A stretch of DNA of 64,000 bases from a virus (IMGVR_UViG_3300021431_000101:24817-88816), one strand, 5' to 3'; positions 1-64,000 are shown, counted from the first letter of the stretch. Made by a program: numbers and translations. Notes: generated by a model from the letters alone, not told the origin.

Positions 1-2
1 CT

Positions 3-329
3 AATACTGTTCTTAATGCTATTGCTAATCAGAATACTATGATTACTAAGGAGTTCTGCGATTTGAAAGAACGTGAACTTCAGAATAAGATTAATACTCA
101 AGGTGATATTATAACTCAGCTTAGAGGTCAGATTAGTAATGATGCACAGTCTAAACAGTTTATGGAAGGACTTAGAGCACTAGATGACAAGATTGATGCT
201 ATAGCTGCAAAACAGCCAAATACTGTACCTGTTCAATATCCTAATTTAGTTGCTGCTAATGCTACACCTTTTATTGGAGGTGTTGGTTATACTCCAGGTT
301 ATTATCCTCAGAACAATTTTTGGAATTAA
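3..329 (+). CDS. 5'-truncated coiled-coil protein, first visible gene of a gut-phage cassette of unknown function
   Basis: Frame is open from base 3 (NTVLNAIANQNT...) through the ORF-track start at 39. C-terminus LPNTVPVQYPNL-type followed by a G/Y/N-rich tail. Confidence 0.7.
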   Translation, partial: NTVLNAIANQNTMITKEFCDLKERELQNKINTQGDIITQLRGQISNDAQSKQFMEGLRALDDKIDAIAAKQPNTVPVQYPNLVAANATPFIGGVGYTPGYYPQNNFWN

Positions 330-346
330 TTAGAAAGGAGGTAGCT

Positions 347-694
347 ATGAGTGGAACTACTAATTTTCCAGTTAATTTTTCTAATCTTAGAGGTATTCCT
401 ATGATAGCTAGTATATCTGTAGAAGTAACTACAGATAATGTAGTAATAGGTATTCCTAGAAGAGCTTTTAGAGGATTAGCAGATAGTGGTATATTAGCAT
501 TTAGACTTACACAAGCTATACCAGCAGGTGGTGCTGAACTTCCAGTAGTATTTAGTTCTGCTGATTTTCTTCAGCAACTTACTATAGTTGGTGGTACCCC
601 TGCAACAGGTGCTCAAATAACTCCAGCAGGTGTATATTTGATATGGTATGACAAATGTGCTAGTTCAATGCAATTATTAACTATTGCTCCTTAA
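347..694 (+). CDS. hypothetical cassette protein
   Basis: ORF 320..694. True start is probably ATG 347, preceded by AAAGGAGGT at 334-342. Confidence 0.75.
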   Translation: MSGTTNFPVNFSNLRGIPMIASISVEVTTDNVVIGIPRRAFRGLADSGILAFRLTQAIPAGGAELPVVFSSADFLQQLTIVGGTPATGAQITPAGVYLIWYDKCASSMQLLTIAP

Positions 695-727
695 TATTAT
701 AAGTATTAATCTTTTAATTGTAAAACT

Positions 728-1222
728 ATGTTTTTAAATTTAGGTCAAGGTAGTTTTATTTATGGTCTTGATATAAAAGATGATTACAAACTGTTTACAG
801 GTTTTGTAAATTCAGTTAGTGTTCCTCGTTCAAGATATGGAAATAATTTATATCCTATAACTACAGATACAATCATAGATGTTATAGCTACAGTTAATGG
901 TGATAAAAAAGAATTTAAACAAATTCCTAGTAATACATCTATTGCTGATTTTGGAGATGATTCTTTTATATTAGCTGATAGTAAAGAAGCATTAAACAAC
1001 TATATAGAATCTTTGCTACAAAGTAGTAAGAAAATTGTTGATAGTGTAGATAAACATAAAACATTAATAGAAAAATACAATAGAGTGTTAGATGATTTAT
1101 ATCCTAACAATAGTAGACAAGATGATAAAGTAGTACAAGAATTAAAGGAAGAAGTTGGTAATTTAAAATCACAACTTAAAGAAGCTATTGAATTACTTAA
1201 ATCTAAAGACATTAAAAATTAA
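728..1222 (+). CDS. hypothetical cassette protein with C-terminal coiled coil
   Basis: 164-aa ORF, A-rich leader, heptad-like C-terminus. Confidence 0.75.
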   Translation: MFLNLGQGSFIYGLDIKDDYKLFTGFVNSVSVPRSRYGNNLYPITTDTIIDVIATVNGDKKEFKQIPSNTSIADFGDDSFILADSKEALNNYIESLLQSSKKIVDSVDKHKTLIEKYNRVLDDLYPNNSRQDDKVVQELKEEVGNLKSQLKEAIELLKSKDIKN

Positions 1223-1227
1223 ATACA

Positions 1228-1434
1228 ATGGTTGTAATTAGAAGTAGAAATAACTCTGAAACAAAAGAGTTAATGAGAAAATTAAAAAGAATGCACAAGT
1301 TTGTAAAAGAACTTATGGAGTGTGTTGAAACTGAATATGAAGACGATGAGTTTGATGATGATGAAGATTATCGTGAAAACGAAACTATGTCCGAACGTAG
1401 AGGTACGATTAGACGTTATCGTCGTGGAATGTGA
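1228..1434 (+). CDS. small protein with acidic tract and Arg-rich tail
   Basis: 68 aa, EYEDDEFDDDEDY followed by ERRGTIRRYRRGM, tightly spaced in the operon. Confidence 0.7.
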   Translation: MVVIRSRNNSETKELMRKLKRMHKFVKELMECVETEYEDDEFDDDEDYRENETMSERRGTIRRYRRGM

Positions 1435-1451
1435 TAATTAAATTAATTAAC

Positions 1452-1482
1452 AAGAGGAACAGATATTATATTTGTTCCTCTT
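1452..1482 (+). terminator. intergenic hairpin (terminator or processing stem)
   Basis: AAGAGGAACA / TGTTCCTCTT perfect 10-bp inverted repeat. U-tail is weak. Confidence 0.5.
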
Positions 1483-1497
1483 ACAATTTAAACAATT

Positions 1498-1917
1498 ATG
1501 CATAGAGAAAATTTTACAGCATATGAAACTATGCCTGAAGATTTAGCTATTTATTTAAGTCATAATGGACCTCATTTTAATAAGAAAGCTTGTAAGTTTG
1601 CAACTGATAATATGTTTACTAAAGATGAAAACGGTGAAGAAAGAGAAATAACACCTTTTAGTAAACAAGAAGTTGATGAAATACTTAAAGCTTATGATGT
1701 TAAAATCAAAAATGGAAAACTATATGATGCAGTTTATATAGCTAATATGTGTAAAGCTGATTATCTTGGAAGTAGTGTTCCATCTGAAGATTATATGGCT
1801 AAATATATAAAAGATACTTTAGATGACCCTGATGGTCTTGAAGGTCTTACGTTTAATAGATGGATTGCTGATATGAAATGGATTGGAATACCTATTCCAT
1901 GGGATGAATTTATATGA
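1498..1917 (+). CDS. conserved hypothetical phage protein (DDPDG motif)
   Basis: 139 aa, YLSHNGPHF...ADYLGSS...DDPDG...IPWDEF, recognisable from Bacteroidetes phage cassettes. Confidence 0.75.
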   Translation: MHRENFTAYETMPEDLAIYLSHNGPHFNKKACKFATDNMFTKDENGEEREITPFSKQEVDEILKAYDVKIKNGKLYDAVYIANMCKADYLGSSVPSEDYMAKYIKDTLDDPDGLEGLTFNRWIADMKWIGIPIPWDEFI

Positions 1918-2303
1918 TTAAACAAGTATTTAATATAGAACATTATTGGAAGGTTATAGTATATTATGATATAGACTATAACCTTTTTGATGATGTATAT
2001 GATGATTTATATAAAGCAAATGTATCTACTAAAACTATTATAAGACTATTTAAAAACATTTCAACTTATAAAGCTAAAGCTGTTACAATATCTAATATTA
2101 AGAAAAATATATCTATTGTTGTTTTTAATAAACATAAAACTAATGAGGACTATATTAATTCTATAGTTCACGAAGCAGAACATATAAAACAACATATATT
2201 ACATAAATATAAAGTTAAAGATAGTGGTGAAGAACCAGCATATACAATAGGTTATATTGCTATGAATATGTTTGATGTTTTTATTAATTATATTTTAAGA
2301 TAA
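1914..2303 (+). CDS. putative HExxH metallopeptidase
   Basis: IVHEAEHI followed by downstream EEPAY (third ligand). ATGA overlap with the previous gene. Confidence 0.6.
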   Translation: MIKQVFNIEHYWKVIVYYDIDYNLFDDVYDDLYKANVSTKTIIRLFKNISTYKAKAVTISNIKKNISIVVFNKHKTNEDYINSIVHEAEHIKQHILHKYKVKDSGEEPAYTIGYIAMNMFDVFINYILR

Positions 2304-2340
2304 AAAGGTTTATAATTTTTTTGCACATTTTCAGCCACTC

Positions 2341-2408
2341 TACACAACGCTTTTATTTTCAGCCTTTTAAGTTGTCCACCAACACAATTTGACTGCGAAA
2401 ATGAGCCG
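2341..2408 (+). repeat. degenerate ~90-bp dispersed element, copy A
   Basis: CAACG(2345)...TCC(2375)...CGAAAATGAGCC(2396), with the same spacing as copy B at 35101. Confidence 0.45.
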
Positions 2409-2435
2409 TTTCTGTGGTTCATAGGGCAACAATCT

Positions 2436-2467
2436 CTTGCAAGGTATAAAGATTTTTATTATATTTG
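2436..2467 (+). promoter_or_regulatory. Bacteroidetes sigma70-type promoter
   Basis: CTTG (2436-39), 20 nt, TATATTTG (2460-67). Matches the TTTG-N19-21-TAnnTTTG consensus, upstream of the tail module. Confidence 0.6.
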
Positions 2468-2533
2468 TATTTGTATGATAATCTTGATGTTGTTAATGTT
2501 ATAACAACAAATAAAGATTGTATTATTATATAT

Positions 2534-2556
2534 AACCTCCCCCGTAGAAGAGATGT
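2534..2556 (-). repeat. G5 motif copy
   Basis: Minus strand ACATCTCTTCTACGGGGGAGGTT, intergenic. Confidence 0.85.
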
Positions 2557-2610
2557 AGATATTGTTGCCATGGTAATTGTAAGGTAAGTAAATGTTGTGA
2601 ACCAAATGCC

Positions 2611-2630
2611 ACATTTCTCTACGGGGGTTT
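2611..2630 (+). repeat. G5 motif copy
   Basis: ACATTTCTCTACGGGGGTTT, intergenic, inverted relative to 2534. Confidence 0.85.
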
Positions 2631-2657
2631 AATATTCCAACAAATAAACTTATAATT

Positions 2658-3350
2658 ATGGCATCTATTGCACAACTTACAAGTGAGCTTGCTCATTCAT
2701 TAGGGCAACCTAATAATAAAGCTCTTAGAGAAAATATAAAACTTCTTATATTAGAAACTAGAAATGAAGTTATAAGAAGAAGTTATGAAAATCATGGATA
2801 CGTTGATAAAGGTCTTACTCAAAGATATAAAGTAAGTTTAATATCTGTAAATGATGGTGAAGTTGTATTACCAGAAGGTTATGAAGATGTTGAAATTGAT
2901 AAAATAAGAAGAACAGAACAACAAGTTCCAAGACCTGTAAGACTTCCTAATAATTTACCATTTGATAGAGTTAGTACAGTAGGATTTAAAAATAATAGGG
3001 AAATACCTTTTATAAAAGAAACATCTGCTAGATTTAGAACTGCTATTCCTGGACTTTGTGGTATGCCTTGTTATGATTATATAAATGGTTTTATTTATAT
3101 ATTTCCAGCTGAAGGTAAAGATTGTCCTTATGGTAAAATTATAATAGAATCTGCATTTGAACATCCTAATGAAATCGATATAGCAAATGGTGTTACAACT
3201 GAATGGGATGCTTATATGGATACAAATGAATATCTTTTATCAGAAGACATGATTGGTCAAATAAAAGAAATAATATATAAAAGAGATATGTTATCTAATG
3301 TAAGACAAACAGATGAAATTCCTAAAACAATACAATTTAATCAAATATAA
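2658..3350 (+). CDS. tail ring/adaptor protein (crAss-like)
   Basis: 230 aa. Size and position before the IHF-like, tubular and muzzle genes match Crassvirales tail gene order. Confidence 0.55.
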   Translation: MASIAQLTSELAHSLGQPNNKALRENIKLLILETRNEVIRRSYENHGYVDKGLTQRYKVSLISVNDGEVVLPEGYEDVEIDKIRRTEQQVPRPVRLPNNLPFDRVSTVGFKNNREIPFIKETSARFRTAIPGLCGMPCYDYINGFIYIFPAEGKDCPYGKIIIESAFEHPNEIDIANGVTTEWDAYMDTNEYLLSEDMIGQIKEIIYKRDMLSNVRQTDEIPKTIQFNQI

Positions 3351-3352
3351 GT

Positions 3353-4297
3353 ATGGGAATAAAGAAAACACCGATAAGTATAAGAGTTTATTACAAAACT
3401 ATGAAAAATCGTTATAATGAAAAGTTAAACGAATTAGTCAATGAATGTAATGAATTAAAAACTTCTATAAAAACTATATATGAAGATATAAATAAAAATA
3501 TAGATAGTTATAAAAAACATATAAACTTAGAAGATTTTGATGAATTTACAAATAATGAATATACAACTGGTAAATTTTATAAAACAACAAAAGGTTTGTT
3601 TTATAAAGTAAAAAATACTGATGATTATGAACTTATAGCATTAGCTTCTGATTTATATAGTTTATCTAAAAAACAATTAGATTTATATAATGTAAAAAAA
3701 ACAGAAAACAAATATAAAACTATATTAAGTATTTCTTTTAAAGATTATGTTGCTATATTAAGAAGTTTTTATACAGAAGTACATAAACAACTGATATTAA
3801 AAGGTAGAGGTTATGCTTTAGAAGGAAAACTTGGATGGATTTGTATAAATAGAGTTCATATAAAAAAAGCTAGAAAATATATAGATTATCAAGCTACAAA
3901 GTTAAAGAAAAAAGAATTAAGAGTTCAAGGTAAAACTATATATAATAAAGAAGAAGCTGAATGGTGTAAACAAAATGGAATACCTTATGATGGTGTAGAT
4001 GGTAGAGTGTTTAGAAACATAGAATATTGTTATGAAGTTCCTCTTATAAATTGTACTTTACATAATAGTGTGAATTATAAATTAACAGTATCTGATTACA
4101 GAGGTAGTGAAATACGAGGTAAAACAAATATAGAACTAATAAAAAATTGTAACAGAGATAAAAATAAAATATGTGAGTTACCTTTAGATTTAAAATCTAA
4201 ACTCTCAATGTGTGATAATGTAGATAAAATGTTATATACAAATTTTATTAGAAATGAAAATCAAGAATCAATTAACTATACAAAGATTAGTAGGTAA
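3353..4297 (+). CDS. IHF/HU-like domain protein (crAss IHF_54 type)
   Basis: N-terminal coiled coil, then VHKQLILKGRGYALEGKLGWICINRV resembling HU/IHF beta arms. Conserved position before the tail tubular gene. Confidence 0.55.
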   Translation: MGIKKTPISIRVYYKTMKNRYNEKLNELVNECNELKTSIKTIYEDINKNIDSYKKHINLEDFDEFTNNEYTTGKFYKTTKGLFYKVKNTDDYELIALASDLYSLSKKQLDLYNVKKTENKYKTILSISFKDYVAILRSFYTEVHKQLILKGRGYALEGKLGWICINRVHIKKARKYIDYQATKLKKKELRVQGKTIYNKEEAEWCKQNGIPYDGVDGRVFRNIEYCYEVPLINCTLHNSVNYKLTVSDYRGSEIRGKTNIELIKNCNRDKNKICELPLDLKSKLSMCDNVDKMLYTNFIRNENQESINYTKISR

Positions 4298-5000
4298 AAT
4301 AGATAATGACTTTAATATTAGTGAAAGTGATTGGATACCTAGAGTTGCAGCTTGGACTATAGATGCTTTATCACAAATGAAAGTTCTTCCTTTTGAAAAG
4401 AAAAGAAGAAAACTAGAAGTGTCTGATAGAGTTGCAATATATCCTTGTGATATAAATAGTAAAGAATTTAAAGTGTTTGATAAAAATTGTAGAGAAATAC
4501 CTAATTTTAATGCTGCTAAAGATTGTTGTAATTCAGGGTTTGATGGTAAAAAATCAAATTCTGAAATTGCTGTTTTCGATAGTAGTAACAAAACTGGTAT
4601 AAATGCAATGCAGATAGCTACTGTTGTTAATTCAACAAATAGAAATTTTGTATTAAAAGGTAATAAAATATATTTAAATTTTGATACTGATTTTATATTT
4701 ACAGAATCTCTTGAAGTAGCTACTTATCATGATGACTATTATGATTGTGAATGTCCTTATATTTATGATGATGGTTTGTTATTAGAAGCATTAGCATGGT
4801 ATTGCTTATTTAAATATTTAAGTAGAGGTAGTTCACATCCTGTTTATAGTTTAAAATCTCCTAGTCCAGTAACTAATCCTTGGACTCAATGGAACACTCT
4901 TAGACCAAAAGCTGCTGCATCTGTTAAGATAGCTATTGGTAATAGTAGAGAAGGTTGGAATAATTTCTTTTATAATAGTACATTTTTACCTAGAAGTTAA
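4254..5000 (+). CDS. tail tubular/ring protein (P22 gp4-like)
   Basis: 248 aa, immediately upstream of the muzzle gene. Synteny with crAss-like phages. Confidence 0.6.
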   Translation: MKIKNQLTIQRLVGKIDNDFNISESDWIPRVAAWTIDALSQMKVLPFEKKRRKLEVSDRVAIYPCDINSKEFKVFDKNCREIPNFNAAKDCCNSGFDGKKSNSEIAVFDSSNKTGINAMQIATVVNSTNRNFVLKGNKIYLNFDTDFIFTESLEVATYHDDYYDCECPYIYDDGLLLEALAWYCLFKYLSRGSSHPVYSLKSPSPVTNPWTQWNTLRPKAAASVKIAIGNSREGWNNFFYNSTFLPRS

Positions 5001-5003
5001 ACT

Positions 5004-8000
5004 ATGGGACATATCATACCAAAATTAAATTTAAATAGAAATCCTGAACTTGTTGATAATTATGGTCTTGTATGTGCTAAAAATATAAGACTTTTACCAG
5101 ATGGTACTATAGGTCCAGATACTGCTGAAGTAAATTTAAATATACAAACTTTATTAAATGATTTACTTGAAACATCAGATGTTCTGTATAAGATAGTAGG
5201 TGTTATTCCTTATAACACTTGCTTTTATTTGTTTGTAGTATATGATAATAATTCATATATAATAAAATATGATGAAAAAACAAACAAGGTAGAAAAGTGT
5301 AATTGTAATTGGAATAGTCATTACACTGATGAAAACCCTACAAAAATAAATGGTCTTTGCAATGTAACATTACGAAATGAAATAATACTCAATATAGCTG
5401 AGTATTATGAAAATGAGAACGAAACTGTTGATAAGATACCATTTAAATCTATAAATTTAGCGTATAGTGATGAATCAGATGATGAATCTATTTATACTTT
5501 TGCTCCAAATATACCTGTTACAAATATAACATTTGAAGATTATTATTATGCTCAAATAAAAACAGGTATGTATGTGTTTTATGTAAGATATGAAATAAAA
5601 GATGGTGTATATACTAATTGGTTTTTAGCAAGTCTTCCAATGTATTCTGCATATTTTAAAACTTATAATACAGTACAAGGATATGTAAGAGGTATCGATG
5701 TTAATTTAGATGCAGATAAAGGATTTGTATTAAAAATAGACCATTTATTTGATGTAGGTAATATAAAGAAATTTCAATTAGGATTTAAAGCTTCTCTTGT
5801 TGATGGAGGTATTGTTGCAAGAAGTTGGAAAACATTTGATATAAGTACTAAACATATATATTTTGATTATTCTTTAGAGGATATAGAAGAAATAGATATA
5901 AGTGATTTAGAAAAGCCAGTAAATCAATTATATAATGTAAAAAATATTACTAATTTTAAAAACAAACTTTATTTTAGTAATTATACAGAAGAAGATTTTA
6001 ATCCTAATTTAATTATTCCTGATAATTATGTAACTATAGCACTTAAAACAAAAAAGTTTGAAACTAGGGGTTTAGTTATAAATGAAACTATATATAATGA
6101 TGTAACATTTGAAGTTGATTCTCAAAACGTTGCAACAGATAAAGTTATAAGTATAAAGGACCATAATGATATTTTGCATAGAGAAAATATTATAGATTGG
6201 TTTAAAGAAAGTGTTAGTACTATAGATGAGGTTATTCCTTATGGATATAACACGTTTTATACCACAGTTGATTTTTGTTTTAAATTTAATACTGCCGAAA
6301 TAGATGCAAAAACAAAAGATGGACAATCTACTCGTAAAACAAATATATACATAGTTATATCTCTTGATGATTATACAGAAACAGATACAATTTGTATAAA
6401 GCAAGGAGAATCTTGGAATTTTACTCCAACAGAACGCATACCAAATTGGAAGTTTACATTAGATTATGATGTAGGTTTTATTTCTGTTGATGGCTATAGA
6501 ATAACAAATGTAATTTTTGAACAAATAAACCCTTTAGATGATACAAAATATAAAATACAAAGATATAGCCCAGCACTTACTCTTGTAGGTAAAATAGTAC
6601 AAGGTCTTATAAATAATAATATTCAAACTTTGATACCATATCAAGGTTACAATTTTTATATACATTTTGTTAAAAGAAATGGTGTTGTAACAAATGGGTA
6701 TCCTATAGGTTCTGTTTATGTAGACAAAATTTCTGTACCAAATCTTGATGCTGTTAATTGTATTTATCCAACATTTACATTTAATGATGATTTACCTACT
6801 GGTTATGTAGGCTGCTTTATAAGTATGAGCCATGTTAAAAATCTCATAGTATCTTTATACACATTACATAAAAATTCACAAGATTCTATAAACAATGAAG
6901 ATACATCAGCTTTTGCAAATATTATAAATTATAAAGAAGCTTTTGATTTAGATACATTAAATATAGTTGAAAGTTTTGGTACAACGATTGACAAAGATGG
7001 TAATGATAAAGGACTTGGAACATATTATGCTGGTTCAGACCCAACAGATAGTAAAACTTTTGGTAGTAGTGGTAAATTTTACAGTCCTGAAGCTACAGCA
7101 GCTTATATCAAATATCCTTATAATGTAGAAAATGATGAAAATATAATATATAAAGCAACTAATTATATAACATATAATAGTGGTTACACATATGACAATG
7201 TAACAGATGTTTATTTACAAGGCTTTTTTTGTATTGTAACTAAACCAGCTAGAGCAGAATATGTACAATATATTGCAGGTAGTACTTTTTATTATAAAGA
7301 TTATGAAAATGATAATTATGATATTTATATAGAAACTGATTTACCTATATCACACAAATGGAACGATATAGGTGTGTCACACCCTAAAGTTGAAGTAGAT
7401 TTATATACTTATTTTGGTATATTTTCAAATTATAATAATAATTTTGTAACAATACAAGAAACTCCACAAACTAAAATAAAATCATATAAAGATACTCAAA
7501 ATCAATCTAGAACTAGAAATATTCTTTTAATAGATAGTGGTAATCTTTATCAAATATATTCGTTAAATGCAGCATTTAAAACTAAATTTACACAAGTATA
7601 TAAAAAAGAAAATAAATATCTTATTGATTTTAGTAATACAATTCGTAGTACTGGCATTTTAGATGAACAAGTAAATACTAGATATTATTTAGATGATACA
7701 GAATATTATAATATTCCTACAACAAAAGGAATAATCATAAATATGAAAGCTATAGGTAATTCTATAATAGTTCATACTGAAGATTCTATGTTTGTTTTTT
7801 CTGGTGCTAACACTTTATCTGCGCAAGGTGGAGAACAAATACAATTAAAAGAAGGAAACGTTTTTGAGTCTGGTATAAAAGAAGTATTTGGTTCAGAGTA
7901 TGGTTTTGGTGGTATACAAAAACATCATCATCAAATCAGTAGTGAAAATGGATATTTGTTTTATGATTCTGATAGCAAAAATATGTATGTATATCAAGAT

Positions 8001-8942
8001 AATCAACAATTACTTCCTATATCTAATAGTATAAAAAAGTTATTAAAAGATGTTATAGATGTAGAATTAGCTAGTGATTATTATAATGATAGATTTTTTA
8101 TAAAACTTATATATCCAAGTAGCAATAATTTAAGTAACAATGTAGTATTAAGTTTTAATGTAAAAACTAAATCATTTTTAAGTTTGCATGATATAAATTT
8201 TGATTATGCTTTCAATAGTAAAACTTTATGTTATTTTGTAAAAGATAATAATATTTATAGAAAAGAAGTTGTATATAGTTCAGAAAATACATTAGTGCAA
8301 CCGCTATACGATAATGTTGATATATTTCCAATATATATAAAACATACAAACGATAATAAAACTTTAGCTAAACCATATATTGATATTATATGTAATAACG
8401 ATTATGATAATGTTAAAGTTTTGGACTATGTTAGTTGGATATGTAAGAAAGTAAACAACCCCTATAGAGGAATACAGACAAATGAATTTGTTGAAACTGA
8501 TGACAATTCGCAATTAACAGAAATGAATGTTGCAGAAGAAGATGAAATAGATTATCCTGCACAAGGAATATTAATATATTCTAATCTTACTGCAAAAGGT
8601 ACAACATATTTCAAATTTAATACAGTAGCAGAATTAGATGCAATATTTAAAGAAAATAGAAGACTTTATGCTGAACAAGGTTTGTATGATGCTACAGGTG
8701 GCACTTATGGTAGTTTAAAACCTAGAGATATGCCTTATTTCCAATTAGGTCATTGGAACTATAATGGTTTTAGAAATGATTTAGATAACACTGATATTAC
8801 TGGAAGTGATTCTTATTCTGACAATAAGTCTTTGCTATATGGTAATTATTTTGTTGTACGATTGATATTTGATGTTGGTGTTAATTTTAAACTTAAAGAT
8901 TTAATGTTTGCAATAAATAACAGTTACGAAACAAGAAGATAA
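5004..8942 (+). CDS. tail muzzle / stabilization protein (P22 gp10-like)
   Basis: 1312 aa, beta-rich. KNKLYFSNY, WFLAS and GYLFYDSDSKNMYVY propeller-like segments, plus synteny. Confidence 0.7.
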   Translation: MGHIIPKLNLNRNPELVDNYGLVCAKNIRLLPDGTIGPDTAEVNLNIQTLLNDLLETSDVLYKIVGVIPYNTCFYLFVVYDNNSYIIKYDEKTNKVEKCNCNWNSHYTDENPTKINGLCNVTLRNEIILNIAEYYENENETVDKIPFKSINLAYSDESDDESIYTFAPNIPVTNITFEDYYYAQIKTGMYVFYVRYEIKDGVYTNWFLASLPMYSAYFKTYNTVQGYVRGIDVNLDADKGFVLKIDHLFDVGNIKKFQLGFKASLVDGGIVARSWKTFDISTKHIYFDYSLEDIEEIDISDLEKPVNQLYNVKNITNFKNKLYFSNYTEEDFNPNLIIPDNYVTIALKTKKFETRGLVINETIYNDVTFEVDSQNVATDKVISIKDHNDILHRENIIDWFKESVSTIDEVIPYGYNTFYTTVDFCFKFNTAEIDAKTKDGQSTRKTNIYIVISLDDYTETDTICIKQGESWNFTPTERIPNWKFTLDYDVGFISVDGYRITNVIFEQINPLDDTKYKIQRYSPALTLVGKIVQGLINNNIQTLIPYQGYNFYIHFVKRNGVVTNGYPIGSVYVDKISVPNLDAVNCIYPTFTFNDDLPTGYVGCFISMSHVKNLIVSLYTLHKNSQDSINNEDTSAFANIINYKEAFDLDTLNIVESFGTTIDKDGNDKGLGTYYAGSDPTDSKTFGSSGKFYSPEATAAYIKYPYNVENDENIIYKATNYITYNSGYTYDNVTDVYLQGFFCIVTKPARAEYVQYIAGSTFYYKDYENDNYDIYIETDLPISHKWNDIGVSHPKVEVDLYTYFGIFSNYNNNFVTIQETPQTKIKSYKDTQNQSRTRNILLIDSGNLYQIYSLNAAFKTKFTQVYKKENKYLIDFSNTIRSTGILDEQVNTRYYLDDTEYYNIPTTKGIIINMKAIGNSIIVHTEDSMFVFSGANTLSAQGGEQIQLKEGNVFESGIKEVFGSEYGFGGIQKHHHQISSENGYLFYDSDSKNMYVYQDNQQLLPISNSIKKLLKDVIDVELASDYYNDRFFIKLIYPSSNNLSNNVVLSFNVKTKSFLSLHDINFDYAFNSKTLCYFVKDNNIYRKEVVYSSENTLVQPLYDNVDIFPIYIKHTNDNKTLAKPYIDIICNNDYDNVKVLDYVSWICKKVNNPYRGIQTNEFVETDDNSQLTEMNVAEEDEIDYPAQGILIYSNLTAKGTTYFKFNTVAELDAIFKENRRLYAEQGLYDATGGTYGSLKPRDMPYFQLGHWNYNGFRNDLDNTDITGSDSYSDNKSLLYGNYFVVRLIFDVGVNFKLKDLMFAINNSYETRR
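8457..8473 (-). repeat. G-motif variant (CTATAGGGG class)
   Basis: Plus strand CAACCCCTATAGA (8456-8468), identical 13-mer at 16141 and 19888. Confidence 0.55.
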
Positions 8943-8943
8943 T

Positions 8944-10905
8944 ATGAAAAAGATAAAAGTTATAAAAAGAAAGAAAGCATTATTTGGTGCTGATGGTGCA
9001 GTTGCTGCTGGAGCTATATTGCTTGCATCTGCTGCTAATGTTGTAGCACAAGCTAAACAAGCTAAAGCTACAGAAGACTCTGCTAAACAACAAGCAGAAG
9101 CTATGCAGATTAGTGCTAAAACAAATGCTGATGCTTTAGAAAAGCAATCAGAAAATAATACAAAAATGCAAGAAAAAAGTATAGAACTTAATAAAGAGCA
9201 GTTTGAAGAACAACAACAAGCTCAAAGGGATATACAAATGCAATTACAAATGATGACAGGAGAAGAAAACACTAAAGAAAGAAATAGGCAATCAATGAAA
9301 GCTGCTAAATATGGTGGTAGAATAAAAGCAACAAATAAATTATCTCTTCTACGGGGGAGGAATAAGGAAATCAATATTACTGATGGTGGTAGTAAACAAT
9401 TATTAGGTATTACACCAGAAGGTTATGAGCTATATAAATTAAAAGGAGATACACATGACGAAAGTCATAGATTACCAAATGGCAGAAAAGCTACAGGTAT
9501 AGGTATTGATTTAACATCTAGAACAAACAAACAACATAATTATAAAAAAAGAACTGGTGATGTTGATATAGAAGCTGAAGGTGGAGAATATGCTTTATCT
9601 ACTCCAAATGATGTTTTATTTTTATCAAAACATAATATAAACGGATTTAATCCTAAAAAAGCAATAAATAAAGGTATGAACCCTATAGATGCTTTTAATA
9701 TTCAAGAAATATCTAAAGGTATGATAAATAGAAGAAAAAAAGAAATAGGTGGTATGTCTGATGTATTAAATCAACAATTATTACAAGGATATAACAGTAT
9801 ATTAAATAATGATATTGCTACAGGTGCTGCTACCACTAAAATGAAAAATGGAGGTTCTGCTAAAATAAGTCGTAATAAAAGATGGTCTGGCGGAGATACT
9901 ATAAATGCTGTAGGAGCAGGTGCTAATATTCTTACAAATATATTAGGTGGTGCTTTATATGGAAGTGCTGCTAATAGAGCAGCTGGTATTCTATCAGATG
10001 CTTATAGTAAAAGTGCTAGTATAACAGCAGATGCTTATAGTAGAATGCATGGTATTAGTGATGATTTTATAAAAGATGAAGATTTTAAAGCTACACATTT
10101 TATGCCAGCTATACGTTCTGCACAAGTAAGTACAAATAAAGAAGATACATTAGCTAAACGTGCTGCTGATGCACAAAGAAAAGCTATAAGAAATAATAGT
10201 GTAAGTAGTGCTGCTGCTTTAAATAGATTAAATGCTGTTTCTCAAACAGAGAATGATGCCAGAATAGCTAATGCTCAAGCCGCAGAAGAACAAGCTGAAA
10301 AAATAAGACAAGCTAATGCTGAACGTATCACTGAAGCTGCTGCTCAAAATGCTCAATTAGATACACAAGCTAAAAGAGATTTAACAGGTCTTAGATTACA
10401 ATTATTACAATATAATAATGATATTGAAAATGCTAAGATTGCAGGTATAGCAGAAGCACAAACTAGTGGTATCATGGGTGGTGCTCAAGCACAAGCTGAT
10501 GCTAAAACTAGTGTAGCTACTAATTGGGCTAATGCGTTATCTAATATAGGTTCTACATTACAAGGTACTGCTAATAATATTGCCACAGGTATGCAACAAG
10601 AAAAGTTAGCAGTATTAAATGCAACAGTTTCACAAAAAGGTGATTATTATGGTGAAGGTAATGGTACTTCTGCACAAGCTAGAAATTATTACGAACAACA
10701 AAAAGCTATAGCTGAAAATCCTAATTTAGCTAAGGATGTCAGAGAAGAAGCAGCAGCTAATGCTAATAAAATAGTTGCTGGTAGAACAGGATTAGGATTA
10801 CAAAAAGTAATTGTTGGAACACAAGTTATTAATGATATAAAACCTGGAGGTATTCTTCCTGATATACAAACAAGAAGTACAATAGGTGATAATTATATTG
10901 GTTAA
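8944..10905 (+). CDS. internal cargo/ejection protein 1
   Basis: 653 aa with Ala/Gln-rich helices, Gly/Ala hydrophobic segments and a KGDTHDES...EAEGGE motif. Follows the muzzle gene. Confidence 0.6.
   Translation: MKKIKVIKRKKALFGADGAVAAGAILLASAANVVAQAKQAKATEDSAKQQAEAMQISAKTNADALEKQSENNTKMQEKSIELNKEQFEEQQQAQRDIQMQLQMMTGEENTKERNRQSMKAAKYGGRIKATNKLSLLRGRNKEINITDGGSKQLLGITPEGYELYKLKGDTHDESHRLPNGRKATGIGIDLTSRTNKQHNYKKRTGDVDIEAEGGEYALSTPNDVLFLSKHNINGFNPKKAINKGMNPIDAFNIQEISKGMINRRKKEIGGMSDVLNQQLLQGYNSILNNDIATGAATTKMKNGGSAKISRNKRWSGGDTINAVGAGANILTNILGGALYGSAANRAAGILSDAYSKSASITADAYSRMHGISDDFIKDEDFKATHFMPAIRSAQVSTNKEDTLAKRAADAQRKAIRNNSVSSAAALNRLNAVSQTENDARIANAQAAEEQAEKIRQANAERITEAAAQNAQLDTQAKRDLTGLRLQLLQYNNDIENAKIAGIAEAQTSGIMGGAQAQADAKTSVATNWANALSNIGSTLQGTANNIATGMQQEKLAVLNATVSQKGDYYGEGNGTSAQARNYYEQQKAIAENPNLAKDVREEAAANANKIVAGRTGLGLQKVIVGTQVINDIKPGGILPDIQTRSTIGDNYIG
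9341..9360 (+). repeat. G5 motif copy
   Basis: TATCTCTTCTACGGGGGAGG, read as LSLLRGR inside the CDS. Confidence 0.85.
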
Positions 10906-10923
10906 TATTATATGTAAAACAAT

Positions 10924-12216
10924 ATGGCAAATTCAACTATAAAAATAAATGATGCTAAATTTAATGGAGGTCAAATTAATTATAACAATCCAGTAAATTT
11001 AAAAAGCGTAGATTATAATATGCTAGTTAATGCTTTTGCTAAACAAGAACAAAGAGAAGAAAAAGCAAACGAAGCATATGCTACAATGCAAGATGCTATG
11101 AACGCTGCTAGAGAGCAATTACATAACGATGATGCTACTAGAACTTGGTTTAGAGATTTTGCAAATAAATATCAAAAATCTATACAAGACAGAATAAATA
11201 ATGGTGATTATGCTAGTGCTTTAAATGCAGCTAGAAAAATGGCAGCTGAAGCAGCAGGTAATGAAGAACTTCAAGCTAGAATAAAAACAAATAAACAATA
11301 TGATACTTGGAAAGATGATTTAGATAAAAGTGTTAAATCTGGGGATATAAGAAGAAGTACATATAACAGAATGCTTGCTGAAAACCCTTATGTTTTTAAA
11401 CCTAGATATGATGAAAATGGTAATGTTAATGGTGGTGAAGATTTTGAACCACCAAAACCTGTAAAACATTATGACCCAAATGAAATAGCAGCTACAATAT
11501 TTCAATTAGTATCTGAAGAAAGTACATCTCATGCTAGAAGTAATGTAACACCAATAGTAACAGATGAAAACGGAAAAAGAATTACTGTAAAACGGTTTGA
11601 CAATGATAAACAGTGGCAAGTATATGGTACAACATCTAGTAGTTCATCAACTACTACAACTCAAAAAACAAAAGAAGATTTATTTAAACAAACTGAAAAT
11701 ATACTTAAAACTCAAACAGCTTATAGTGATTCTTTATTACAAGATTATTATGATATTGAATTTGAATATAAACAATATCAAGACCAAGCTGATAACGAAT
11801 CATTACCAGCAGATAAAAGAGCAGAAGCTCAAGAAAGAGCTAATCAACTTTTAGCTAAAATATCTGATGATAAAGGTAACAAATATAAACCTACAGAATA
11901 CGGTCTTGCTGTAATGAAACCTATAATTGAAGAATTAGCATATAGAAGAGTTTCTACTGAAAGAGGTAATTCTACACAATTTTATAAACAAGGTGGAGCA
12001 CAAGCTAAAACAGGTCTAGATGAAGCACAAGACTTAGATAAGAGCACTACTACAACTGCTGGAGCTAGTGGTGAAACAGGGTCAGATGGTGGAATAACTG
12101 AACAAGTGTTAGGTGTATTTAAAAAAGTATTTAGTTCTACAAAAGATGATTTACCAAAAGCTGGAAGAGTTAGTGGAACAATAATGAATGGAAATCAAAT
12201 AAGCACATTATATTAA
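10924..12216 (+). CDS. internal cargo protein (helical)
   Basis: 430-aa helical ORF between cargo 1 and the RNAP cluster. Confidence 0.55.
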   Translation: MANSTIKINDAKFNGGQINYNNPVNLKSVDYNMLVNAFAKQEQREEKANEAYATMQDAMNAAREQLHNDDATRTWFRDFANKYQKSIQDRINNGDYASALNAARKMAAEAAGNEELQARIKTNKQYDTWKDDLDKSVKSGDIRRSTYNRMLAENPYVFKPRYDENGNVNGGEDFEPPKPVKHYDPNEIAATIFQLVSEESTSHARSNVTPIVTDENGKRITVKRFDNDKQWQVYGTTSSSSSTTTTQKTKEDLFKQTENILKTQTAYSDSLLQDYYDIEFEYKQYQDQADNESLPADKRAEAQERANQLLAKISDDKGNKYKPTEYGLAVMKPIIEELAYRRVSTERGNSTQFYKQGGAQAKTGLDEAQDLDKSTTTTAGASGETGSDGGITEQVLGVFKKVFSSTKDDLPKAGRVSGTIMNGNQISTLY

Positions 12217-12255
12217 ACAGATAAAACAAATTAAACAACAAATAATAGTAATAAT

Positions 12256-13818
12256 ATGTTTAAAGCTGACGAATATAATAAATTAATGGCTAATTGTGAT
12301 TGGCTTGGTATGGCTGATTACTTAGAAGCTAATCCTACAAAAGACCCTACTAAACAAGCTATTATAAGAAATCAAATAAGACAACTTAGAAAGAAATCTG
12401 CTATCGAAGATAGATTGTTTGGTAACAATACTAATAAACGAGATTTATACAGAATGTATGAAGGTAATATATCTCGTAGTAATAAATATGGTGCTCAATA
12501 TTTAAAAGAGTATGATAAAATTGGAGCATCTAAAAAAGAATATGCAGACCAACTACAACTATCTTTTAGTAATATTATTGATAGAGATAATTTTTTAAAA
12601 GATGTAGGTATTACAGTAGAAGATGCAGGTGCTAATGGTTTTGAAATACATAATGGTTCCGAAACAGTTAAAAGAGGTCTTTCTGAAGGTATAGTTAGAA
12701 CATCAACCATCACTTTTGATAAAAATAATAAAAATTATGTAAAGATAATACAAGCTTTACAAAATCAAAATCAAAATCAGTCAAAATATGATGGTAATAG
12801 TCCTGTTCATGGTGTAGATATTATAGGTCTTAAACAAGGTAGAGTTATATCTAAAGTTAATTCTATGGCGGATGCAACTACATGGACTAGACTTAGAAAT
12901 ATGACAACTCTTACTCATGAAGGTAAAAAATTACATGATGATGTTTTAAAACAAATGTATGAAAATTCAAATGTAGAACAAGAATTAACTGTTAGTGGAT
13001 TTAGAGGTGCTAAAGATGCTAGATTAAATGCTTTATATACAAGTGGTAAAATAAATCCAACAGAATTTGAAAGATATAAAAAGAGTTTGTATGAACAATA
13101 TGATAATCTTGTAGCATCTGCAGAGCTTGTTAATTACGAAAATGTTTTTTATTCTGAAGGTATTAAAGAAGGTAAAACTTTAAGAGAAGTAGATGGTGAA
13201 ACAAAAGGTAGATTAACAGAAGAAATAAGAACTGCTTTAGCTCAAAATAGATTGAGATATGTTACAGCTAATAGAGGTGGTGTTGTAGGAACTTTATTTA
13301 CTATTTCAGAAAAACCAAAAGATGAAAATGGTGATAGTCCTAATATAGGAGAAGCTGAAGGATTTAGAAATGAAAAAACAATATTTGTTCCAGGTTTCTT
13401 TAGAGATAAGTACGAAGATGAATTAAGTAATGATACTAAAAATCAAGCTCAGAGAGAATATACTGATTGTCAAAGATATGGTATAAGTTATAAATCTGGC
13501 AGAAATTTTGAAATATCATCTATAGGAAACACAGGAGGTTTTGTAAGTATAAAAGGCGGTAAAAAAGAATGGAAAGATAAAGAAGAAATTCTTAAAATGA
13601 TTGATGAAGACTTAGTGAGAGAAAATGCTATTGATGCAATTAGAGGACAATTTGTAGACGAAAATGGTAACTTTACCGATAGAGCAAAAGCTAATCAATA
13701 TGCACAAGCAATAGCAATTAGTGAAATAGAAGATTTATATAGTGGTCAATCTGAAGCATATAAAAAGAAAAAGTATATGGACTTATATGCAGATATTAAA
13801 AACAAATTAGGATTATAA
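12256..13818 (+). CDS. internal cargo protein
   Basis: 520-aa ORF in the virion cargo operon. Confidence 0.5.
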   Translation: MFKADEYNKLMANCDWLGMADYLEANPTKDPTKQAIIRNQIRQLRKKSAIEDRLFGNNTNKRDLYRMYEGNISRSNKYGAQYLKEYDKIGASKKEYADQLQLSFSNIIDRDNFLKDVGITVEDAGANGFEIHNGSETVKRGLSEGIVRTSTITFDKNNKNYVKIIQALQNQNQNQSKYDGNSPVHGVDIIGLKQGRVISKVNSMADATTWTRLRNMTTLTHEGKKLHDDVLKQMYENSNVEQELTVSGFRGAKDARLNALYTSGKINPTEFERYKKSLYEQYDNLVASAELVNYENVFYSEGIKEGKTLREVDGETKGRLTEEIRTALAQNRLRYVTANRGGVVGTLFTISEKPKDENGDSPNIGEAEGFRNEKTIFVPGFFRDKYEDELSNDTKNQAQREYTDCQRYGISYKSGRNFEISSIGNTGGFVSIKGGKKEWKDKEEILKMIDEDLVRENAIDAIRGQFVDENGNFTDRAKANQYAQAIAISEIEDLYSGQSEAYKKKKYMDLYADIKNKLGL

Positions 13819-13820
13819 TT

Positions 13821-16800
13821 ATGAATATAAATGATGTATTTAATGCAGGTGGTGCTTTAATTAAAAACCCAAATTATGCACCAGGTAATGGTCAACCTGA
13901 ATATATAACCTCAGTTAATGGTAATCCATTAGCTGAGGGCTTTTTTGATGATAGTGCTAGAGGAAATAACGCTATTGTCGGAACTACTAAAGATGGTCTT
14001 AAAGCGGCTAAGTATGGTATTACACAAAATAGATGGGAAGATTTAGATACTGTTTTAGCAGAAAAACAAAGTAATTGGGAGAAAACTTGGAATAGTGCAA
14101 AACAAACTGTATGGAATGAAATAGTATTAGGTACAGGTATTGGCATTGCTGATTTGTGTGATTTTGTTATTGGTGGTATTATTAGAAAAGCTTCTGGTGA
14201 AGAAAATGATTATTCTAATCCAGTTAGTGAATATTTAAAAGGAGTACAAGAAGAATATAAAGAAGACAATCCTATATATGCAACTCCTGGTGTTGATATA
14301 TTTAATGGAGGTTTGACTAATTGGGGATGGTATATGAATAATATGCCAAGTGTTGCTAGTACTTTAACTTTACTTATTCCTAGTACAGGTGTAGCAAAAG
14401 GTGCTGCTTATTTAGGAAAAGCTACTAAATTCTTTAAGGGTGTTGGTAATGCTAGAAAATTTATAACAGCTATAGACAAAGTAGATAAAGCAGCAGATGC
14501 AGCTAAAGCAGCAGGAAAAGAACTTGGTGTTTTAGGTAAAATTAGTCAATGGGCTAATAACGAAAATACTATAAGAACTACAAACCAAATGATTAATCTT
14601 GGTAGTAATGCTATGCTTCAACGTATAATGGAAAACTATCAAGAAAGTGGTCAAGTATATTCAGAACTTCTACCTAAAAGTACAGAAACCATAAATAATA
14701 TGTCTGATGAAGAATATGCAGCTTTTGTTGATAAAAATAAAGACATATTAGAAGGTGTCGATACTACTAATAAAGAAGATGTTGCAAAACGTATAACTAA
14801 AGCATCTGCTGATGAAACATTCAAATTAGATATGATTAATGGTGTTTTTGATGCTTTTCAAATGTATGGTTTAAGGAATGTAAGTAGATTTATGAACGCT
14901 CCTATGAGAGCAGCTGTAAGACGTAAACATTTAAATTCTATAAAATATGCTGGTAAAACAGAAAAAGAAGTTAATGAAATTTTAGCTAAAAGAAGTTTTG
15001 CACAAAAAGCTAAAGATAAGATTTCTGATTTAACTTATGGGAGTAAAATTCTTATAGGTTCTGAATTATCTGAAGGAGCAGAAGAAGCAATTAACTATAT
15101 AGCACAAGAAGAAGGATTAAATTATGGTAATATATTATTAAATTCTAAAGATGCTGATACAAATGATTTAACTAGTAGACTTTGGAAATACGCACAAGCA
15201 CCTCAATTATGGGAATCTGCTTTTTGGGGTGTTATGGGTGGTGTTGTATTCCAAGGTGGTGGTTCTGCACTTGCTAGAGCAAATAATGCTGTTAGAACAA
15301 AATACAATGAAAGAAAAAATAAACAAGATGATACTACAAAAGAACAAGTAAAACAAACAAGTTGGAGTGATGCTTTTAAAGATTCAGAAATAGAAGAAAG
15401 AAAACAAGATATTGAAAGTAGGGCAACTGCTTATAATACATTAGCTTCTGAAATAGAAGAAATAAATAATAACGATAAACTATCAAAAGAAGAAAAAGCT
15501 ATTGAACGTAAGAAAGCTTTTGATAAACATGATAGAAGTCTTCTTATGGATTCTATGTGGGCTGGTAATTATGATTTAACTAGAGCTTATTTAGAATCTG
15601 ATGAAGTTAAACAAGCTATGGTTGCTAGTGGTCTTTTAACACAAGAACAAGCAAATGAAAGACAACGTAATATTCTTACTTTAGCTGATAGATTAGAAGA
15701 ATCATTTAATAGAAATATGCGTGTTATAGGTAATGCTATGAGAGGCAAAGATGAAAAAACAGGAGCTGATTATAGTGAAGTACCTTATGAATATTTTAAG
15801 ATAATTGCTGCAGCAAATATGGGTTATGAACTTAGTGCAGAAGATTATCAAAAAGCTATAGATGAATATCAACCAACAATTAATAGCGAAGAAGAAAGAT
15901 TAGCTGATAAATTAAAAAATAATGGTATTGATTATAAACAAGCAATACGAGCTTATATAATAGCGCAACAATTAGGTCAAATAGAAGCTAATTTAGAAGC
16001 AGCTAAAAAAACTAAAAAACAAGGAAGAACAGATGATGATATTGACTCTAGTACTATATCTGGACAAACAACTATAGATGAATTAAATAATAGAAAGAAA
16101 GTTCTATTAAATATGCTACAAACTACTATGACAGGTGTAGCAACCCCTATAGATGAACAGCTTGTAAGTAGAGCTAATATGATTACTGTATTAAGAGCTG
16201 CAGCTGCTATTGAAAGAAATGCTAATGATGCTACAGGTTATAAGTATAATATAAAAGGAAAAAGATTTAAAGATGTAGATAATGCACTAGTTAAAGCTTA
16301 TGAAGAAGGTGAAGATAATTGGGCAGCTAACGCAAAAGCTTTATCTGCTTTACATTCTGATTTTGGTAATTTAAAGTATAATCAATTTGTTGATGCTTAT
16401 AATCATGCTAAAGTTGTTAATGAGAATATAGGTAAAGCTTTAGGTGTTGGTGGTGCTATAGATGATTTAAATAAACTTTCTAGTAGTTTATTAAAAGCTT
16501 ATGCTGGTGTTACAAATAATGAAATAGAAAAGAATATTGCATTATCTAACATAGCAAGAGATAGAGATACTGTAAGAAATTTAGCACACAAAGAACACAA
16601 TATAATGAACCAAGAACGTGGAGTTGTTCTTGAATATTGTAATAGTGTGTTGAAAGCATTATCTAAAAAATATTCTGGTGAATATGGTGATTTAAGTGAA
16701 GAACTTGCTTATGGTACTTTAAATAAAGAAGCTAGAGAAAAATTAAAAAGTATATTATCTAATGAAGATTTGATGCTTTATGATGATATGATGAAAATTA

Positions 16801-19800
16801 TATCACTTAATGCTAGAAGTGTTACACAAAATAATAGAAATAATACTAGTGCTATAAACACTCTTCTTCCTGAACTTATTAAAGACGCTTTATATGAAAG
16901 TTCTTCTAAGGAATATGAAGATGTAGATGTTAGTATATTAGATAGGCAATCAGAGGAAAAACCGTCAGAAACACCCCAAAATCAAACGCAAACCACTCAG
17001 TTTAACAATGTATCGGGAACGGCTACACAATCGCAACAGAGTAGCAAAGCGAGCCAAGCAGGGGCATCCAATCAGCAACAAACCCAGTCGCAAAATCAAC
17101 AAACGAATAATGTGCAAGCACAGACACCAAGCAATAGTAATGTAGATTTTACAAGAAATACTAGTGGTCATGTTTTGTCAATGCCTCAAGCTATTGTTGT
17201 ATTAGATGCTGATGGTAAACCTACATCTTTGAAACAATTAGGTTCTAGTGCTGGTAATAATCCAAATATCGATAAATCATTTGTTCCTGTTAATAAAGTA
17301 GATGATTATACTTACGAATTAGATTATAAAGGTGATACTACTAGAACACCTAGTCGTTTAAACGATGAAGAGTTTACAAATAGTGAACTGTTTTCTGTTA
17401 AAACAGCTATACAAGATGGTGGAGTTGTAACAGAAAATCCAAAAGTAGTTTTAGATGATGAGAGTAATGTTATAGAAATAAGAAAAGGTGTTATTGATGT
17501 AGCTGAAGAAACTGAAGAATCAGAAACTTCTTCTACGGGGGGTTCGACGGAATCAAATACAAATCAAACATCTAATGAAGAAAGTACAGAAGAAGAAATA
17601 ATTGAATCATTTAATAATTATGACTCTGAAGAAGGTTCTGCAATAGATGATGTTGCACCAGACGATGATTATGATTCTGAAACATTGTCTGATACTATAA
17701 CAGCAGATATGATGGCTTATATTAAAAATAAGCATGAACTTAATGAAGATTACGATGAAAATGAATTATTAAGTTTACTTACTGAAAAGTATAAAGATAA
17801 AGTTGATGAAGATGAATTAAAAACTGTATTTAATAAATTTGCTTCTTTTGGTAGAAGACTTGCTACACGACATAAGTTAAACATAAAAGAATTAGAAGAT
17901 ATTACTGATTTTATAAAACAAAGTGTAATAGAAGAATCTGCTGTTGATGGTACTGCTGCTGATAAAGCTAGAGAAGCTCTTGACAGTACAATGAACTCTA
18001 TATTAGAATCTTTTGCTAAAAGAACTTATATTGGTGAACATGAAGGTAAAATTGTATTAAGTCTTGAAAATTTATTACGTTATGCTAATGATATAGCTGG
18101 TGATAAATATATGGCTGAATTTTTATACGATAAGTTTAAAAATTATTTTGCTGCTAATAGAGATAAATATATACTTACCGAAGGTCGTAAAATAAATAAA
18201 TCAGATATTATTCATAAAGCTTCTATGACATCTGAAGAACGATTGGATAATATAAGTTCTCCTAATGGTAGAATGTTATATATACCAAATGTTCGTAGTA
18301 TGACTAAAAAACAAAGAGAAGCAGTATATGATGTATTAGATTCGTTAAGACCTGGAGATGAATTAACTTATGAAGTTGATAAAAATGTTGTAACTATTTA
18401 TGCAAAAGGAAAAGTTGTAGGAACTTGTTATGAACCTAGACTTGATGGTAAAGGTTACGTTTCTAAAAATAGAGGTTGGATTATAGATATACCTACAAGT
18501 TCTACAGAAATTGGTGATTTAGAAAGACTGTTTACAAGACTGCTTTGTAACCCAAATAATGAAGAGTCTATTTCTAAAGTAATACAAGCATTAGAAACAT
18601 TAAGATATACACCATATAGAAATAAAGAAGGAGAACTAAATTCAGAATATAAACAAAATGCTATTGCTGTTTTAAATGCGATATCAGATGCAGGTATTAA
18701 TTTAAATCAATATACTGAAACAAATGGTTCTGATGATGCGAAATTAGATTTAGTATCTTATTTGAATAATATTTATAGAGGTGTAAAAGAAGCTAGTGAA
18801 CAATTACTTACAAAGCAAAATTTAACTAGAGAAGAATACAATGAAGCTATACTAAATAGACGTAAAGCTAGTATTCATAATTGGTTTGAAAGATTAAGAG
18901 ATAGTTATAGAACTGCATCAATATTGATAAACAATCGCAATTCTAAAATTGTTATAGATAAAGTAAGCCAAGGCGGACTTATTATAACAAATGAAGAAGA
19001 AGCAAAACCTGTAAATGAAAAAGGTGTTATAGGTAGTGAACATAAAGATAAACTTGAAATTGTAGTACAAAGTATTACAGAACCTGGTGTAGCGTATTCT
19101 ACAGATGGTACTAGAAAACCTATGGTAGATATGAGTTCTGCTAGTACATTTGTATCTATTCCAAAGTCTGATGGTACTGTAGCATTAGTTCATGCTTATC
19201 CTCAATTAATAAGTGCATCTCATTTAAAAGGAGAAGTTAAAGAAATTCAAAATGAGATATTAAATGAATTTGAAAGATTACTTAAAGAATGGAGTGATGA
19301 TTCTAATAAGAGTACTAAAGACATTGAAAACTTTATAAAATTATTATGTGGTGGTAGATATGATAAATCTGGTGTAAGAACAAATAATCCTTTATTTAGA
19401 GGATTAAAAGTAACTCCTTTGACTAGAGGATTTAAAGGTATTCAAATAAGTTATTATGCAGATAATAAAGTACAAAGAATACAATTATTTGATGAAGATT
19501 CAAAAGGTAATAAAGCATCTGTTATTAAGTTTGAAGGACAAAAAGCTAGAGCATTTAAAAAAGACGCAAATGTTAGAGCTGAAGTTATAAAACAATTTAA
19601 AGATGTTGTAAATAATAATTTAAGATATAATCTTGAATTTGACCATGTTAGAGGAAGTGCATCTTTAAAAGGTGTAGCTAAACGTAATACTAAAGGTAAG
19701 TTTACAATACAAATACCAGGTGGTAAACCTCATACATTTTCATCTTATAAAAGCTTTATATTAGATAATGGTATTGTTGCTGTAACTACAAAGTCTACAA

Positions 19801-21119
19801 ATGGTAAAACTAATTTCTATAGAAAAGGTGAGTCAGATAATAAATTTGATAATGTACAAATTGGTTATAGAATAGACACTGGCAATACAACCCCTATAGA
19901 GAAAAAGGTTGTTACTAGACCTTCTTCTACAACAACTACTACTAAAGAAATAGTTTTTGATAAAAAAGGTGATAAACTTGTGGATATGTTAAACCATAAA
20001 CAAGACCACAAAAACTTAGTAGAAGAGATATTAGAGTTAATGTTAAACAATACACAGTTAAATTATCTTAAAAAAAGTAAGTTATATAAGGATTTATTAA
20101 ATATTAATATTATCTTTGATAAGAATTTTACAGGTATTGCTGAATATCATTCTAATACTGGTGATGTTTTGATTGGTTCAAAATTAATAGATGCTTTAAA
20201 CGATGATGATGCTACACAGCATGAACGTGTATTTAGACATTTATTACACGAATGTATTCATAAAAAGATAGATGAACTTAGTGAAGAAGAGCAAGAAATA
20301 TTATTTAACGGTGTTAGAGAAATCTTTGATGCTTTTGTAGAAGCTAACGAAAAAGATGGTCTACCTGCTGAAGACGGTATTCGACTTTATGAATATGTAA
20401 ATGCTAAAAGTAAAAAAGATTATTATACCAACGGTAAAATAAATGATGCAGGTCTTGAAGAATTTTTAATAGAATCTCTTGTTAGACCAGCACTTATACA
20501 AAGATTAAATAATATTGTTATAAATGATGAAGTAAAAAGATTAAAAATAGGAAATACTAATTCTAAAAACTTATTCCAACAATTATTAGCTATAATAGCT
20601 AAAATGTTTGGATTAAATATAAACAAAGGTAGTCTTCTTGAAAAAGAATATAATATGTTTAAAGAAGCTGGTATTTTCGATTATACACAAAATACTAATA
20701 ATACAACAAGTAATAAAGAAAATAAAATAAAAGATAATGCTGAACAACAAGCACCTTCTGATGTAAAAGAAAATCCAAATGTAAAAAATGAAACTTCAGA
20801 TACTTCTTCTACGGGGGAGGTTACTGAAATTCAAAATGTAAATGCAAAAGATGATGAAGAAACAGAAGAACAAAACGACAATATGTTTAATAAACAAAAA
20901 CCTTCAAACATACAAAGTCAAAACAAAGCTATAGAAGATATAACACAAGATGACGTTGATGATATAGATATAGATGATATCGATATTGATGAAAGTGTTA
21001 TTGAGGAATCTGAAGTAGAAGCTCCATCTTATGACTATGTTAGAGATAGAATTAATGAAGATGGTCGTGATGCTTTTGAGAATTTAGTAAATAATGGTGC
21101 AATACAAATCAAATGTTAA
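13821..21119 (+). CDS. giant virion cargo protein / RNAP-cluster subunit with zincin-like HExxH domain
   Basis: 2432 aa. N-terminal ejection-protein-like region (EGAEEAINYI, SAFWGVMGG). HLLHECIH at 20247-20261 plus downstream LEEFLIE. Confidence 0.75.
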   Translation: MNINDVFNAGGALIKNPNYAPGNGQPEYITSVNGNPLAEGFFDDSARGNNAIVGTTKDGLKAAKYGITQNRWEDLDTVLAEKQSNWEKTWNSAKQTVWNEIVLGTGIGIADLCDFVIGGIIRKASGEENDYSNPVSEYLKGVQEEYKEDNPIYATPGVDIFNGGLTNWGWYMNNMPSVASTLTLLIPSTGVAKGAAYLGKATKFFKGVGNARKFITAIDKVDKAADAAKAAGKELGVLGKISQWANNENTIRTTNQMINLGSNAMLQRIMENYQESGQVYSELLPKSTETINNMSDEEYAAFVDKNKDILEGVDTTNKEDVAKRITKASADETFKLDMINGVFDAFQMYGLRNVSRFMNAPMRAAVRRKHLNSIKYAGKTEKEVNEILAKRSFAQKAKDKISDLTYGSKILIGSELSEGAEEAINYIAQEEGLNYGNILLNSKDADTNDLTSRLWKYAQAPQLWESAFWGVMGGVVFQGGGSALARANNAVRTKYNERKNKQDDTTKEQVKQTSWSDAFKDSEIEERKQDIESRATAYNTLASEIEEINNNDKLSKEEKAIERKKAFDKHDRSLLMDSMWAGNYDLTRAYLESDEVKQAMVASGLLTQEQANERQRNILTLADRLEESFNRNMRVIGNAMRGKDEKTGADYSEVPYEYFKIIAAANMGYELSAEDYQKAIDEYQPTINSEEERLADKLKNNGIDYKQAIRAYIIAQQLGQIEANLEAAKKTKKQGRTDDDIDSSTISGQTTIDELNNRKKVLLNMLQTTMTGVATPIDEQLVSRANMITVLRAAAAIERNANDATGYKYNIKGKRFKDVDNALVKAYEEGEDNWAANAKALSALHSDFGNLKYNQFVDAYNHAKVVNENIGKALGVGGAIDDLNKLSSSLLKAYAGVTNNEIEKNIALSNIARDRDTVRNLAHKEHNIMNQERGVVLEYCNSVLKALSKKYSGEYGDLSEELAYGTLNKEAREKLKSILSNEDLMLYDDMMKIISLNARSVTQNNRNNTSAINTLLPELIKDALYESSSKEYEDVDVSILDRQSEEKPSETPQNQTQTTQFNNVSGTATQSQQSSKASQAGASNQQQTQSQNQQTNNVQAQTPSNSNVDFTRNTSGHVLSMPQAIVVLDADGKPTSLKQLGSSAGNNPNIDKSFVPVNKVDDYTYELDYKGDTTRTPSRLNDEEFTNSELFSVKTAIQDGGVVTENPKVVLDDESNVIEIRKGVIDVAEETEESETSSTGGSTESNTNQTSNEESTEEEIIESFNNYDSEEGSAIDDVAPDDDYDSETLSDTITADMMAYIKNKHELNEDYDENELLSLLTEKYKDKVDEDELKTVFNKFASFGRRLATRHKLNIKELEDITDFIKQSVIEESAVDGTAADKAREALDSTMNSILESFAKRTYIGEHEGKIVLSLENLLRYANDIAGDKYMAEFLYDKFKNYFAANRDKYILTEGRKINKSDIIHKASMTSEERLDNISSPNGRMLYIPNVRSMTKKQREAVYDVLDSLRPGDELTYEVDKNVVTIYAKGKVVGTCYEPRLDGKGYVSKNRGWIIDIPTSSTEIGDLERLFTRLLCNPNNEESISKVIQALETLRYTPYRNKEGELNSEYKQNAIAVLNAISDAGINLNQYTETNGSDDAKLDLVSYLNNIYRGVKEASEQLLTKQNLTREEYNEAILNRRKASIHNWFERLRDSYRTASILINNRNSKIVIDKVSQGGLIITNEEEAKPVNEKGVIGSEHKDKLEIVVQSITEPGVAYSTDGTRKPMVDMSSASTFVSIPKSDGTVALVHAYPQLISASHLKGEVKEIQNEILNEFERLLKEWSDDSNKSTKDIENFIKLLCGGRYDKSGVRTNNPLFRGLKVTPLTRGFKGIQISYYADNKVQRIQLFDEDSKGNKASVIKFEGQKARAFKKDANVRAEVIKQFKDVVNNNLRYNLEFDHVRGSASLKGVAKRNTKGKFTIQIPGGKPHTFSSYKSFILDNGIVAVTTKSTNGKTNFYRKGESDNKFDNVQIGYRIDTGNTTPIEKKVVTRPSSTTTTTKEIVFDKKGDKLVDMLNHKQDHKNLVEEILELMLNNTQLNYLKKSKLYKDLLNINIIFDKNFTGIAEYHSNTGDVLIGSKLIDALNDDDATQHERVFRHLLHECIHKKIDELSEEEQEILFNGVREIFDAFVEANEKDGLPAEDGIRLYEYVNAKSKKDYYTNGKINDAGLEEFLIESLVRPALIQRLNNIVINDEVKRLKIGNTNSKNLFQQLLAIIAKMFGLNINKGSLLEKEYNMFKEAGIFDYTQNTNNTTSNKENKIKDNAEQQAPSDVKENPNVKNETSDTSSTGEVTEIQNVNAKDDEETEEQNDNMFNKQKPSNIQSQNKAIEDITQDDVDDIDIDDIDIDESVIEESEVEAPSYDYVRDRINEDGRDAFENLVNNGAIQIKC
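16142..16157 (-). repeat. G-motif variant (CTATAGGGG class)
   Basis: Plus strand CAACCCCTATAGA (16141-16153), read as TPID. Confidence 0.5.
16984..17045 (+). repeat. degenerate ~90-bp element, copy D (inside CDS)
   Basis: AAACG...TTTAACAATGTATCG...CGCAAC. TTAACAATGTATCG is identical to copy C at 41503. Locally CG-rich patch. Confidence 0.45.
17526..17544 (+). repeat. G5 motif copy
   Basis: ACTTCTTCTACGGGGGGTT, read as SSTGG. Confidence 0.85.
19889..19906 (-). repeat. G-motif variant (CTATAGGGG class)
   Basis: Plus strand CAACCCCTATAGAGAAAAA, read as TPIEK. Confidence 0.55.
20802..20822 (+). repeat. G5 motif copy
   Basis: ACTTCTTCTACGGGGGAGGTT, read as SSTGEV. Confidence 0.85.
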
Positions 21120-21137
21120 TATAAAATTTTTATAATT

Positions 21138-24100
21138 ATGGCTTGCGTAATTAATGTAGATTTAAACAGAGCTAAAGCATTGAAGGCTCTTTATGATTAT
21201 TGTGGTAGTAATTGTAGTATGTTTTACTCTTATCTTACTACTGTTATTAAAGATGTAAATTCACAAGGTGAATTAGAATTTACTGATGAATTTAAACATT
21301 CTTGGAAAGAAAGAAAGAGTGTAAACATTAATGAATCAGACCCTGTAAAAGTAAAAGATGCTATAATAAAGTTTTATAATGAAAAGTACCCTTCTGTAGA
21401 GGAGGGTACTAGAAAAACTAAAGATTTTGATAAAGTTAAAATTTTTGGTTATACTAATATTAGTGCAAGAGAAGAAGGTAAAAGACATTTTGCTAATAAA
21501 ATGATTCAAGCATTTAATAATAACAAAAATGCTGGAGAAAAAGAAGTAAAAACAAATGTAAAAGCATATTGTGCTAAATATGCTATGGCTGTTTTGAAAA
21601 AGATATTAGTTAAACGTCTTAGTAAATTAACTGGTATTGATGAAAAAGAAATATTAGATAATATAAAAACAAATGGTAATAGTTATTTAAATGATATTCT
21701 AAAAAATCATAAAGATAATATAAACAGTCAATTAGAAAATCTTATAGCATTATATAAAGAATTTTCTACAGTTGATATGTATACTGTTTTAGGTATTGAA
21801 AAACCTGTAAATGCTAAAGATTCAAATCCTTATAAAGAATTTATACAAGAAGTTCTTTATGATAGTAGATTATCTGATATAGGACTTACTAAAAAAGAAG
21901 ATGAAGAAGCTATAGAAAATGCTTTCAATGAAGATTCTTTTGATGATGTTGAAATTGATGATGACCAACAAGGTGAAGCAGAATATGACACATATATTCA
22001 AACACTTAACAATAAATTAGGTTTAAGCACATCATTTATGACATATTTAGGTGCTAATATAAAACATCTTTTAGCATCTTTACCTAAAATGACAACAGAT
22101 GAATTAAATGGTGGAAAGTTTGTTAAAGATACAGATAATTGGTTTGGTATTCCTGATGTTATGGATGCTAATCAATGTGCTTCTGTGTTATATCATTATG
22201 GTAGATTTGATAATCCTGCTGTAATGATAGAAAGTATAAGAGATATAGCAAAACAACTTCCAGGTTATCAATCTTTTGATTTATTAGCAGATAAACTTGA
22301 ACAAAATCCAAATTTGCAATTAGAGTTTTATAGAGTATTTAAAAGAACTGTTATAAGTAAATTAGAAACAATTATAGAAAACGGAATACCTAAAACTAGA
22401 ATTGCAAATAGTGCTATAAATAAAGAAGCTACTTTAAAGTTTCAATTTATAAATGCTTTAAAAAGTTCTAGTTTAAAAGTTATTCCAGAATATGCTAGCA
22501 GACAAGCTGGTCTATTAAAAATAGCAATAGACGATTATAATGAAGTTAATGATACAGATGATAATCAACTAAGGGATATAATAAAGAAACTTACAGAACA
22601 GTTTAAAGCTTATTATCCAGATATTAATGAATTTTCTATTTGTAATTTTATTATTTATAATAAAGGAGAACAAGAAGCTGTAGATAAAAAAGCAAATCTT
22701 TTAACTATTTATAATAATCTTATAGATACAATAGATGCTTCTACAAACACAATAGCAAATTATAAGAATAAGCAAGTTGAAATTGCAAAAGCTAGATTAC
22801 ATAATAGAAGAGTAACAACTGGTAAAGAAGAAGGTAGTATTATAGATTTAAATTCTATTTATTTAGATAGTTATATAGATGATACTGCTGAAGCTGCTGC
22901 TACAAGATTAACAAATCTTATAGCAGATTATACTGTTACATACACACCGTTAAATACAAGAACTATAGATGGTAAGTCACAAGCAGATACTATAAACAAT
23001 AGTATGCTTACTTCTATAAGAGATACATTACAATCTAAATTAAATAAATTTGCAGAAAAAACAAATGAAAATGGTGTTGCTGTAAAAGAATGGGATGAAA
23101 AATCTCCAATAATGCAATTAGCTAAACATAGATTTCAATCTAAGCAATATGATTTTAGTACTATAATGCTAGAACATAGAGATGAAAACGATAATATTAT
23201 AAATTATGGTTTGTTTAGAGCAGAAGAACAAGATGATGGTACAATAAAATATGTACCTACCGACCAATGTTTATCTTTACTTCAAATACATTTATATCAA
23301 GGTGCTTCTGATGTAGATAGTGGTGATAACATTTTATATTCTAAAATGTCAAAAGGAGATTATATTGCTACTGCATGGAAGAACTTCTTTAATAGTACAA
23401 ATAATATAAATGGTGTTGATATGGTTGCTGATTACTTTATGAGAATACCATCTGATGCACCAAAAACTTTTTGTATTACTGCACCTAGATATAGTGTAAA
23501 AGGTTTGCTTAAAGCAAATAATACAAAACAATTAAATGATACTATTACAGACTTTATAAACAAAGTAAGTAATTCAAAGTTAGATACAACTGATTATATT
23601 GGCAGTTTTACAAATCCTATAACTGTAAGAAAAGATAGCAAATATTTAAATGGTGATGACTTTTATGAACATCTTATGACAGCTAATGTCGAAGGTGATA
23701 CAAATTTAAATATAAAAATACCATTAAATAGACAACGATTGTTTAAAGACGATAAAACTAAAACTATATCTATAGCTTTTAGATATGCTTCTTCTGATGC
23801 ACATGATAAGAATACAAATGTGTATCAGATGAGTGGTGTTTATTATAATGGTGTTTTACATAATGCTAAATTTGTAGGTTTTAATACAGATTCTATTGAC
23901 CATAGTATATGGAGTGATATAAGAACCATCTATTTTGACAAAGCTAATAAGAATGGCGATGTAGAATGGAATATTTCTGAAACACATCCTATATTCAGAC
24001 AATTAAAGAATGTATTTAGACAAGAACTTACTGATATGGCTACAGCAAGTTCTGTATTGTTTGAAAAAGTAAGAGATAAAGAAACAGGTAATTGGAGAAT

Positions 24101-27100
24101 AAAATGTGATACTAAAGGTCATCCTATAGTAAAGAAAAGCAAACTTATAGAAAGCAATGAAAAGCATAATGGTTTGCATCCTACATATCATTATGATAAA
24201 TCTGGTAAATTATATACTGTAGATAAAGATGGTAATGTTAAAGCTACAGGTAAAGTATTTACTAGTGACAGATTTATTGTTTATGATTATATGTCTGAAG
24301 AACAAAACCCTACTAGAAATTTTGGAGAAGAAATATTAAATGAAGGTTTTGGTTTATTCACAAGTAGAACAACAGATACCAAAAGAGTATTACAATTTGA
24401 CGAAGAAGGCAATATTGTATTAACAGATGAACAAGAACAATTAATAAATGATAAGATAAAAGAGTTTATATTAACTTATATTGAATCTGCTAGAACTAGA
24501 TTAAATGAGTTTGAAAATCTTATAGAAGATAATGAAACTAAATTTAATACTGAAAACATAGCAGAGTTTATGTTAAATACTCATTTAGCTTATATTGGAT
24601 TTAATGATTTCTTTGAAGGTGATACTAAGTTTTATGAAGATACACAAACCTTTTTAAAGAGAGCAAAAGAAGCTCAAGGTTCTGGTGTATCTTATGGTAT
24701 TTCTGATATTACAAAACCTATACAACCAGGACATAACCATGTAGATTCTCCATTGGATAGTGCTATATTTATGTTTAAAGCTAAAAATGGTAATCAAACA
24801 CAAATGCCTATTGAGATGTTTGATACATTTAGTGCTATAACTATTTATAATACTATATTAACTGACCAACCTATGATAGATAGATTAGTAAAACATCTAT
24901 CTGATAAAGAGGTTATGGGAAAAGCTGCTTTAAGTGAAGAAAGAGCTAAAGAACTCATGGAAGGTTTTGGTAATACAAAAGTTAATGATGCACAATCTTA
25001 TATAACATTCCAAGAATGGGTTAGACGTATAACAGCTAGAGGTCAGTTACCACAATATAAAGATTTGATAGATAGAGTTCTTGATGAAACTAAAGAATTA
25101 ACAGTAGATGATATTACTAAATTAATTCAAGTTCAAAAGAATTTCTATTATGACCAATATTATAATGAAGATACTAAAACAGTTTCTCCTCGTCAAATCA
25201 AAAATGCAGAGTTTGTATTAGTTCCTAGATTAATTAGAGGAACAGAACTTGAAAAAGTTGCAAAACTTATGCGTAAATTAGGTGTTGACCAATTAAATAC
25301 TGTTGAAACATCTAAAGCTGGACAATCTTATAGATTTACTCTTTGGGGTAAAGATGGTCATATTAGTGATGATATTCTTTCAGATATAGACAACCCAAAT
25401 AAAGAAGAATATACTAGTGAAATAATGAAATTGGGTGAAGAAGCTAAAGAATATTATAACTATAATTATCTTTATACTCAACAAGAAACTTCACAGCATA
25501 TAAATGATGAAAATAAAGCAGGTCTTCAAATTGTAAAGAAGATTGTAGATAATATAGATGTTAATTCTAATCCTGCTTTAAAGAAAGCTAAAGATGATTT
25601 CTTTAAATTATATGCTGCAAATATTAAAGCTGATGCAAATAGTTTGTTAGCAACATTAGGTGTTAAAATAAACACAAATGGAGAATTTACTGTAGATAAA
25701 AACAATGTTATAGAAGGTTTAGATTATGGCAAACTCTTTGATATGCTTAAAGAGGAACTTAATCGTTTAGGTCTTGATAGTAATATGAATGATTACTGTA
25801 CTCAAGACCCAAATGGTATTTTTGCTAATAGCACTATAATGCCTAATTATATGTCTTTAGTAGCATTTAAGTTTGAAAATATAGTACAAAGTTTATTTAA
25901 TAATAGAATTGTTAGACAAACTCTTCCAGGTTTCCATGCTGCTCAAATAACAGGTATTGGATTTAGAAGTCTTTCAGAAAAAGTTGATAAAAGTAGAACT
26001 TCTAATAAATTACAATATCATCCTAATTTGTATAAAAAAGATGGTTCTGATGAAACAATTACTGAAAGAGAATTAAAACTATTACCAGAAGAAGAACAAA
26101 AACAATATAAATTTGATAGAGTTGCACCTTATGTTGAAATAATGTTACCTGCTTCTAATTTTGGTTTTAAGAGAAGTGATTATCCAAATATGACTAAAGA
26201 AGAACAAAATAATATGTTCTTAACACAACTGCAAAAATATCATTTAGACGAGATACTTGGTTATCGTATTCCTACTGAAGGAAAACAGTCTATTTGTTGT
26301 ATGAAAGTTGTTGATTTTACAGATGATGCTTATGGTTCTACTATAGTTGTTCCTGATGCTTGGGTTTCTCAAACTGGTTCTGACTTTGATATTGATAGTG
26401 TGTATGGTATCCAATATGATACATATATTGATAGTAAAGGTCAAATAAAAAGATATGAATATACAACTAATACAAATGAGTTGTATAAACAATACATACT
26501 TCGTAATATGTCTAAAGAAGAAAGACAACAATATTATGAAGATTTAAAGTTTAATGAACCAACTATAAATGAATTTAAAAAACAAGCTACTGATAAAGAT
26601 GGTAATTTTGATAAACAAAAATATAACGAATTAATACAAAATGCAAAAGAACAAATAATAGAAGCTAATTTAGAAGATATTGCAGAAGAAAAAGGTTTGT
26701 TATCTAAAGAAGATTTTGGAAAACAATCAATAGAATTACAAAATTCAAAACAAGCGAGAAACAATGCTATGTTAGATAATATGAAAAAAATGCTAACAGA
26801 TAATGAATCGCTTGAAGAAAATTTATCAAGAAGTAATTTTGATAAAATTACTGATGCTTTAGATAAGTTTATTGTAGGAGATACTAGAACTTTAAGAGAT
26901 GCAAGAACTGCTTATAATATCATCGACCAATCTGAAATGCAAGAAGATGCTATGAGTGGTGCTCAACTTAAAGGTATTAGTATTATGAGAGATACATTTT
27001 GTTCAGTATGTAATACTGTCCATCCTACACTTGAAAATAACTCTGCTATAAAAGTATTTTATAGTATTTCTGATTTAAGAAATATTTTTTCTATAGAATC

Positions 27101-30100
27101 TAGTGTTACAGATGAAAAAGCAGAAGAAATAATAAAAGAAAAATTAAAAGCAAGATTTGGTAAAAATAGTGTATCTCCTTCTACGGGGGGGTTCGTTATA
27201 ACTCATAATACTTTTGGTTGGTCTTTGGATAATAAGAATATAGATGGCTATATACTTACTGCATATTCTTCTCAAACAACAGCTCATATACTTGATGCTA
27301 TTAAAGTTGGTAATGTACCTAATGTTAATACTGAAACATTTAAAGTTTACAAAACTCTTGTAGATATAGGTAGTAATTATGATACTGCTATTTCATTTAT
27401 AATGCAACCTGGTGTTAAGAGAATTGTAGATGAATTTAATAAAGTAAATAGTATATATTCTCCAGAGAGAAGTAGAAATTTTGTAAGAAAAGCTGTTCAA
27501 TCTATTTTAGATGAATTACATATTGATTATGAACCTACTGCATCATTAGAAGAAATGTTAGGTGAAGTAAATAATATGTATGATGATGTTCTTGAAGAAA
27601 TATTTGGTAATAATTTTAGTTTATCTACAGAAGATGAAGATAATGCAAAAGTTACACTAAATAGTAAAGTACAATATGATAGATTAAAAGAAGAAGGAAT
27701 CTTTGCATCTACCTTCCCCGTAGAGGAGAATGATAGAGGTAGAACTATTAGACTTCTTTATGATTTGCAAACTATTCTTACTTATAATAAAATTAATAAT
27801 TTAGCTAAGGATATTGAAAAGGTTGTAAAAGTATCAAATCCTGATAAGTTTGGTGCTAAACAAACAATTTTTGAAACAAGGCAAGTATTTGATGATATTT
27901 GTAATGTTATTATTGATAGCTATTATGAAAAGAAAGATGGTAGTATTGTAAACAATTTTAGATTACAAGCAAATGGTAAAAACATATTAGAAGTATTATA
28001 TCCTAATATTCAACTTGACGGAACTTTAGATGATGCTATTGCTTCTATATTGAATAATCCAACTTTTGAAAATGATTCTGTTTATCCACCATTGGCAGCT
28101 TGTCTTAAATATGGTACTGCTTTATCAATAAATATCAATAAATCTTTATTTATTACACAAAGTGATGCTTTTGTTGATTATATCAATAATCCTTTTGATG
28201 GTCTTAAATCAGTAATACCTATTGGTGGAAGACTTAATCCTAAAACAGCTAAACATTTCCAAGATTATGTTATAAATTATGTTGTTTCTCAAAGTAGATT
28301 TTTACAGACTCCTTTAAGATATGTAAAAGGTAGAGGTAGAAGTAGAGGATTTGATTATAATACAGAAGTTAAATTTAGTAATGAAGATGAAATAGCTAGA
28401 GTGTTTGGATTTAATAGGTCGCCAAATTATATAATAACAAATACAATAGAAAATGAAAATGGTGATGTAGAAGAAACCCAAACTGTATTTGAAGTAGAGA
28501 ATGTAAATGACCCTACACAAGAAGAAATAGATAATTTTAATCAACTCACTCCAGCACAGAAAATATCTTGGATTAAAGAACATTTTAGAAATACTGGTGT
28601 TTTTGATTATGTTGACGTAACTCTATTTAATGAAAAAGCTAGAGGTAAAAAAGCTGGTCAGCAAACTATAGAATTTATAGAAGAAGCTGCTGATATAGAA
28701 ACAGTAAGAAAACAATTTGAGTTAGCTTATACTCATACAAATCCTTTAGTTGCTTGTGCTGCTGCTGATATGATAAAATATGCTTTTATAGTAGAAGGTT
28801 ATCGTATGGGTATGCGTAATATATCAAAGATGATACCTAATAGTGTATTATTAAATGATGGTAGAATATGGGGTACAAGTATTGTAAACGATTCTAATGA
28901 TAAGATGCGTAATTTGGATATAATGCTTAGAGATTCCGAATTAAAACGTAATATCATTGAGAACTTTGTAAGAGGTAATGCTTCTGAATTAGGTATAAGT
29001 GTTAGAAATGTTACTAGATTAAAGAATGGTTTTGAGTTGATAAGACATTCTGGTAATGTATTACATTTAAATTTAAACAATGAAACTCAAAGAGTTTTAG
29101 CATCTAAATATGGATTTATAGTTCCTACAACAGAGTCTAGTTATAAAACTAATTCTTATGTAAAACTTAGATTTGGTAAAGATACTATTTTATATAAGAT
29201 AGATGTAAGAGATGGTGCTGATTTATTCTTAACACCATTAAATGAACTTAAATCTACTGAAAATGCTGAATGGTCAACAGATGATAGTCTTCATAAGTTT
29301 AGACCGACTGCTTATTATGAGGAATTAATAGATAATTATTTAAAAGCTGCTACCGCACAAAGATTGAATGATTTTAATTCTAAACTTTTAACAGAAGAAG
29401 TTAAGAAATTAAATAATGTTGAAGAATATGCTATACCTGCTGCTAAAAAAATGGATAAAACAACTCCTATACCAATAGAAGATTTTAACACAAATCAGTC
29501 TTATGATGGTATTAGAGAAAGTATAAGTGAATGGTATGCTAATTCTATAAATGATGCAAAACCTGTAAAATATATGTGGTATGCACCATTTAGTAAACAT
29601 ATTAAAGCATTTGGCACAGATAAAGGTTTAATTCAAAGAATTAATCTTACAAATGGTGGTGTTAAAGATTTCTTAATTCGTAAAGTAAATGTTGAACGAT
29701 TTGTTAAACGATATACTGGACAGAATATAAACAAACCTATAGAAAAATATGATGCTCCATTTGAAGAATTAATAAATCTTGTAAGACAAGCATATAGAGA
29801 TTTAGGTAATAACTTATCTATATATTTTGGTGATATTTATGCTATAGAGCCAGTAGATATGTCAACTTTAGAACAAAATGATATACCAGACGAAAGTACT
29901 ATTGAAGAAGTTGCTGTACAATCTGTTGGTAGTATCTATAAAAGAAGTCATAATCTTGTTGATTCTAGAGCTAGTAGACTTAATATGCTTTGGAAAAATA
30001 AAGATATTAAGGCTAAAAAGGATAAAATACCAGAGCATGTAGATGATGTTATAATCGGTACTGCTAAATATGTTGAAGAAATAACAGATGAGCTACTTAA

Positions 30101-33100
30101 TAAAATAGATAATTATATTCAAGACCCAGAAACAGGAGAATGGTTAAAAATGAATGATATAAAATGTATAGACCTTATTAAAAAAGACCATGCTCTTAGA
30201 AATGATTATCTTAGAACTTTATTAGATGCTCAAGCAATAATAGAAGATTTTAGTTTAATTAAAGAACTTGATATAGAAAGTGAAGACCCAAATATACAAC
30301 AAAGTCTTAATAAAATCAAGTCATCTTTAACTAAGTTAGAAAACAAATCTATAATCGCTGATTGTTATGAAAAGTTTGCTCAAAGATATTATGATGAAGG
30401 TACTGATAATCCATTAGTAAGACAAGGTCTTATGAGTGTTCTTGATGGTTATTATAAAACGAATTGGTTTAATGCTATGTTTAATGATATTCAAGAAACT
30501 AGCAATCCTATTGTTCAAATAGCTATGAAGAACTTCCAAAATGACCTTAATGCTAAAGTTATTGCAGGTAAAAAAAGAGCTATTGAATTTGCTGAACATA
30601 TAAAACAAATACAACAAGATGCTGCTAAACATGGTGTTAGATTTGATTTAAATAAAATCATAGATGAATATGGTAGATTTAAACAAAATCACAACACTAA
30701 GTTTATAGAAGATAGAAACAGATTACAAAGAGCAGTAAATGCAGAAAAAGAAGGAACTGTTGGTTGGTTTAAAGCTAAACTTGAATATGATGAATGGAAA
30801 GCAAAACATATTGAACAACCTGTTGTAACATCATATTATGAAGAGAAAAATGCAGTTCTTCGTAAAATGCTTTATGGTGACCCTGAATTAACAGAAGCAG
30901 AAAGAAAAGAAGCTTTTATTGATAAAAATGCTGATTATTTAGCAAAATATGAACAACTTAGATTAGAAAGAAAAGATTTAAGAAGTAAATATAAAACAGA
31001 TGAACCAGACCCAGAATTAGATGCTAAATTAGATACCCTAGATAATAAAATATGGGCTATGACTTATCCTAATGAAGGAGATGATGAAGTATCTGAAACA
31101 TTAAAAGCTCGTCTTAATAATTATATAAAAGGTCTTAGAAACGTTGAAAACAAATATTTCAAATATGACCCTGCTTATAATTTTGAACAATTAGTAGAAC
31201 GTAATGAACGTATTGTTCAATCATATGAATTAAGTGGCAGACCTGTAAATCTTTATGCTGATAATCCAGAGTATGTAAAAGCAAAAACTTGGTTAAAAAG
31301 AAATGTAATATTAGAACCTGATTGGACTGAAGAAATAAAAGGTAAAATTGAAAAAGCGTATAGTGTTATAATGCCTGTTAATAAACAAAGCATGAATCAT
31401 ACTATACGTGGTAATAAAAAATATTATAATTCTTTTGGTGAATTTGACCCACGTCTTGTACCAGATGATTTAATAAATAAATTAAGAAAAGAAGAAGAAG
31501 CTAACTATGGCATTGTTAATGGTTTACCTTTTTCTGATAGAACTTTAATAAGTAATGCTAATTATAATAGACAATTATATAATAAGGCTTTTTATGAAGG
31601 ATTTACTGATGCTAAAGGAAAAGAACAATTAGCTGCTTCTAGACATTATAGACAATTAATTACAGACATTAATGATATATTAGCTCCTTGGTATAATGAA
31701 CGTACTGGTGAAATTGATTTAGAATTTATAGAAAATACAGAAGAAAATGTAAAGAAACTTAAAAAACTTAGAAAACTTTATGATGAACTAGATGAAATAG
31801 GTGGTGGTAAAAAGTCTAAAACTGTAAGAAAGTTTATAAAAGATAATGTAGAATTTACTCATAATAAAGAAAAATATGAATCTGATAATGATTATGTAAA
31901 AACCTTATCTAAAGGTGATTTTAGGTCTGCATTAATGGATGTAATCAAAGATGTAGATTATGATGGAAACGTAGTACCAAATAAGAGATTATATGGTATT
32001 GTCAAACCAAAAGATAAAGTTTTAGATAAATATTTAGATGAAAAGAAAACAGAAGCTGTTGCAACTTTAAATAAATATAAAGGTAAGAGATTATCTAATT
32101 ATTATGCTGAGGCTAAATATGAAGCTAGACAAAAAGGAGAAGCATATTATAATGCATGGATTGCTAGAAATCATGTCTATAATCCTTATAATCATGCTTA
32201 TCAACCATTAGATATATGGTATGAAAGTTATGATAAAGCAGATAATTATAATCATTATCCTAAATTCTCACAAACTGTTAGAAGTATAAGAGATGGTTAT
32301 TACACTCATAAAGAGGCTGTAGAAGAATTAGATAATCAAACAGAATATGATACTGTAAAAGAATTAGAAGAAGTATATTTTCCAGAAAATGATTATGTTA
32401 ATAAAAACTATAAAGATAAAGGAGGACATGAAGCTAATTATAAGTTTGGTTCTAATAAAGAATATGATATTTCTTCAGATGCCAACGAATATGAATTAAG
32501 AGCTAAGAATTATATTCAAGAAACTCTTATGCAATTAGCTAATACACAAGATAGTAAAACTTATTTAGAAAACGGTTGGTTACCTGCTAAAGCTAAAACT
32601 AGTCCTACTGATGCTAAAGGATGGGTTAAAGAAGTATTAAAAGTAGTAGGTATATCAAGTGAAGTTCATAATGACAAATGGTATGATAGTGTTGACTATA
32701 GTAAAGACAAACCTGATACTATGCCAATGCTTGAAAGATTAAAAGGTAAAGGATATAAAGACATACCTAAAAAGCCAATACAAAAAGAAGGTCAAAGTGA
32801 TGAAGATTATGCTAAAGATGTTGCTAAGTGGGAAACTGATGTTGCTGATATTAAGAAGAATAATTTAGAAATTCATAAAGCATTACTTGATAATGATTGG
32901 GTTGGAGCTATACAAGACTTTATAATTCAAGCTGCAACTTATAATGCTGTTCAAGATAATAAATATGAATTGTTCTATGCACAACAACTATTAAAGAAAT
33001 ATGGTCATTATATACAACATTATGATAAATTTGGAAATCTTAAGTTTAAAAAAGACCTTAGAAATAGTAGTAGTGAAGATGCTGAATATCTTAGAAAACA

Positions 33101-34910
33101 AGATAGCGAACTTATAAAGCAATTTGATAATCAGTTAAAACGTATTCTTTATAATCAATTTAAAGCAAATAATAAACCAAAGTTACTCAATACTATGAGT
33201 ACATTACAAAGTATAACATCTGCACAATTTATGATGTTTAACTTTAAAGGTGGTATAGCTAACGTAACTCTTGGTGAACATCAACTTTTTGGAGAAGCTT
33301 TTGCTGGAGAATTTTTAGGTGTTAAAGATTGGGGTAAAGGTAAAATAGAATATAGTAAAGGAATACCTGATTATATTCTAAACTCTGAAAAAGAAAAGAG
33401 TAGTACATTACAAGGTGCTATAATAAAAGAATTTGATGTAGTTGATTACGATGAATGGAGAGGTGTAAGTGATATAAGTAAAGATGCAGCTTATGTTTTA
33501 AGAAAACTTAGAAACTATGCTTATACACCTCAAACTTCTGGTGAACACGCAATGCAGAATAGTGCATTATTTGCATTACTTTATAGTCATAGACTTGTTC
33601 TTAATGATAGAAGAGAAACATTTGGTCAACCTAAGTATACTTTTAAAAACTTTAATGAATTTAAAATAGATAATCATAGAAAAGCTTTAATATCTATATT
33701 ATCTGATGATGAAATAAAAGCTTATGAAAAGTATGAAAAAGATATGGCTGCTGATGCAAATAGTTTTAAAGATTATGCTTGGCGTAGAAAAGATTTAACA
33801 ACTGATTTTGTTAGAGATAATTTAAGTAAAGAAAAACAAAGAGAATTTTTAAAGAAAAGAGATAAATTAGATGAAAAATTAGAAAAAGAATTTAATGATG
33901 ATAGAAAACATCCTACAATAATGAGTCAATTAGAATTAACTTCTGATGGTAAATTAGGTTTCAAAAAAGATAGTATGCTTGCTGAAATAGATATACCAAA
34001 AGAAGATGGTTCTCCTACTGATGCTACACAACTTATAGCAAATATGAAAGGTAGAGTTATTGCTGTCAATAAATATATACATGGTGTATATGATAAGAGT
34101 GGTAGAGCACAATTTGAAAACACCTTTATTGGTAGTCTTGTTATGCAATATCATAAACATATTCCATTAGGTGTTATGAAAAGGTATCGTGTTCAAGGTA
34201 TGTGGCATGAACAAAGAGGTGCTGTTAGTAAAGGTATGTATACATCATTGTATGATTTCTTAACAATACCATTTAAAAAACATCAAAAGGTATTGAATAT
34301 GACAGATGATGAAGTTAATTCTGCAAGAAGTATTCAAAAAGTATTAAGTGACGTAGTAGATTTTGCTTTTAATGTTAAGATGAATTATGAGTTAATGCCA
34401 GAATATGATAGAGCTAATATAAAACGTTGTATTAACGAACTTAGTGGTATGATGGCTGCGTTATTCATGTGTATTCTTATTAAAGCAGGATGGGATGACG
34501 ATGATAAAGATGGATTACTTTATAACTTAGCATTATATGAGATAGATAGATATGCTACTGAAGTAGGTCAATTTAATCCTATAATTGGTTATTCAGAAGC
34601 TAAAAAACTATGGCAATCTCCTGTAGCTGCTAATAGTGGTGTTACTGATTTATTATCTACTGCAAATCAACTATGTCATATGATGTTAGATGGTGAAGAT
34701 TTTGATGGAACTTATAAGAGTGGTAAATTTGCTGGTCAAAGTAAAATAAAAGTTTATGTTGAACGTAGAATACCAATTTGGAGAGGTATTAAAACATCAT
34801 TTATTGATATTGTCGATAATAACCATTATTATAAAGTAGGTGAAAATGTATTAGGATTTATTAATGCTGATAAGAGAGCTGAAGATTTAAAAGAATCTAT
34901 GGGTTGGTAA
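21138..34910 (+). CDS. giant virion-encapsidated DNA-dependent RNA polymerase (two-barrel) fused to a large C-terminal helical region
   Basis: 4590 aa. Catalytic GSDFDIDS at 26382-26396. GYRIPTEGKQS, KRAKEAQGSG and DAQSYIT motifs typical of crAss-like RNAP. Confidence 0.88.
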   Translation: MACVINVDLNRAKALKALYDYCGSNCSMFYSYLTTVIKDVNSQGELEFTDEFKHSWKERKSVNINESDPVKVKDAIIKFYNEKYPSVEEGTRKTKDFDKVKIFGYTNISAREEGKRHFANKMIQAFNNNKNAGEKEVKTNVKAYCAKYAMAVLKKILVKRLSKLTGIDEKEILDNIKTNGNSYLNDILKNHKDNINSQLENLIALYKEFSTVDMYTVLGIEKPVNAKDSNPYKEFIQEVLYDSRLSDIGLTKKEDEEAIENAFNEDSFDDVEIDDDQQGEAEYDTYIQTLNNKLGLSTSFMTYLGANIKHLLASLPKMTTDELNGGKFVKDTDNWFGIPDVMDANQCASVLYHYGRFDNPAVMIESIRDIAKQLPGYQSFDLLADKLEQNPNLQLEFYRVFKRTVISKLETIIENGIPKTRIANSAINKEATLKFQFINALKSSSLKVIPEYASRQAGLLKIAIDDYNEVNDTDDNQLRDIIKKLTEQFKAYYPDINEFSICNFIIYNKGEQEAVDKKANLLTIYNNLIDTIDASTNTIANYKNKQVEIAKARLHNRRVTTGKEEGSIIDLNSIYLDSYIDDTAEAAATRLTNLIADYTVTYTPLNTRTIDGKSQADTINNSMLTSIRDTLQSKLNKFAEKTNENGVAVKEWDEKSPIMQLAKHRFQSKQYDFSTIMLEHRDENDNIINYGLFRAEEQDDGTIKYVPTDQCLSLLQIHLYQGASDVDSGDNILYSKMSKGDYIATAWKNFFNSTNNINGVDMVADYFMRIPSDAPKTFCITAPRYSVKGLLKANNTKQLNDTITDFINKVSNSKLDTTDYIGSFTNPITVRKDSKYLNGDDFYEHLMTANVEGDTNLNIKIPLNRQRLFKDDKTKTISIAFRYASSDAHDKNTNVYQMSGVYYNGVLHNAKFVGFNTDSIDHSIWSDIRTIYFDKANKNGDVEWNISETHPIFRQLKNVFRQELTDMATASSVLFEKVRDKETGNWRIKCDTKGHPIVKKSKLIESNEKHNGLHPTYHYDKSGKLYTVDKDGNVKATGKVFTSDRFIVYDYMSEEQNPTRNFGEEILNEGFGLFTSRTTDTKRVLQFDEEGNIVLTDEQEQLINDKIKEFILTYIESARTRLNEFENLIEDNETKFNTENIAEFMLNTHLAYIGFNDFFEGDTKFYEDTQTFLKRAKEAQGSGVSYGISDITKPIQPGHNHVDSPLDSAIFMFKAKNGNQTQMPIEMFDTFSAITIYNTILTDQPMIDRLVKHLSDKEVMGKAALSEERAKELMEGFGNTKVNDAQSYITFQEWVRRITARGQLPQYKDLIDRVLDETKELTVDDITKLIQVQKNFYYDQYYNEDTKTVSPRQIKNAEFVLVPRLIRGTELEKVAKLMRKLGVDQLNTVETSKAGQSYRFTLWGKDGHISDDILSDIDNPNKEEYTSEIMKLGEEAKEYYNYNYLYTQQETSQHINDENKAGLQIVKKIVDNIDVNSNPALKKAKDDFFKLYAANIKADANSLLATLGVKINTNGEFTVDKNNVIEGLDYGKLFDMLKEELNRLGLDSNMNDYCTQDPNGIFANSTIMPNYMSLVAFKFENIVQSLFNNRIVRQTLPGFHAAQITGIGFRSLSEKVDKSRTSNKLQYHPNLYKKDGSDETITERELKLLPEEEQKQYKFDRVAPYVEIMLPASNFGFKRSDYPNMTKEEQNNMFLTQLQKYHLDEILGYRIPTEGKQSICCMKVVDFTDDAYGSTIVVPDAWVSQTGSDFDIDSVYGIQYDTYIDSKGQIKRYEYTTNTNELYKQYILRNMSKEERQQYYEDLKFNEPTINEFKKQATDKDGNFDKQKYNELIQNAKEQIIEANLEDIAEEKGLLSKEDFGKQSIELQNSKQARNNAMLDNMKKMLTDNESLEENLSRSNFDKITDALDKFIVGDTRTLRDARTAYNIIDQSEMQEDAMSGAQLKGISIMRDTFCSVCNTVHPTLENNSAIKVFYSISDLRNIFSIESSVTDEKAEEIIKEKLKARFGKNSVSPSTGGFVITHNTFGWSLDNKNIDGYILTAYSSQTTAHILDAIKVGNVPNVNTETFKVYKTLVDIGSNYDTAISFIMQPGVKRIVDEFNKVNSIYSPERSRNFVRKAVQSILDELHIDYEPTASLEEMLGEVNNMYDDVLEEIFGNNFSLSTEDEDNAKVTLNSKVQYDRLKEEGIFASTFPVEENDRGRTIRLLYDLQTILTYNKINNLAKDIEKVVKVSNPDKFGAKQTIFETRQVFDDICNVIIDSYYEKKDGSIVNNFRLQANGKNILEVLYPNIQLDGTLDDAIASILNNPTFENDSVYPPLAACLKYGTALSININKSLFITQSDAFVDYINNPFDGLKSVIPIGGRLNPKTAKHFQDYVINYVVSQSRFLQTPLRYVKGRGRSRGFDYNTEVKFSNEDEIARVFGFNRSPNYIITNTIENENGDVEETQTVFEVENVNDPTQEEIDNFNQLTPAQKISWIKEHFRNTGVFDYVDVTLFNEKARGKKAGQQTIEFIEEAADIETVRKQFELAYTHTNPLVACAAADMIKYAFIVEGYRMGMRNISKMIPNSVLLNDGRIWGTSIVNDSNDKMRNLDIMLRDSELKRNIIENFVRGNASELGISVRNVTRLKNGFELIRHSGNVLHLNLNNETQRVLASKYGFIVPTTESSYKTNSYVKLRFGKDTILYKIDVRDGADLFLTPLNELKSTENAEWSTDDSLHKFRPTAYYEELIDNYLKAATAQRLNDFNSKLLTEEVKKLNNVEEYAIPAAKKMDKTTPIPIEDFNTNQSYDGIRESISEWYANSINDAKPVKYMWYAPFSKHIKAFGTDKGLIQRINLTNGGVKDFLIRKVNVERFVKRYTGQNINKPIEKYDAPFEELINLVRQAYRDLGNNLSIYFGDIYAIEPVDMSTLEQNDIPDESTIEEVAVQSVGSIYKRSHNLVDSRASRLNMLWKNKDIKAKKDKIPEHVDDVIIGTAKYVEEITDELLNKIDNYIQDPETGEWLKMNDIKCIDLIKKDHALRNDYLRTLLDAQAIIEDFSLIKELDIESEDPNIQQSLNKIKSSLTKLENKSIIADCYEKFAQRYYDEGTDNPLVRQGLMSVLDGYYKTNWFNAMFNDIQETSNPIVQIAMKNFQNDLNAKVIAGKKRAIEFAEHIKQIQQDAAKHGVRFDLNKIIDEYGRFKQNHNTKFIEDRNRLQRAVNAEKEGTVGWFKAKLEYDEWKAKHIEQPVVTSYYEEKNAVLRKMLYGDPELTEAERKEAFIDKNADYLAKYEQLRLERKDLRSKYKTDEPDPELDAKLDTLDNKIWAMTYPNEGDDEVSETLKARLNNYIKGLRNVENKYFKYDPAYNFEQLVERNERIVQSYELSGRPVNLYADNPEYVKAKTWLKRNVILEPDWTEEIKGKIEKAYSVIMPVNKQSMNHTIRGNKKYYNSFGEFDPRLVPDDLINKLRKEEEANYGIVNGLPFSDRTLISNANYNRQLYNKAFYEGFTDAKGKEQLAASRHYRQLITDINDILAPWYNERTGEIDLEFIENTEENVKKLKKLRKLYDELDEIGGGKKSKTVRKFIKDNVEFTHNKEKYESDNDYVKTLSKGDFRSALMDVIKDVDYDGNVVPNKRLYGIVKPKDKVLDKYLDEKKTEAVATLNKYKGKRLSNYYAEAKYEARQKGEAYYNAWIARNHVYNPYNHAYQPLDIWYESYDKADNYNHYPKFSQTVRSIRDGYYTHKEAVEELDNQTEYDTVKELEEVYFPENDYVNKNYKDKGGHEANYKFGSNKEYDISSDANEYELRAKNYIQETLMQLANTQDSKTYLENGWLPAKAKTSPTDAKGWVKEVLKVVGISSEVHNDKWYDSVDYSKDKPDTMPMLERLKGKGYKDIPKKPIQKEGQSDEDYAKDVAKWETDVADIKKNNLEIHKALLDNDWVGAIQDFIIQAATYNAVQDNKYELFYAQQLLKKYGHYIQHYDKFGNLKFKKDLRNSSSEDAEYLRKQDSELIKQFDNQLKRILYNQFKANNKPKLLNTMSTLQSITSAQFMMFNFKGGIANVTLGEHQLFGEAFAGEFLGVKDWGKGKIEYSKGIPDYILNSEKEKSSTLQGAIIKEFDVVDYDEWRGVSDISKDAAYVLRKLRNYAYTPQTSGEHAMQNSALFALLYSHRLVLNDRRETFGQPKYTFKNFNEFKIDNHRKALISILSDDEIKAYEKYEKDMAADANSFKDYAWRRKDLTTDFVRDNLSKEKQREFLKKRDKLDEKLEKEFNDDRKHPTIMSQLELTSDGKLGFKKDSMLAEIDIPKEDGSPTDATQLIANMKGRVIAVNKYIHGVYDKSGRAQFENTFIGSLVMQYHKHIPLGVMKRYRVQGMWHEQRGAVSKGMYTSLYDFLTIPFKKHQKVLNMTDDEVNSARSIQKVLSDVVDFAFNVKMNYELMPEYDRANIKRCINELSGMMAALFMCILIKAGWDDDDKDGLLYNLALYEIDRYATEVGQFNPIIGYSEAKKLWQSPVAANSGVTDLLSTANQLCHMMLDGEDFDGTYKSGKFAGQSKIKVYVERRIPIWRGIKTSFIDIVDNNHYYKVGENVLGFINADKRAEDLKESMGW
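27173..27193 (+). repeat. G5 motif copy
   Basis: ATCTCCTTCTACGGGGGGGTT, read as SPSTGG. Confidence 0.85.
27711..27731 (-). repeat. G5 motif copy
   Basis: Minus strand TTCTCCTCTACGGGGAAGGT. The plus-strand protein reads TFPVEE. Confidence 0.75.
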
Positions 34911-34936
34911 AGATTAATATTTAATTTGTATATTGG

Positions 34937-34972
34937 AAGTGAGGGTTACTCTAGTGGTAATCCTCACTTTAC
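34937..34972 (+). terminator. intrinsic terminator after the RNAP gene
   Basis: AAGTGAGGGTTAC / GTAATCCTCACTT stem followed by T. Confidence 0.7.
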
Positions 34973-35006
34973 TATATGTCCTATATGTGTCAGTTATCTT
35001 AATGTT

Positions 35007-35046
35007 AAAAAAAAGGTATAAGCTACTCTCGCGAGCAACCTATACC
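35007..35046 (-). terminator. intrinsic terminator of the leftward arm
   Basis: Minus strand GGTATAGGTTGCTCGCGAGAGTAGCTTATACC followed by T8. Confidence 0.75.
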
Positions 35047-35100
35047 AAAACACATTAACGATTATATTGTTAGCTAATTTCATTTAATATTTTGAAACCT

Positions 35101-35168
35101 TCTCTAACAACGTAAAAGTATATTCCTTAACAACTATCCACAAACCATATAAAACACGAAAATAGCCA
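35101..35168 (+). repeat. degenerate ~90-bp element, copy B
   Basis: CAACG(35108)...CTTAACAACTATCC...CGAAAATAGCC(35157). Confidence 0.45.
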
Positions 35169-35200
35169 TACTTTTGACACCATAGCAGGCATTGTAAATG

Positions 35201-35233
35201 AAAAGTATCCGTACCTAAAACAGATACGGATAC
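35201..35233 (-). terminator. terminator after thioredoxin
   Basis: GTATCCGTA / TACGGATAC 9-bp stem with T4 on the minus strand. Confidence 0.65.
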
Positions 35234-35251
35234 CACAAAAACTAAACAAAA

Positions 35252-35527
35252 TTATTTAAAATATACATCTATATATCTAACAATAACTGCAATAGGATTA
35301 CTACCAATCATTCTAAAAACTTCAATTCCATCTTTTATAAATCGTGTTGTAGGAAAATCAGTAACATTCATAGCTTTTAGTTTTTTAGTAGGAATACTAG
35401 ATATATCTTTTGTTACTATTTCTACATCCTTACTTGTTCTGAACATAACATCATCAAGTATTCCTTTTAACACACTACAAGCCTTGCATCCTTTTGTTGT
35501 TAGCAATTCTATTTTATATTTACTCAT
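35252..35527 (-). CDS. thioredoxin/glutaredoxin-like protein
   Basis: CKAC motif near the N-terminus and a cis-Pro segment DFPTTRF. Confidence 0.8.
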   Translation of the reverse strand: MSKYKIELLTTKGCKACSVLKGILDDVMFRTSKDVEIVTKDISSIPTKKLKAMNVTDFPTTRFIKDGIEVFRMIGSNPIAVIVRYIDVYFK

Positions 35528-35543
35528 AGTTATATTATCTAAA

Positions 35544-35852
35544 TTACTTTTTTCCTTCTATACCAGCATAATTAGAATCATCTGTTGGTTGATTATCAGA
35601 ATTACCTTCTATATCTGCTAATGTTATAGTTTTCTTATAAAAACCATCTTTTGCTTCTACATCATGTTCTATCAATCTATTCTCTAATATGTCTATGTAA
35701 CTATCCATTGTAATGAGTTGTGCACCTAAAAGAAGAAGTTCTCTTTTACTTACTTTATTAGAGTCTTTACTATTTATAAAATCATTAAGTTTATTTCTCT
35801 TTTCAGTTAAATACTTATGTTCGTTAATAAGTCTTTTTACAAAGTTTTCCAT
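35544..35852 (-). CDS. crAss001_48-related coiled-coil protein
   Basis: FVKRLINEHKYLTEKRNKLNDFI...LLGAQLITMDSYIDILENRL pattern. Confidence 0.6.
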   Translation of the reverse strand: MENFVKRLINEHKYLTEKRNKLNDFINSKDSNKVSKRELLLLGAQLITMDSYIDILENRLIEHDVEAKDGFYKKTITLADIEGNSDNQPTDDSNYAGIEGKK

Positions 35853-35878
35853 TTTATATATAATTTAATTAGTTAATG

Positions 35879-36361
35879 TTAATTACCTGTACTACCATGA
35901 CCACCTTCTCCACGTTCTGTTTCAGAAAGTTCTCCAACTTCAACAAATAATATTTCAGGATAAGGAAGAATTATAATTTGACCAACTCTATCTCCTACAC
36001 TGTAAGGTTTATCTGCAAAAGTATTATTAGAATTTCTATTCTTATAAGTAAGCATTATTTCACCTCTATAACCGCTATCAATAACACCAACATGATTAGT
36101 CATATAAGCATTAGTTTTACGATTAGAACTACGAGGAAAAACAAGACCTACATAACCTTCAGGAATTTCAATAGCAATACCAGTATGATAAATATAATTA
36201 TCATTAGTTACATCAAAATTAACACTAATTGCAGTTAAATCCATACCAGCATCACCTGGTTTAGCATAAGTAGGAATTACTGCTTCTTCTACTAATTTCT
36301 TTAATTTTACTTCCATTATTTTCATTATTATTTGATTAATTAACTCTACCCTTGTAAGCAC
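35879..36361 (-). CDS. dut: dUTPase (trimeric); real start probably 36316 or 36325
   Basis: Motifs AGMDL, PRSS, GVIDSGYRGEI, GDRVGQ, RGEGGHGSTG. Confidence 0.93.
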   Translation of the reverse strand: MLTRVELINQIIMKIMEVKLKKLVEEAVIPTYAKPGDAGMDLTAISVNFDVTNDNYIYHTGIAIEIPEGYVGLVFPRSSNRKTNAYMTNHVGVIDSGYRGEIMLTYKNRNSNNTFADKPYSVGDRVGQIIILPYPEILFVEVGELSETERGEGGHGSTGN

Positions 36362-36465
36362 AAAGGTAGAGTTTTTCTTTCAATTATACAAATTTTTAAC
36401 ATAGTTTAACTTCATTACTATCATTGTTTGGAATAAGTATAGGAGTGTAACAAAGAAAACCATCA

Positions 36466-36486
36466 ACATCTCCTTTACGGGGGTGC
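36466..36486 (+). repeat. G5 motif copy
   Basis: ACATCTCCTTTACGGGGGTGC, intergenic. Confidence 0.85.
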
Positions 36487-36516
36487 TTTATTCCATCTGT
36501 TTAATCTCATTTCTTT

Positions 36517-36798
36517 TTAATTTAAATTTTCTAAACTAATCAGCATTATAGGTAATCCAACTAATATTATTGTACCTATAATGTATAACAATATTATAAG
36601 TATATTCAACAGTAATACTATTGTAGATTTTTTAAAATATGTATATATAACAAAAAAAGCACTTACAAAAATAAGTGCTGGTTGAATGATAATAAATAAT
36701 AATACATTTATTTCTCCATAAGTTAAAGGTGTATTATTACTCCACCATTCCATTATTTCTATACATATATCACAAAGTTCATTTCCTGTATATTTCAT
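36517..36798 (-). CDS. small membrane protein (2 predicted TM)
   Basis: YGEINVLLFIIIQPALIFV and a second hydrophobic helix. Confidence 0.7.
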   Translation of the reverse strand: MKYTGNELCDICIEIMEWWSNNTPLTYGEINVLLFIIIQPALIFVSAFFVIYTYFKKSTIVLLLNILIILLYIIGTIILVGLPIMLISLENLN

Positions 36799-36799
36799 A

Positions 36800-37486
36800 T
36801 CACCAATGATTTACTTTTCTTTGAATTTTAAATTTTATTTTTGAATTATTTGAATCTTTATCAGTATGTCCATATTTTCCTGCAAATCTTCTAATTTTTG
36901 CATAAAGACTATTGCTACCTTTATAAGCTCCTTGATGTGAATTAAAATCATAAACATCTTCTACAGTATAACCATCTCTATAAACCTTTACAGGATAACT
37001 ACCTAATGTTGTTTCTATTTGACCATTAGGAGTAAATTTATCAAGCATTGTTGGTGTTCCATAAATTTTACCATATAAATTAGGTTGTACTTCTTCTTGT
37101 CTTACAGCTAATCTTATTGTATCATTTGGATGTTTTTTAAAATAATTTCCATTTATATTTGAATTTTTTGATACAACATATCTAACTTGTTTATCTATCT
37201 CATCTAATTGTTTATTAGGTATATGTTGTTCAGAATAAGTGTTTCCTTCATAATTTTTATTTATTTTTCTTGCTACATTTTTATTATATAAATCTTCTAG
37301 AAAAAATCTAGCATTATTACTAAGCCTATTAATTAATCTACGACTTTTAGGTTTATTAACAGGTAATGTTTTACTAGGATAAGCATACTGTAATATATGT
37401 TTTATCTCTGGTTTTATTTTTGCAACACGTTCTATATTGTTTCTTTGTTTTTGAACTAATGATAGTAATCTAGTTTTATAAGGCAT
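36800..37486 (-). CDS. hypothetical basic protein with TLG...DxYDFN motif
   Basis: 228 aa, TTLGSYPV...VEDVYDFN. Confidence 0.65.
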   Translation of the reverse strand: MPYKTRLLSLVQKQRNNIERVAKIKPEIKHILQYAYPSKTLPVNKPKSRRLINRLSNNARFFLEDLYNKNVARKINKNYEGNTYSEQHIPNKQLDEIDKQVRYVVSKNSNINGNYFKKHPNDTIRLAVRQEEVQPNLYGKIYGTPTMLDKFTPNGQIETTLGSYPVKVYRDGYTVEDVYDFNSHQGAYKGSNSLYAKIRRFAGKYGHTDKDSNNSKIKFKIQRKVNHW

Positions 37487-37580
37487 AATAATAAAATTTT
37501 GATTAATAATTAAATAAAAGTAAATATACTAATATTTAATCATTAATCAAAATAAAAACAAAATATTTATGATTTTTTAA

Positions 37581-38642
37581 CTATGCAGCTAAAGCTACTA
37601 AATCATTTAAAGCTTTACTCATTGTTCTATTAGCTCCCCCGTAAAGGAGAGAATCAAATCTTTTTTGACCACCTAAGTTTACTACATTAGAATAATAACC
37701 AGTAACACCATTATAAACACCCCAAGCAGTACCTTTAATATCTTCTTGAGCAATACCATTGTTATAGTAATCAAATATATTACATATTTGATTTATTTTC
37801 TTTGTACTAATTTCTGTTACTTCTATTGTACGATAATCTCTATATAATATTTTTCTGAAACCATTTTTAGCATCATGATTTATAAGTTTATAATATTCTT
37901 CTTCTGATAGAATAAGTTTAACTATAAATTCAAGAGCATTATCTTCTGTCATTTTTATAGCAGAAATACTATTATATAATTGTTCAGCACTTTGTGCATA
38001 TTCAATAGCAGAAGCAAGAACTTTAGCACCAAATTCTAATTTTTCTTTAACAGATTTGGTATGTCTAAGTCTTATAAAACAATCTGCTGATTTTAACGCA
38101 CCATTAAGCATATTAGTACAAAATACTCTTATAGGAGTAAACATAATGTTTATACTTGTACTACCATCATGACTATTACTAAATACAAGATAATTATCAA
38201 TAGGGTCGCCATTTACTGATGTTTTTATTGGAAGTTTTGCACTAACAAAAACTCTTTCACCATATCCTAAAACACCAGCTGTTTGCCATAAAGCTTTATC
38301 TTTTCCAATAGCATCATTGAAGAAAGTAAAAGCATCCATATTTTGAACAACTTCATATTTTTCTTTAACAATACCTAAAGGTATATTTTCATCAGTTCTG
38401 TATGTAGCATAAGCATTAGGACAAGGTCTGTAAATTTTAGCATCATGTATAAATTCTCCACGAGTTTCTACTACTAAATTATTACTATTTATATCAAATG
38501 GCATTTCAGCAACAAGTTCACACTTTTTGACATTATAGTCAAGACCTGCTTTTTTTATGACATCTTGTGCAGTAATACAATTAGCTACATCAATACCAAG
38601 ACCACTACGCCAAGGTAATCCAATAGTATCGTAATGTTTCAT
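37581..38642 (-). CDS. DUF932 / phage-plasmid TIGR03299-like protein
   Basis: PWRSGLG...KAGLDY, GERVF, NSHDGST, TPIRVFCTN, RHT, GTAWGVYN. Confidence 0.85.
   Translation of the reverse strand: MKHYDTIGLPWRSGLGIDVANCITAQDVIKKAGLDYNVKKCELVAEMPFDINSNNLVVETRGEFIHDAKIYRPCPNAYATYRTDENIPLGIVKEKYEVVQNMDAFTFFNDAIGKDKALWQTAGVLGYGERVFVSAKLPIKTSVNGDPIDNYLVFSNSHDGSTSINIMFTPIRVFCTNMLNGALKSADCFIRLRHTKSVKEKLEFGAKVLASAIEYAQSAEQLYNSISAIKMTEDNALEFIVKLILSEEEYYKLINHDAKNGFRKILYRDYRTIEVTEISTKKINQICNIFDYYNNGIAQEDIKGTAWGVYNGVTGYYSNVVNLGGQKRFDSLLYGGANRTMSKALNDLVALAA
37633..37652 (-). repeat. G5 motif copy
   Basis: Minus strand TCTCTCCTTTACGGGGGAGC, read as SLLYGGA. Confidence 0.85.
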
Positions 38643-38644
38643 AA

Positions 38645-39385
38645 CTATTTAATAATTACACTTTTATTAACACTAAGTTTAGCTATATTAGGAGCACAAG
38701 AACCATTTTCTTTAAGAAGAGGTTTTATATCAGATTTAGATACATAAGCTTTACAAGTATAATCATCTGATACTTTAACTATTTCTTTTAAAGCTCCATA
38801 TGAGGTTCCATCTATAAGGTTCTTAACTGGTATTTTAACAGATAATTCAACGTTTGTGTTATCTAAATCATCTTCTGTTATATTATAAATGTTATCTCCT
38901 GTAACACAAGCGTGTTGTACATCTGTAATAGCAAGACCATTTACTACATCTAATTGATTAGTTGATTTAGTAAATGTCATTACATTTGTAATACCCGAAC
39001 TTATAGCTTTAAGAGCATCTTCATTTACTTCAACAGATTCTGTGCTTCTAAGACTTACACTAATAGTACCACAATCAAGATATTTGACACCACTCTTTTT
39101 AGTATCTCCAAATTGTTCTATAGATTCAGCAATAATCTTTTTAAGTTTATCAACTAATTTTTGTTTTCTATCTGCTAAATCTTTAAGACGTTTTTGTTCT
39201 GCTTTGATAGTGTTTATATCTCCATTTAACAATGTGATAACATGAGAATAATCTTCAATTTTTTCTTTAAGATTATCTTGATTTACAGCAAGAGCTTCTG
39301 CAAGTTCTTCTGTAAGTTCACCACCATTCTCTTCTAATTCATCAAATATGGATAGAAGATTACATTTTATTTCATATATATTCAT
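38645..39385 (-). CDS. siphovirus Gp157-family protein
   Basis: MNIYEI...ELEENGGELTEE...EKIEDY...EQKRLKDL coiled coil. Confidence 0.8.
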   Translation of the reverse strand: MNIYEIKCNLLSIFDELEENGGELTEELAEALAVNQDNLKEKIEDYSHVITLLNGDINTIKAEQKRLKDLADRKQKLVDKLKKIIAESIEQFGDTKKSGVKYLDCGTISVSLRSTESVEVNEDALKAISSGITNVMTFTKSTNQLDVVNGLAITDVQHACVTGDNIYNITEDDLDNTNVELSVKIPVKNLIDGTSYGALKEIVKVSDDYTCKAYVSKSDIKPLLKENGSCAPNIAKLSVNKSVIIK

Positions 39386-39386
39386 A

Positions 39387-39560
39387 TTATCTCAAATATT
39401 GATTATCAGTATAAATATGTTTTTCTTTAAGTTTACCACAATTAGAACATCTAGAAACAATGGTTGTTCCAATAACAATACCATAAGGGTTTTTAATTTC
39501 ATAACGGTCAATAATTTCATACTTGTGAAGACCAAAGAAACATTTACAATCTTGTGTCAT
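39387..39560 (-). CDS. 57-aa zinc-ribbon peptide (not in ORF track)
   Basis: Hand-translated MTQDCKCFFGLHKYE...SRCSNCGKLKEKHIYTDNQYLR. Fills the gap in the operon. Confidence 0.65.
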   Translation of the reverse strand: MTQDCKCFFGLHKYEIIDRYEIKNPYGIVIGTTIVSRCSNCGKLKEKHIYTDNQYLR

Positions 39561-39581
39561 AACTTTAATAAATTTAATTGT

Positions 39582-40442
39582 TTATATAATATTAATAATT
39601 TCTTTTACATTAGCTTTTTCAAATTCTTCTAAAGCTTTTTTAGCAAGAATAACCATATCAGGATGAGGTTTACCTGTGGTACCTTTCCATCTAAGATTAA
39701 AGAAATGAATCCAATCTTCTACAAAACCAGTCATAACTATTTCTGTTTTAGTAGCATTTGGAAGAATCTGTCTAGCTTCTTGAGGAGTAGCACCTGCTGT
39801 AATAGATGCTTTGTAATTAACTTCTACATCTTCAAGAAAGTCTACAAAATCTTTATCGGTATACATATCAGAAGTACCATTTTTTCTATGACCTGTATTA
39901 TCTACAAAACCAGAAAATTTACCATACCAAGAAGGAATAATAAAAGTTAATTCATTACCAAATTTACCTTTAGTATAATTACAATATCTAGTAGATTCTT
40001 GTAGAAAACTAAACTTACGGTGTCTTACAAGTTCATGACTAATACCTCTATCAGTTGTAAACTTTATAGTATATCTTTTTATATGATGTTCTGTTGGTAT
40101 AAACTCATAAATCATCATATGTAAAAGTTTATTTTCTAATAGCACTCTATAATTAGTTGTAATATAACAATCTCTATTATAAAGTACACATTTTGTATAA
40201 GGATTGTGTATCAAAGTTTCATAATCTGTACTTTTTTGATTTTCTTCTGGTATAATAAGATAAACAGTACCATGTTCTAAAACAGCGCCATGTTTTGCAT
40301 TTATCATGTTATTAACGAAAATTCTAGCACTATCTTTAGTTATTTTATCTTCAGATTTATATGCTATTCTACCACAAAGTTCCATATGTTTATATAGATT
40401 TGTTTGTGGAATATATTCTGCTTTTGACTCTATTAATTTCAT
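39582..40442 (-). CDS. thyX: FAD-dependent thymidylate synthase
   Basis: RGISHELVRHRKFSFLQESTRY signature, EARQILP, HFFNLR. Confidence 0.93.
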   Translation of the reverse strand: MKLIESKAEYIPQTNLYKHMELCGRIAYKSEDKITKDSARIFVNNMINAKHGAVLEHGTVYLIIPEENQKSTDYETLIHNPYTKCVLYNRDCYITTNYRVLLENKLLHMMIYEFIPTEHHIKRYTIKFTTDRGISHELVRHRKFSFLQESTRYCNYTKGKFGNELTFIIPSWYGKFSGFVDNTGHRKNGTSDMYTDKDFVDFLEDVEVNYKASITAGATPQEARQILPNATKTEIVMTGFVEDWIHFFNLRWKGTTGKPHPDMVILAKKALEEFEKANVKEIINII

Positions 40443-40467
40443 GTTTATAAGTTATATTGATTTGTTT

Positions 40468-40683
40468 TTACCATAGACTATCAAATAACAATGCCGTTAC
40501 TTCATATCCACAATGTAGGCATTTAAAATGTTTTATATCTTTATTATCTTTATAAATGAATTTTAATTTATGATTACATCTAGGACATACACCATTATTA
40601 AATGATTTCTTTTCGTTTCTATATACTATATATAACGATACAATAATTATTATAGAACATAATGTCGGTATTACTACAATCAT
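40468..40683 (-). CDS. small membrane-anchored Zn-finger protein
   Basis: N-terminal TM, FNNGVCPRC...CLHCG. Confidence 0.65.
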   Translation of the reverse strand: MIVVIPTLCSIIIIVSLYIVYRNEKKSFNNGVCPRCNHKLKFIYKDNKDIKHFKCLHCGYEVTALLFDSLW

Positions 40684-40690
40684 AATTTTA

Positions 40691-40897
40691 TTATTTATTT
40701 GTTTTACCTTTTAATATACCTGCATGTTTAACAATATCTATTTCACTACAAAACATTGTTTGAACCATATTAGGGTCAAAACCTAAAATATTAAGATAAT
40801 CGTCATCCATATCTACATTAGAATCAATATTGTATAAATGTATACTATTATCTCTAAAATCAATTATAGCTAATTTTTCTATCATGATGTTTTCCAA
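40691..40897 (-). CDS. hypothetical protein
   Basis: 68-aa ORF in a tight operon. Confidence 0.6.
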   Translation of the reverse strand: MENIMIEKLAIIDFRDNSIHLYNIDSNVDMDDDYLNILGFDPNMVQTMFCSEIDIVKHAGILKGKTNK

Positions 40898-41088
40898 TCT
40901 AAATTTTTAGTTACTACAACTTCATCTATACGATATTCTCTAAGACCACCACAGCCACTTTCTATACAATTATTTGTAAATTCTTTAGCATCTTTGTTTG
41001 CATCTTCAAGATTACCACGAATTGTAACTACAGTTTTTTCATGACTATCATCTACATAATAAACAATATAAATTTTTACTTCTGACAT
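40882..41088 (-). CDS. hypothetical protein
   Basis: 68-aa ORF overlapping its neighbours. Confidence 0.55.
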   Translation of the reverse strand: MSEVKIYIVYYVDDSHEKTVVTIRGNLEDANKDAKEFTNNCIESGCGGLREYRIDEVVVTKNLDWKTS

Positions 41089-41393
41089 AATAATTTGATT
41101 TCTTGATTAATATACCATATTGCTTTCTCTAAATCTTCTATCCCTTTTTCTATATAAGATTTATCTGCATCTTTTTTAAGACCAGCTCTCCAAAGATATT
41201 TAATAGCGTTACCTATACAAAAATCATAATGTTGTGTTATAGTAATACATTCAACACCACTTGGATGAGAAGTATAATGAGAAGGATGATTTACATTATC
41301 TTCTTTTACTACATCTTTTATAATATCTAAATCTGATTTACAACCTTGAAATTTGTCAAGACTTTCTTTTTCTATATTTATTTTTTTATTCAT
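41076..41393 (-). CDS. DUF3310 protein
   Basis: DNVNHPSHY...ECI...FCIGNAIKYLWRAGLK...DLEKAIWY. Confidence 0.88.
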   Translation of the reverse strand: MNKKINIEKESLDKFQGCKSDLDIIKDVVKEDNVNHPSHYTSHPSGVECITITQHYDFCIGNAIKYLWRAGLKKDADKSYIEKGIEDLEKAIWYINQEIKLLCQK

Positions 41394-41420
41394 AGTTTTA
41401 ATTGTTTAATTATTCTTTTG

Positions 41421-41452
41421 CAAATATACAAAAAATATTTTACACTACCAAA
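41421..41452 (-). promoter_or_regulatory. Bacteroidetes sigma70-type promoter
   Basis: Minus strand TTTG, 20 nt, TATATTTG. Exact consensus, 28 nt upstream of the DUF3310 start. Confidence 0.75.
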
Positions 41453-41481
41453 TTTTATGTAATTTTTTTTAAATCGTTTTT

Positions 41482-41545
41482 AAGCGAGTGTTTCTGTTTA
41501 GCTTAACAATGTATCGAAAAGACCATAAAAGTTGCATACAAGCCA
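41482..41545 (+). repeat. degenerate ~90-bp element, copy C
   Basis: AAGCG...CTTAACAATGTATCG...GCATACAAGCC. Confidence 0.45.
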
Positions 41546-41674
41546 CGTAGTGAATTTCTATAGGCATTGTACTTGCAAATGATTACCAGTGTACAAAAAT
41601 CAAATATAGAGATAATGCTATAGCATACAATATTACTGTTATCTTTATTATTGTTGTTATATGTTTCATAATAT

Positions 41675-41708
41675 AAAATAGGTGTTGCTAAATTAATAAC
41701 AACACCTA
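41675..41708 (-). terminator. terminator of the ligase operon
   Basis: TAGGTGTTG / CAACACCTA stem with a T-run on the minus strand. Confidence 0.65.
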
Positions 41709-41712
41709 CTAA

Positions 41713-42072
41713 TTAAATATCTAATTTATAAACAATACTATCTTTATCTTCTGAAATACATATAATATTTATGTTTACATCAGATTTGTAATTATATAAA
41801 CAACTTTCATTCCATATACTATTTAGCTTTATTTTAACTCTACCATAATTATCTTTAAAAGTTATATAAGCTTTTCTATCAGAAGGTAATTCATCTAACA
41901 TTATTATAAAATATTCATAACACTCTAATTGAGTATTATACTTTTTACAAATACAATAATAATGTTTTGTTTTTATTTCTCGTGATAATAGTTTTTTACT
42001 ATTAACATCAAGCCATGTTTTATTTTTATCTATTTTTACATCTATACTATCATAAATATTTAAATTAATCAT
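41713..42072 (-). CDS. hypothetical protein
   Basis: 119 aa, overlaps the ligase stop. Confidence 0.65.
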   Translation of the reverse strand: MINLNIYDSIDVKIDKNKTWLDVNSKKLLSREIKTKHYYCICKKYNTQLECYEYFIIMLDELPSDRKAYITFKDNYGRVKIKLNSIWNESCLYNYKSDVNINIICISEDKDSIVYKLDI

Positions 42073-43313
42073 ATAATTACTTTTATTATTTTGGCATGAA
42101 ATGGAACTTCTTTCACACCACTACGTTCTCTATATTCTACAAGAGCTTTTTTATTAACAAACAGTTCTGGACGATTAACATAAAGTTCTTGAGCTTTTTG
42201 ACTAACATTTATTGTACTATTGAAACATTCACTATTTATATCATTCTGTAAAGTAAATATTGGAAGTCCTCTTTTATCTGATTGAACATTAACAATAGTA
42301 AAATAACCATCATAAACTTTCTTATATTTGAACATACTACTATTTCGTTTACCAAAAGCATATTCTGCCTTTGGATTACGAATAATAAGACCTTCAAATC
42401 CCATATCTATAAATGTATCTCTAAATGCTATAGCATCAGTTATATCATCTACAATATATGTAGGAATTGTTATTAATTGTTCTGTATTAGTCATATGTTG
42501 AACTTTATCTATATCTTTATCAAGTAAAGTAAATACATTTGTACTTTTTAAAAGAAGTTTATTTCTTTCTTCAGCAGACATATTTTCACAACATATATCA
42601 TAACACCAATATTGAAGTTTATAATGTTGAGGCATTTTATTATTTTTAACAAATGAATTAATATCATTCACAGAATAACCTGGAAGATACAATTCACCAT
42701 CTAAACAAACACCTTCATCTACCATCATATCTTTTAATTCTTTAGACAGATTTATTCTAAGTATATCATCCATCCAAGAAAGATTCCAACTAATACCTTC
42801 TCTAGAAGTATAAGTAAATCTAATAGTTTCAAATAGATTATTCTCTACCGCTTCAGCACCAACAATACATCTAAGACCATTTATCTTCCATTGTCCTAAC
42901 ATATAACCATTTTTATCAAAAGGTTTATTATCTTCTAATGTTTTAGCAAGCATTGGAAGAACAAAACCATCAGCAGTAGTGTTATTTTTAGGAAGATAAG
43001 TTTGTAGATAATTGTAAAGGTTATGTTCATCAATACAGCCATCTCTTTTACGGGGGAGGTCACTAGATGTAATTACTGTTGTAGGAGAATTATCATATAA
43101 ATCTTCTATAGCTTTATAACCTTCTTTTCTTTTAGCTTTAATACGAGATTGTACTTCATTAGCTTTAACTAAAGATGGTTGTATAATTTCATTATGTGAT
43201 TTCTTACCAAAAATACCATAAGTAACACTTATACTACCATCAGATAAAGAATGTATTTGCCATCTAATAATATCTCCTTTAGCATTTCTTTTATACAGTG
43301 TTGTTATTTCCAT
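42069..43313 (-). CDS. lig: ATP-dependent DNA ligase
   Basis: PMLAK, motif I QWKINGLR, LDGELY, FEGLIIR, GKRNSSMFKYK. Confidence 0.88.
   Translation of the reverse strand: MEITTLYKRNAKGDIIRWQIHSLSDGSISVTYGIFGKKSHNEIIQPSLVKANEVQSRIKAKRKEGYKAIEDLYDNSPTTVITSSDLPRKRDGCIDEHNLYNYLQTYLPKNNTTADGFVLPMLAKTLEDNKPFDKNGYMLGQWKINGLRCIVGAEAVENNLFETIRFTYTSREGISWNLSWMDDILRINLSKELKDMMVDEGVCLDGELYLPGYSVNDINSFVKNNKMPQHYKLQYWCYDICCENMSAEERNKLLLKSTNVFTLLDKDIDKVQHMTNTEQLITIPTYIVDDITDAIAFRDTFIDMGFEGLIIRNPKAEYAFGKRNSSMFKYKKVYDGYFTIVNVQSDKRGLPIFTLQNDINSECFNSTINVSQKAQELYVNRPELFVNKKALVEYRERSGVKEVPFHAKIIKVII
43041..43060 (+). repeat. G5 motif copy
   Basis: ATCTCTTTTACGGGGGAGGT, antisense within the ligase (DLPRKRD). Confidence 0.85.
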
Positions 43314-43788
43314 TATCTACAGGTTTAAATGTAAATTTTAATGTTGAAAATGTTTTAGCTTTTTTAGCTAATGATAATTTAATTTTATCATCTTTACTAA
43401 GTTTAACTTTTTCTTTCTTTTCTTTCTTTGTAGTAGTCCTTTCTTTTTTATTAGTTTTCTTTTTAGTATCATAAACTATTGGAGGATTAATCTTTTCAAA
43501 TTCTAAATTCTTTTGATGTAATTCCAATAGTTTACTTATTAATTTTTCTGATTCATCTTTTAAATATTTAGTAGCTATTATATATGCTCTTGTCATATCT
43601 AATTGATAAAGAAATCCGATAGTTTGTTGTAGTCGTAATCCATTAGAAATACGACTACAATCTAAATATTTAAGATAATTATTAAAACAATTTAAAGCAC
43701 CTTTTCTTTCTATATCAACAATTAACATTGTTTCATAAAAAGTGTCAAGTTTTACAAAATATTGTTTTATTGTGCTTATATTAATCAT
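43291..43788 (-). CDS. hypothetical protein, Lys-rich C-terminus
   Basis: 165-aa ORF in the replication operon. Confidence 0.65.
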   Translation of the reverse strand: MINISTIKQYFVKLDTFYETMLIVDIERKGALNCFNNYLKYLDCSRISNGLRLQQTIGFLYQLDMTRAYIIATKYLKDESEKLISKLLELHQKNLEFEKINPPIVYDTKKKTNKKERTTTKKEKKEKVKLSKDDKIKLSLAKKAKTFSTLKFTFKPVDNGNNNTV

Positions 43789-44240
43789 TTTGGATATTTA
43801 AATATTAGTGTTCTTTTAGGCTTATTTAATACACCATGAACATATTGAACTATAACTTCTGGACGTTTTGTATCAAAATATTTTATAAAATTTTTATCAT
43901 TAGTACAAGTATGAGTTTCGTAATCATAATTACTAGGAATAGAAAAACCAGCCCAAATTACTTCTCTAAACCAATTCATATTTACAAAATAATCCAAATC
44001 ATCACCTTTGTCAGTAAAATCAATTTCACCATAAGCTTGTATATCAGATGGACTTATGTGAAATTTAAGATTACCTCGTTCAATATCTATAGGTAAATTA
44101 GCATCTAGAGCAGCTTCTTCATCTTCTGTAATACCTGTCATAACAATAGATTGTTTTCTACCATGAATATCATTACAGATGATACTATAATAATCTTCTC
44201 TAATTAAAAGGGGGAAAGTAAATGTCATCTTGTTCTCCAT
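43785..44240 (-). CDS. hypothetical protein
   Basis: 151-aa ORF in the replication operon. Confidence 0.65.
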   Translation of the reverse strand: MENKMTFTFPLLIREDYYSIICNDIHGRKQSIVMTGITEDEEAALDANLPIDIERGNLKFHISPSDIQAYGEIDFTDKGDDLDYFVNMNWFREVIWAGFSIPSNYDYETHTCTNDKNFIKYFDTKRPEVIVQYVHGVLNKPKRTLIFKYPK

Positions 44241-45426
44241 ATTTTAATTCTATATAAGTTAATGTTTCTTCAATAAATTGATTAATTTGATTAATACTAT
44301 AATGTTCATGTAATTCTGCAAAATCTTTACTTTTGTAATCAGGTAAGCCAAACTCACCACGAGTTATAAATATATATGGTATATTATATGTATCATACAT
44401 ATATTTACTACATCGTCTACCTGTAGCATCAAAATCATTTAAACTTATTAATTTACCATTTTCAGCAAGTTTACTTGTAAGATAATTGTATTCTTTATCA
44501 TTGAGTTTATAGCTTTCACTAGGTAAATTAACAACACCTATTTTAAGTTTTCTGTCACCTCCCCCGTAAAGGAGATGTGATGATAAATGACTTCCTATAC
44601 TTAATCTATCTTTACTACTTTTAGTAATAAGAATATAATCATAATCGTCAAGTTCTAAGTTTAATATACCTTCTAATACTTGACAATTAGTTATAAACTT
44701 TAAATCTTTACTTCTATCACGAAGAGGAAAATAAAGTTTAATAAGATAAATACCACTTCTATTTTGCCCTAACATATAAGCATAACAAGGGTCTTTCTCT
44801 TTATAATAATATTTAGGTTCACTATCTGCATTTCTGTTTACATAATATTGTTCTACAGGTATAACAAAATTAGTATTAAGATAATTTAAATTTACACCCC
44901 AACTATTCCATATAGCTTTATCATTCTTGTTCCAACTTCTAGGTACTATTTCTATTATAGCTTTAGATGCTTTACCTTTTTTTAATGCTTGTTGTATAAG
45001 AGGGTCTATATTTTCATCTACTTCTTTATCATCGATAATATCTGAAAATGTATAAGCTATATGTTTAAGAATGAAATAAAAATCTCTTTTATTGTTTGGC
45101 TCTATCTTTCTATCATAAGCAAAACTTAAAACAAAACCTACTACATCATATATATCACCAAAGAAACCAAATCCACCAAAATCACGAACTTTAAGTCTTC
45201 CAGCTTTATTTATAGCAAATCCCATACTACCATTAGTATCGTCATCCCTAAATACAGAAGTTATTAGATTATTATTTTTAATACAATCATCAATAACTTC
45301 TTTAGGAATATCAAGATATTTAGACATTATAGCAATCTGACTTACTTTAGACTCTATATAATTCTTTGTAAGAGAACTAGTATTTGGATTTCTTCGCATA
45401 ATATAATAAAAGGGAGATAAATACAA
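44200..45426 (-). CDS. DNA primase (crAss-like, TOPRIM); real start probably 45399
   Basis: N-terminal SVFRDDDTNGSM (Zn-less CHC2-like), ILITKSSKD, NDFDATG (DxD) and SKDFAE. Confidence 0.8.
   Translation of the reverse strand: MYLSPFYYIMRRNPNTSSLTKNYIESKVSQIAIMSKYLDIPKEVIDDCIKNNNLITSVFRDDDTNGSMGFAINKAGRLKVRDFGGFGFFGDIYDVVGFVLSFAYDRKIEPNNKRDFYFILKHIAYTFSDIIDDKEVDENIDPLIQQALKKGKASKAIIEIVPRSWNKNDKAIWNSWGVNLNYLNTNFVIPVEQYYVNRNADSEPKYYYKEKDPCYAYMLGQNRSGIYLIKLYFPLRDRSKDLKFITNCQVLEGILNLELDDYDYILITKSSKDRLSIGSHLSSHLLYGGGDRKLKIGVVNLPSESYKLNDKEYNYLTSKLAENGKLISLNDFDATGRRCSKYMYDTYNIPYIFITRGEFGLPDYKSKDFAELHEHYSINQINQFIEETLTYIELKYGEQDDIYFPPFN
44557..44578 (-). repeat. G5 motif copy
   Basis: Minus strand ACATCTCCTTTACGGGGGAGGT, read as HLLYGGG. 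Confidence 0.88.
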
Positions 45427-45438
45427 GATTTACCTCCC
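45408..45438 (-). terminator. terminator after the SSB-like gene
   Basis: Minus strand GGGAGGTAA...TTATCTCCC followed by TTTT. Confidence 0.6.
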
Positions 45439-45464
45439 CATAAACATACTACTATTATCTTTAA

Positions 45465-46376
45465 CTAAAATGGCATATCTCCATCTGCACTATCATACGC
45501 TCCGCTAGGCATAGCACCTGTTGGCATACCGCCAGCAATTACACCACCACTCATAGGAGCACCCATTGGAACACCAATAGTAGGTGTCTTCTTAGTTTCT
45601 TTAGGTGTAATAGATTCTTTAGCTAAATCTATTCTAAGTATTGCAGGAGGTGTATTAGGTTTTTGAATTTCAATTACACCAGAACCAATGAATTGGTCAA
45701 AACCAAGTTCACCATTTTGTCCTACATTAATCCAATCATTCTTACGTTTACGATGACGAAGAAGTTTCATCCAAACAGTAATAAACTTACCATTAGCATC
45801 TTTATACTTAGGTTTTGCTACTTCACCATCAGCAAGTTCAAAAGAACCGTTCATAATAGAAACAAAATTCTCAAACAGCTTTGCATAACCAGCAAGAACT
45901 TCTTCTTGTTCTATTGCAACATATTCTCCTGTTTCATCAAAATCAACAAAACTAAGACTTAAAGCATCTTCTTCTGCTTCTGTCATTTGACGACCTTTGA
46001 GAACATAAACATCTAATATATGCTTAATCCAATTAAGAACATTGTTAACCTTCCATTCTTCAGTACCTCCAGGAATAGTATTAACATTACTCTCAACTGG
46101 GAATAAAGTATGGTAAATATGCCTTTGTTCAGATACATTAGCATGATTACTAGCAAAATGAAAAGTAAGACGAGGAACTTTAGAACCAGCAAAAGATTTA
46201 GTGTCTGCATTTGTACTCCAATCAACTCTTACTTCTGCAAGATGTCCTAAAAATAAACCATTAGTAGCTGCATCTGATTCATGAAATCTTAATTGATTAA
46301 CAGCTTGAGTTTGATTACTGACACCTCTTCTAATTTTCTTTACTGCACTTGCAGTTTCTTTTGTTTCTTTAGTCAT
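45465..46376 (-). CDS. putative single-stranded DNA-binding protein
   Basis: G/P/M-rich flexible tail ending in acidic DGDMPF (SSB-type C-terminal tip), next to the primase. Confidence 0.55.
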   Translation of the reverse strand: MTKETKETASAVKKIRRGVSNQTQAVNQLRFHESDAATNGLFLGHLAEVRVDWSTNADTKSFAGSKVPRLTFHFASNHANVSEQRHIYHTLFPVESNVNTIPGGTEEWKVNNVLNWIKHILDVYVLKGRQMTEAEEDALSLSFVDFDETGEYVAIEQEEVLAGYAKLFENFVSIMNGSFELADGEVAKPKYKDANGKFITVWMKLLRHRKRKNDWINVGQNGELGFDQFIGSGVIEIQKPNTPPAILRIDLAKESITPKETKKTPTIGVPMGAPMSGGVIAGGMPTGAMPSGAYDSADGDMPF

Positions 46377-46400
46377 TTTAATTAAATTTTAAAATTAATA

Positions 46401-46442
46401 GTAAAATAATGTCGGAGATAAACTATATGTCTATCTCCGACA
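46401..46442 (-). terminator. terminator
   Basis: TGTCGGAGATA / TATCTCCGACA 11-bp perfect stem. Confidence 0.7.
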
Positions 46443-46470
46443 CAATGTTTAAGAATAAATTAAAACTCTA

Positions 46471-47268
46471 TTAGTCCTTCTTCTCACGAACCATCACATC
46501 AACATCCTCAACGTAAGAGATAGGATATGCAACAATCTCTACATTCTCCTTACCATTAGAAACACTAGTTGTAAATGCTTCATCGAGATTAACATCAAAT
46601 ATACGATTCTTCTTTGTGATGTCATCACCAAGGTCACTCTTAAGAGTAGTCCAAATAGATGTATCAGTAAAGTTAAGCTGACAACCTACACCAGTGAAAG
46701 AAGAAGTAGTTGCAGTACGAGAACCACTACTTACATGATACTTAGGGAACTCAATATCATCAACCTTAATGAGAGAGATAAGAGTTTCATCGTCAGCTTC
46801 ACCACCGTTACGCTCTACAAGAGCTTCACGATTAGCCTCAAGAATTTCAGCAGAATGTTCAGCAATATAAGCCTTCTTCTCATCCTCTGTCATACGCTCT
46901 GTATTCTCAACAGGAGTACCATTAGCGTGATACTGTGGAACACCCTTAGCAATAGCCCATACAGTCCACTCTTTAAGAACTGCATCCTGACCTTCACGAG
47001 TGTTAATATCAATACCATTCTCTTCTGCCCAAGCAGTCAAATCGGCATTACCTGCAACAATAGCCTGCTCAAGAGTAGCAATGTTATTAATAAACATGAT
47101 ATTCTCACCTACAGCAACACCCATTGCCTTAGATACTGGAGCAGTTACACAAAACTTACCCTTTGTAGAGTTTGCAATAAGCTGAGGAGTGTTGTTTACT
47201 GTAGAAGACTTCATACCACTCTGAACTGCATTAAAACCAAATGCTACTTTGTTACCAATCTTAATCAT
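46471..47268 (-). CDS. conserved hypothetical protein, probably highly expressed
   Basis: 265 aa, visibly higher GC and different codon use than its neighbours. Confidence 0.75.
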   Translation of the reverse strand: MIKIGNKVAFGFNAVQSGMKSSTVNNTPQLIANSTKGKFCVTAPVSKAMGVAVGENIMFINNIATLEQAIVAGNADLTAWAEENGIDINTREGQDAVLKEWTVWAIAKGVPQYHANGTPVENTERMTEDEKKAYIAEHSAEILEANREALVERNGGEADDETLISLIKVDDIEFPKYHVSSGSRTATTSSFTGVGCQLNFTDTSIWTTLKSDLGDDITKKNRIFDVNLDEAFTTSVSNGKENVEIVAYPISYVEDVDVMVREKKD

Positions 47269-47358
47269 AATTGTAAAAATTTAAAATGTGAATAAATAAA
47301 TTAATTAAATATATATTGCATTATTGCAATCTTTATTAGTTTGACCTATAAGAACAAG

Positions 47359-48276
47359 TTAATTAACTTCTTCAACTATTTCATAATCATCGGGACTAAG
47401 GTCTATATTCTCGACAATCTTCAACTCTGTGGTTTCCATCACACCCATTAACAAGTCAGCACCAATATCTCTAGCACCTAATGTAAATGCTCTGTGACCG
47501 ATAAGGATTTTAGCATATTTGATATAAGTATCTTTACTAAGTAAATCAGCTGCTTTAGCATCCGAAAAACTAAAATGACTTGTTGCAGTCATTTCTATTT
47601 CCTTACCATTAACCACTTTTCTTCTAGTAAACTTATATTCAGTTACAAAATCAATAGGTTGCGCAGCTACTCTAATAACAGGAAATTTACCTTCTTTAGC
47701 AATTTGTATTGCTTGAACTTTATTGATAGCTTTAACACACTTATCGCTTATTTGAAACTCATTATAAAGATTACCTTTCAAATCAGTGTACCATTTAACA
47801 GGATAAACACCTACAGTATCATCTGTTGTTTTGGTTTCTGCTTCTTTACTAGTACGACATTTAACACAATAATCAGGAAGTTGTGTTTCAAGATAAATCG
47901 TGTTACCGTCAGTAAATTGATACTGAGGGGTATAATCTTTAATACACTCCCAAGTTACCCCTGCCCTCAATAACAACGATTTAATGATATGAACATCAAC
48001 ACCAGTCTTACCATTAATAACGTGTATATGTTCAATACACGTTGAAAAAGGTAGTTGCAAATCTTGTGCTCTCATTAGAACTGCAAGTCCATCATTAACA
48101 CTTTTAATACCACCTTTTTCAGAAGATACTATCTTCTTTAGAAATACTTCTGCTTGTGCAAGTTGTTTTTCATCAAGAAGATTAAATACTTTAAGACCAG
48201 CATTAACATCATGTTGTTTTACAACAACTTGTTTGTCATTACTAGCTTTATTAGCTTTAATATCATTCTCAATCAT
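47359..48276 (-). CDS. RecT/ERF-like ssDNA annealing protein
   Basis: AQDLQLPFSTCIEHIHVINGKTGVDVHII and KILIGHRAFTLGARDIGADLLMG. Confidence 0.6.
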   Translation of the reverse strand: MIENDIKANKASNDKQVVVKQHDVNAGLKVFNLLDEKQLAQAEVFLKKIVSSEKGGIKSVNDGLAVLMRAQDLQLPFSTCIEHIHVINGKTGVDVHIIKSLLLRAGVTWECIKDYTPQYQFTDGNTIYLETQLPDYCVKCRTSKEAETKTTDDTVGVYPVKWYTDLKGNLYNEFQISDKCVKAINKVQAIQIAKEGKFPVIRVAAQPIDFVTEYKFTRRKVVNGKEIEMTATSHFSFSDAKAADLLSKDTYIKYAKILIGHRAFTLGARDIGADLLMGVMETTELKIVENIDLSPDDYEIVEEVN

Positions 48277-48306
48277 GTCAAAGAGCTTTATTTATTTTTT
48301 CTAATA

Positions 48307-48338
48307 CAAAGATAGTAATAATTTTTCTAATCTACAAT
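48307..48338 (-). promoter_or_regulatory. possible Bacteroidetes promoter
   Basis: Minus strand ATTG, 20 nt, TATCTTTG, upstream of the RecT-like gene. Confidence 0.45.
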
Positions 48339-49775
48339 AACAAAATCAGAATTATCACTAAAAACTACATTTTTTTGATAATTATTAACAATTTTATGAT
48401 TTTCTGCTACATCTTTATTTAATAACTTTGTTTCCTCCAAAGAACCTTTTATATACAAGGTGTGTAAATTGAGTTGTGAGCCATTAAAATTTATGTGGCT
48501 TAATCTATATAGGTACGACTTAATATCTTCGCATAGAGGCGATGTTATGATGATTCTATCGACACTTATCGACAAGTCTTTATCGGGTGAATTATTTGTG
48601 CATAAAACACGCAAATTGCCATTATTAAATAAAGTCTGGTTTAATGTTTTTTGTGCTTGATACATCATCATTTTTCTTTTACCTTTGTTTACACCACTTT
48701 TATAAACAATAGGATTACCATCAACATCTATAGCAGGTATAGGGTCAACCTTATCGTGATAATTACCACATATTATAGTATCAGACATACTATTAATATA
48801 TTCTGTTACTTTATTAGCAAATTCTCCACGTTTGTTAATTATAAAAATTTTATCATTAGGATTATCATTTACTATCTTTAGTATTTCTTCTAATTTACCA
48901 TTATAATCAGATAATAAATTCGCTCTATTTCTTATTATTTCATAAGTTTGTGTAGCACGTTCACGAATATTATTCGGATTGTATAAAGCATCTATTTGAA
49001 TATTAAGTTCAACACTCATATCAAGATGGTCATTCCAACCATTTTCTTGTGCAATCTGATTACATATTTGAGTGGCAGATACATTATATTCACTATTACC
49101 TAATCTAGTTTGTTTAATAATATCAAAACTTCCAAATATATTTAATGATGTTGTAATATAATCATTATAATATTTAAGTAGTTTTCCTTCTTCAGTATTT
49201 TCAGGAATAGTGATACCAATCCACACATCTTCTATAGGGGTGCTAGTGCGAATCTCATCTATTTCGTTTTGTTTAAAATCTGGTAAAATAGGAGAATGTT
49301 TATACAATATATCTAATCTGTTTACATCTTTTATAGAATTAAGTATAAATAAATTAAATTTAGCTTGATTAAGTAGTTTTTCAACATATTGGTTTATATC
49401 TGTTACATGATAAAATATAACAAGATGTGGATTCCATATCCATTTTATCCAACCACTTATAGAATCAGCAAGATTAATAGTTACAATTTTAAGAGTTTTA
49501 TTACTAATAAGTTTTTTAAACTCTTTATTGTTTTCTTCATCATCTTGTGTTGTTATATATTCTATTAAATCAAGCCTTTCATTGTATGTACTTGTAAAAA
49601 TAACAACAATAGCTGTAGGAGAACGAGATAGTACTCGTTGTAGAACTCCTAATACGATAGCTTTATCATTAAAGTTTTTAGGTATAAGAGCAGTACCTTT
49701 ACCTTTAGCATCTCTCCAATGATTCATAGCTTCGTTAAATAATTCTTCAACTTTGTTCATAATCATCTTCATCAA
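48327..49775 (-). CDS. SF2 helicase-like protein with degenerate Walker motifs
   Basis: Layout AMNHW..KGKGTALIP / KIFII / LRVLCT / ISVDRIII matches phage DExH helicases, but GKT and DExH are absent. Confidence 0.6.
   Translation of the reverse strand: MMKMIMNKVEELFNEAMNHWRDAKGKGTALIPKNFNDKAIVLGVLQRVLSRSPTAIVVIFTSTYNERLDLIEYITTQDDEENNKEFKKLISNKTLKIVTINLADSISGWIKWIWNPHLVIFYHVTDINQYVEKLLNQAKFNLFILNSIKDVNRLDILYKHSPILPDFKQNEIDEIRTSTPIEDVWIGITIPENTEEGKLLKYYNDYITTSLNIFGSFDIIKQTRLGNSEYNVSATQICNQIAQENGWNDHLDMSVELNIQIDALYNPNNIRERATQTYEIIRNRANLLSDYNGKLEEILKIVNDNPNDKIFIINKRGEFANKVTEYINSMSDTIICGNYHDKVDPIPAIDVDGNPIVYKSGVNKGKRKMMMYQAQKTLNQTLFNNGNLRVLCTNNSPDKDLSISVDRIIITSPLCEDIKSYLYRLSHINFNGSQLNLHTLYIKGSLEETKLLNKDVAENHKIVNNYQKNVVFSDNSDFVIVD
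49225..49243 (+). repeat. G-motif variant (CTATAGGGG class)
   Basis: ACATCTTCTATAGGGGTGC. Confidence 0.65.
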
Positions 49776-52071
49776 ATAAATTTAAATATTGTCTTGCATG
49801 TTTTTTAATAGCACATTTACCACTAATAAGTTTATTTTTAGGGTCTGCTTTCATATTAGGTGATATACCTAATTTAATAGGGTCTATAATTTTATAACAT
49901 TCTTCATAATAATATTTATAATCAATATCTCTTAGTTCTATAGGCTTATCGTCAAGAGAATTTAATATTTGAACAGGTAGACCAGAAGCTAATCTACTAC
50001 GAGCGTGAGTAATATTATGTTCTTTTTGTAATATAACACCTTTTGTAGAAACATAAAATCGTACATGACGTTGACTATATTTAGTTTCAATTTTACCATT
50101 ATTCACAATATTATATACAACATTAAACTGTCTACCTATATTCTGTGTTTTACAAAAATCTAAAATATCTTTATGATTTCGTAAAGTTTCCATTATAGGC
50201 GTATTATGTACAAAATAATTAAATACAGCTATAGCAACAATAGGCATATCATAACCTTTCTTCAATTCTTTTAAATATTGTTTTGGGTCTAATGCACCTT
50301 TGTATTCAATAGTACCATCTTTTTGTATATCAAAATAATTATTTACATCTCTTGAAACAATAGAATCGTATATTTCATAATCAGCACCCATTTTGTTTGT
50401 TTCATTCCATCTATCAGTAATATCTTTATAGACATCAAATTTATCTTTAGGTAATTTAATAACGATACCATCAGTATTTGCAGATACTACATGAATACCA
50501 TTAAGTTCTAATTCTTCTATAAGTGTCATAGTCATTAATTGACCATTTATAGTAACTTGCATTTGTGCAAATCTATCATATAGAAAAAAGACATCGCTAC
50601 CTAATTTACCGTAAATAGAATTAATAACAATTTTAAGTGCTTCTGCTGCAATTTTATTAGGAACACCATCAATTACTAATCTTTCACTATCCTTAGTATG
50701 TTTACATTCTACACGAGTTTCCTTCATAAACTTTATCATTTTTATGAAAGCTCTCTTATTTAAATGTTTAGGACATATTTCATAAGAAACCATAATACTT
50801 GGATAATATGAAGTATAATCATGATGTAAATAAATAAAATTATCATCAGATTTACATATACGAGGAGGGTCTACACTATGTATTCCACCAGTAGCTAAAG
50901 TATATGTTGTACCATAAAATTTAACAGTTTTATTAAAACTGTCTTTATTAGTATGATAAATATATACTTTCTTTATTTCTGACAACATTTGTTGCAATTC
51001 TTTTGTTTTGAATTGGATGTGTGGAAATATAATCTTATCAAAACTAAGTCTTGTTCTTTCAGTTCTACCTTTTATAAATTGGTCTTTTCTAAGACCACTC
51101 ATATCAGAATAAAACTTAACAGTAAGTTTATCAGCAATATTAGCTCTAGCACTACATAGTACATTTATACCAAAAGCATGAGTAATACTATATCTAAGTT
51201 TAATTTCATCAGGCTTTTGTCTTACCATTTCACATACAATAAAAACGTCATTCTTATTGTAATATAGCATTGGTTCAACATATTTAGGTAAAATGTATCT
51301 CTCAAAATCATTAGTTATAAGTTTATTAAGAGAATTTAAATCAATACCTTTATAATTATCAAGTTTAGACCAATAAAGTCGATATTCCTCTTCCTCTATG
51401 GGGGGTATCACAAAATCTAATAACTCATGCCATTTAAGATTAATAGAAGTTTGTTTAAGAGATTTACCAAACTTTTGTCTTTCACCAGAATCTTTATTTA
51501 TTTGAACACTAGCAGAATGTAAACTGTGTATTCTTTGAACATCTACAGTTGCATAAGGTAAACGATATTGACGAATTAATTCAAGTTCTTTATCTTCATA
51601 AAATGCAGTTTTGTCTTGTTGTAGTTTTATAATCTTATCATTTATTTCTTTAAGTTTTTTAAGAAGGTATTTTGTATTATCAAAACGATTAAAATACATC
51701 ATAAATGCTTTAACCATTAAATCATCATAACCTTGATTATTAAAACCAAATAAATCATATCTTATAGGAATTTGAGATACACAACCATCATCATCTGTTT
51801 TAGTTTCGTATCTCGCCTGCATATTATTTATATAAGCTACTAAAGATAATAATTGGTCATCATTAGTATCAGATATATAAAATATATCACATTGAATTTT
51901 ATCTAATCGTTCTTTTATTTCTGCTACAGAAAGTTTTTCTGTTAATGCTATAGGATGTCCTTTTTCATCAACACAATCGGCAAATGTATTTAGATAATCT
52001 TTTAAATCAACAAATGTTATACTGAAAAGATTAATAAAACATTCAACATCCATTGCTTTAGATATTATCAT
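49747..52071 (-). CDS. polB: DNA polymerase family B
   Basis: Exo I MDVEC, motif A HDYTSYYPS, motif B KIVINSIYGKLG, motif C SANTDGI. Confidence 0.92.
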   Translation of the reverse strand: MIISKAMDVECFINLFSITFVDLKDYLNTFADCVDEKGHPIALTEKLSVAEIKERLDKIQCDIFYISDTNDDQLLSLVAYINNMQARYETKTDDDGCVSQIPIRYDLFGFNNQGYDDLMVKAFMMYFNRFDNTKYLLKKLKEINDKIIKLQQDKTAFYEDKELELIRQYRLPYATVDVQRIHSLHSASVQINKDSGERQKFGKSLKQTSINLKWHELLDFVIPPIEEEEYRLYWSKLDNYKGIDLNSLNKLITNDFERYILPKYVEPMLYYNKNDVFIVCEMVRQKPDEIKLRYSITHAFGINVLCSARANIADKLTVKFYSDMSGLRKDQFIKGRTERTRLSFDKIIFPHIQFKTKELQQMLSEIKKVYIYHTNKDSFNKTVKFYGTTYTLATGGIHSVDPPRICKSDDNFIYLHHDYTSYYPSIMVSYEICPKHLNKRAFIKMIKFMKETRVECKHTKDSERLVIDGVPNKIAAEALKIVINSIYGKLGSDVFFLYDRFAQMQVTINGQLMTMTLIEELELNGIHVVSANTDGIVIKLPKDKFDVYKDITDRWNETNKMGADYEIYDSIVSRDVNNYFDIQKDGTIEYKGALDPKQYLKELKKGYDMPIVAIAVFNYFVHNTPIMETLRNHKDILDFCKTQNIGRQFNVVYNIVNNGKIETKYSQRHVRFYVSTKGVILQKEHNITHARSRLASGLPVQILNSLDDKPIELRDIDYKYYYEECYKIIDPIKLGISPNMKADPKNKLISGKCAIKKHARQYLNLFDEDDYEQS
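51389..51406 (+). repeat. G5 motif variant
   Basis: TCTTCCTCTATGGGGGGT, antisense in polB (IPPIEEE). Confidence 0.65.
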
Positions 52072-52637
52072 ATATAAGTCACTTCATAATTACGTACTAT
52101 ATTGTTATCAATAATGTTATTATACCAATTAACTAAATGCTTTTGAAATACATCAAATAAATTAACATTTACTAGTTTAACCAAAGGAGAATAATTTACA
52201 GCATATCTTATACCTTTTTTACTTATAAATATATTATTAAGATATTCACCTGGATTGATACCGAGAAATCTTCTACAAGCATTACCTAATAAAAGAATAT
52301 CATGAAACTTATAAGTTCTAACATCATTTGCCAAAAAATGTAAACATTTATTATAAGTAATTTCATCTATTGGACAACTGATAGTTTCATTACAACGTAT
52401 GAGAGGAACTATATATAGCTTTTCTAATATATCGTTTTGCTCTTCCTCCCCCGTAGAGAAGATGTGCTGTATGATTTCAATTTGCTCACTAAAACTTAAA
52501 CTACCTTTTTTATAAGCACTATAATCTACATTAGGTATCACAATACATATTCCATTCCACGGATTGCCAACACCTTGTAGATTATAATGTTTAGTGTTAT
52601 ATAGTTTTAATGCACAATCATCACAAATATTGTTCAT
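52068..52637 (-). CDS. family-4 uracil-DNA glycosylase-like protein (Fe-S), catalytic motifs degenerate
   Basis: C5-x2-C8...C82-x15-C98, QGVGNP, ILLLGN. No GE(A/G)PG or HP motif. Confidence 0.65.
   Translation of the reverse strand: MNNICDDCALKLYNTKHYNLQGVGNPWNGICIVIPNVDYSAYKKGSLSFSEQIEIIQHIFSTGEEEQNDILEKLYIVPLIRCNETISCPIDEITYNKCLHFLANDVRTYKFHDILLLGNACRRFLGINPGEYLNNIFISKKGIRYAVNYSPLVKLVNVNLFDVFQKHLVNWYNNIIDNNIVRNYEVTYI
52445..52465 (-). repeat. G5 motif copy
   Basis: Minus strand ACATCTTCTCTACGGGGGAGG, read as HIFSTGE. Confidence 0.88.
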
Positions 52638-54100
52638 TTACCGAATCTTAAATAAAGTTTGTTTCTACATCTACTACAAGCAGTATATAGAGTACGATTA
52701 ACTTGTTTTATTTCAGCTCTTACATGACCCAATCTATCAAAGACTATATCATTTACATCAACAAATACTGTATCAAATGTAGAACCTTGTGCTTTATGAG
52801 TAGTTAATGAAAAACCATAATCTAAATTTCTACTATAAAGTATAGTTCTACCATCTGATTTAAATATATTTGTTAATAGTAAACAAGTTTCTTTAAACTG
52901 AAAATAGTCTCTCCATTTTTGCGCTCTAATTTTACTATTTGCAGTTTTAGCAGTATTAATCAATTCGTTACTAATATTTATATATTTCTGAATTGTAAAC
53001 TTATCTGTATGGTCAATTATAAATAAAGGAGTAGTAATATGACCACCATGTATAGCCACAAACTTCACAAGAAAACCTTTAAGTTCATATTTTGGATGAA
53101 CATAATTAACTATATCTTTGATAATATACTCTTCAGAATTTTTAATAATAGCTTCATTGAATTGATTTATAAGAGTGTTATAACTTAAAATCAAATCATG
53201 TTGAGTTAATATAGATTTATCACAATCTTTGATTATAGCTTGTCTTATATATTTATTCCAACCAGAAACAACTGAATTAGTATAAGCAATAATCTTAGCA
53301 TAATCTACATTTTTAGTTAATTTCTCATCATTGAAATAAGTTAAAACATTTTGTTCAAATTCTTGTTTATTACAAACATAATAACCTTTTGTATAATCAG
53401 AATTAAACTTAATTTTATTTTTAGAAATATAAGTTAAAAATGTAGTAGAATTGTGTTCTATATCATATCTTAACATAAGCAAAAGTTCAGATACTGGATT
53501 ATCATCACCTTGTCTTACAATTTGACTAAGTTTAGATACTTTTATACCTTTAAGAGCAGGACTATAATTTTCATTTATTGGTGGTAATTGAAATTCATCA
53601 CCTATATAGATAATTTTACATTTATTTGTTTTACATATCTTTTCAAGAAAAGTTTGTAAATTTCTATTAATCATAGATGATTCATCTACAATATAAACTT
53701 TAAAATCACCAATTTTAATACGTCCTTTAGGGTCATAAGGAGGATTAGTAATATCAAACTTTTCAACATCAAAATTAAGTTTTAAACCTAAATCAGATTG
53801 TAAACTATTTATTTTAACATTAGGAAGTTTAATACTTTCATTCAAAACTCTACAAGCTTTATGTGTAGGAGCAGAAAGACCAATAGCAGAATATGTTAAA
53901 TTACAATTTTTAATAAGAGCTTTTACAAGATATGTTTTACCTGTACCAGCTGGTCCTATTAAAGCTCTTTTATAATCAGATTCATTATAATCTTTATTTA
54001 TAAAATCAAGTAATTCATTATATGCTTTTAATTGGTCTTCTGTAAATCCTAATATACTAACAGCATCTTTGCCATTAGCAACTGACATTGTTACATTCAT
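52634..54100 (-). CDS. dda: Dda/RecD-like SF1B helicase
   Basis: GPAGTGKT, SAPTHKA, IVDESSMI, IGDEFQLPP, QIVRQ, THKAQGSTF, YTACSR. Confidence 0.9.
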   Translation of the reverse strand: MNVTMSVANGKDAVSILGFTEDQLKAYNELLDFINKDYNESDYKRALIGPAGTGKTYLVKALIKNCNLTYSAIGLSAPTHKACRVLNESIKLPNVKINSLQSDLGLKLNFDVEKFDITNPPYDPKGRIKIGDFKVYIVDESSMINRNLQTFLEKICKTNKCKIIYIGDEFQLPPINENYSPALKGIKVSKLSQIVRQGDDNPVSELLLMLRYDIEHNSTTFLTYISKNKIKFNSDYTKGYYVCNKQEFEQNVLTYFNDEKLTKNVDYAKIIAYTNSVVSGWNKYIRQAIIKDCDKSILTQHDLILSYNTLINQFNEAIIKNSEEYIIKDIVNYVHPKYELKGFLVKFVAIHGGHITTPLFIIDHTDKFTIQKYINISNELINTAKTANSKIRAQKWRDYFQFKETCLLLTNIFKSDGRTILYSRNLDYGFSLTTHKAQGSTFDTVFVDVNDIVFDRLGHVRAEIKQVNRTLYTACSRCRNKLYLRFGK

Positions 54101-54539
54101 TTTTCATTTGTTCTTTATTAAAAACATTAGCATTAGTGAAACATTCAGTTATATCAAAATAATGTTTTTTATCTTTTTCGATAACATAATCACCATAAAC
54201 AAAATTATCTCTTAAAGGAGTATAAACGCTATCAATACCTGGATGTAACTTAGCTAATGTTTTATCTCTTAAAATAGTAACAATTCTACCGTCTTTATCA
54301 GGCTTTTTAGTGAATATTTTAGTTTTACCTTTAAGTGAATAACTTTCTTCAGTAAATGGTATTACTAATGTTTTTGTTTCTTCATCATCATCTCTATTTA
54401 ATTGAATACGAGCAACAAAACCTTCTTCTTCTAAAGCACATACACAATAAGTATATTTACTTTTCTTTATTTTGGAAGTAGTTTTATGCTTTGGTTTATC
54501 TACAGTTTTAAATTTAAAATTAAATTTTGTATTAATCAT
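54075..54539 (-). CDS. hypothetical protein
   Basis: 154-aa ORF with operon overlap. Confidence 0.65.
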   Translation of the reverse strand: MINTKFNFKFKTVDKPKHKTTSKIKKSKYTYCVCALEEEGFVARIQLNRDDDEETKTLVIPFTEESYSLKGKTKIFTKKPDKDGRIVTILRDKTLAKLHPGIDSVYTPLRDNFVYGDYVIEKDKKHYFDITECFTNANVFNKEQMKNECNNVSC

Positions 54540-54814
54540 CGTTTATTCTTTTTATTAGTAAGTTTTGGTTCTTTAGCTTTCTTTTTAAGTTCTCTACTTT
54601 TAGGTTTATCTTCATTACTTCTAAAATTACCAGAAGAAACAGAGTTATCCCATATAAAATGATAACCACAATAATGAGTAAGATAATCAATTCTACCCCA
54701 CATTCTAATACCTATAAGTGTAGACTTAGATGCTTTAAGAGTTTTACTACCAATACTTACTTTACCAATACGAGAAAATAATCTCAAATCTTTGTTTTCG
54801 TCATGTTTTGTCAT
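54536..54814 (-). CDS. hypothetical basic protein
   Basis: 92-aa ORF with ATGA overlap. Confidence 0.65.
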   Translation of the reverse strand: MTKHDENKDLRLFSRIGKVSIGSKTLKASKSTLIGIRMWGRIDYLTHYCGYHFIWDNSVSSGNFRSNEDKPKSRELKKKAKEPKLTNKKNKR

Positions 54815-54955
54815 TTTACAACAAATTTTAAATGATTAATAAATTAATTAAGTTTTATATTTTCTACTACCCATTTATCATGTGCAGTACCAACACCTTT
54901 CTTTATTTTATACATAGATTGTTTAACTATATTAGTTAAACAATCTTCTATCACT

Positions 54956-55189
54956 TTACTTGTTATTTTCATTATTTTTAGTTAATTTTCTATATAATTT
55001 ATATAACTCTTCTTCGGAATATTTATTCCAACTTTCACTATTTGTATTATTCCATTGAAAACTATCAACAAAACCACCTATATAATTACCAAGTCCTATA
55101 TTCTTTAATTCAAAGATTGTTTTGTAATCAAAAATTTCTATACCTCTAAGTAAGTGTATAATATCTTTTTTAGACAATTTTATATTCAT
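54956..55189 (-). CDS. hypothetical protein
   Basis: 77-aa ORF. Confidence 0.6.
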   Translation of the reverse strand: MNIKLSKKDIIHLLRGIEIFDYKTIFELKNIGLGNYIGGFVDSFQWNNTNSESWNKYSEEELYKLYRKLTKNNENNK

Positions 55190-56055
55190 AGTTTTTCATC
55201 TTTCTCTAATCTATTAAGTTCTTTAGTTTCTGGATTCCAAACCCAACCAAGAAGATTCATTTCATTAAACAATGTTTGACGTTCTTCTTTAGTTGCAGGT
55301 TTTATATTATGATTATAACACCAATTGTTTTTATTATATACAATAACAAAATTGTTATTAATATCAAGTCCGCAATAAGCGCCAACACTAAATGTGTCAA
55401 AGTTACCATTGTAAATAAAAGCTTTATTATCAGGTGATGTAAGTATGTCACCATTTTTGGCATCAGTAATAGACCAATGTCTTATATCATTAGGACTAAG
55501 CCATGTTCCACAGTCAAACCAACATCTTTTATCCAAATCAATTTTAGTAATTTGAGCAAATTTGTTACCTTTACAGAAATTTTTGTTATTACATTTAACT
55601 ACCCAATCACCAACTTTGAACTTAGGTTCAACCTTATCAGTAGGTTTCTGCTCACCTTGATTTTCAAGTCCTTCTCTAATTATATTATACATTTCCTCGT
55701 ACGTTGGAAATATACCATTTGCGTCAATAGGATAACCTTTATTTATAAGGAATACCTTTGCTTTTGTTTCGTCAGATTCAGAATATTTTTCAAGCCAAAC
55801 AAGTGAATCTCGTAATTTTTTTAGTGTTATTCTATCATTATCCCTAATATCCATAGACAGACATTTTACCTCTTCTGAAATATAGTTTTTTAACCAAGTT
55901 AACACATCCTCACTCTCTTTAATTTCGGGAAAGAGACATTCACATACAGTGTCACCACTTGGCATATCTATATGTTTACCACTATTTAACGCTCTTGCTT
56001 TTTTAATGGCTTCATCATAGCGTTTTGCTTTTTGTTCTATTGTTAGTTCTTCCAT
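55186..56055 (-). CDS. modular hypothetical protein (PKFKVGDW / DAKxGD / PATKEE modules)
   Basis: 289 aa, shares its C-terminal module with 56409..57449. Confidence 0.75.
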   Translation of the reverse strand: MEELTIEQKAKRYDEAIKKARALNSGKHIDMPSGDTVCECLFPEIKESEDVLTWLKNYISEEVKCLSMDIRDNDRITLKKLRDSLVWLEKYSESDETKAKVFLINKGYPIDANGIFPTYEEMYNIIREGLENQGEQKPTDKVEPKFKVGDWVVKCNNKNFCKGNKFAQITKIDLDKRCWFDCGTWLSPNDIRHWSITDAKNGDILTSPDNKAFIYNGNFDTFSVGAYCGLDINNNFVIVYNKNNWCYNHNIKPATKEERQTLFNEMNLLGWVWNPETKELNRLEKDEKL

Positions 56056-56168
56056 AATTTATCTAATATTTTAACACAAAATTTCATAATCATTGTCATA
56101 CTAAAAAGGAATGTTACTGTAATTATAACAAAAATTCCAATTAGTATATTCACAATTATTATATTCAT
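56043..56168 (-). CDS. 41-aa membrane peptide (not in ORF track)
   Basis: Hand-translated MNIIIVNILIGIFVIITVTFLFSMTMIMKFCVKILDKLWKN. Confidence 0.5.
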   Translation of the reverse strand: MNIIIVNILIGIFVIITVTFLFSMTMIMKFCVKILDKLWKN

Positions 56169-56170
56169 AA

Positions 56171-56260
56171 TTATACTAAGTTAGTTAATACATATTTTAT
56201 TGTATTATCACAACTAACTATTGCTAATATTGTGAGCATCAATGATATTATCTTTTTCAT
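56171..56260 (-). CDS. 29-aa micro-lipoprotein (not in ORF track)
   Basis: Hand-translated MKKIISLMLTILAIVSCDNTIKYVLTNLV: KK, hydrophobic core, IVSC lipobox. Confidence 0.5.
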   Translation of the reverse strand: MKKIISLMLTILAIVSCDNTIKYVLTNLV

Positions 56261-56280
56261 AAACTATTAACAATTTTAGT

Positions 56281-56314
56281 ATGGGGAGCGTTGGTGGGAA
56301 ATGTCGCTCCCCAT
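56281..56314 (-). other. GC-rich hairpin in a structured intergenic leader
   Basis: ATGGGGAGCG / CGCTCCCCAT perfect 10-bp stem. Confidence 0.7.
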
Positions 56315-56408
56315 GATGTTCTTTACTCGTCAGTGTATGCGTGTAACAACTCCCTAATTACATAGCATAACTGTAAGTTTTACCAATTAAATTATGAGAG
56401 TTATTAAT

Positions 56409-57449
56409 TTAATCAAGCATATAATAATCTTTAATTAAATCTTCGTTTTCCTTTAAGAATAATTCAGCTTGTGCCATACTATGAAAAGCTAAATATTCAT
56501 AACTGTTTCTAGTAGTAACTTCTAATGTATCACCTCTTCTAAGAATTACACAATATCTGTTAATTCCCCATTCGTTATTAGCAATAGCACCTCCAAATCT
56601 TTTATCATTAGCCATTATCTGACTAATACGAGCCATAGCTAATGCAGCTTTAGCTTGTTTTTCAGTAGCAAACACATTATAATTCATAACAATGTTCCAA
56701 CCTGAATGATTTATTATTGTTGAATCAGTATCTATAAAATAACCATTTACATCAGCATCTTGATTATCTCTCCATTTTTCAATCTTAGATAAAGTAAGAG
56801 TATCCCTATTCCATTTATAACCTGCTTCTTTTAATTTATTATAAAATAATTCTTTTTCTTTTTTATTAGCAGGTCTTATACTACCAGAGGTCCACCTATG
56901 ATTACCTTCAGGAACTTTAAACATATTTGAACAATTAATTCCACAATAAGCTACAGGATAGTTAGGATATTCTTCATCTGAACAATCTTTAAATAGGAAT
57001 GGTTTTTTAGATTGAATATCAATTAATACATCTGCTGGCTTAGCATCATTCAGTGACCATTTATGAAAATTTTCATCTATACCTTTAATATTCCACTTTT
57101 GTTCATAACCTGATGATAATTGTTTTATATGATACCTATCATCTATTTTTGTTATTTTATAGATATTACCTATCTCACTTACAATATAATCACCTTCATC
57201 AAATTTAGATTCAATTTCATCTATAATTATAAGATTTTTATTATCATTAGTAGAATTATATAATATACCGTCTATGTTATAAGAAAAAACTTGGTCATTT
57301 TTATCAAAATTAACTAATGCTATTATAGGATAATCAACACATCTTCTATCATAACATAAAATTCTTATAGAATGACCATCTTTTGTTTCAACTGTTGCAC
57401 CATTTCGTGCATCTTTTACATTAAATGTTTTTTTAATTCTTTGTTTCAT
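56409..57449 (-). CDS. modular hypothetical protein
   Basis: 346 aa: ETKDGHSIRILCYD module, DAKP/AYCG/PANKKE module and FATEKQA module. Confidence 0.75.
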   Translation of the reverse strand: MKQRIKKTFNVKDARNGATVETKDGHSIRILCYDRRCVDYPIIALVNFDKNDQVFSYNIDGILYNSTNDNKNLIIIDEIESKFDEGDYIVSEIGNIYKITKIDDRYHIKQLSSGYEQKWNIKGIDENFHKWSLNDAKPADVLIDIQSKKPFLFKDCSDEEYPNYPVAYCGINCSNMFKVPEGNHRWTSGSIRPANKKEKELFYNKLKEAGYKWNRDTLTLSKIEKWRDNQDADVNGYFIDTDSTIINHSGWNIVMNYNVFATEKQAKAALAMARISQIMANDKRFGGAIANNEWGINRYCVILRRGDTLEVTTRNSYEYLAFHSMAQAELFLKENEDLIKDYYMLD

Positions 57450-57613
57450 AATATAAAACTTTTTTGTTGATTAATAATATTATCAGCTATCATATCTTCA
57501 TAGTATTCTTTTAATTCTTCATCTGTCATTTTATTAAGTTCAGAATTAACAATACAATTATAGTCTGAATCATTATGACCCAGACTATCAAAATCTATAA
57601 TATTTTTATTCAT
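57446..57613 (-). CDS. small acidic hypothetical protein (start corrected to 57613)
   Basis: The ORF-track extension to 57664 runs into tRNA-Arg. MNKNIIDF has an A-rich leader. Confidence 0.55.
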   Translation of the reverse strand: MNKNIIDFDSLGHNDSDYNCIVNSELNKMTDEELKEYYEDMIADNIINQQKSFIL

Positions 57614-57639
57614 ATTGTTTTGTTTGAGTTTATTGTTTG

Positions 57640-57713
57640 CGATTTTAGTGGGATTCGAACCCACAACCTACAGCTTAGAAGGCTGTTGCTCTATCCTATT
57701 GAGCTATAAAACC
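57640..57713 (-). tRNA. tRNA-Arg(UCU)
   Basis: Acceptor GGTTTTA/TAAAATC, anticodon arm ACAGC-CTTCTAA-GCTGT, T-arm GTTCGAATC. No encoded CCA. Confidence 0.92.
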
Positions 57714-57830
57714 AAATGTAGGACTTCCACCTACTGTTTACACATAGTTGTTATAGAAAGAAAGTATTAATGGCAGTATTAGCATTATGTGTAATCTTAT
57801 TTTAATTATATTCACATATAATATCAATAG

Positions 57831-57902
57831 TAGAGTATAGGGGAATCGAACCCCTATTAACAGAATGAAAATCTGTCGTCCTAACCGTTAGACGAATACT
57901 CC
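57831..57902 (-). tRNA. tRNA-Glu(UUC)
   Basis: Acceptor GGAGTAT/ATACTCT, ACAGA-TTTTCAT-TCTGT, GGGGTTCGATTCCCC. Confidence 0.92.
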
Positions 57903-57905
57903 AAA

Positions 57906-58104
57906 TATTGTTACTACTTTCACAAGCGATAACAATAATAGAATTAACGTGTATAAACTAAAATCACTATGAAAAAACATTAGTACCACCAATGGGATTT
58001 GAACCCATACGAACATTTCTGTTCAATAGATTTTAAGTCTATCATGTCTGCCAATTCCATCATGGTGGCAATTATTGTTACTACTTTCACAAGCAATAAC
58101 AATA
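57906..58104 (-). repeat. duplicated 32-bp tRNA leader hairpin (57906-57937 and 58073-58104)
   Basis: TATTGTTACTACTTTCACAAGC(G/A)ATAACAATA, 31/32 identical. Confidence 0.85.
57984..58069 (-). tRNA. tRNA-Leu(UAA)
   Basis: Acceptor GCCACCA/TGGTGGT, ATAGA-CTTAAAA-TCTAT, long variable arm, GGGTTCAAATCCC. Confidence 0.92.
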
Positions 58105-58196
58105 GCAATCTCATCATAATTGTTCTCAAATAAGATATTATTATCATTTTCACAAATAACAATAATTATATACGCATTTATCATCAAAAGTGATTG

Positions 58197-58267
58197 TTGG
58201 ACTAAGAAGATTCGAACTTCTACAAACAGAACCAAAATCTGTTGTGCTACCATTACACTATAGTCCA
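58197..58267 (-). tRNA. tRNA-Gln(UUG)
   Basis: Acceptor TGGACTA/TAGTCCA, ACAGA-TTTTGGT-TCTGT, GAAGTTCGAATCTTC. Confidence 0.92.
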
Positions 58268-58316
58268 ATAAAAGTATAACTATTTTCACAAACTGTTATA
58301 CTTGTTTATATTACTA

Positions 58317-58568
58317 CTAAATAAATATACATATATTTGCAATAATACTTGCAATTAATAAACCACAAGTAATTATAGTAATTATTCGATATTTATCTAT
58401 AACTTTTAAAATACTATCAACATACTCGTTATTTTCTTCTGTTTTAGTAAAAAGATTATCACAAACATCGTCATAATCATTCTTAATATGAGCATAATCT
58501 TTTTGACTTTTAATTAACATATCTACTAATTCATTTTTAGTCTTTTTTAGTAATGTTCCTTTTGTCAT
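58317..58568 (-). CDS. small coiled-coil protein with C-terminal TM
   Basis: 83 aa ending IITIITCGLLIASIIANICIFI. Confidence 0.7.
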   Translation of the reverse strand: MTKGTLLKKTKNELVDMLIKSQKDYAHIKNDYDDVCDNLFTKTEENNEYVDSILKVIDKYRIITIITCGLLIASIIANICIFI

Positions 58569-58584
58569 AATATTAATATTTTAA

Positions 58585-58737
58585 TTATTCAAATTCAATA
58601 TCGCAATCATCAGATTCATTATCATCAATCAAATGTTGATAATAATCAGCATCATCATAATCTTGCGTTATACAATCTGTATCAATATTGATGTTGTAAT
58701 CATCAAAATCATTTATAGTATCATCTGTGTATTCCAT
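58585..58737 (-). CDS. 50-aa extremely acidic protein (not in ORF track)
   Basis: Hand-translated MEYTDDTINDFDDYNINIDTDCITQDYDDADYYQHLIDDNESDDCDIEFE: 20 D/E, no K/R. Confidence 0.65.
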   Translation of the reverse strand: MEYTDDTINDFDDYNINIDTDCITQDYDDADYYQHLIDDNESDDCDIEFE

Positions 58738-58742
58738 AAATG

Positions 58743-58750
58743 CAAATATA
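58743..58750 (-). promoter_or_regulatory. -7 box TATATTTG, 5 nt upstream of an ATG
   Basis: Exact TAnnTTTG. No clear -33 box. Confidence 0.45.
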
Positions 58751-58824
58751 CAATATTTTCTTTAAAGGGGTGCTATATTACAACAAAATTAACATAATTA
58801 ACTTTTGTTAAGAGTTGGAATAAA

Positions 58825-58845
58825 GCACCCCTGTAGAAGAGTTGT
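58825..58845 (-). repeat. G-motif variant paired with an inverted partial copy at 58758-58774
   Basis: Minus strand ACAACTCTTCTACAGGGGTGC. AGGGGTGCT / AGCACCCCT 9-bp inverted repeat. Confidence 0.6.
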
Positions 58846-58851
58846 GATGTG

Positions 58852-59259
58852 TTAACCTATCTTTACTTTAGGTGTGATACCACTATTTGTTATACCTATT
58901 GAAGGTGCAATATGATTTTTAATAGCTTCTGCTATCTTTTTAGACTTTTTAACATAATTATATTCTATACCTACTTTTTTAGCAACATCTTTACTTATAT
59001 CTTCGTTGAGATAGTACTTATATTTTTTACCTGTTTTGCCAGATGTTTTATTTACATAACATCTACCATTTTGACAAACAAATATATTATATTTTGTACC
59101 ACTTCGGTCACTCCAAGTATATGGCGTTTCTGTACCTTGTGAAGATTGACGACCTTTGGTAACATTTGTATAATTGTTACCATCAACATTAAATGATTGT
59201 GCATTTACATTAAGAGTAAAAGCAATCATCATAATAATAACATAAATAATTTTTTTCAT
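58852..59259 (-). CDS. exported protein with signal peptide (start corrected to 59259)
   Basis: MKKIIYVIIMMIAFTLNVNA|QSF, an AxA-type signal peptidase I site. Confidence 0.7.
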   Translation of the reverse strand: MKKIIYVIIMMIAFTLNVNAQSFNVDGNNYTNVTKGRQSSQGTETPYTWSDRSGTKYNIFVCQNGRCYVNKTSGKTGKKYKYYLNEDISKDVAKKVGIEYNYVKKSKKIAEAIKNHIAPSIGITNSGITPKVKIG

Positions 59260-59303
59260 AATTTTGTTTGTTTTTAGTTTGTTAATAATATGTGAATAAT
59301 TAA

Positions 59304-59459
59304 TCAAAATACATTTGTTTCAAAAGCAGTATCTATATATCTTAATTTATCTTCTAAATCATCTTGTGACATACTCATCATAAGATTATTTAATAGAGTT
59401 TCTTTACCGATTTGGTCTGCAATAGCATCTGCTTTCATATATAAATCTGGTTTATTCAT
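59304..59459 (-). CDS. 51-aa hypothetical protein (not in ORF track)
   Basis: Hand-translated MNKPDLYMKADAIADQIGKETLL..., ATGA-coupled to the upstream gene. Confidence 0.55.
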   Translation of the reverse strand: MNKPDLYMKADAIADQIGKETLLNNLMMSMSQDDLEDKLRYIDTAFETNVF

Positions 59460-59605
59460 ACGCAAAATTCTTCTTTTAATTCGTTAAATACTTCGTCCAT
59501 CATATCTTCATAAAATGAACGCATTTCTGTAATGCAATTATCAATAGCTTGATTTTCTTCTTTAAGAATTTCAGCTACATAATTATTATATTCTTTGTTA
59601 GTCAT
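59456..59605 (-). CDS. 49-aa acidic hypothetical protein (not in ORF track)
   Basis: Hand-translated MTNKEYNNYVAEILKEENQAIDNCITEMRSFYEDMMDEVFNELKEEFCV. Confidence 0.55.
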   Translation of the reverse strand: MTNKEYNNYVAEILKEENQAIDNCITEMRSFYEDMMDEVFNELKEEFCV

Positions 59606-59888
59606 AAGGCAAAATTGTTGATTTATGTGGTATTTCTAAACAAGCACTTCCTTTAAATATTTGTATTGTATTATTTCTATTAATACTAACTTCAAATTGT
59701 GGTTTTATACCATCAAATATAGTTATACTAAAATCACAAACTTCTAAACTTATATCATTAGGTAACATATGACTAAAATCAATAGTCTTATTACCAATAA
59801 TAAAAGTATTAGGATTCCAAGGATTTGGAATAACAGCGACATCTATACAACCAAATGTCGCTGTTACTAATTTAATCTTTTGATTCAT
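59598..59888 (-). CDS. hypothetical protein
   Basis: 96-aa ORF in the early operon. Confidence 0.6.
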   Translation of the reverse strand: MNQKIKLVTATFGCIDVAVIPNPWNPNTFIIGNKTIDFSHMLPNDISLEVCDFSITIFDGIKPQFEVSINRNNTIQIFKGSACLEIPHKSTILPYD

Positions 59889-60297
59889 TATAATATTTTT
59901 TAATTATATTAGGATAATATTTTGCTAATAAATTCCATGCTGTATCTTCATGTTCTTCAAAAGCTCTATAAGAAAGAAAACAAATAATATCTTTATCTAA
60001 TTCTTTCCAATTAGCTTTAAAAGTTTCAATATCAAGATGTTCCCAAGCGTGCATAGCATTGTCATAATATTCACAATCAATAGCATCACCGTCATCAATA
60101 TGATAAGCAGCATCAATAGTTTGATAAACTACATAACAAGAATCCATGTAATTATATTTTTCAATATTCTCAGGTTGATTAAGAATAGCAATATCAAACT
60201 TATTATTAGCTTTTATAATTGCTGAAATACAAATAATTCCAAATAATATGAATACTAATACTACTATTAAATCTAAGTTTTCTTTTATCTTTTTCAT
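59872..60297 (-). CDS. membrane-anchored hypothetical protein
   Basis: N-terminal TM LIVVLVFILFGIICISAII followed by an acidic domain. Confidence 0.65.
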   Translation of the reverse strand: MKKIKENLDLIVVLVFILFGIICISAIIKANNKFDIAILNQPENIEKYNYMDSCYVVYQTIDAAYHIDDGDAIDCEYYDNAMHAWEHLDIETFKANWKELDKDIICFLSYRAFEEHEDTAWNLLAKYYPNIIKKYYNESKD

Positions 60298-60356
60298 AAT
60301 GATTGCCCATGCCTTTGGGACTTATATTGGTATCAAGCACACCAGTTATTATTTGA

Positions 60357-60530
60357 TTATTTTTTCTTTATATTATATATAATGTATATCAATCCAGAAC
60401 CAATAGTTATTGGAAATAATATACCATTAATAATTCCACAACCATTATTAGTATAATTTATTATCATAACTATTACCCAAACTACTATAACTATCATTAT
60501 AAGTAATTTAAATAGTGATATTTTTCTCAT
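60357..60530 (-). CDS. 57-aa two-TM membrane peptide (not in ORF track)
   Basis: Hand-translated MRKISLFKLLIMIVIVVWVIVMIINYTNNGCGIINGILFPITIGSGLIYIIYNIKKK. Confidence 0.55.
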   Translation of the reverse strand: MRKISLFKLLIMIVIVVWVIVMIINYTNNGCGIINGILFPITIGSGLIYIIYNIKKK

Positions 60531-60899
60531 AGTGATTATGTTGTAATTATAAATGACGTTTTAAGTTAAAATCAATCTTAGCAGTAATAATAATGATAGA
60601 GTAAATGTTAAAATATCAAGTGTTAACAAAATACTGTGTGTATAATTCCAAATAGTGAATTATAAAAGGTAGATAATGTTAAAAATGATATTTTTAGCAG
60701 TAATAAATAAGAGAAAAAGAAAGATGAGAATGAGATGGATAATGAGGAAGAGAAGGTGAACTAGCACCACTAACATCACTTACATCTCCATATCATTCTC
60801 TTTCATTTATAACACTTATCAGTTACCTAACACTTTAAATGCCTCTAACATATTAAATAAGTGAAGCTAGAATTACTCTAACTCCACTTATTATAACAT

Positions 60900-61391
60900 T
60901 TATTGGAAACCAAGCATCAAGTCAGCCAATCTATCCAACTTCTTCAAACCGAAATCAGATAGCTTAATATCTACAACATGATTAATAATTGTAGCATGAC
61001 CAAATACTGTAGCTTCACCACTTGTTGCAAATGGATTAACATATTCTTCATCTGCTGCTACTGTCTGTTGTACGATAGTTATCTTAGCCCTTGAAAGAAT
61101 AATACCAAGAGCATCAGGATTATTAACTAAATGATTAGCAGCAAAAGCTGCATTATCATCATCTTTTAACACTGATGCGATAGCAAAACTACTAACAAAT
61201 ATAATGTTAGTTTTAGCTTCTTGATATTCACCATTTTCATCAGCTCGATAACCATCAACTTCGGTATCAAGTGACAAACCAAGACGAGTATAAGCATCCA
61301 TCTGCTTTACCGTCACGTTCTTTACTGTGATGTTAGCAATCTGCTTAGCACCATTCTTCAACATCTCGTTTACAATTTCCTTGTTGTTCAT
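60900..61391 (-). CDS. crAss-like early protein annotated as ssDNA-binding protein, paralogue 1
   Basis: MLKNGAK...TVKNV...IFVSSFAIASVL...YVNPF...INHVVDIKLS. Confidence 0.7.
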   Translation of the reverse strand: MNNKEIVNEMLKNGAKQIANITVKNVTVKQMDAYTRLGLSLDTEVDGYRADENGEYQEAKTNIIFVSSFAIASVLKDDDNAAFAANHLVNNPDALGIILSRAKITIVQQTVAADEEYVNPFATSGEATVFGHATIINHVVDIKLSDFGLKKLDRLADLMLGFQ

Positions 61392-61444
61392 AATCGTTAA
61401 ATGTTTAATAAGTTAATAAATTAATAAATGAATAAATAATTGTG

Positions 61445-61502
61445 GGACACTTATCAGCTACATATAGCATAAGGTGTCAGAGGACACTTATCAGCTACAT
61501 AT
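61445..61502. repeat. 21-bp direct repeat x2 with internal inverted arm
   Basis: GGACACTTATCAGCTACATAT at 61445 and 61482, ATAAGGTGTC between them. Confidence 0.85.
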
Positions 61503-61529
61503 TGCGTATAAACATCATCTAAACTTAAT

Positions 61530-61571
61530 ATGTTGATGTTGAGTTCAAATCTTATTATGTTGATGTTGAGT
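61530..61571. repeat. ATGTTGATGTTGAGT x2 (third copy at 63065-63079)
   Basis: Exact 15-mers at 61530, 61557 and 63065. Confidence 0.85.
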
Positions 61572-61589
61572 ATTTATACCACAAAAGTA

Positions 61590-61634
61590 ATCTCCAATAT
61601 TACCACTATCTTTAATAGCAGTAATATTGGAGAT
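61590..61634 (-). terminator. long hairpin after the 61640 gene
   Basis: ATCTCCAATATTAC / GTAATATTGGAGAT perfect 14-bp stem. Confidence 0.65.
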
Positions 61635-61639
61635 TTCTA

Positions 61640-61888
61640 TTAGATTGATTTGTCCTTATATGCTATAAAGTGGCTATCTTTATAAACTAATGCCACATCT
61701 ATAACATTATAATCATTTTCAACCAAAGATACTACTATAGTATCACCTTCAAATATGGTGATATGTTTAATATTAGCTAAATCAAATTCTGTGAAATCAA
61801 TTCTAGTAGTACCAACATATAGATTGTTATTTTCTATTTTACAATCTATTCTGCTTATAAAATGTTGTGTGCTTATTGTTACTTCCAT
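61640..61888 (-). CDS. hypothetical protein (start corrected to 61888)
   Basis: The ORF-track extension crosses the terminator at 61914-61955. Confidence 0.6.
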   Translation of the reverse strand: MEVTISTQHFISRIDCKIENNNLYVGTTRIDFTEFDLANIKHITIFEGDTIVVSLVENDYNVIDVALVYKDSHFIAYKDKSI

Positions 61889-61913
61889 AATTATTGTTAT
61901 TTTAATTATTAAT

Positions 61914-61955
61914 AAAAATGTCACCACCAACACTATTTCTAGCATTAGTGGTGAC
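61914..61955 (-). terminator. intrinsic terminator
   Basis: GTCACCAC / GTGGTGAC stem with T5 on the minus strand. Confidence 0.65.
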
Positions 61956-61963
61956 GTTATTTA

Positions 61964-62356
61964 TTAGTATAAACTGCGACGGTTTTTACAATATTGTTTA
62001 AATCCTATTGGCAGTTCATCTTTAAATGTTTCTGTATATATAACTCCATTAGGATGCATTGTAGTTATAACTACAATAACTTTGATATATACATCTTCCA
62101 TTATAGGATGTTGTATAACAAAGCTCCACCTATTTGCTACATTATCATAACGATAATTGCAAAATGGAGTAATATATGTTCTACCAAAACGTGGTTCATA
62201 ATCTGGGTCTAAACCTTTTAATGTTGTACGATTAGAAAGTTTAAAAACACACATATTGCTATTAAAATTGAGAGATATAAGGTCTATTTCTCTATTAGCA
62301 AAAATAGAACTATCTTCTATACTTCTCCAATATATATCTGTTATTCTCTGTTTCAT
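61964..62356 (-). CDS. hypothetical protein
   Basis: 130-aa ORF with an A-rich leader. Confidence 0.65.
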   Translation of the reverse strand: MKQRITDIYWRSIEDSSIFANREIDLISLNFNSNMCVFKLSNRTTLKGLDPDYEPRFGRTYITPFCNYRYDNVANRWSFVIQHPIMEDVYIKVIVVITTMHPNGVIYTETFKDELPIGFKQYCKNRRSLY

Positions 62357-62407
62357 TTTTATTCCCTTTCTTTGTTTTAGTTTGTTTTCTTCTATTTATA
62401 AAAGTAT

Positions 62408-62449
62408 AAGCATCTATGAGAGCAAGAAGATTATCTCTCACAGATGCTT
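62408..62449 (-). terminator. hairpin after ssb-like paralogue 2
   Basis: AAGCATCT/AGATGCTT outer stem and TGAGAG/CTCTCA inner stem. Confidence 0.6.
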
Positions 62450-62462
62450 TATGTGTATGATA

Positions 62463-62960
62463 TTAGATACCAAGAATAGCATCTTCTATCTTTTCCACTG
62501 CTCTCATTCCTTTCGGACTAAGAGCAATCTTGACAACATGATGATACACACTGTCATAACCTTTTGGGTCTTTGGCAGTAGCATCATCACTGAAAGGATT
62601 GACGTATGCAACGTCACCTTTTACATCTTCACTAACTACATCTATTGATGCATTAGTAAGGATGATTTGTAAAGAAGAAGGCTTTTCTTTCACCCACATC
62701 TTTGTTGTTGCTGTATCTGGATTTTCACCCAACACAGCTGCTATAGAAGAAACAGATACAAAGATAGTATCAGTATCTCCTATAAGCATTTCGCCAGTTT
62801 CAGGGTCGGCAACGACACCTCTAACAGGCTTGTTAAGAACAATGCGCAGTCTTGCTATCTCGTTCTTAACATACTCTGACACAGACTTTACAGTTACTGT
62901 ATCCTTAACTGCGCCCTCTTTAAGCAGCTGAGCGACCACTGCATTTATCTCCTTTTTCAT
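62463..62960 (-). CDS. crAss-like early ssDNA-binding-type protein, paralogue 2
   Basis: LLKEGA...TVKSV...IFVSVSSIAAVL...YVNPF...YHHVVKIALS, colinear with 60900..61391. Confidence 0.7.
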   Translation of the reverse strand: MKKEINAVVAQLLKEGAVKDTVTVKSVSEYVKNEIARLRIVLNKPVRGVVADPETGEMLIGDTDTIFVSVSSIAAVLGENPDTATTKMWVKEKPSSLQIILTNASIDVVSEDVKGDVAYVNPFSDDATAKDPKGYDSVYHHVVKIALSPKGMRAVEKIEDAILGI

Positions 62961-63089
62961 AGTGATTTAGTTTAGGAGATTGCTCACAATTACGGTGAGT
63001 ACGTAGACACATAGCAGGTTCAGCACCACTTGCTAAACTTGTTACTATATAACCAAAACTTCTAATGTTGATGTTGAGTTTGTATTGGA

Positions 63090-64000
63090 ACAATACCTTG
63101 TGGGGGTGGTCGAAGACGTATGTCAAGACCAGGGGGTTGAAGTAGAGTACCTCCACCTCTCATAATTATACTTGTGGTATCTTATTTTGCTCTTTTATCA
63201 TCTTTTCCCTCTCTATTCTTTCTCTTCTCGTCATTTTCTCCTTCTATATCTTCTTTATTTTATTACATCCTTTTTCATCTATTCTATATCTCTTATTCTT
63301 TTATATACCTCCACCTCTCATATTTACACTGCCTATATTTAATATACTCTCTTTTACATTAAAACTTATATTTGTTATATTTTCTCTCTTTCACATTAAC
63401 TTTTTATATTTTTGCATTATTTTTATTTGTGTTTCTTTTTATATTTTTATTATATTAAAATCTTTATATTTTACACTTTAAAATATTTTATATAATTTCT
63501 TTTACTTTTGCACATACTTTAAAATATATCACAATTTGATTTTATTTATTATTTTATTTTGATATGTATTTTTATTTGGACTTTTATTACTTTTATTATT
63601 TTATAGACAAAAAAAATGCCATTAGTATTTTCTCAAACACTAATGGCAGTAATTCTATTAAATGTTGCTTAACTAACAAAACAAACAATATAAATACTAT
63701 AATCTATAAAATTATATCTAACATAGGATTTTAAAATATAACAGATATTATCTACAACATTAATAGAATTTAGACAATCTGTTTTACCCTAAATCTAAAC
63801 TAATAAAACTACAAAAAACATAATATGAATCACAATTAAAACCTTTATTAAAATCTCTATTAAAAATTATATCAAAAGCATTAACAAAATCTCTAATAAT
63901 ATTTCTTCAATCTTATAATTTTAATATATAATTATATTATTACATAATATAATTATATATTAAAATTTATATTATAATAATTATATTATATATTATATAT
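63090..64000. other. non-coding region, candidate replication origin or genome terminus
   Basis: G-tract hairpin, 17-bp direct repeat TACCTCCACCTCTCATA (63148, 63306), then more than 600 bp near-pure A/T with a T-rich to A-rich switch near 63600. Confidence 0.45.
63609..63648 (-). terminator. intrinsic terminator for a transcript entering from beyond the window
   Basis: TGCCATTAGT / ACTAATGGCA stem with T8 on the minus strand. Confidence 0.7.

Follow-up and report, generated by a model that had tools for sequence, protein, structure and literature searches.

The G-rich word TACGGGGG, which recurs through the window (the whole 64,000-nt stretch of viral DNA analysed here, part of an 88.8-kb genome with a G+C content of 28%), is a real signal. 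It very probably acts on the DNA itself and is read by a factor that the phage encodes. Related words, each in a form private to its genome, are present across the Intestiviridae, where they alternate between strands and are evenly spaced on each strand. No paper describing the word was found in a literature search.

Anatomy and copy number of the word

The window contains 11 copies of TACGGGGG; dinucleotide shuffles yield 0.02 on average and never more than 1. The cores lie at 2539-2546(-), 2620(+), 9350(+), 17534(+), 20810(+), 27182(+), 36476(+), 37636-37643(-), 43049(+), 44561-44568(-) and 52448-52455(-), and a TACGGGGA core lies at 27715-27722(-). This recount agrees with an earlier sequence-only reading of the same DNA, which had listed 11 copies of the one and a single copy of the other. 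The sites in that reading were correct, though its positions fall 3-10 nt below the lowest base of the core because they mark the low-coordinate ends of a longer motif. Six variant copies had escaped it: TATAGGGG at 8466(-), 16151(-), 19898(-) and 49233(+), TATGGGGG at 51397(+) and TACAGGGG at 58835(-). With variants counted in (TAYRGGGG behind a pyrimidine tract), the window holds 18 copies and the 88.8-kb genome about 23, the latter split 14+/9- between strands. Nearly all occurrences of GGGGG in the genome fall within the motif.

The motif consists of a pyrimidine tract of about 10 nt, the bases T/C-A-Y-R, a G-run and 3-8 lineage-specific bases, in total about 22-24 nt. The pyrimidine-rich 5' flank and the AGG, GTT or TGC 3' flanks described in the earlier reading are present as claimed. 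Approximately 22 positions are informative, carrying about 30 bits, and conservation ends at -10 and +12. Coding copies number 17 as observed but about 0.5 after a codon-preserving shuffle, so that the enrichment does not vanish under this control; the same shuffle likewise strips the coding copies from p-crAssphage and crAss002.

Copies in the window

Four copies are intergenic. Two of these form a back-to-back pair 74 bp apart, of which the left half is ACATCTCTTC-TACGGGGG-AGGT (2535..2556, -) and the right half, with the 3' flank TTTA, lies 38 nt upstream of the ATG at 2658 (2610..2631, +). The copy at 36466..36487 (+), located between the dUTPase gene and ORF 36517-36798, opposes the minus-arm genes and has the 3' flank TGCTTTATTCC. 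This extended flank is common to the variant AACTCTTC-TACAGGGG-TGCTTTATTCC at 58824..58845 (-).

The other copies lie within ORFs, several of them very large. The 1312-aa ORF 5004-8942 carries the variant TCCTC-TATAGGGG-TTG in antisense (8455..8476, -); this site is matched in one of the 11 relatives tested, cr3_1, which has a same-orientation copy at the aligned position. A sense copy in ORF 8944-10905 (9340..9361, +) occupies a position common to cr271_1, G003 and cr8_1. The 2432-aa ORF 13821-21119 contains the antisense variants TTCATC-TATAGGGG-TTG (16140..16161, -) and TTTCTC-TATAGGGG-TTG (19887..19908, -), the second of which is matched in two of the 11 relatives, its position being common to G001 and cr8_1. 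It also contains sense copies approximately 3.7 kb past its start (17524..17545, +) and close to its end (20800..20821, +); G001 and G003 have a copy about 3.6 kb into the giant ORFs homologous to this one. The 4590-aa ORF 21138-34910 is a putative virion RNA polymerase, judging by the annotation of its giant-ORF homologues in crAss002 and p-crAssphage. It bears a sense copy (27172..27193, +) and, in antisense, the TACGGGGA copy (27711..27732, -), the position and orientation of which are kept in cr271_1, G001, G003 and cr8_1.

A sense copy at 37632..37653 (-) lies 62 nt short of the end of the DUF932 gene (37581-38642), a position kept in G003. The copy at 43039..43060 (+) is antisense in the ATP-dependent DNA ligase gene (42069-43313) and is kept in p-crAssphage and ctbg_1. 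The variant CATCTTC-TATAGGGG-TGCT (49223..49244, +) is antisense in the helicase gene (48327-49775), where a same-orientation copy occurs at this position in 11 of the 11 relatives tested. The family-B DNA polymerase gene (49747-52071) has the variant TTCCTC-TATGGGGG-GTAT in antisense (51387..51408, +), and ORF 52068-52637 (UDG by homology to cr271_1) has a sense copy (52444..52465, -) at a position shared with cr271_1, G002, G003 and cr8_1.

The primase gene contains a sense copy at CDS nt 832 (44557..44578, -). Of 15 family genomes, 14 keep the word at this one site, in one of two reading frames, encoding Y-G-G in the first and P-L-R/Q-G in the second. In L039 the YGG becomes YRG, matching the TATAGGGG dialect of that genome. 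Since the word is kept in two frames with different amino acids, the constraint is on the DNA. Together with the enrichment beyond the codon shuffle, the two primase frames bear out the earlier claim that selection acts on nucleic acid rather than protein. That claim had named DNA or RNA; DNA is favoured, and RNA is disfavoured by the loss of a hairpin in two dialects and by the antisense placement of about 40% of copies.

Occurrence and dialects across the Intestiviridae

The word was found in all Intestiviridae relatives examined, including crAss002, Rudgehvirus and prototype crAssphage, so its absence from relatives, which the earlier reading had named as grounds for dismissal, is not what is seen. 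Members of the family keep about 20-30 copies per genome, and crAss002 and Rudgehvirus jaberico are cultured phages that carry it. Each genome has its own dialect, in which flanks and core shift jointly in all copies. The dialects recorded are AGGT, AGCTTAT, AAGCCTTG, GTC and GGCTAGA; TACAGGGG; and TACGGGC-CAGC. None of the 12 dialects departs from the A of T/C-A-Y, which Y-R-GGG follows in each. Dialects differ even between phages that infect Bacteroides. Spacing is maintained although individual sites come and go: of the coding sites that could be aligned, about 40% are common to near relatives and two are family-wide, with orthologous sites found between genomes at 45-70% protein identity.

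In five Bacteroidales genomes, one of them from B. xylanisolvens, the species that crAss002 infects, the core word has only 4-33 copies per 4-6 Mb, compared with about 25-35 in phage genomes of about 90 kb. The joint change of flank and core in each genome and this background level in Bacteroidales support a reader factor that is private to the phage, in keeping with the earlier view of the motif as a recognition site of a phage system. Other Crassvirales families have analogous private words, such as CTCCAGAAG in crAss001 and a 40-nt word in a Crevaviridae genome.

Strand pattern and spacing

Copies on each strand are evenly spaced at about 5-8 kb, with a gap CV of 0.22-0.48 in most genome sets versus about 0.9 for random placement. 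They also alternate between strands: 125 switches were summed against 85 expected (z = 6.3), and in crAss002, with 17+/15- copies, 28 of 31 steps are switches. The sequence-only reading had noted copies in both orientations, which stands; their arrangement is not haphazard. Separate evenness on each strand suggests a process following a single strand.

Pairs less than 400 bp apart are in opposite orientation in 23 of 23 cases, and 12 of 15 pairs less than 120 bp apart are divergent (back to back). Tight divergent pairs at 25-35 bp are seen repeatedly in G002 and crAss002 and were also read in p-crAssphage and cr8_1. Some 72% of copies lie inside ORFs, and sites are 3.5-fold enriched in non-coding DNA. 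Relative to genes, 157 copies are sense and 116 antisense overall (42 to 27 for intergenic copies), which agrees with the earlier statement that the word is not a simple gene promoter.

A proposed role in priming

We tentatively propose that the copies are priming or initiation sites for nucleic-acid synthesis in replication. A phage-encoded protein, co-evolving with the word, very probably reads the strand-specific cis-signal directly on DNA. In the proposed scheme, a primer or short RNA would start from TAY at its invariant A and enter the G-run (pppA-C/U-R-GGG), using the C-rich strand as template; the product would be a very stable rG:dC hybrid within a 28% G+C genome. Even starts on both strands, about 5-8 kb apart on each, could serve discontinuous or recombination-dependent replication, while the tight back-to-back pairs would fire outward, in the manner of bidirectional origins on a small scale. 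The reader could be the phage's DnaG-type primase, or else a virion RNA polymerase working as a primase. A search for the reader among the genes of this genome identified none.

Primases of T7 and T4 begin their primers with pppAC, and primase primers in general start pppA-C or pppA-G beside a cryptic base. Their sites are trinucleotides: 5'-GTC-3' for T7 gp4 (strong sites GGGTC, TGGTC and GTGTC), GTT or GCT for T4 gp61, and CTG for DnaG. Single-strand initiation (ssi) signals, such as G4 oric and ssiA and ssiB of RSF1010, are 40-nt hairpins, and the two RSF1010 signals lie on opposite strands, facing apart. Signals of both kinds are strand-specific and needed at intervals along a template, and the invariant A followed by Y-R-GGG in the crAss word would be compatible with a primase start, though it does not in itself show priming; the outward-facing RSF1010 pair resembles the back-to-back pairs. 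However, the trinucleotides read by primases are brief and occur very often, whereas the crAss word is about 22 nt long and present only about 25 times per genome, and it lacks the conserved hairpin of the ssi signals. DnaG-type primases normally recognise 3-5 nt, so a special strong site must be assumed, which counts against priming, as does the spacing of 5-8 kb per strand, which is long for Okazaki fragments.

The arm junction of p-crAssphage has a divergent pair, its members separated by 94 bp, some 540 bp upstream of repL. An origin has been predicted upstream of a repL gene (PMC10983915), which may be either of the two that the phage has. A divergent promoter or a protein-binding pair would account for the back-to-back geometry no less well. 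In phi14:2, early virion-RNAP transcripts have no common upstream motif, and a word comparable to that described here was not found in the phi14:2 genome.

Alternative explanations

It is scarcely credible that the word is a miniature mobile element or repeat spread by insertion (in the way of MITEs, RPEs or mitochondrial GC clusters) or an artefact of codon usage or assembly. A GC-rich sequence in many copies in an AT-rich genome, some within genes whose frames stay intact, does recall such elements, but conservation is confined to -10/+12 and sites are orthologous at 45-70% protein identity. Insertion was rejected because the primase linker, which is variable, is equal in length within 1-3 aa with or without the word, and no terminal repeats or target duplications were found. 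As for artefact, the codon shuffle removes the word, and assembly error, which the earlier reading had allowed for, is excluded by the recurrence of identical sites in independently assembled genomes. An RNA element, in which a 6-8 bp hairpin with a UACG tetraloop acts as a processing, stability or regulatory signal, is highly improbable. Nine of the 11 window copies do fold as RNA at -7 to -11 kcal/mol (z -1.2 to -4.2, six below -2), and the fold is strand-specific through G-U pairs. Yet, besides the antisense copies, the hairpin is negligible when computed as ssDNA, pairs 1-4 are trivial pyrimidine:G pairs, pairs 5 and 6 do not covary, and the dialects of cr8_1 (GGGGC) and ctbg_1 (GGGCC) disrupt the stem without compensation; the cr8_1 fold is no better in energy than its shuffles and ctbg_1 has no loop-centred hairpin. 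The hairpin is stable in some dialects only. We also consider it very unlikely that the motif is a Chi-like switch for host AddAB/RecBCD or for a phage RecD-like helicase with a nuclease, in which both orientations would be needed at a short, even distance from any DNA break. Even spacing of each orientation, which selection for protection on both sides of a break would produce, fits this role, as does a G-rich, asymmetric word; the genome has genes for a RecD-like SF1 helicase and for a Gam-like protein, and ORF 47359-48276 matches by position the RecT gene annotated in cr271_1. Chi and the uptake words DUS and USS are also over-represented asymmetric words kept on DNA within genes, orientation-dependent and required in both orientations. 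They are, however, cellular words of 5-12 nt with cellular readers, known Chi sites being 5-8 nt, whereas the information here spans about 22 nt and phages of the same host genus carry different words. A host Chi or uptake word is refuted by the five Bacteroidales genomes, which are at background, about equal to a reversed-word control. As to a phage system, we know of no precedent for a phage-encoded Chi reader, and no candidate nuclease was found in the genome.

That the copies are sites of a phage site-specific nickase, leaving programmed single-strand interruptions on both strands, is unlikely but has a close parallel. Published nick motifs of T5/BF23, phiKMV-like, tf and LUZ24-like phages have a 9-20 nt non-palindromic consensus, lie in genes regardless of frame and at similar positions in relatives, and differ between related phages, from which the authors infer co-evolution with an unknown phage nickase; their function is unknown after decades (PMC3517423). 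The crAss word shares the conserved non-palindromic consensus at every site, the frame-blind placement, the positions and the variant per lineage. The nick motifs compared, in contrast, occupy one strand, and evenness has not been reported for them, whereas the crAss word alternates and is even per strand. Divergent pairs 25-35 bp apart would give staggered opposite nicks in AT-rich DNA, at the risk of a double-strand break. Nick-free T5 mutants are viable (PMC3517423), while the crAss word is kept within essential genes family-wide. No HNH or other nuclease is conserved beside the sites, the HNH beside the cr271_1 ligase being absent here, and a literature search found no report on nicks in crAss-like phages. 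Rather improbable, in turn, is a structural or organising protein, binding for capsid condensation or anchoring, roadblocks, loop anchors or partition, for which orientation would matter only in how bound proteins face one another. Even spacing, indifference to gene direction, non-coding enrichment and a long, information-rich site point this way, and back-to-back pairs are compatible with dimeric binding. Evenness holds per strand, however, and not merely for pooled sites, which argues for a process tracking one strand; the strong asymmetry of a pyrimidine tract followed by a G-run is atypical of architectural proteins, and no candidate was found in the genome. A promoter for a virion or other phage RNA polymerase, making mRNA, antisense RNA or entry-driving transcripts that would start at the G-run as in T7-type CTATA-GGGAGA, is more improbable still. 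The 23-bp promoters of the T7 group (T7, T3, SP6, K11) resemble the crAss word in length, lineage-specific upstream block, TATA-like element (TAY(R) here) and G-rich start with a +1 purine, a likeness that the TATAGGGG variants increase, and they co-evolve with the phage polymerase as the word varies by lineage. Several intergenic copies lie 28-57 nt upstream of a same-strand ATG, and crAss virion RNAP promoters are as yet undefined in the literature. Unlike T7-group promoters, though, the sites are near random in orientation to genes, occur on both strands and are mostly deep within genes, even 3-7 kb into giant ORFs, and entry-driving transcription requires one orientation. No single-subunit RNAP gene was detected; the T7-like RNAP domain (PF00940) had no match in the genome, a weak test since control genomes were equally silent.

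Significance

The Intestiviridae include prototype crAssphage, which is described in the literature as among the most abundant and persistent human gut phages. The replication, virion-polymerase transcription and DNA handling of the family are little understood. The word has been retained throughout the history of the family, even in primase, helicase, polymerase, ligase and giant virion protein genes, and its even per-strand spacing must have a part in some central step of the life cycle. For experimental work the word provides a handle, with an oligonucleotide of defined sequence for pull-downs and known positions to be examined for nicks, primers and transcript starts. Dialects could act as lineage markers and may account for incompatibility or recombination barriers between co-infecting relatives. 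More speculatively, and with less confidence than we attach to priming itself, crAss-family phages may replicate from private, strand-specific words of about 22 nt as a principle extending through the analogous Crassvirales words to the whole order. Word and reader would then co-evolve as a lineage-specific 'replication key' by which G-rich primers are laid down, and replication throughout the Crassvirales would begin at sequence-defined, strand-specific starts.

Copies of the motif and their reality

The word TACGGGGG occurs 11 times in the window, at the positions given in a sequence-only reading by a model, where dinucleotide shuffles lead one to expect 0.02 copies; the related TACGGGGA listed in the same reading is present at 27722-. 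The sites in that reading were right, but the numbers attached to them give the lowest coordinate of the longer motif and not that of the core. The whole genome contains 14 exact copies, and a relaxed pattern (TAYRGGGG after a pyrimidine tract) finds approximately 23, of which 18 are in the window. Nearly all GGGGG runs of the genome fall within motif copies, and the information content of the motif is limited to about -10 to +12 around TAY. Three TATAGGGG variants that the sequence-only reading overlooked coincide with copies in relatives, and the one of the three in the helicase gene (49233+) is matched, in the same orientation, by a copy in each of the 11 relatives tested. The 13-mer CAACCCCTATAGA (8455-8476, 16140-16161, and 19887-19908), listed separately in the sequence-only reading, proves to be the TATAGGGG-TTG variant in reverse complement and so belongs to the same motif. 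A codon-preserving shuffle, the check suggested alongside the original observation, retains proteins, codon usage, and intergenic DNA, and leaves only about 0.5 coding copies against the 17 observed, ruling out a codon or amino-acid artefact.

Copies 36476+ and 58835- have an extended 3' flank, TGCTTTATTCCAWCT, in common beyond the usual motif end (36484-36498 and 58813-58827, respectively). Both lie in intergenic DNA of the minus arm and are suggestive of a longer repeated regulatory unit. The sequence TATAGGGGAATCGAACCCCTATTA at 57830-57860 is not a motif copy and resembles a tRNA T-arm in appearance.

Genome context

The window corresponds to positions 24817-88816 of an IMG/VR virus record that is 88.8 kb long and has a G+C content of 28%. 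Its two gene arms run towards each other and meet near 35 kb: a plus arm encoding structural genes and two giant ORFs (2432 aa and 4590 aa), and a minus arm encoding replication genes. The nearest named relative is the uncultured phage cr271_1 (Crassvirales, Intestiviridae, Obtuvirinae), to which the polymerase region is approximately 75% identical in DNA and the primase 69% identical. The DNA polymerase of cr271_1 (83336-86033) is annotated as two CDSs approximately 390 nt apart, and the RecD-like helicase of that phage likewise comes in two pieces, while each is a single ORF in the window genome (the polymerase at 49747-52071); introns, frameshifts, or annotation could be the cause. Near the arm junction (35252-35852 and 37581-38642) are a thioredoxin-like ORF, a crAss001_48-related ORF, and a phage/plasmid-related DUF932 ORF, and gene order here is that of prototype crAssphage (Gam-like, DUF932, dUTPase, thioredoxin).

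Genome-specific dialects in Intestiviridae

The sequence-only reading had proposed looking for the motif in relatives, and three further IMG/VR genomes, each of about 90 kb, indeed carry 16-26 copies of the same core, while cr271_1 carries 17. Among other Intestiviridae, first counts were 35 in crAss002, 33 in cr107_1, 26 in Rudgehvirus jaberico, and 27 in cr3_1. Counts rose from 12 to about 27 in cr8_1 and from 10 to about 31 in prototype crAssphage (Carjivirus communis) once their own spellings, or dialects, were recognised. The reversed word, used as control, is present 0-2 times per strand. Among the matches listed in a scan of the collection were many contigs of about 90 kb with several copies each; an earlier strict scan had matched few contigs because its pattern was dialect-specific.

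The spelling is specific to each genome and common to all copies within it. The window genome has ACATCTCYTY-TACGGGGG-AGGT, while two relatives, G001 and G002, have ACATTTCTTC-TACGGGGG-AGCTTAT and TTCTTC-TACGGGGG-AAGCCTTG, respectively. Prototype crAssphage has TCCATCCTC-[TC]ACGGGG[GA]-GTMWAS, cr8_1 has ACATACCTTT-TACGGGG[CG]-GGCTAGA, Rudgehvirus has CTCCTY-TACAGGGG, crAss002 has CTCCTT-TAYGGGGG-AA, and the L039 genome has TTC-TATAGGGG. In ctbg_1 the word looked absent at first and is present in a divergent spelling, YYCCCTT-TACGGGC-CAGC. Such concerted change, with every site of a genome altered alike, marks co-evolution with a single putative trans-acting reader.

Distribution along the genomes

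Orientation relative to genes is close to neutral, with 115 sense and 89 antisense copies in coding DNA and 42 and 27, respectively, in co-directional intergenic DNA. Copies are 3.5-fold enriched in non-coding DNA, which holds 28% of them in about 8% of the sequence. Successive copies tend to alternate in strand: summed over genomes there are 125 switches against 85 expected (z = 6.3), including 28/31 in crAss002, 28/32 in cr107_1, 20/25 in Rudgehvirus, and, counted from the site list, 14/17 in the window. Even spacing is kept separately on each strand, with a mean gap mostly of about 5.4-9 kb and a coefficient of variation (CV) of 0.22-0.48 in most sets; random placement in simulations gives values well above this. 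All pairs less than 400 bp apart are in opposite orientation, and 12 of the 15 pairs less than 120 bp apart are back to back, as is the window pair 2546-/2620+. Spacings of 25-35 bp are found repeatedly, in several genera.

Individual sites turn over, about 40% of the alignable coding sites of the window genome being retained in near relatives, and two sites are family-wide (one in the primase gene and one antisense to the helicase gene). Since spacing persists despite this turnover, density and spacing on each strand are what selection maintains.

Constraint acts on DNA

Of 15 genomes, 14 carry the word at the primase-gene site (nt 824-832 of the CDS; nt 925 in p-crAssphage, the prototype). 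Two reading frames are used there, giving ..Y-G-G.. in one and ..P-L-R/Q-G.. in the other, and in the L039 genome the residues change from YGG to YRG, matching that genome's own dialect. Flanking residues show no conservation. Two conserved primase blocks flank the variable linker that holds the site, where no insertion is seen, and an inserted mini-element is rejected for lack of any indel or footprint.

A hairpin between the pyrimidine tract and the G-run was also considered. As ssDNA the fold is negligible; as RNA, the window dialect folds stably, at -7 to -11 kcal/mol, into a hairpin capped by UACG. No covariation is seen at stem pairs 5 and 6, pairs 1-4 being trivially pyrimidine against G, the stem is broken without compensation in the cr8_1 and ctbg_1 dialects, and some 40% of copies run antisense to genes. 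Together these observations make the RNA fold a by-product, and a hairpin of either kind is rejected as the conserved feature.

Search for the reader

The core word YTAYGGGGGA was counted in Bacteroides xylanisolvens (the host species of crAss002), B. stercorirosoris, Phocaeicola vulgatus, another Bacteroides, and Segatella copri. These five Bacteroidales genomes contain 4-33 copies per 4-6 Mb, approximately equal to the reversed control and, by rough estimate, about 60-fold below phage density. This background level rules out a host Chi or uptake word. Phages of one host genus also differ in spelling, and the host is not the reader.

Pfam and PHROGs scans of 30 replication-arm ORFs identified thioredoxin, dUTPase, DUF932, Gp157/Gam-like, ThyX, DUF3310, ATP-dependent ligase, PolB, and RecD-like helicase, and no obvious sequence-specific nuclease, enzyme, or binding protein. 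The HNH gene adjoining the ligase in cr271_1 is missing from the window genome. No match to the T7-like RNAP domain (PF00940) was found in the genome, a negative made uninformative by control genomes that were equally silent, and a tblastn presence/absence profile, too insensitive for crAss001 and phi14:2, nominated no reader.

Proposed function

The signal acts at the DNA level, is strand-specific and private to the phages, and its number and per-strand spacing are under selection. The inferred role that we favour is that of a signal at which primer or RNA synthesis would start, because its A is invariant (the A of T/C-A-Y, then Y-R-GGG, in every dialect), the hybrid formed by its G-run would be stable in AT-rich DNA, an even supply of starts on both strands would suit discontinuous or recombination-dependent replication, and back-to-back pairs would fire outward. 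Phage primases make pppA-C type starts, with which the invariant A and Y-R-GGG are compatible. In p-crAssphage (BK010471) a divergent pair (28083-28177, 94 bp apart) lies upstream of the arm-junction repL gene, at a distance of approximately 540 bp; the origin of this phage is predicted upstream of one of its two repL genes (preprint PMC10983915). Against a primer start, 22 nt is far above the usual primase recognition length and 5-8 kb is long for Okazaki fragments.

Site-specific nicking is possible and, among published patterns, comes closest, but in the known cases used for comparison all sites are on one strand (PMC3517423), and nicks at tight opposite-strand pairs would put the duplex at risk. 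The motif could also be a site of protein anchoring, a phage-encoded Chi-like switch, or a phage-RNAP promoter. The virion-RNAP study of phi14:2, a phage with no comparable word, reported early transcripts that lacked a common upstream motif. Neither that study nor the prototype-crAssphage lifestyle paper (PMC10983915) mentions the word, and full-text searches (the word, the crAss001 word, crAss motifs, and termini) returned no published description of it or of a comparable crAss-like phage feature.

Possible analogues in other families

In crAss001 (MH675552, Steigviridae) another 9-mer, CTCCAGAAG, is present 29 times, where a Markov model expects 1.8, and codon shuffling leaves about 3.7 coding copies against 25 observed. 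It alternates between strands, with 20/28 switches (p = 0.008), is evenly spaced on each strand (CVs of 0.47 and 0.54), and is found 15 times in cr112_1 and only 3-8 times in other Steigviridae genera. Its complementary strand contains CTG, the E. coli DnaG trinucleotide, and it may be an analogue of the Intestiviridae signal. In cr127_1 (MT774393, Crevaviridae), a word of about 40 nt, TAATGGC-CACAAGGG-CGAGAGGTGTTCCGAAAT, is present in 10 copies, which occupy both strands with very even per-strand spacing (CV about 0.2). Both words hint at analogues outside the family. In the marine Cellulophaga crAss-like phage phi14:2 (NC_021806), no strongly over-represented 8-10-mer and no comparable word was found, so words of this kind may be characteristic of the gut lineages.
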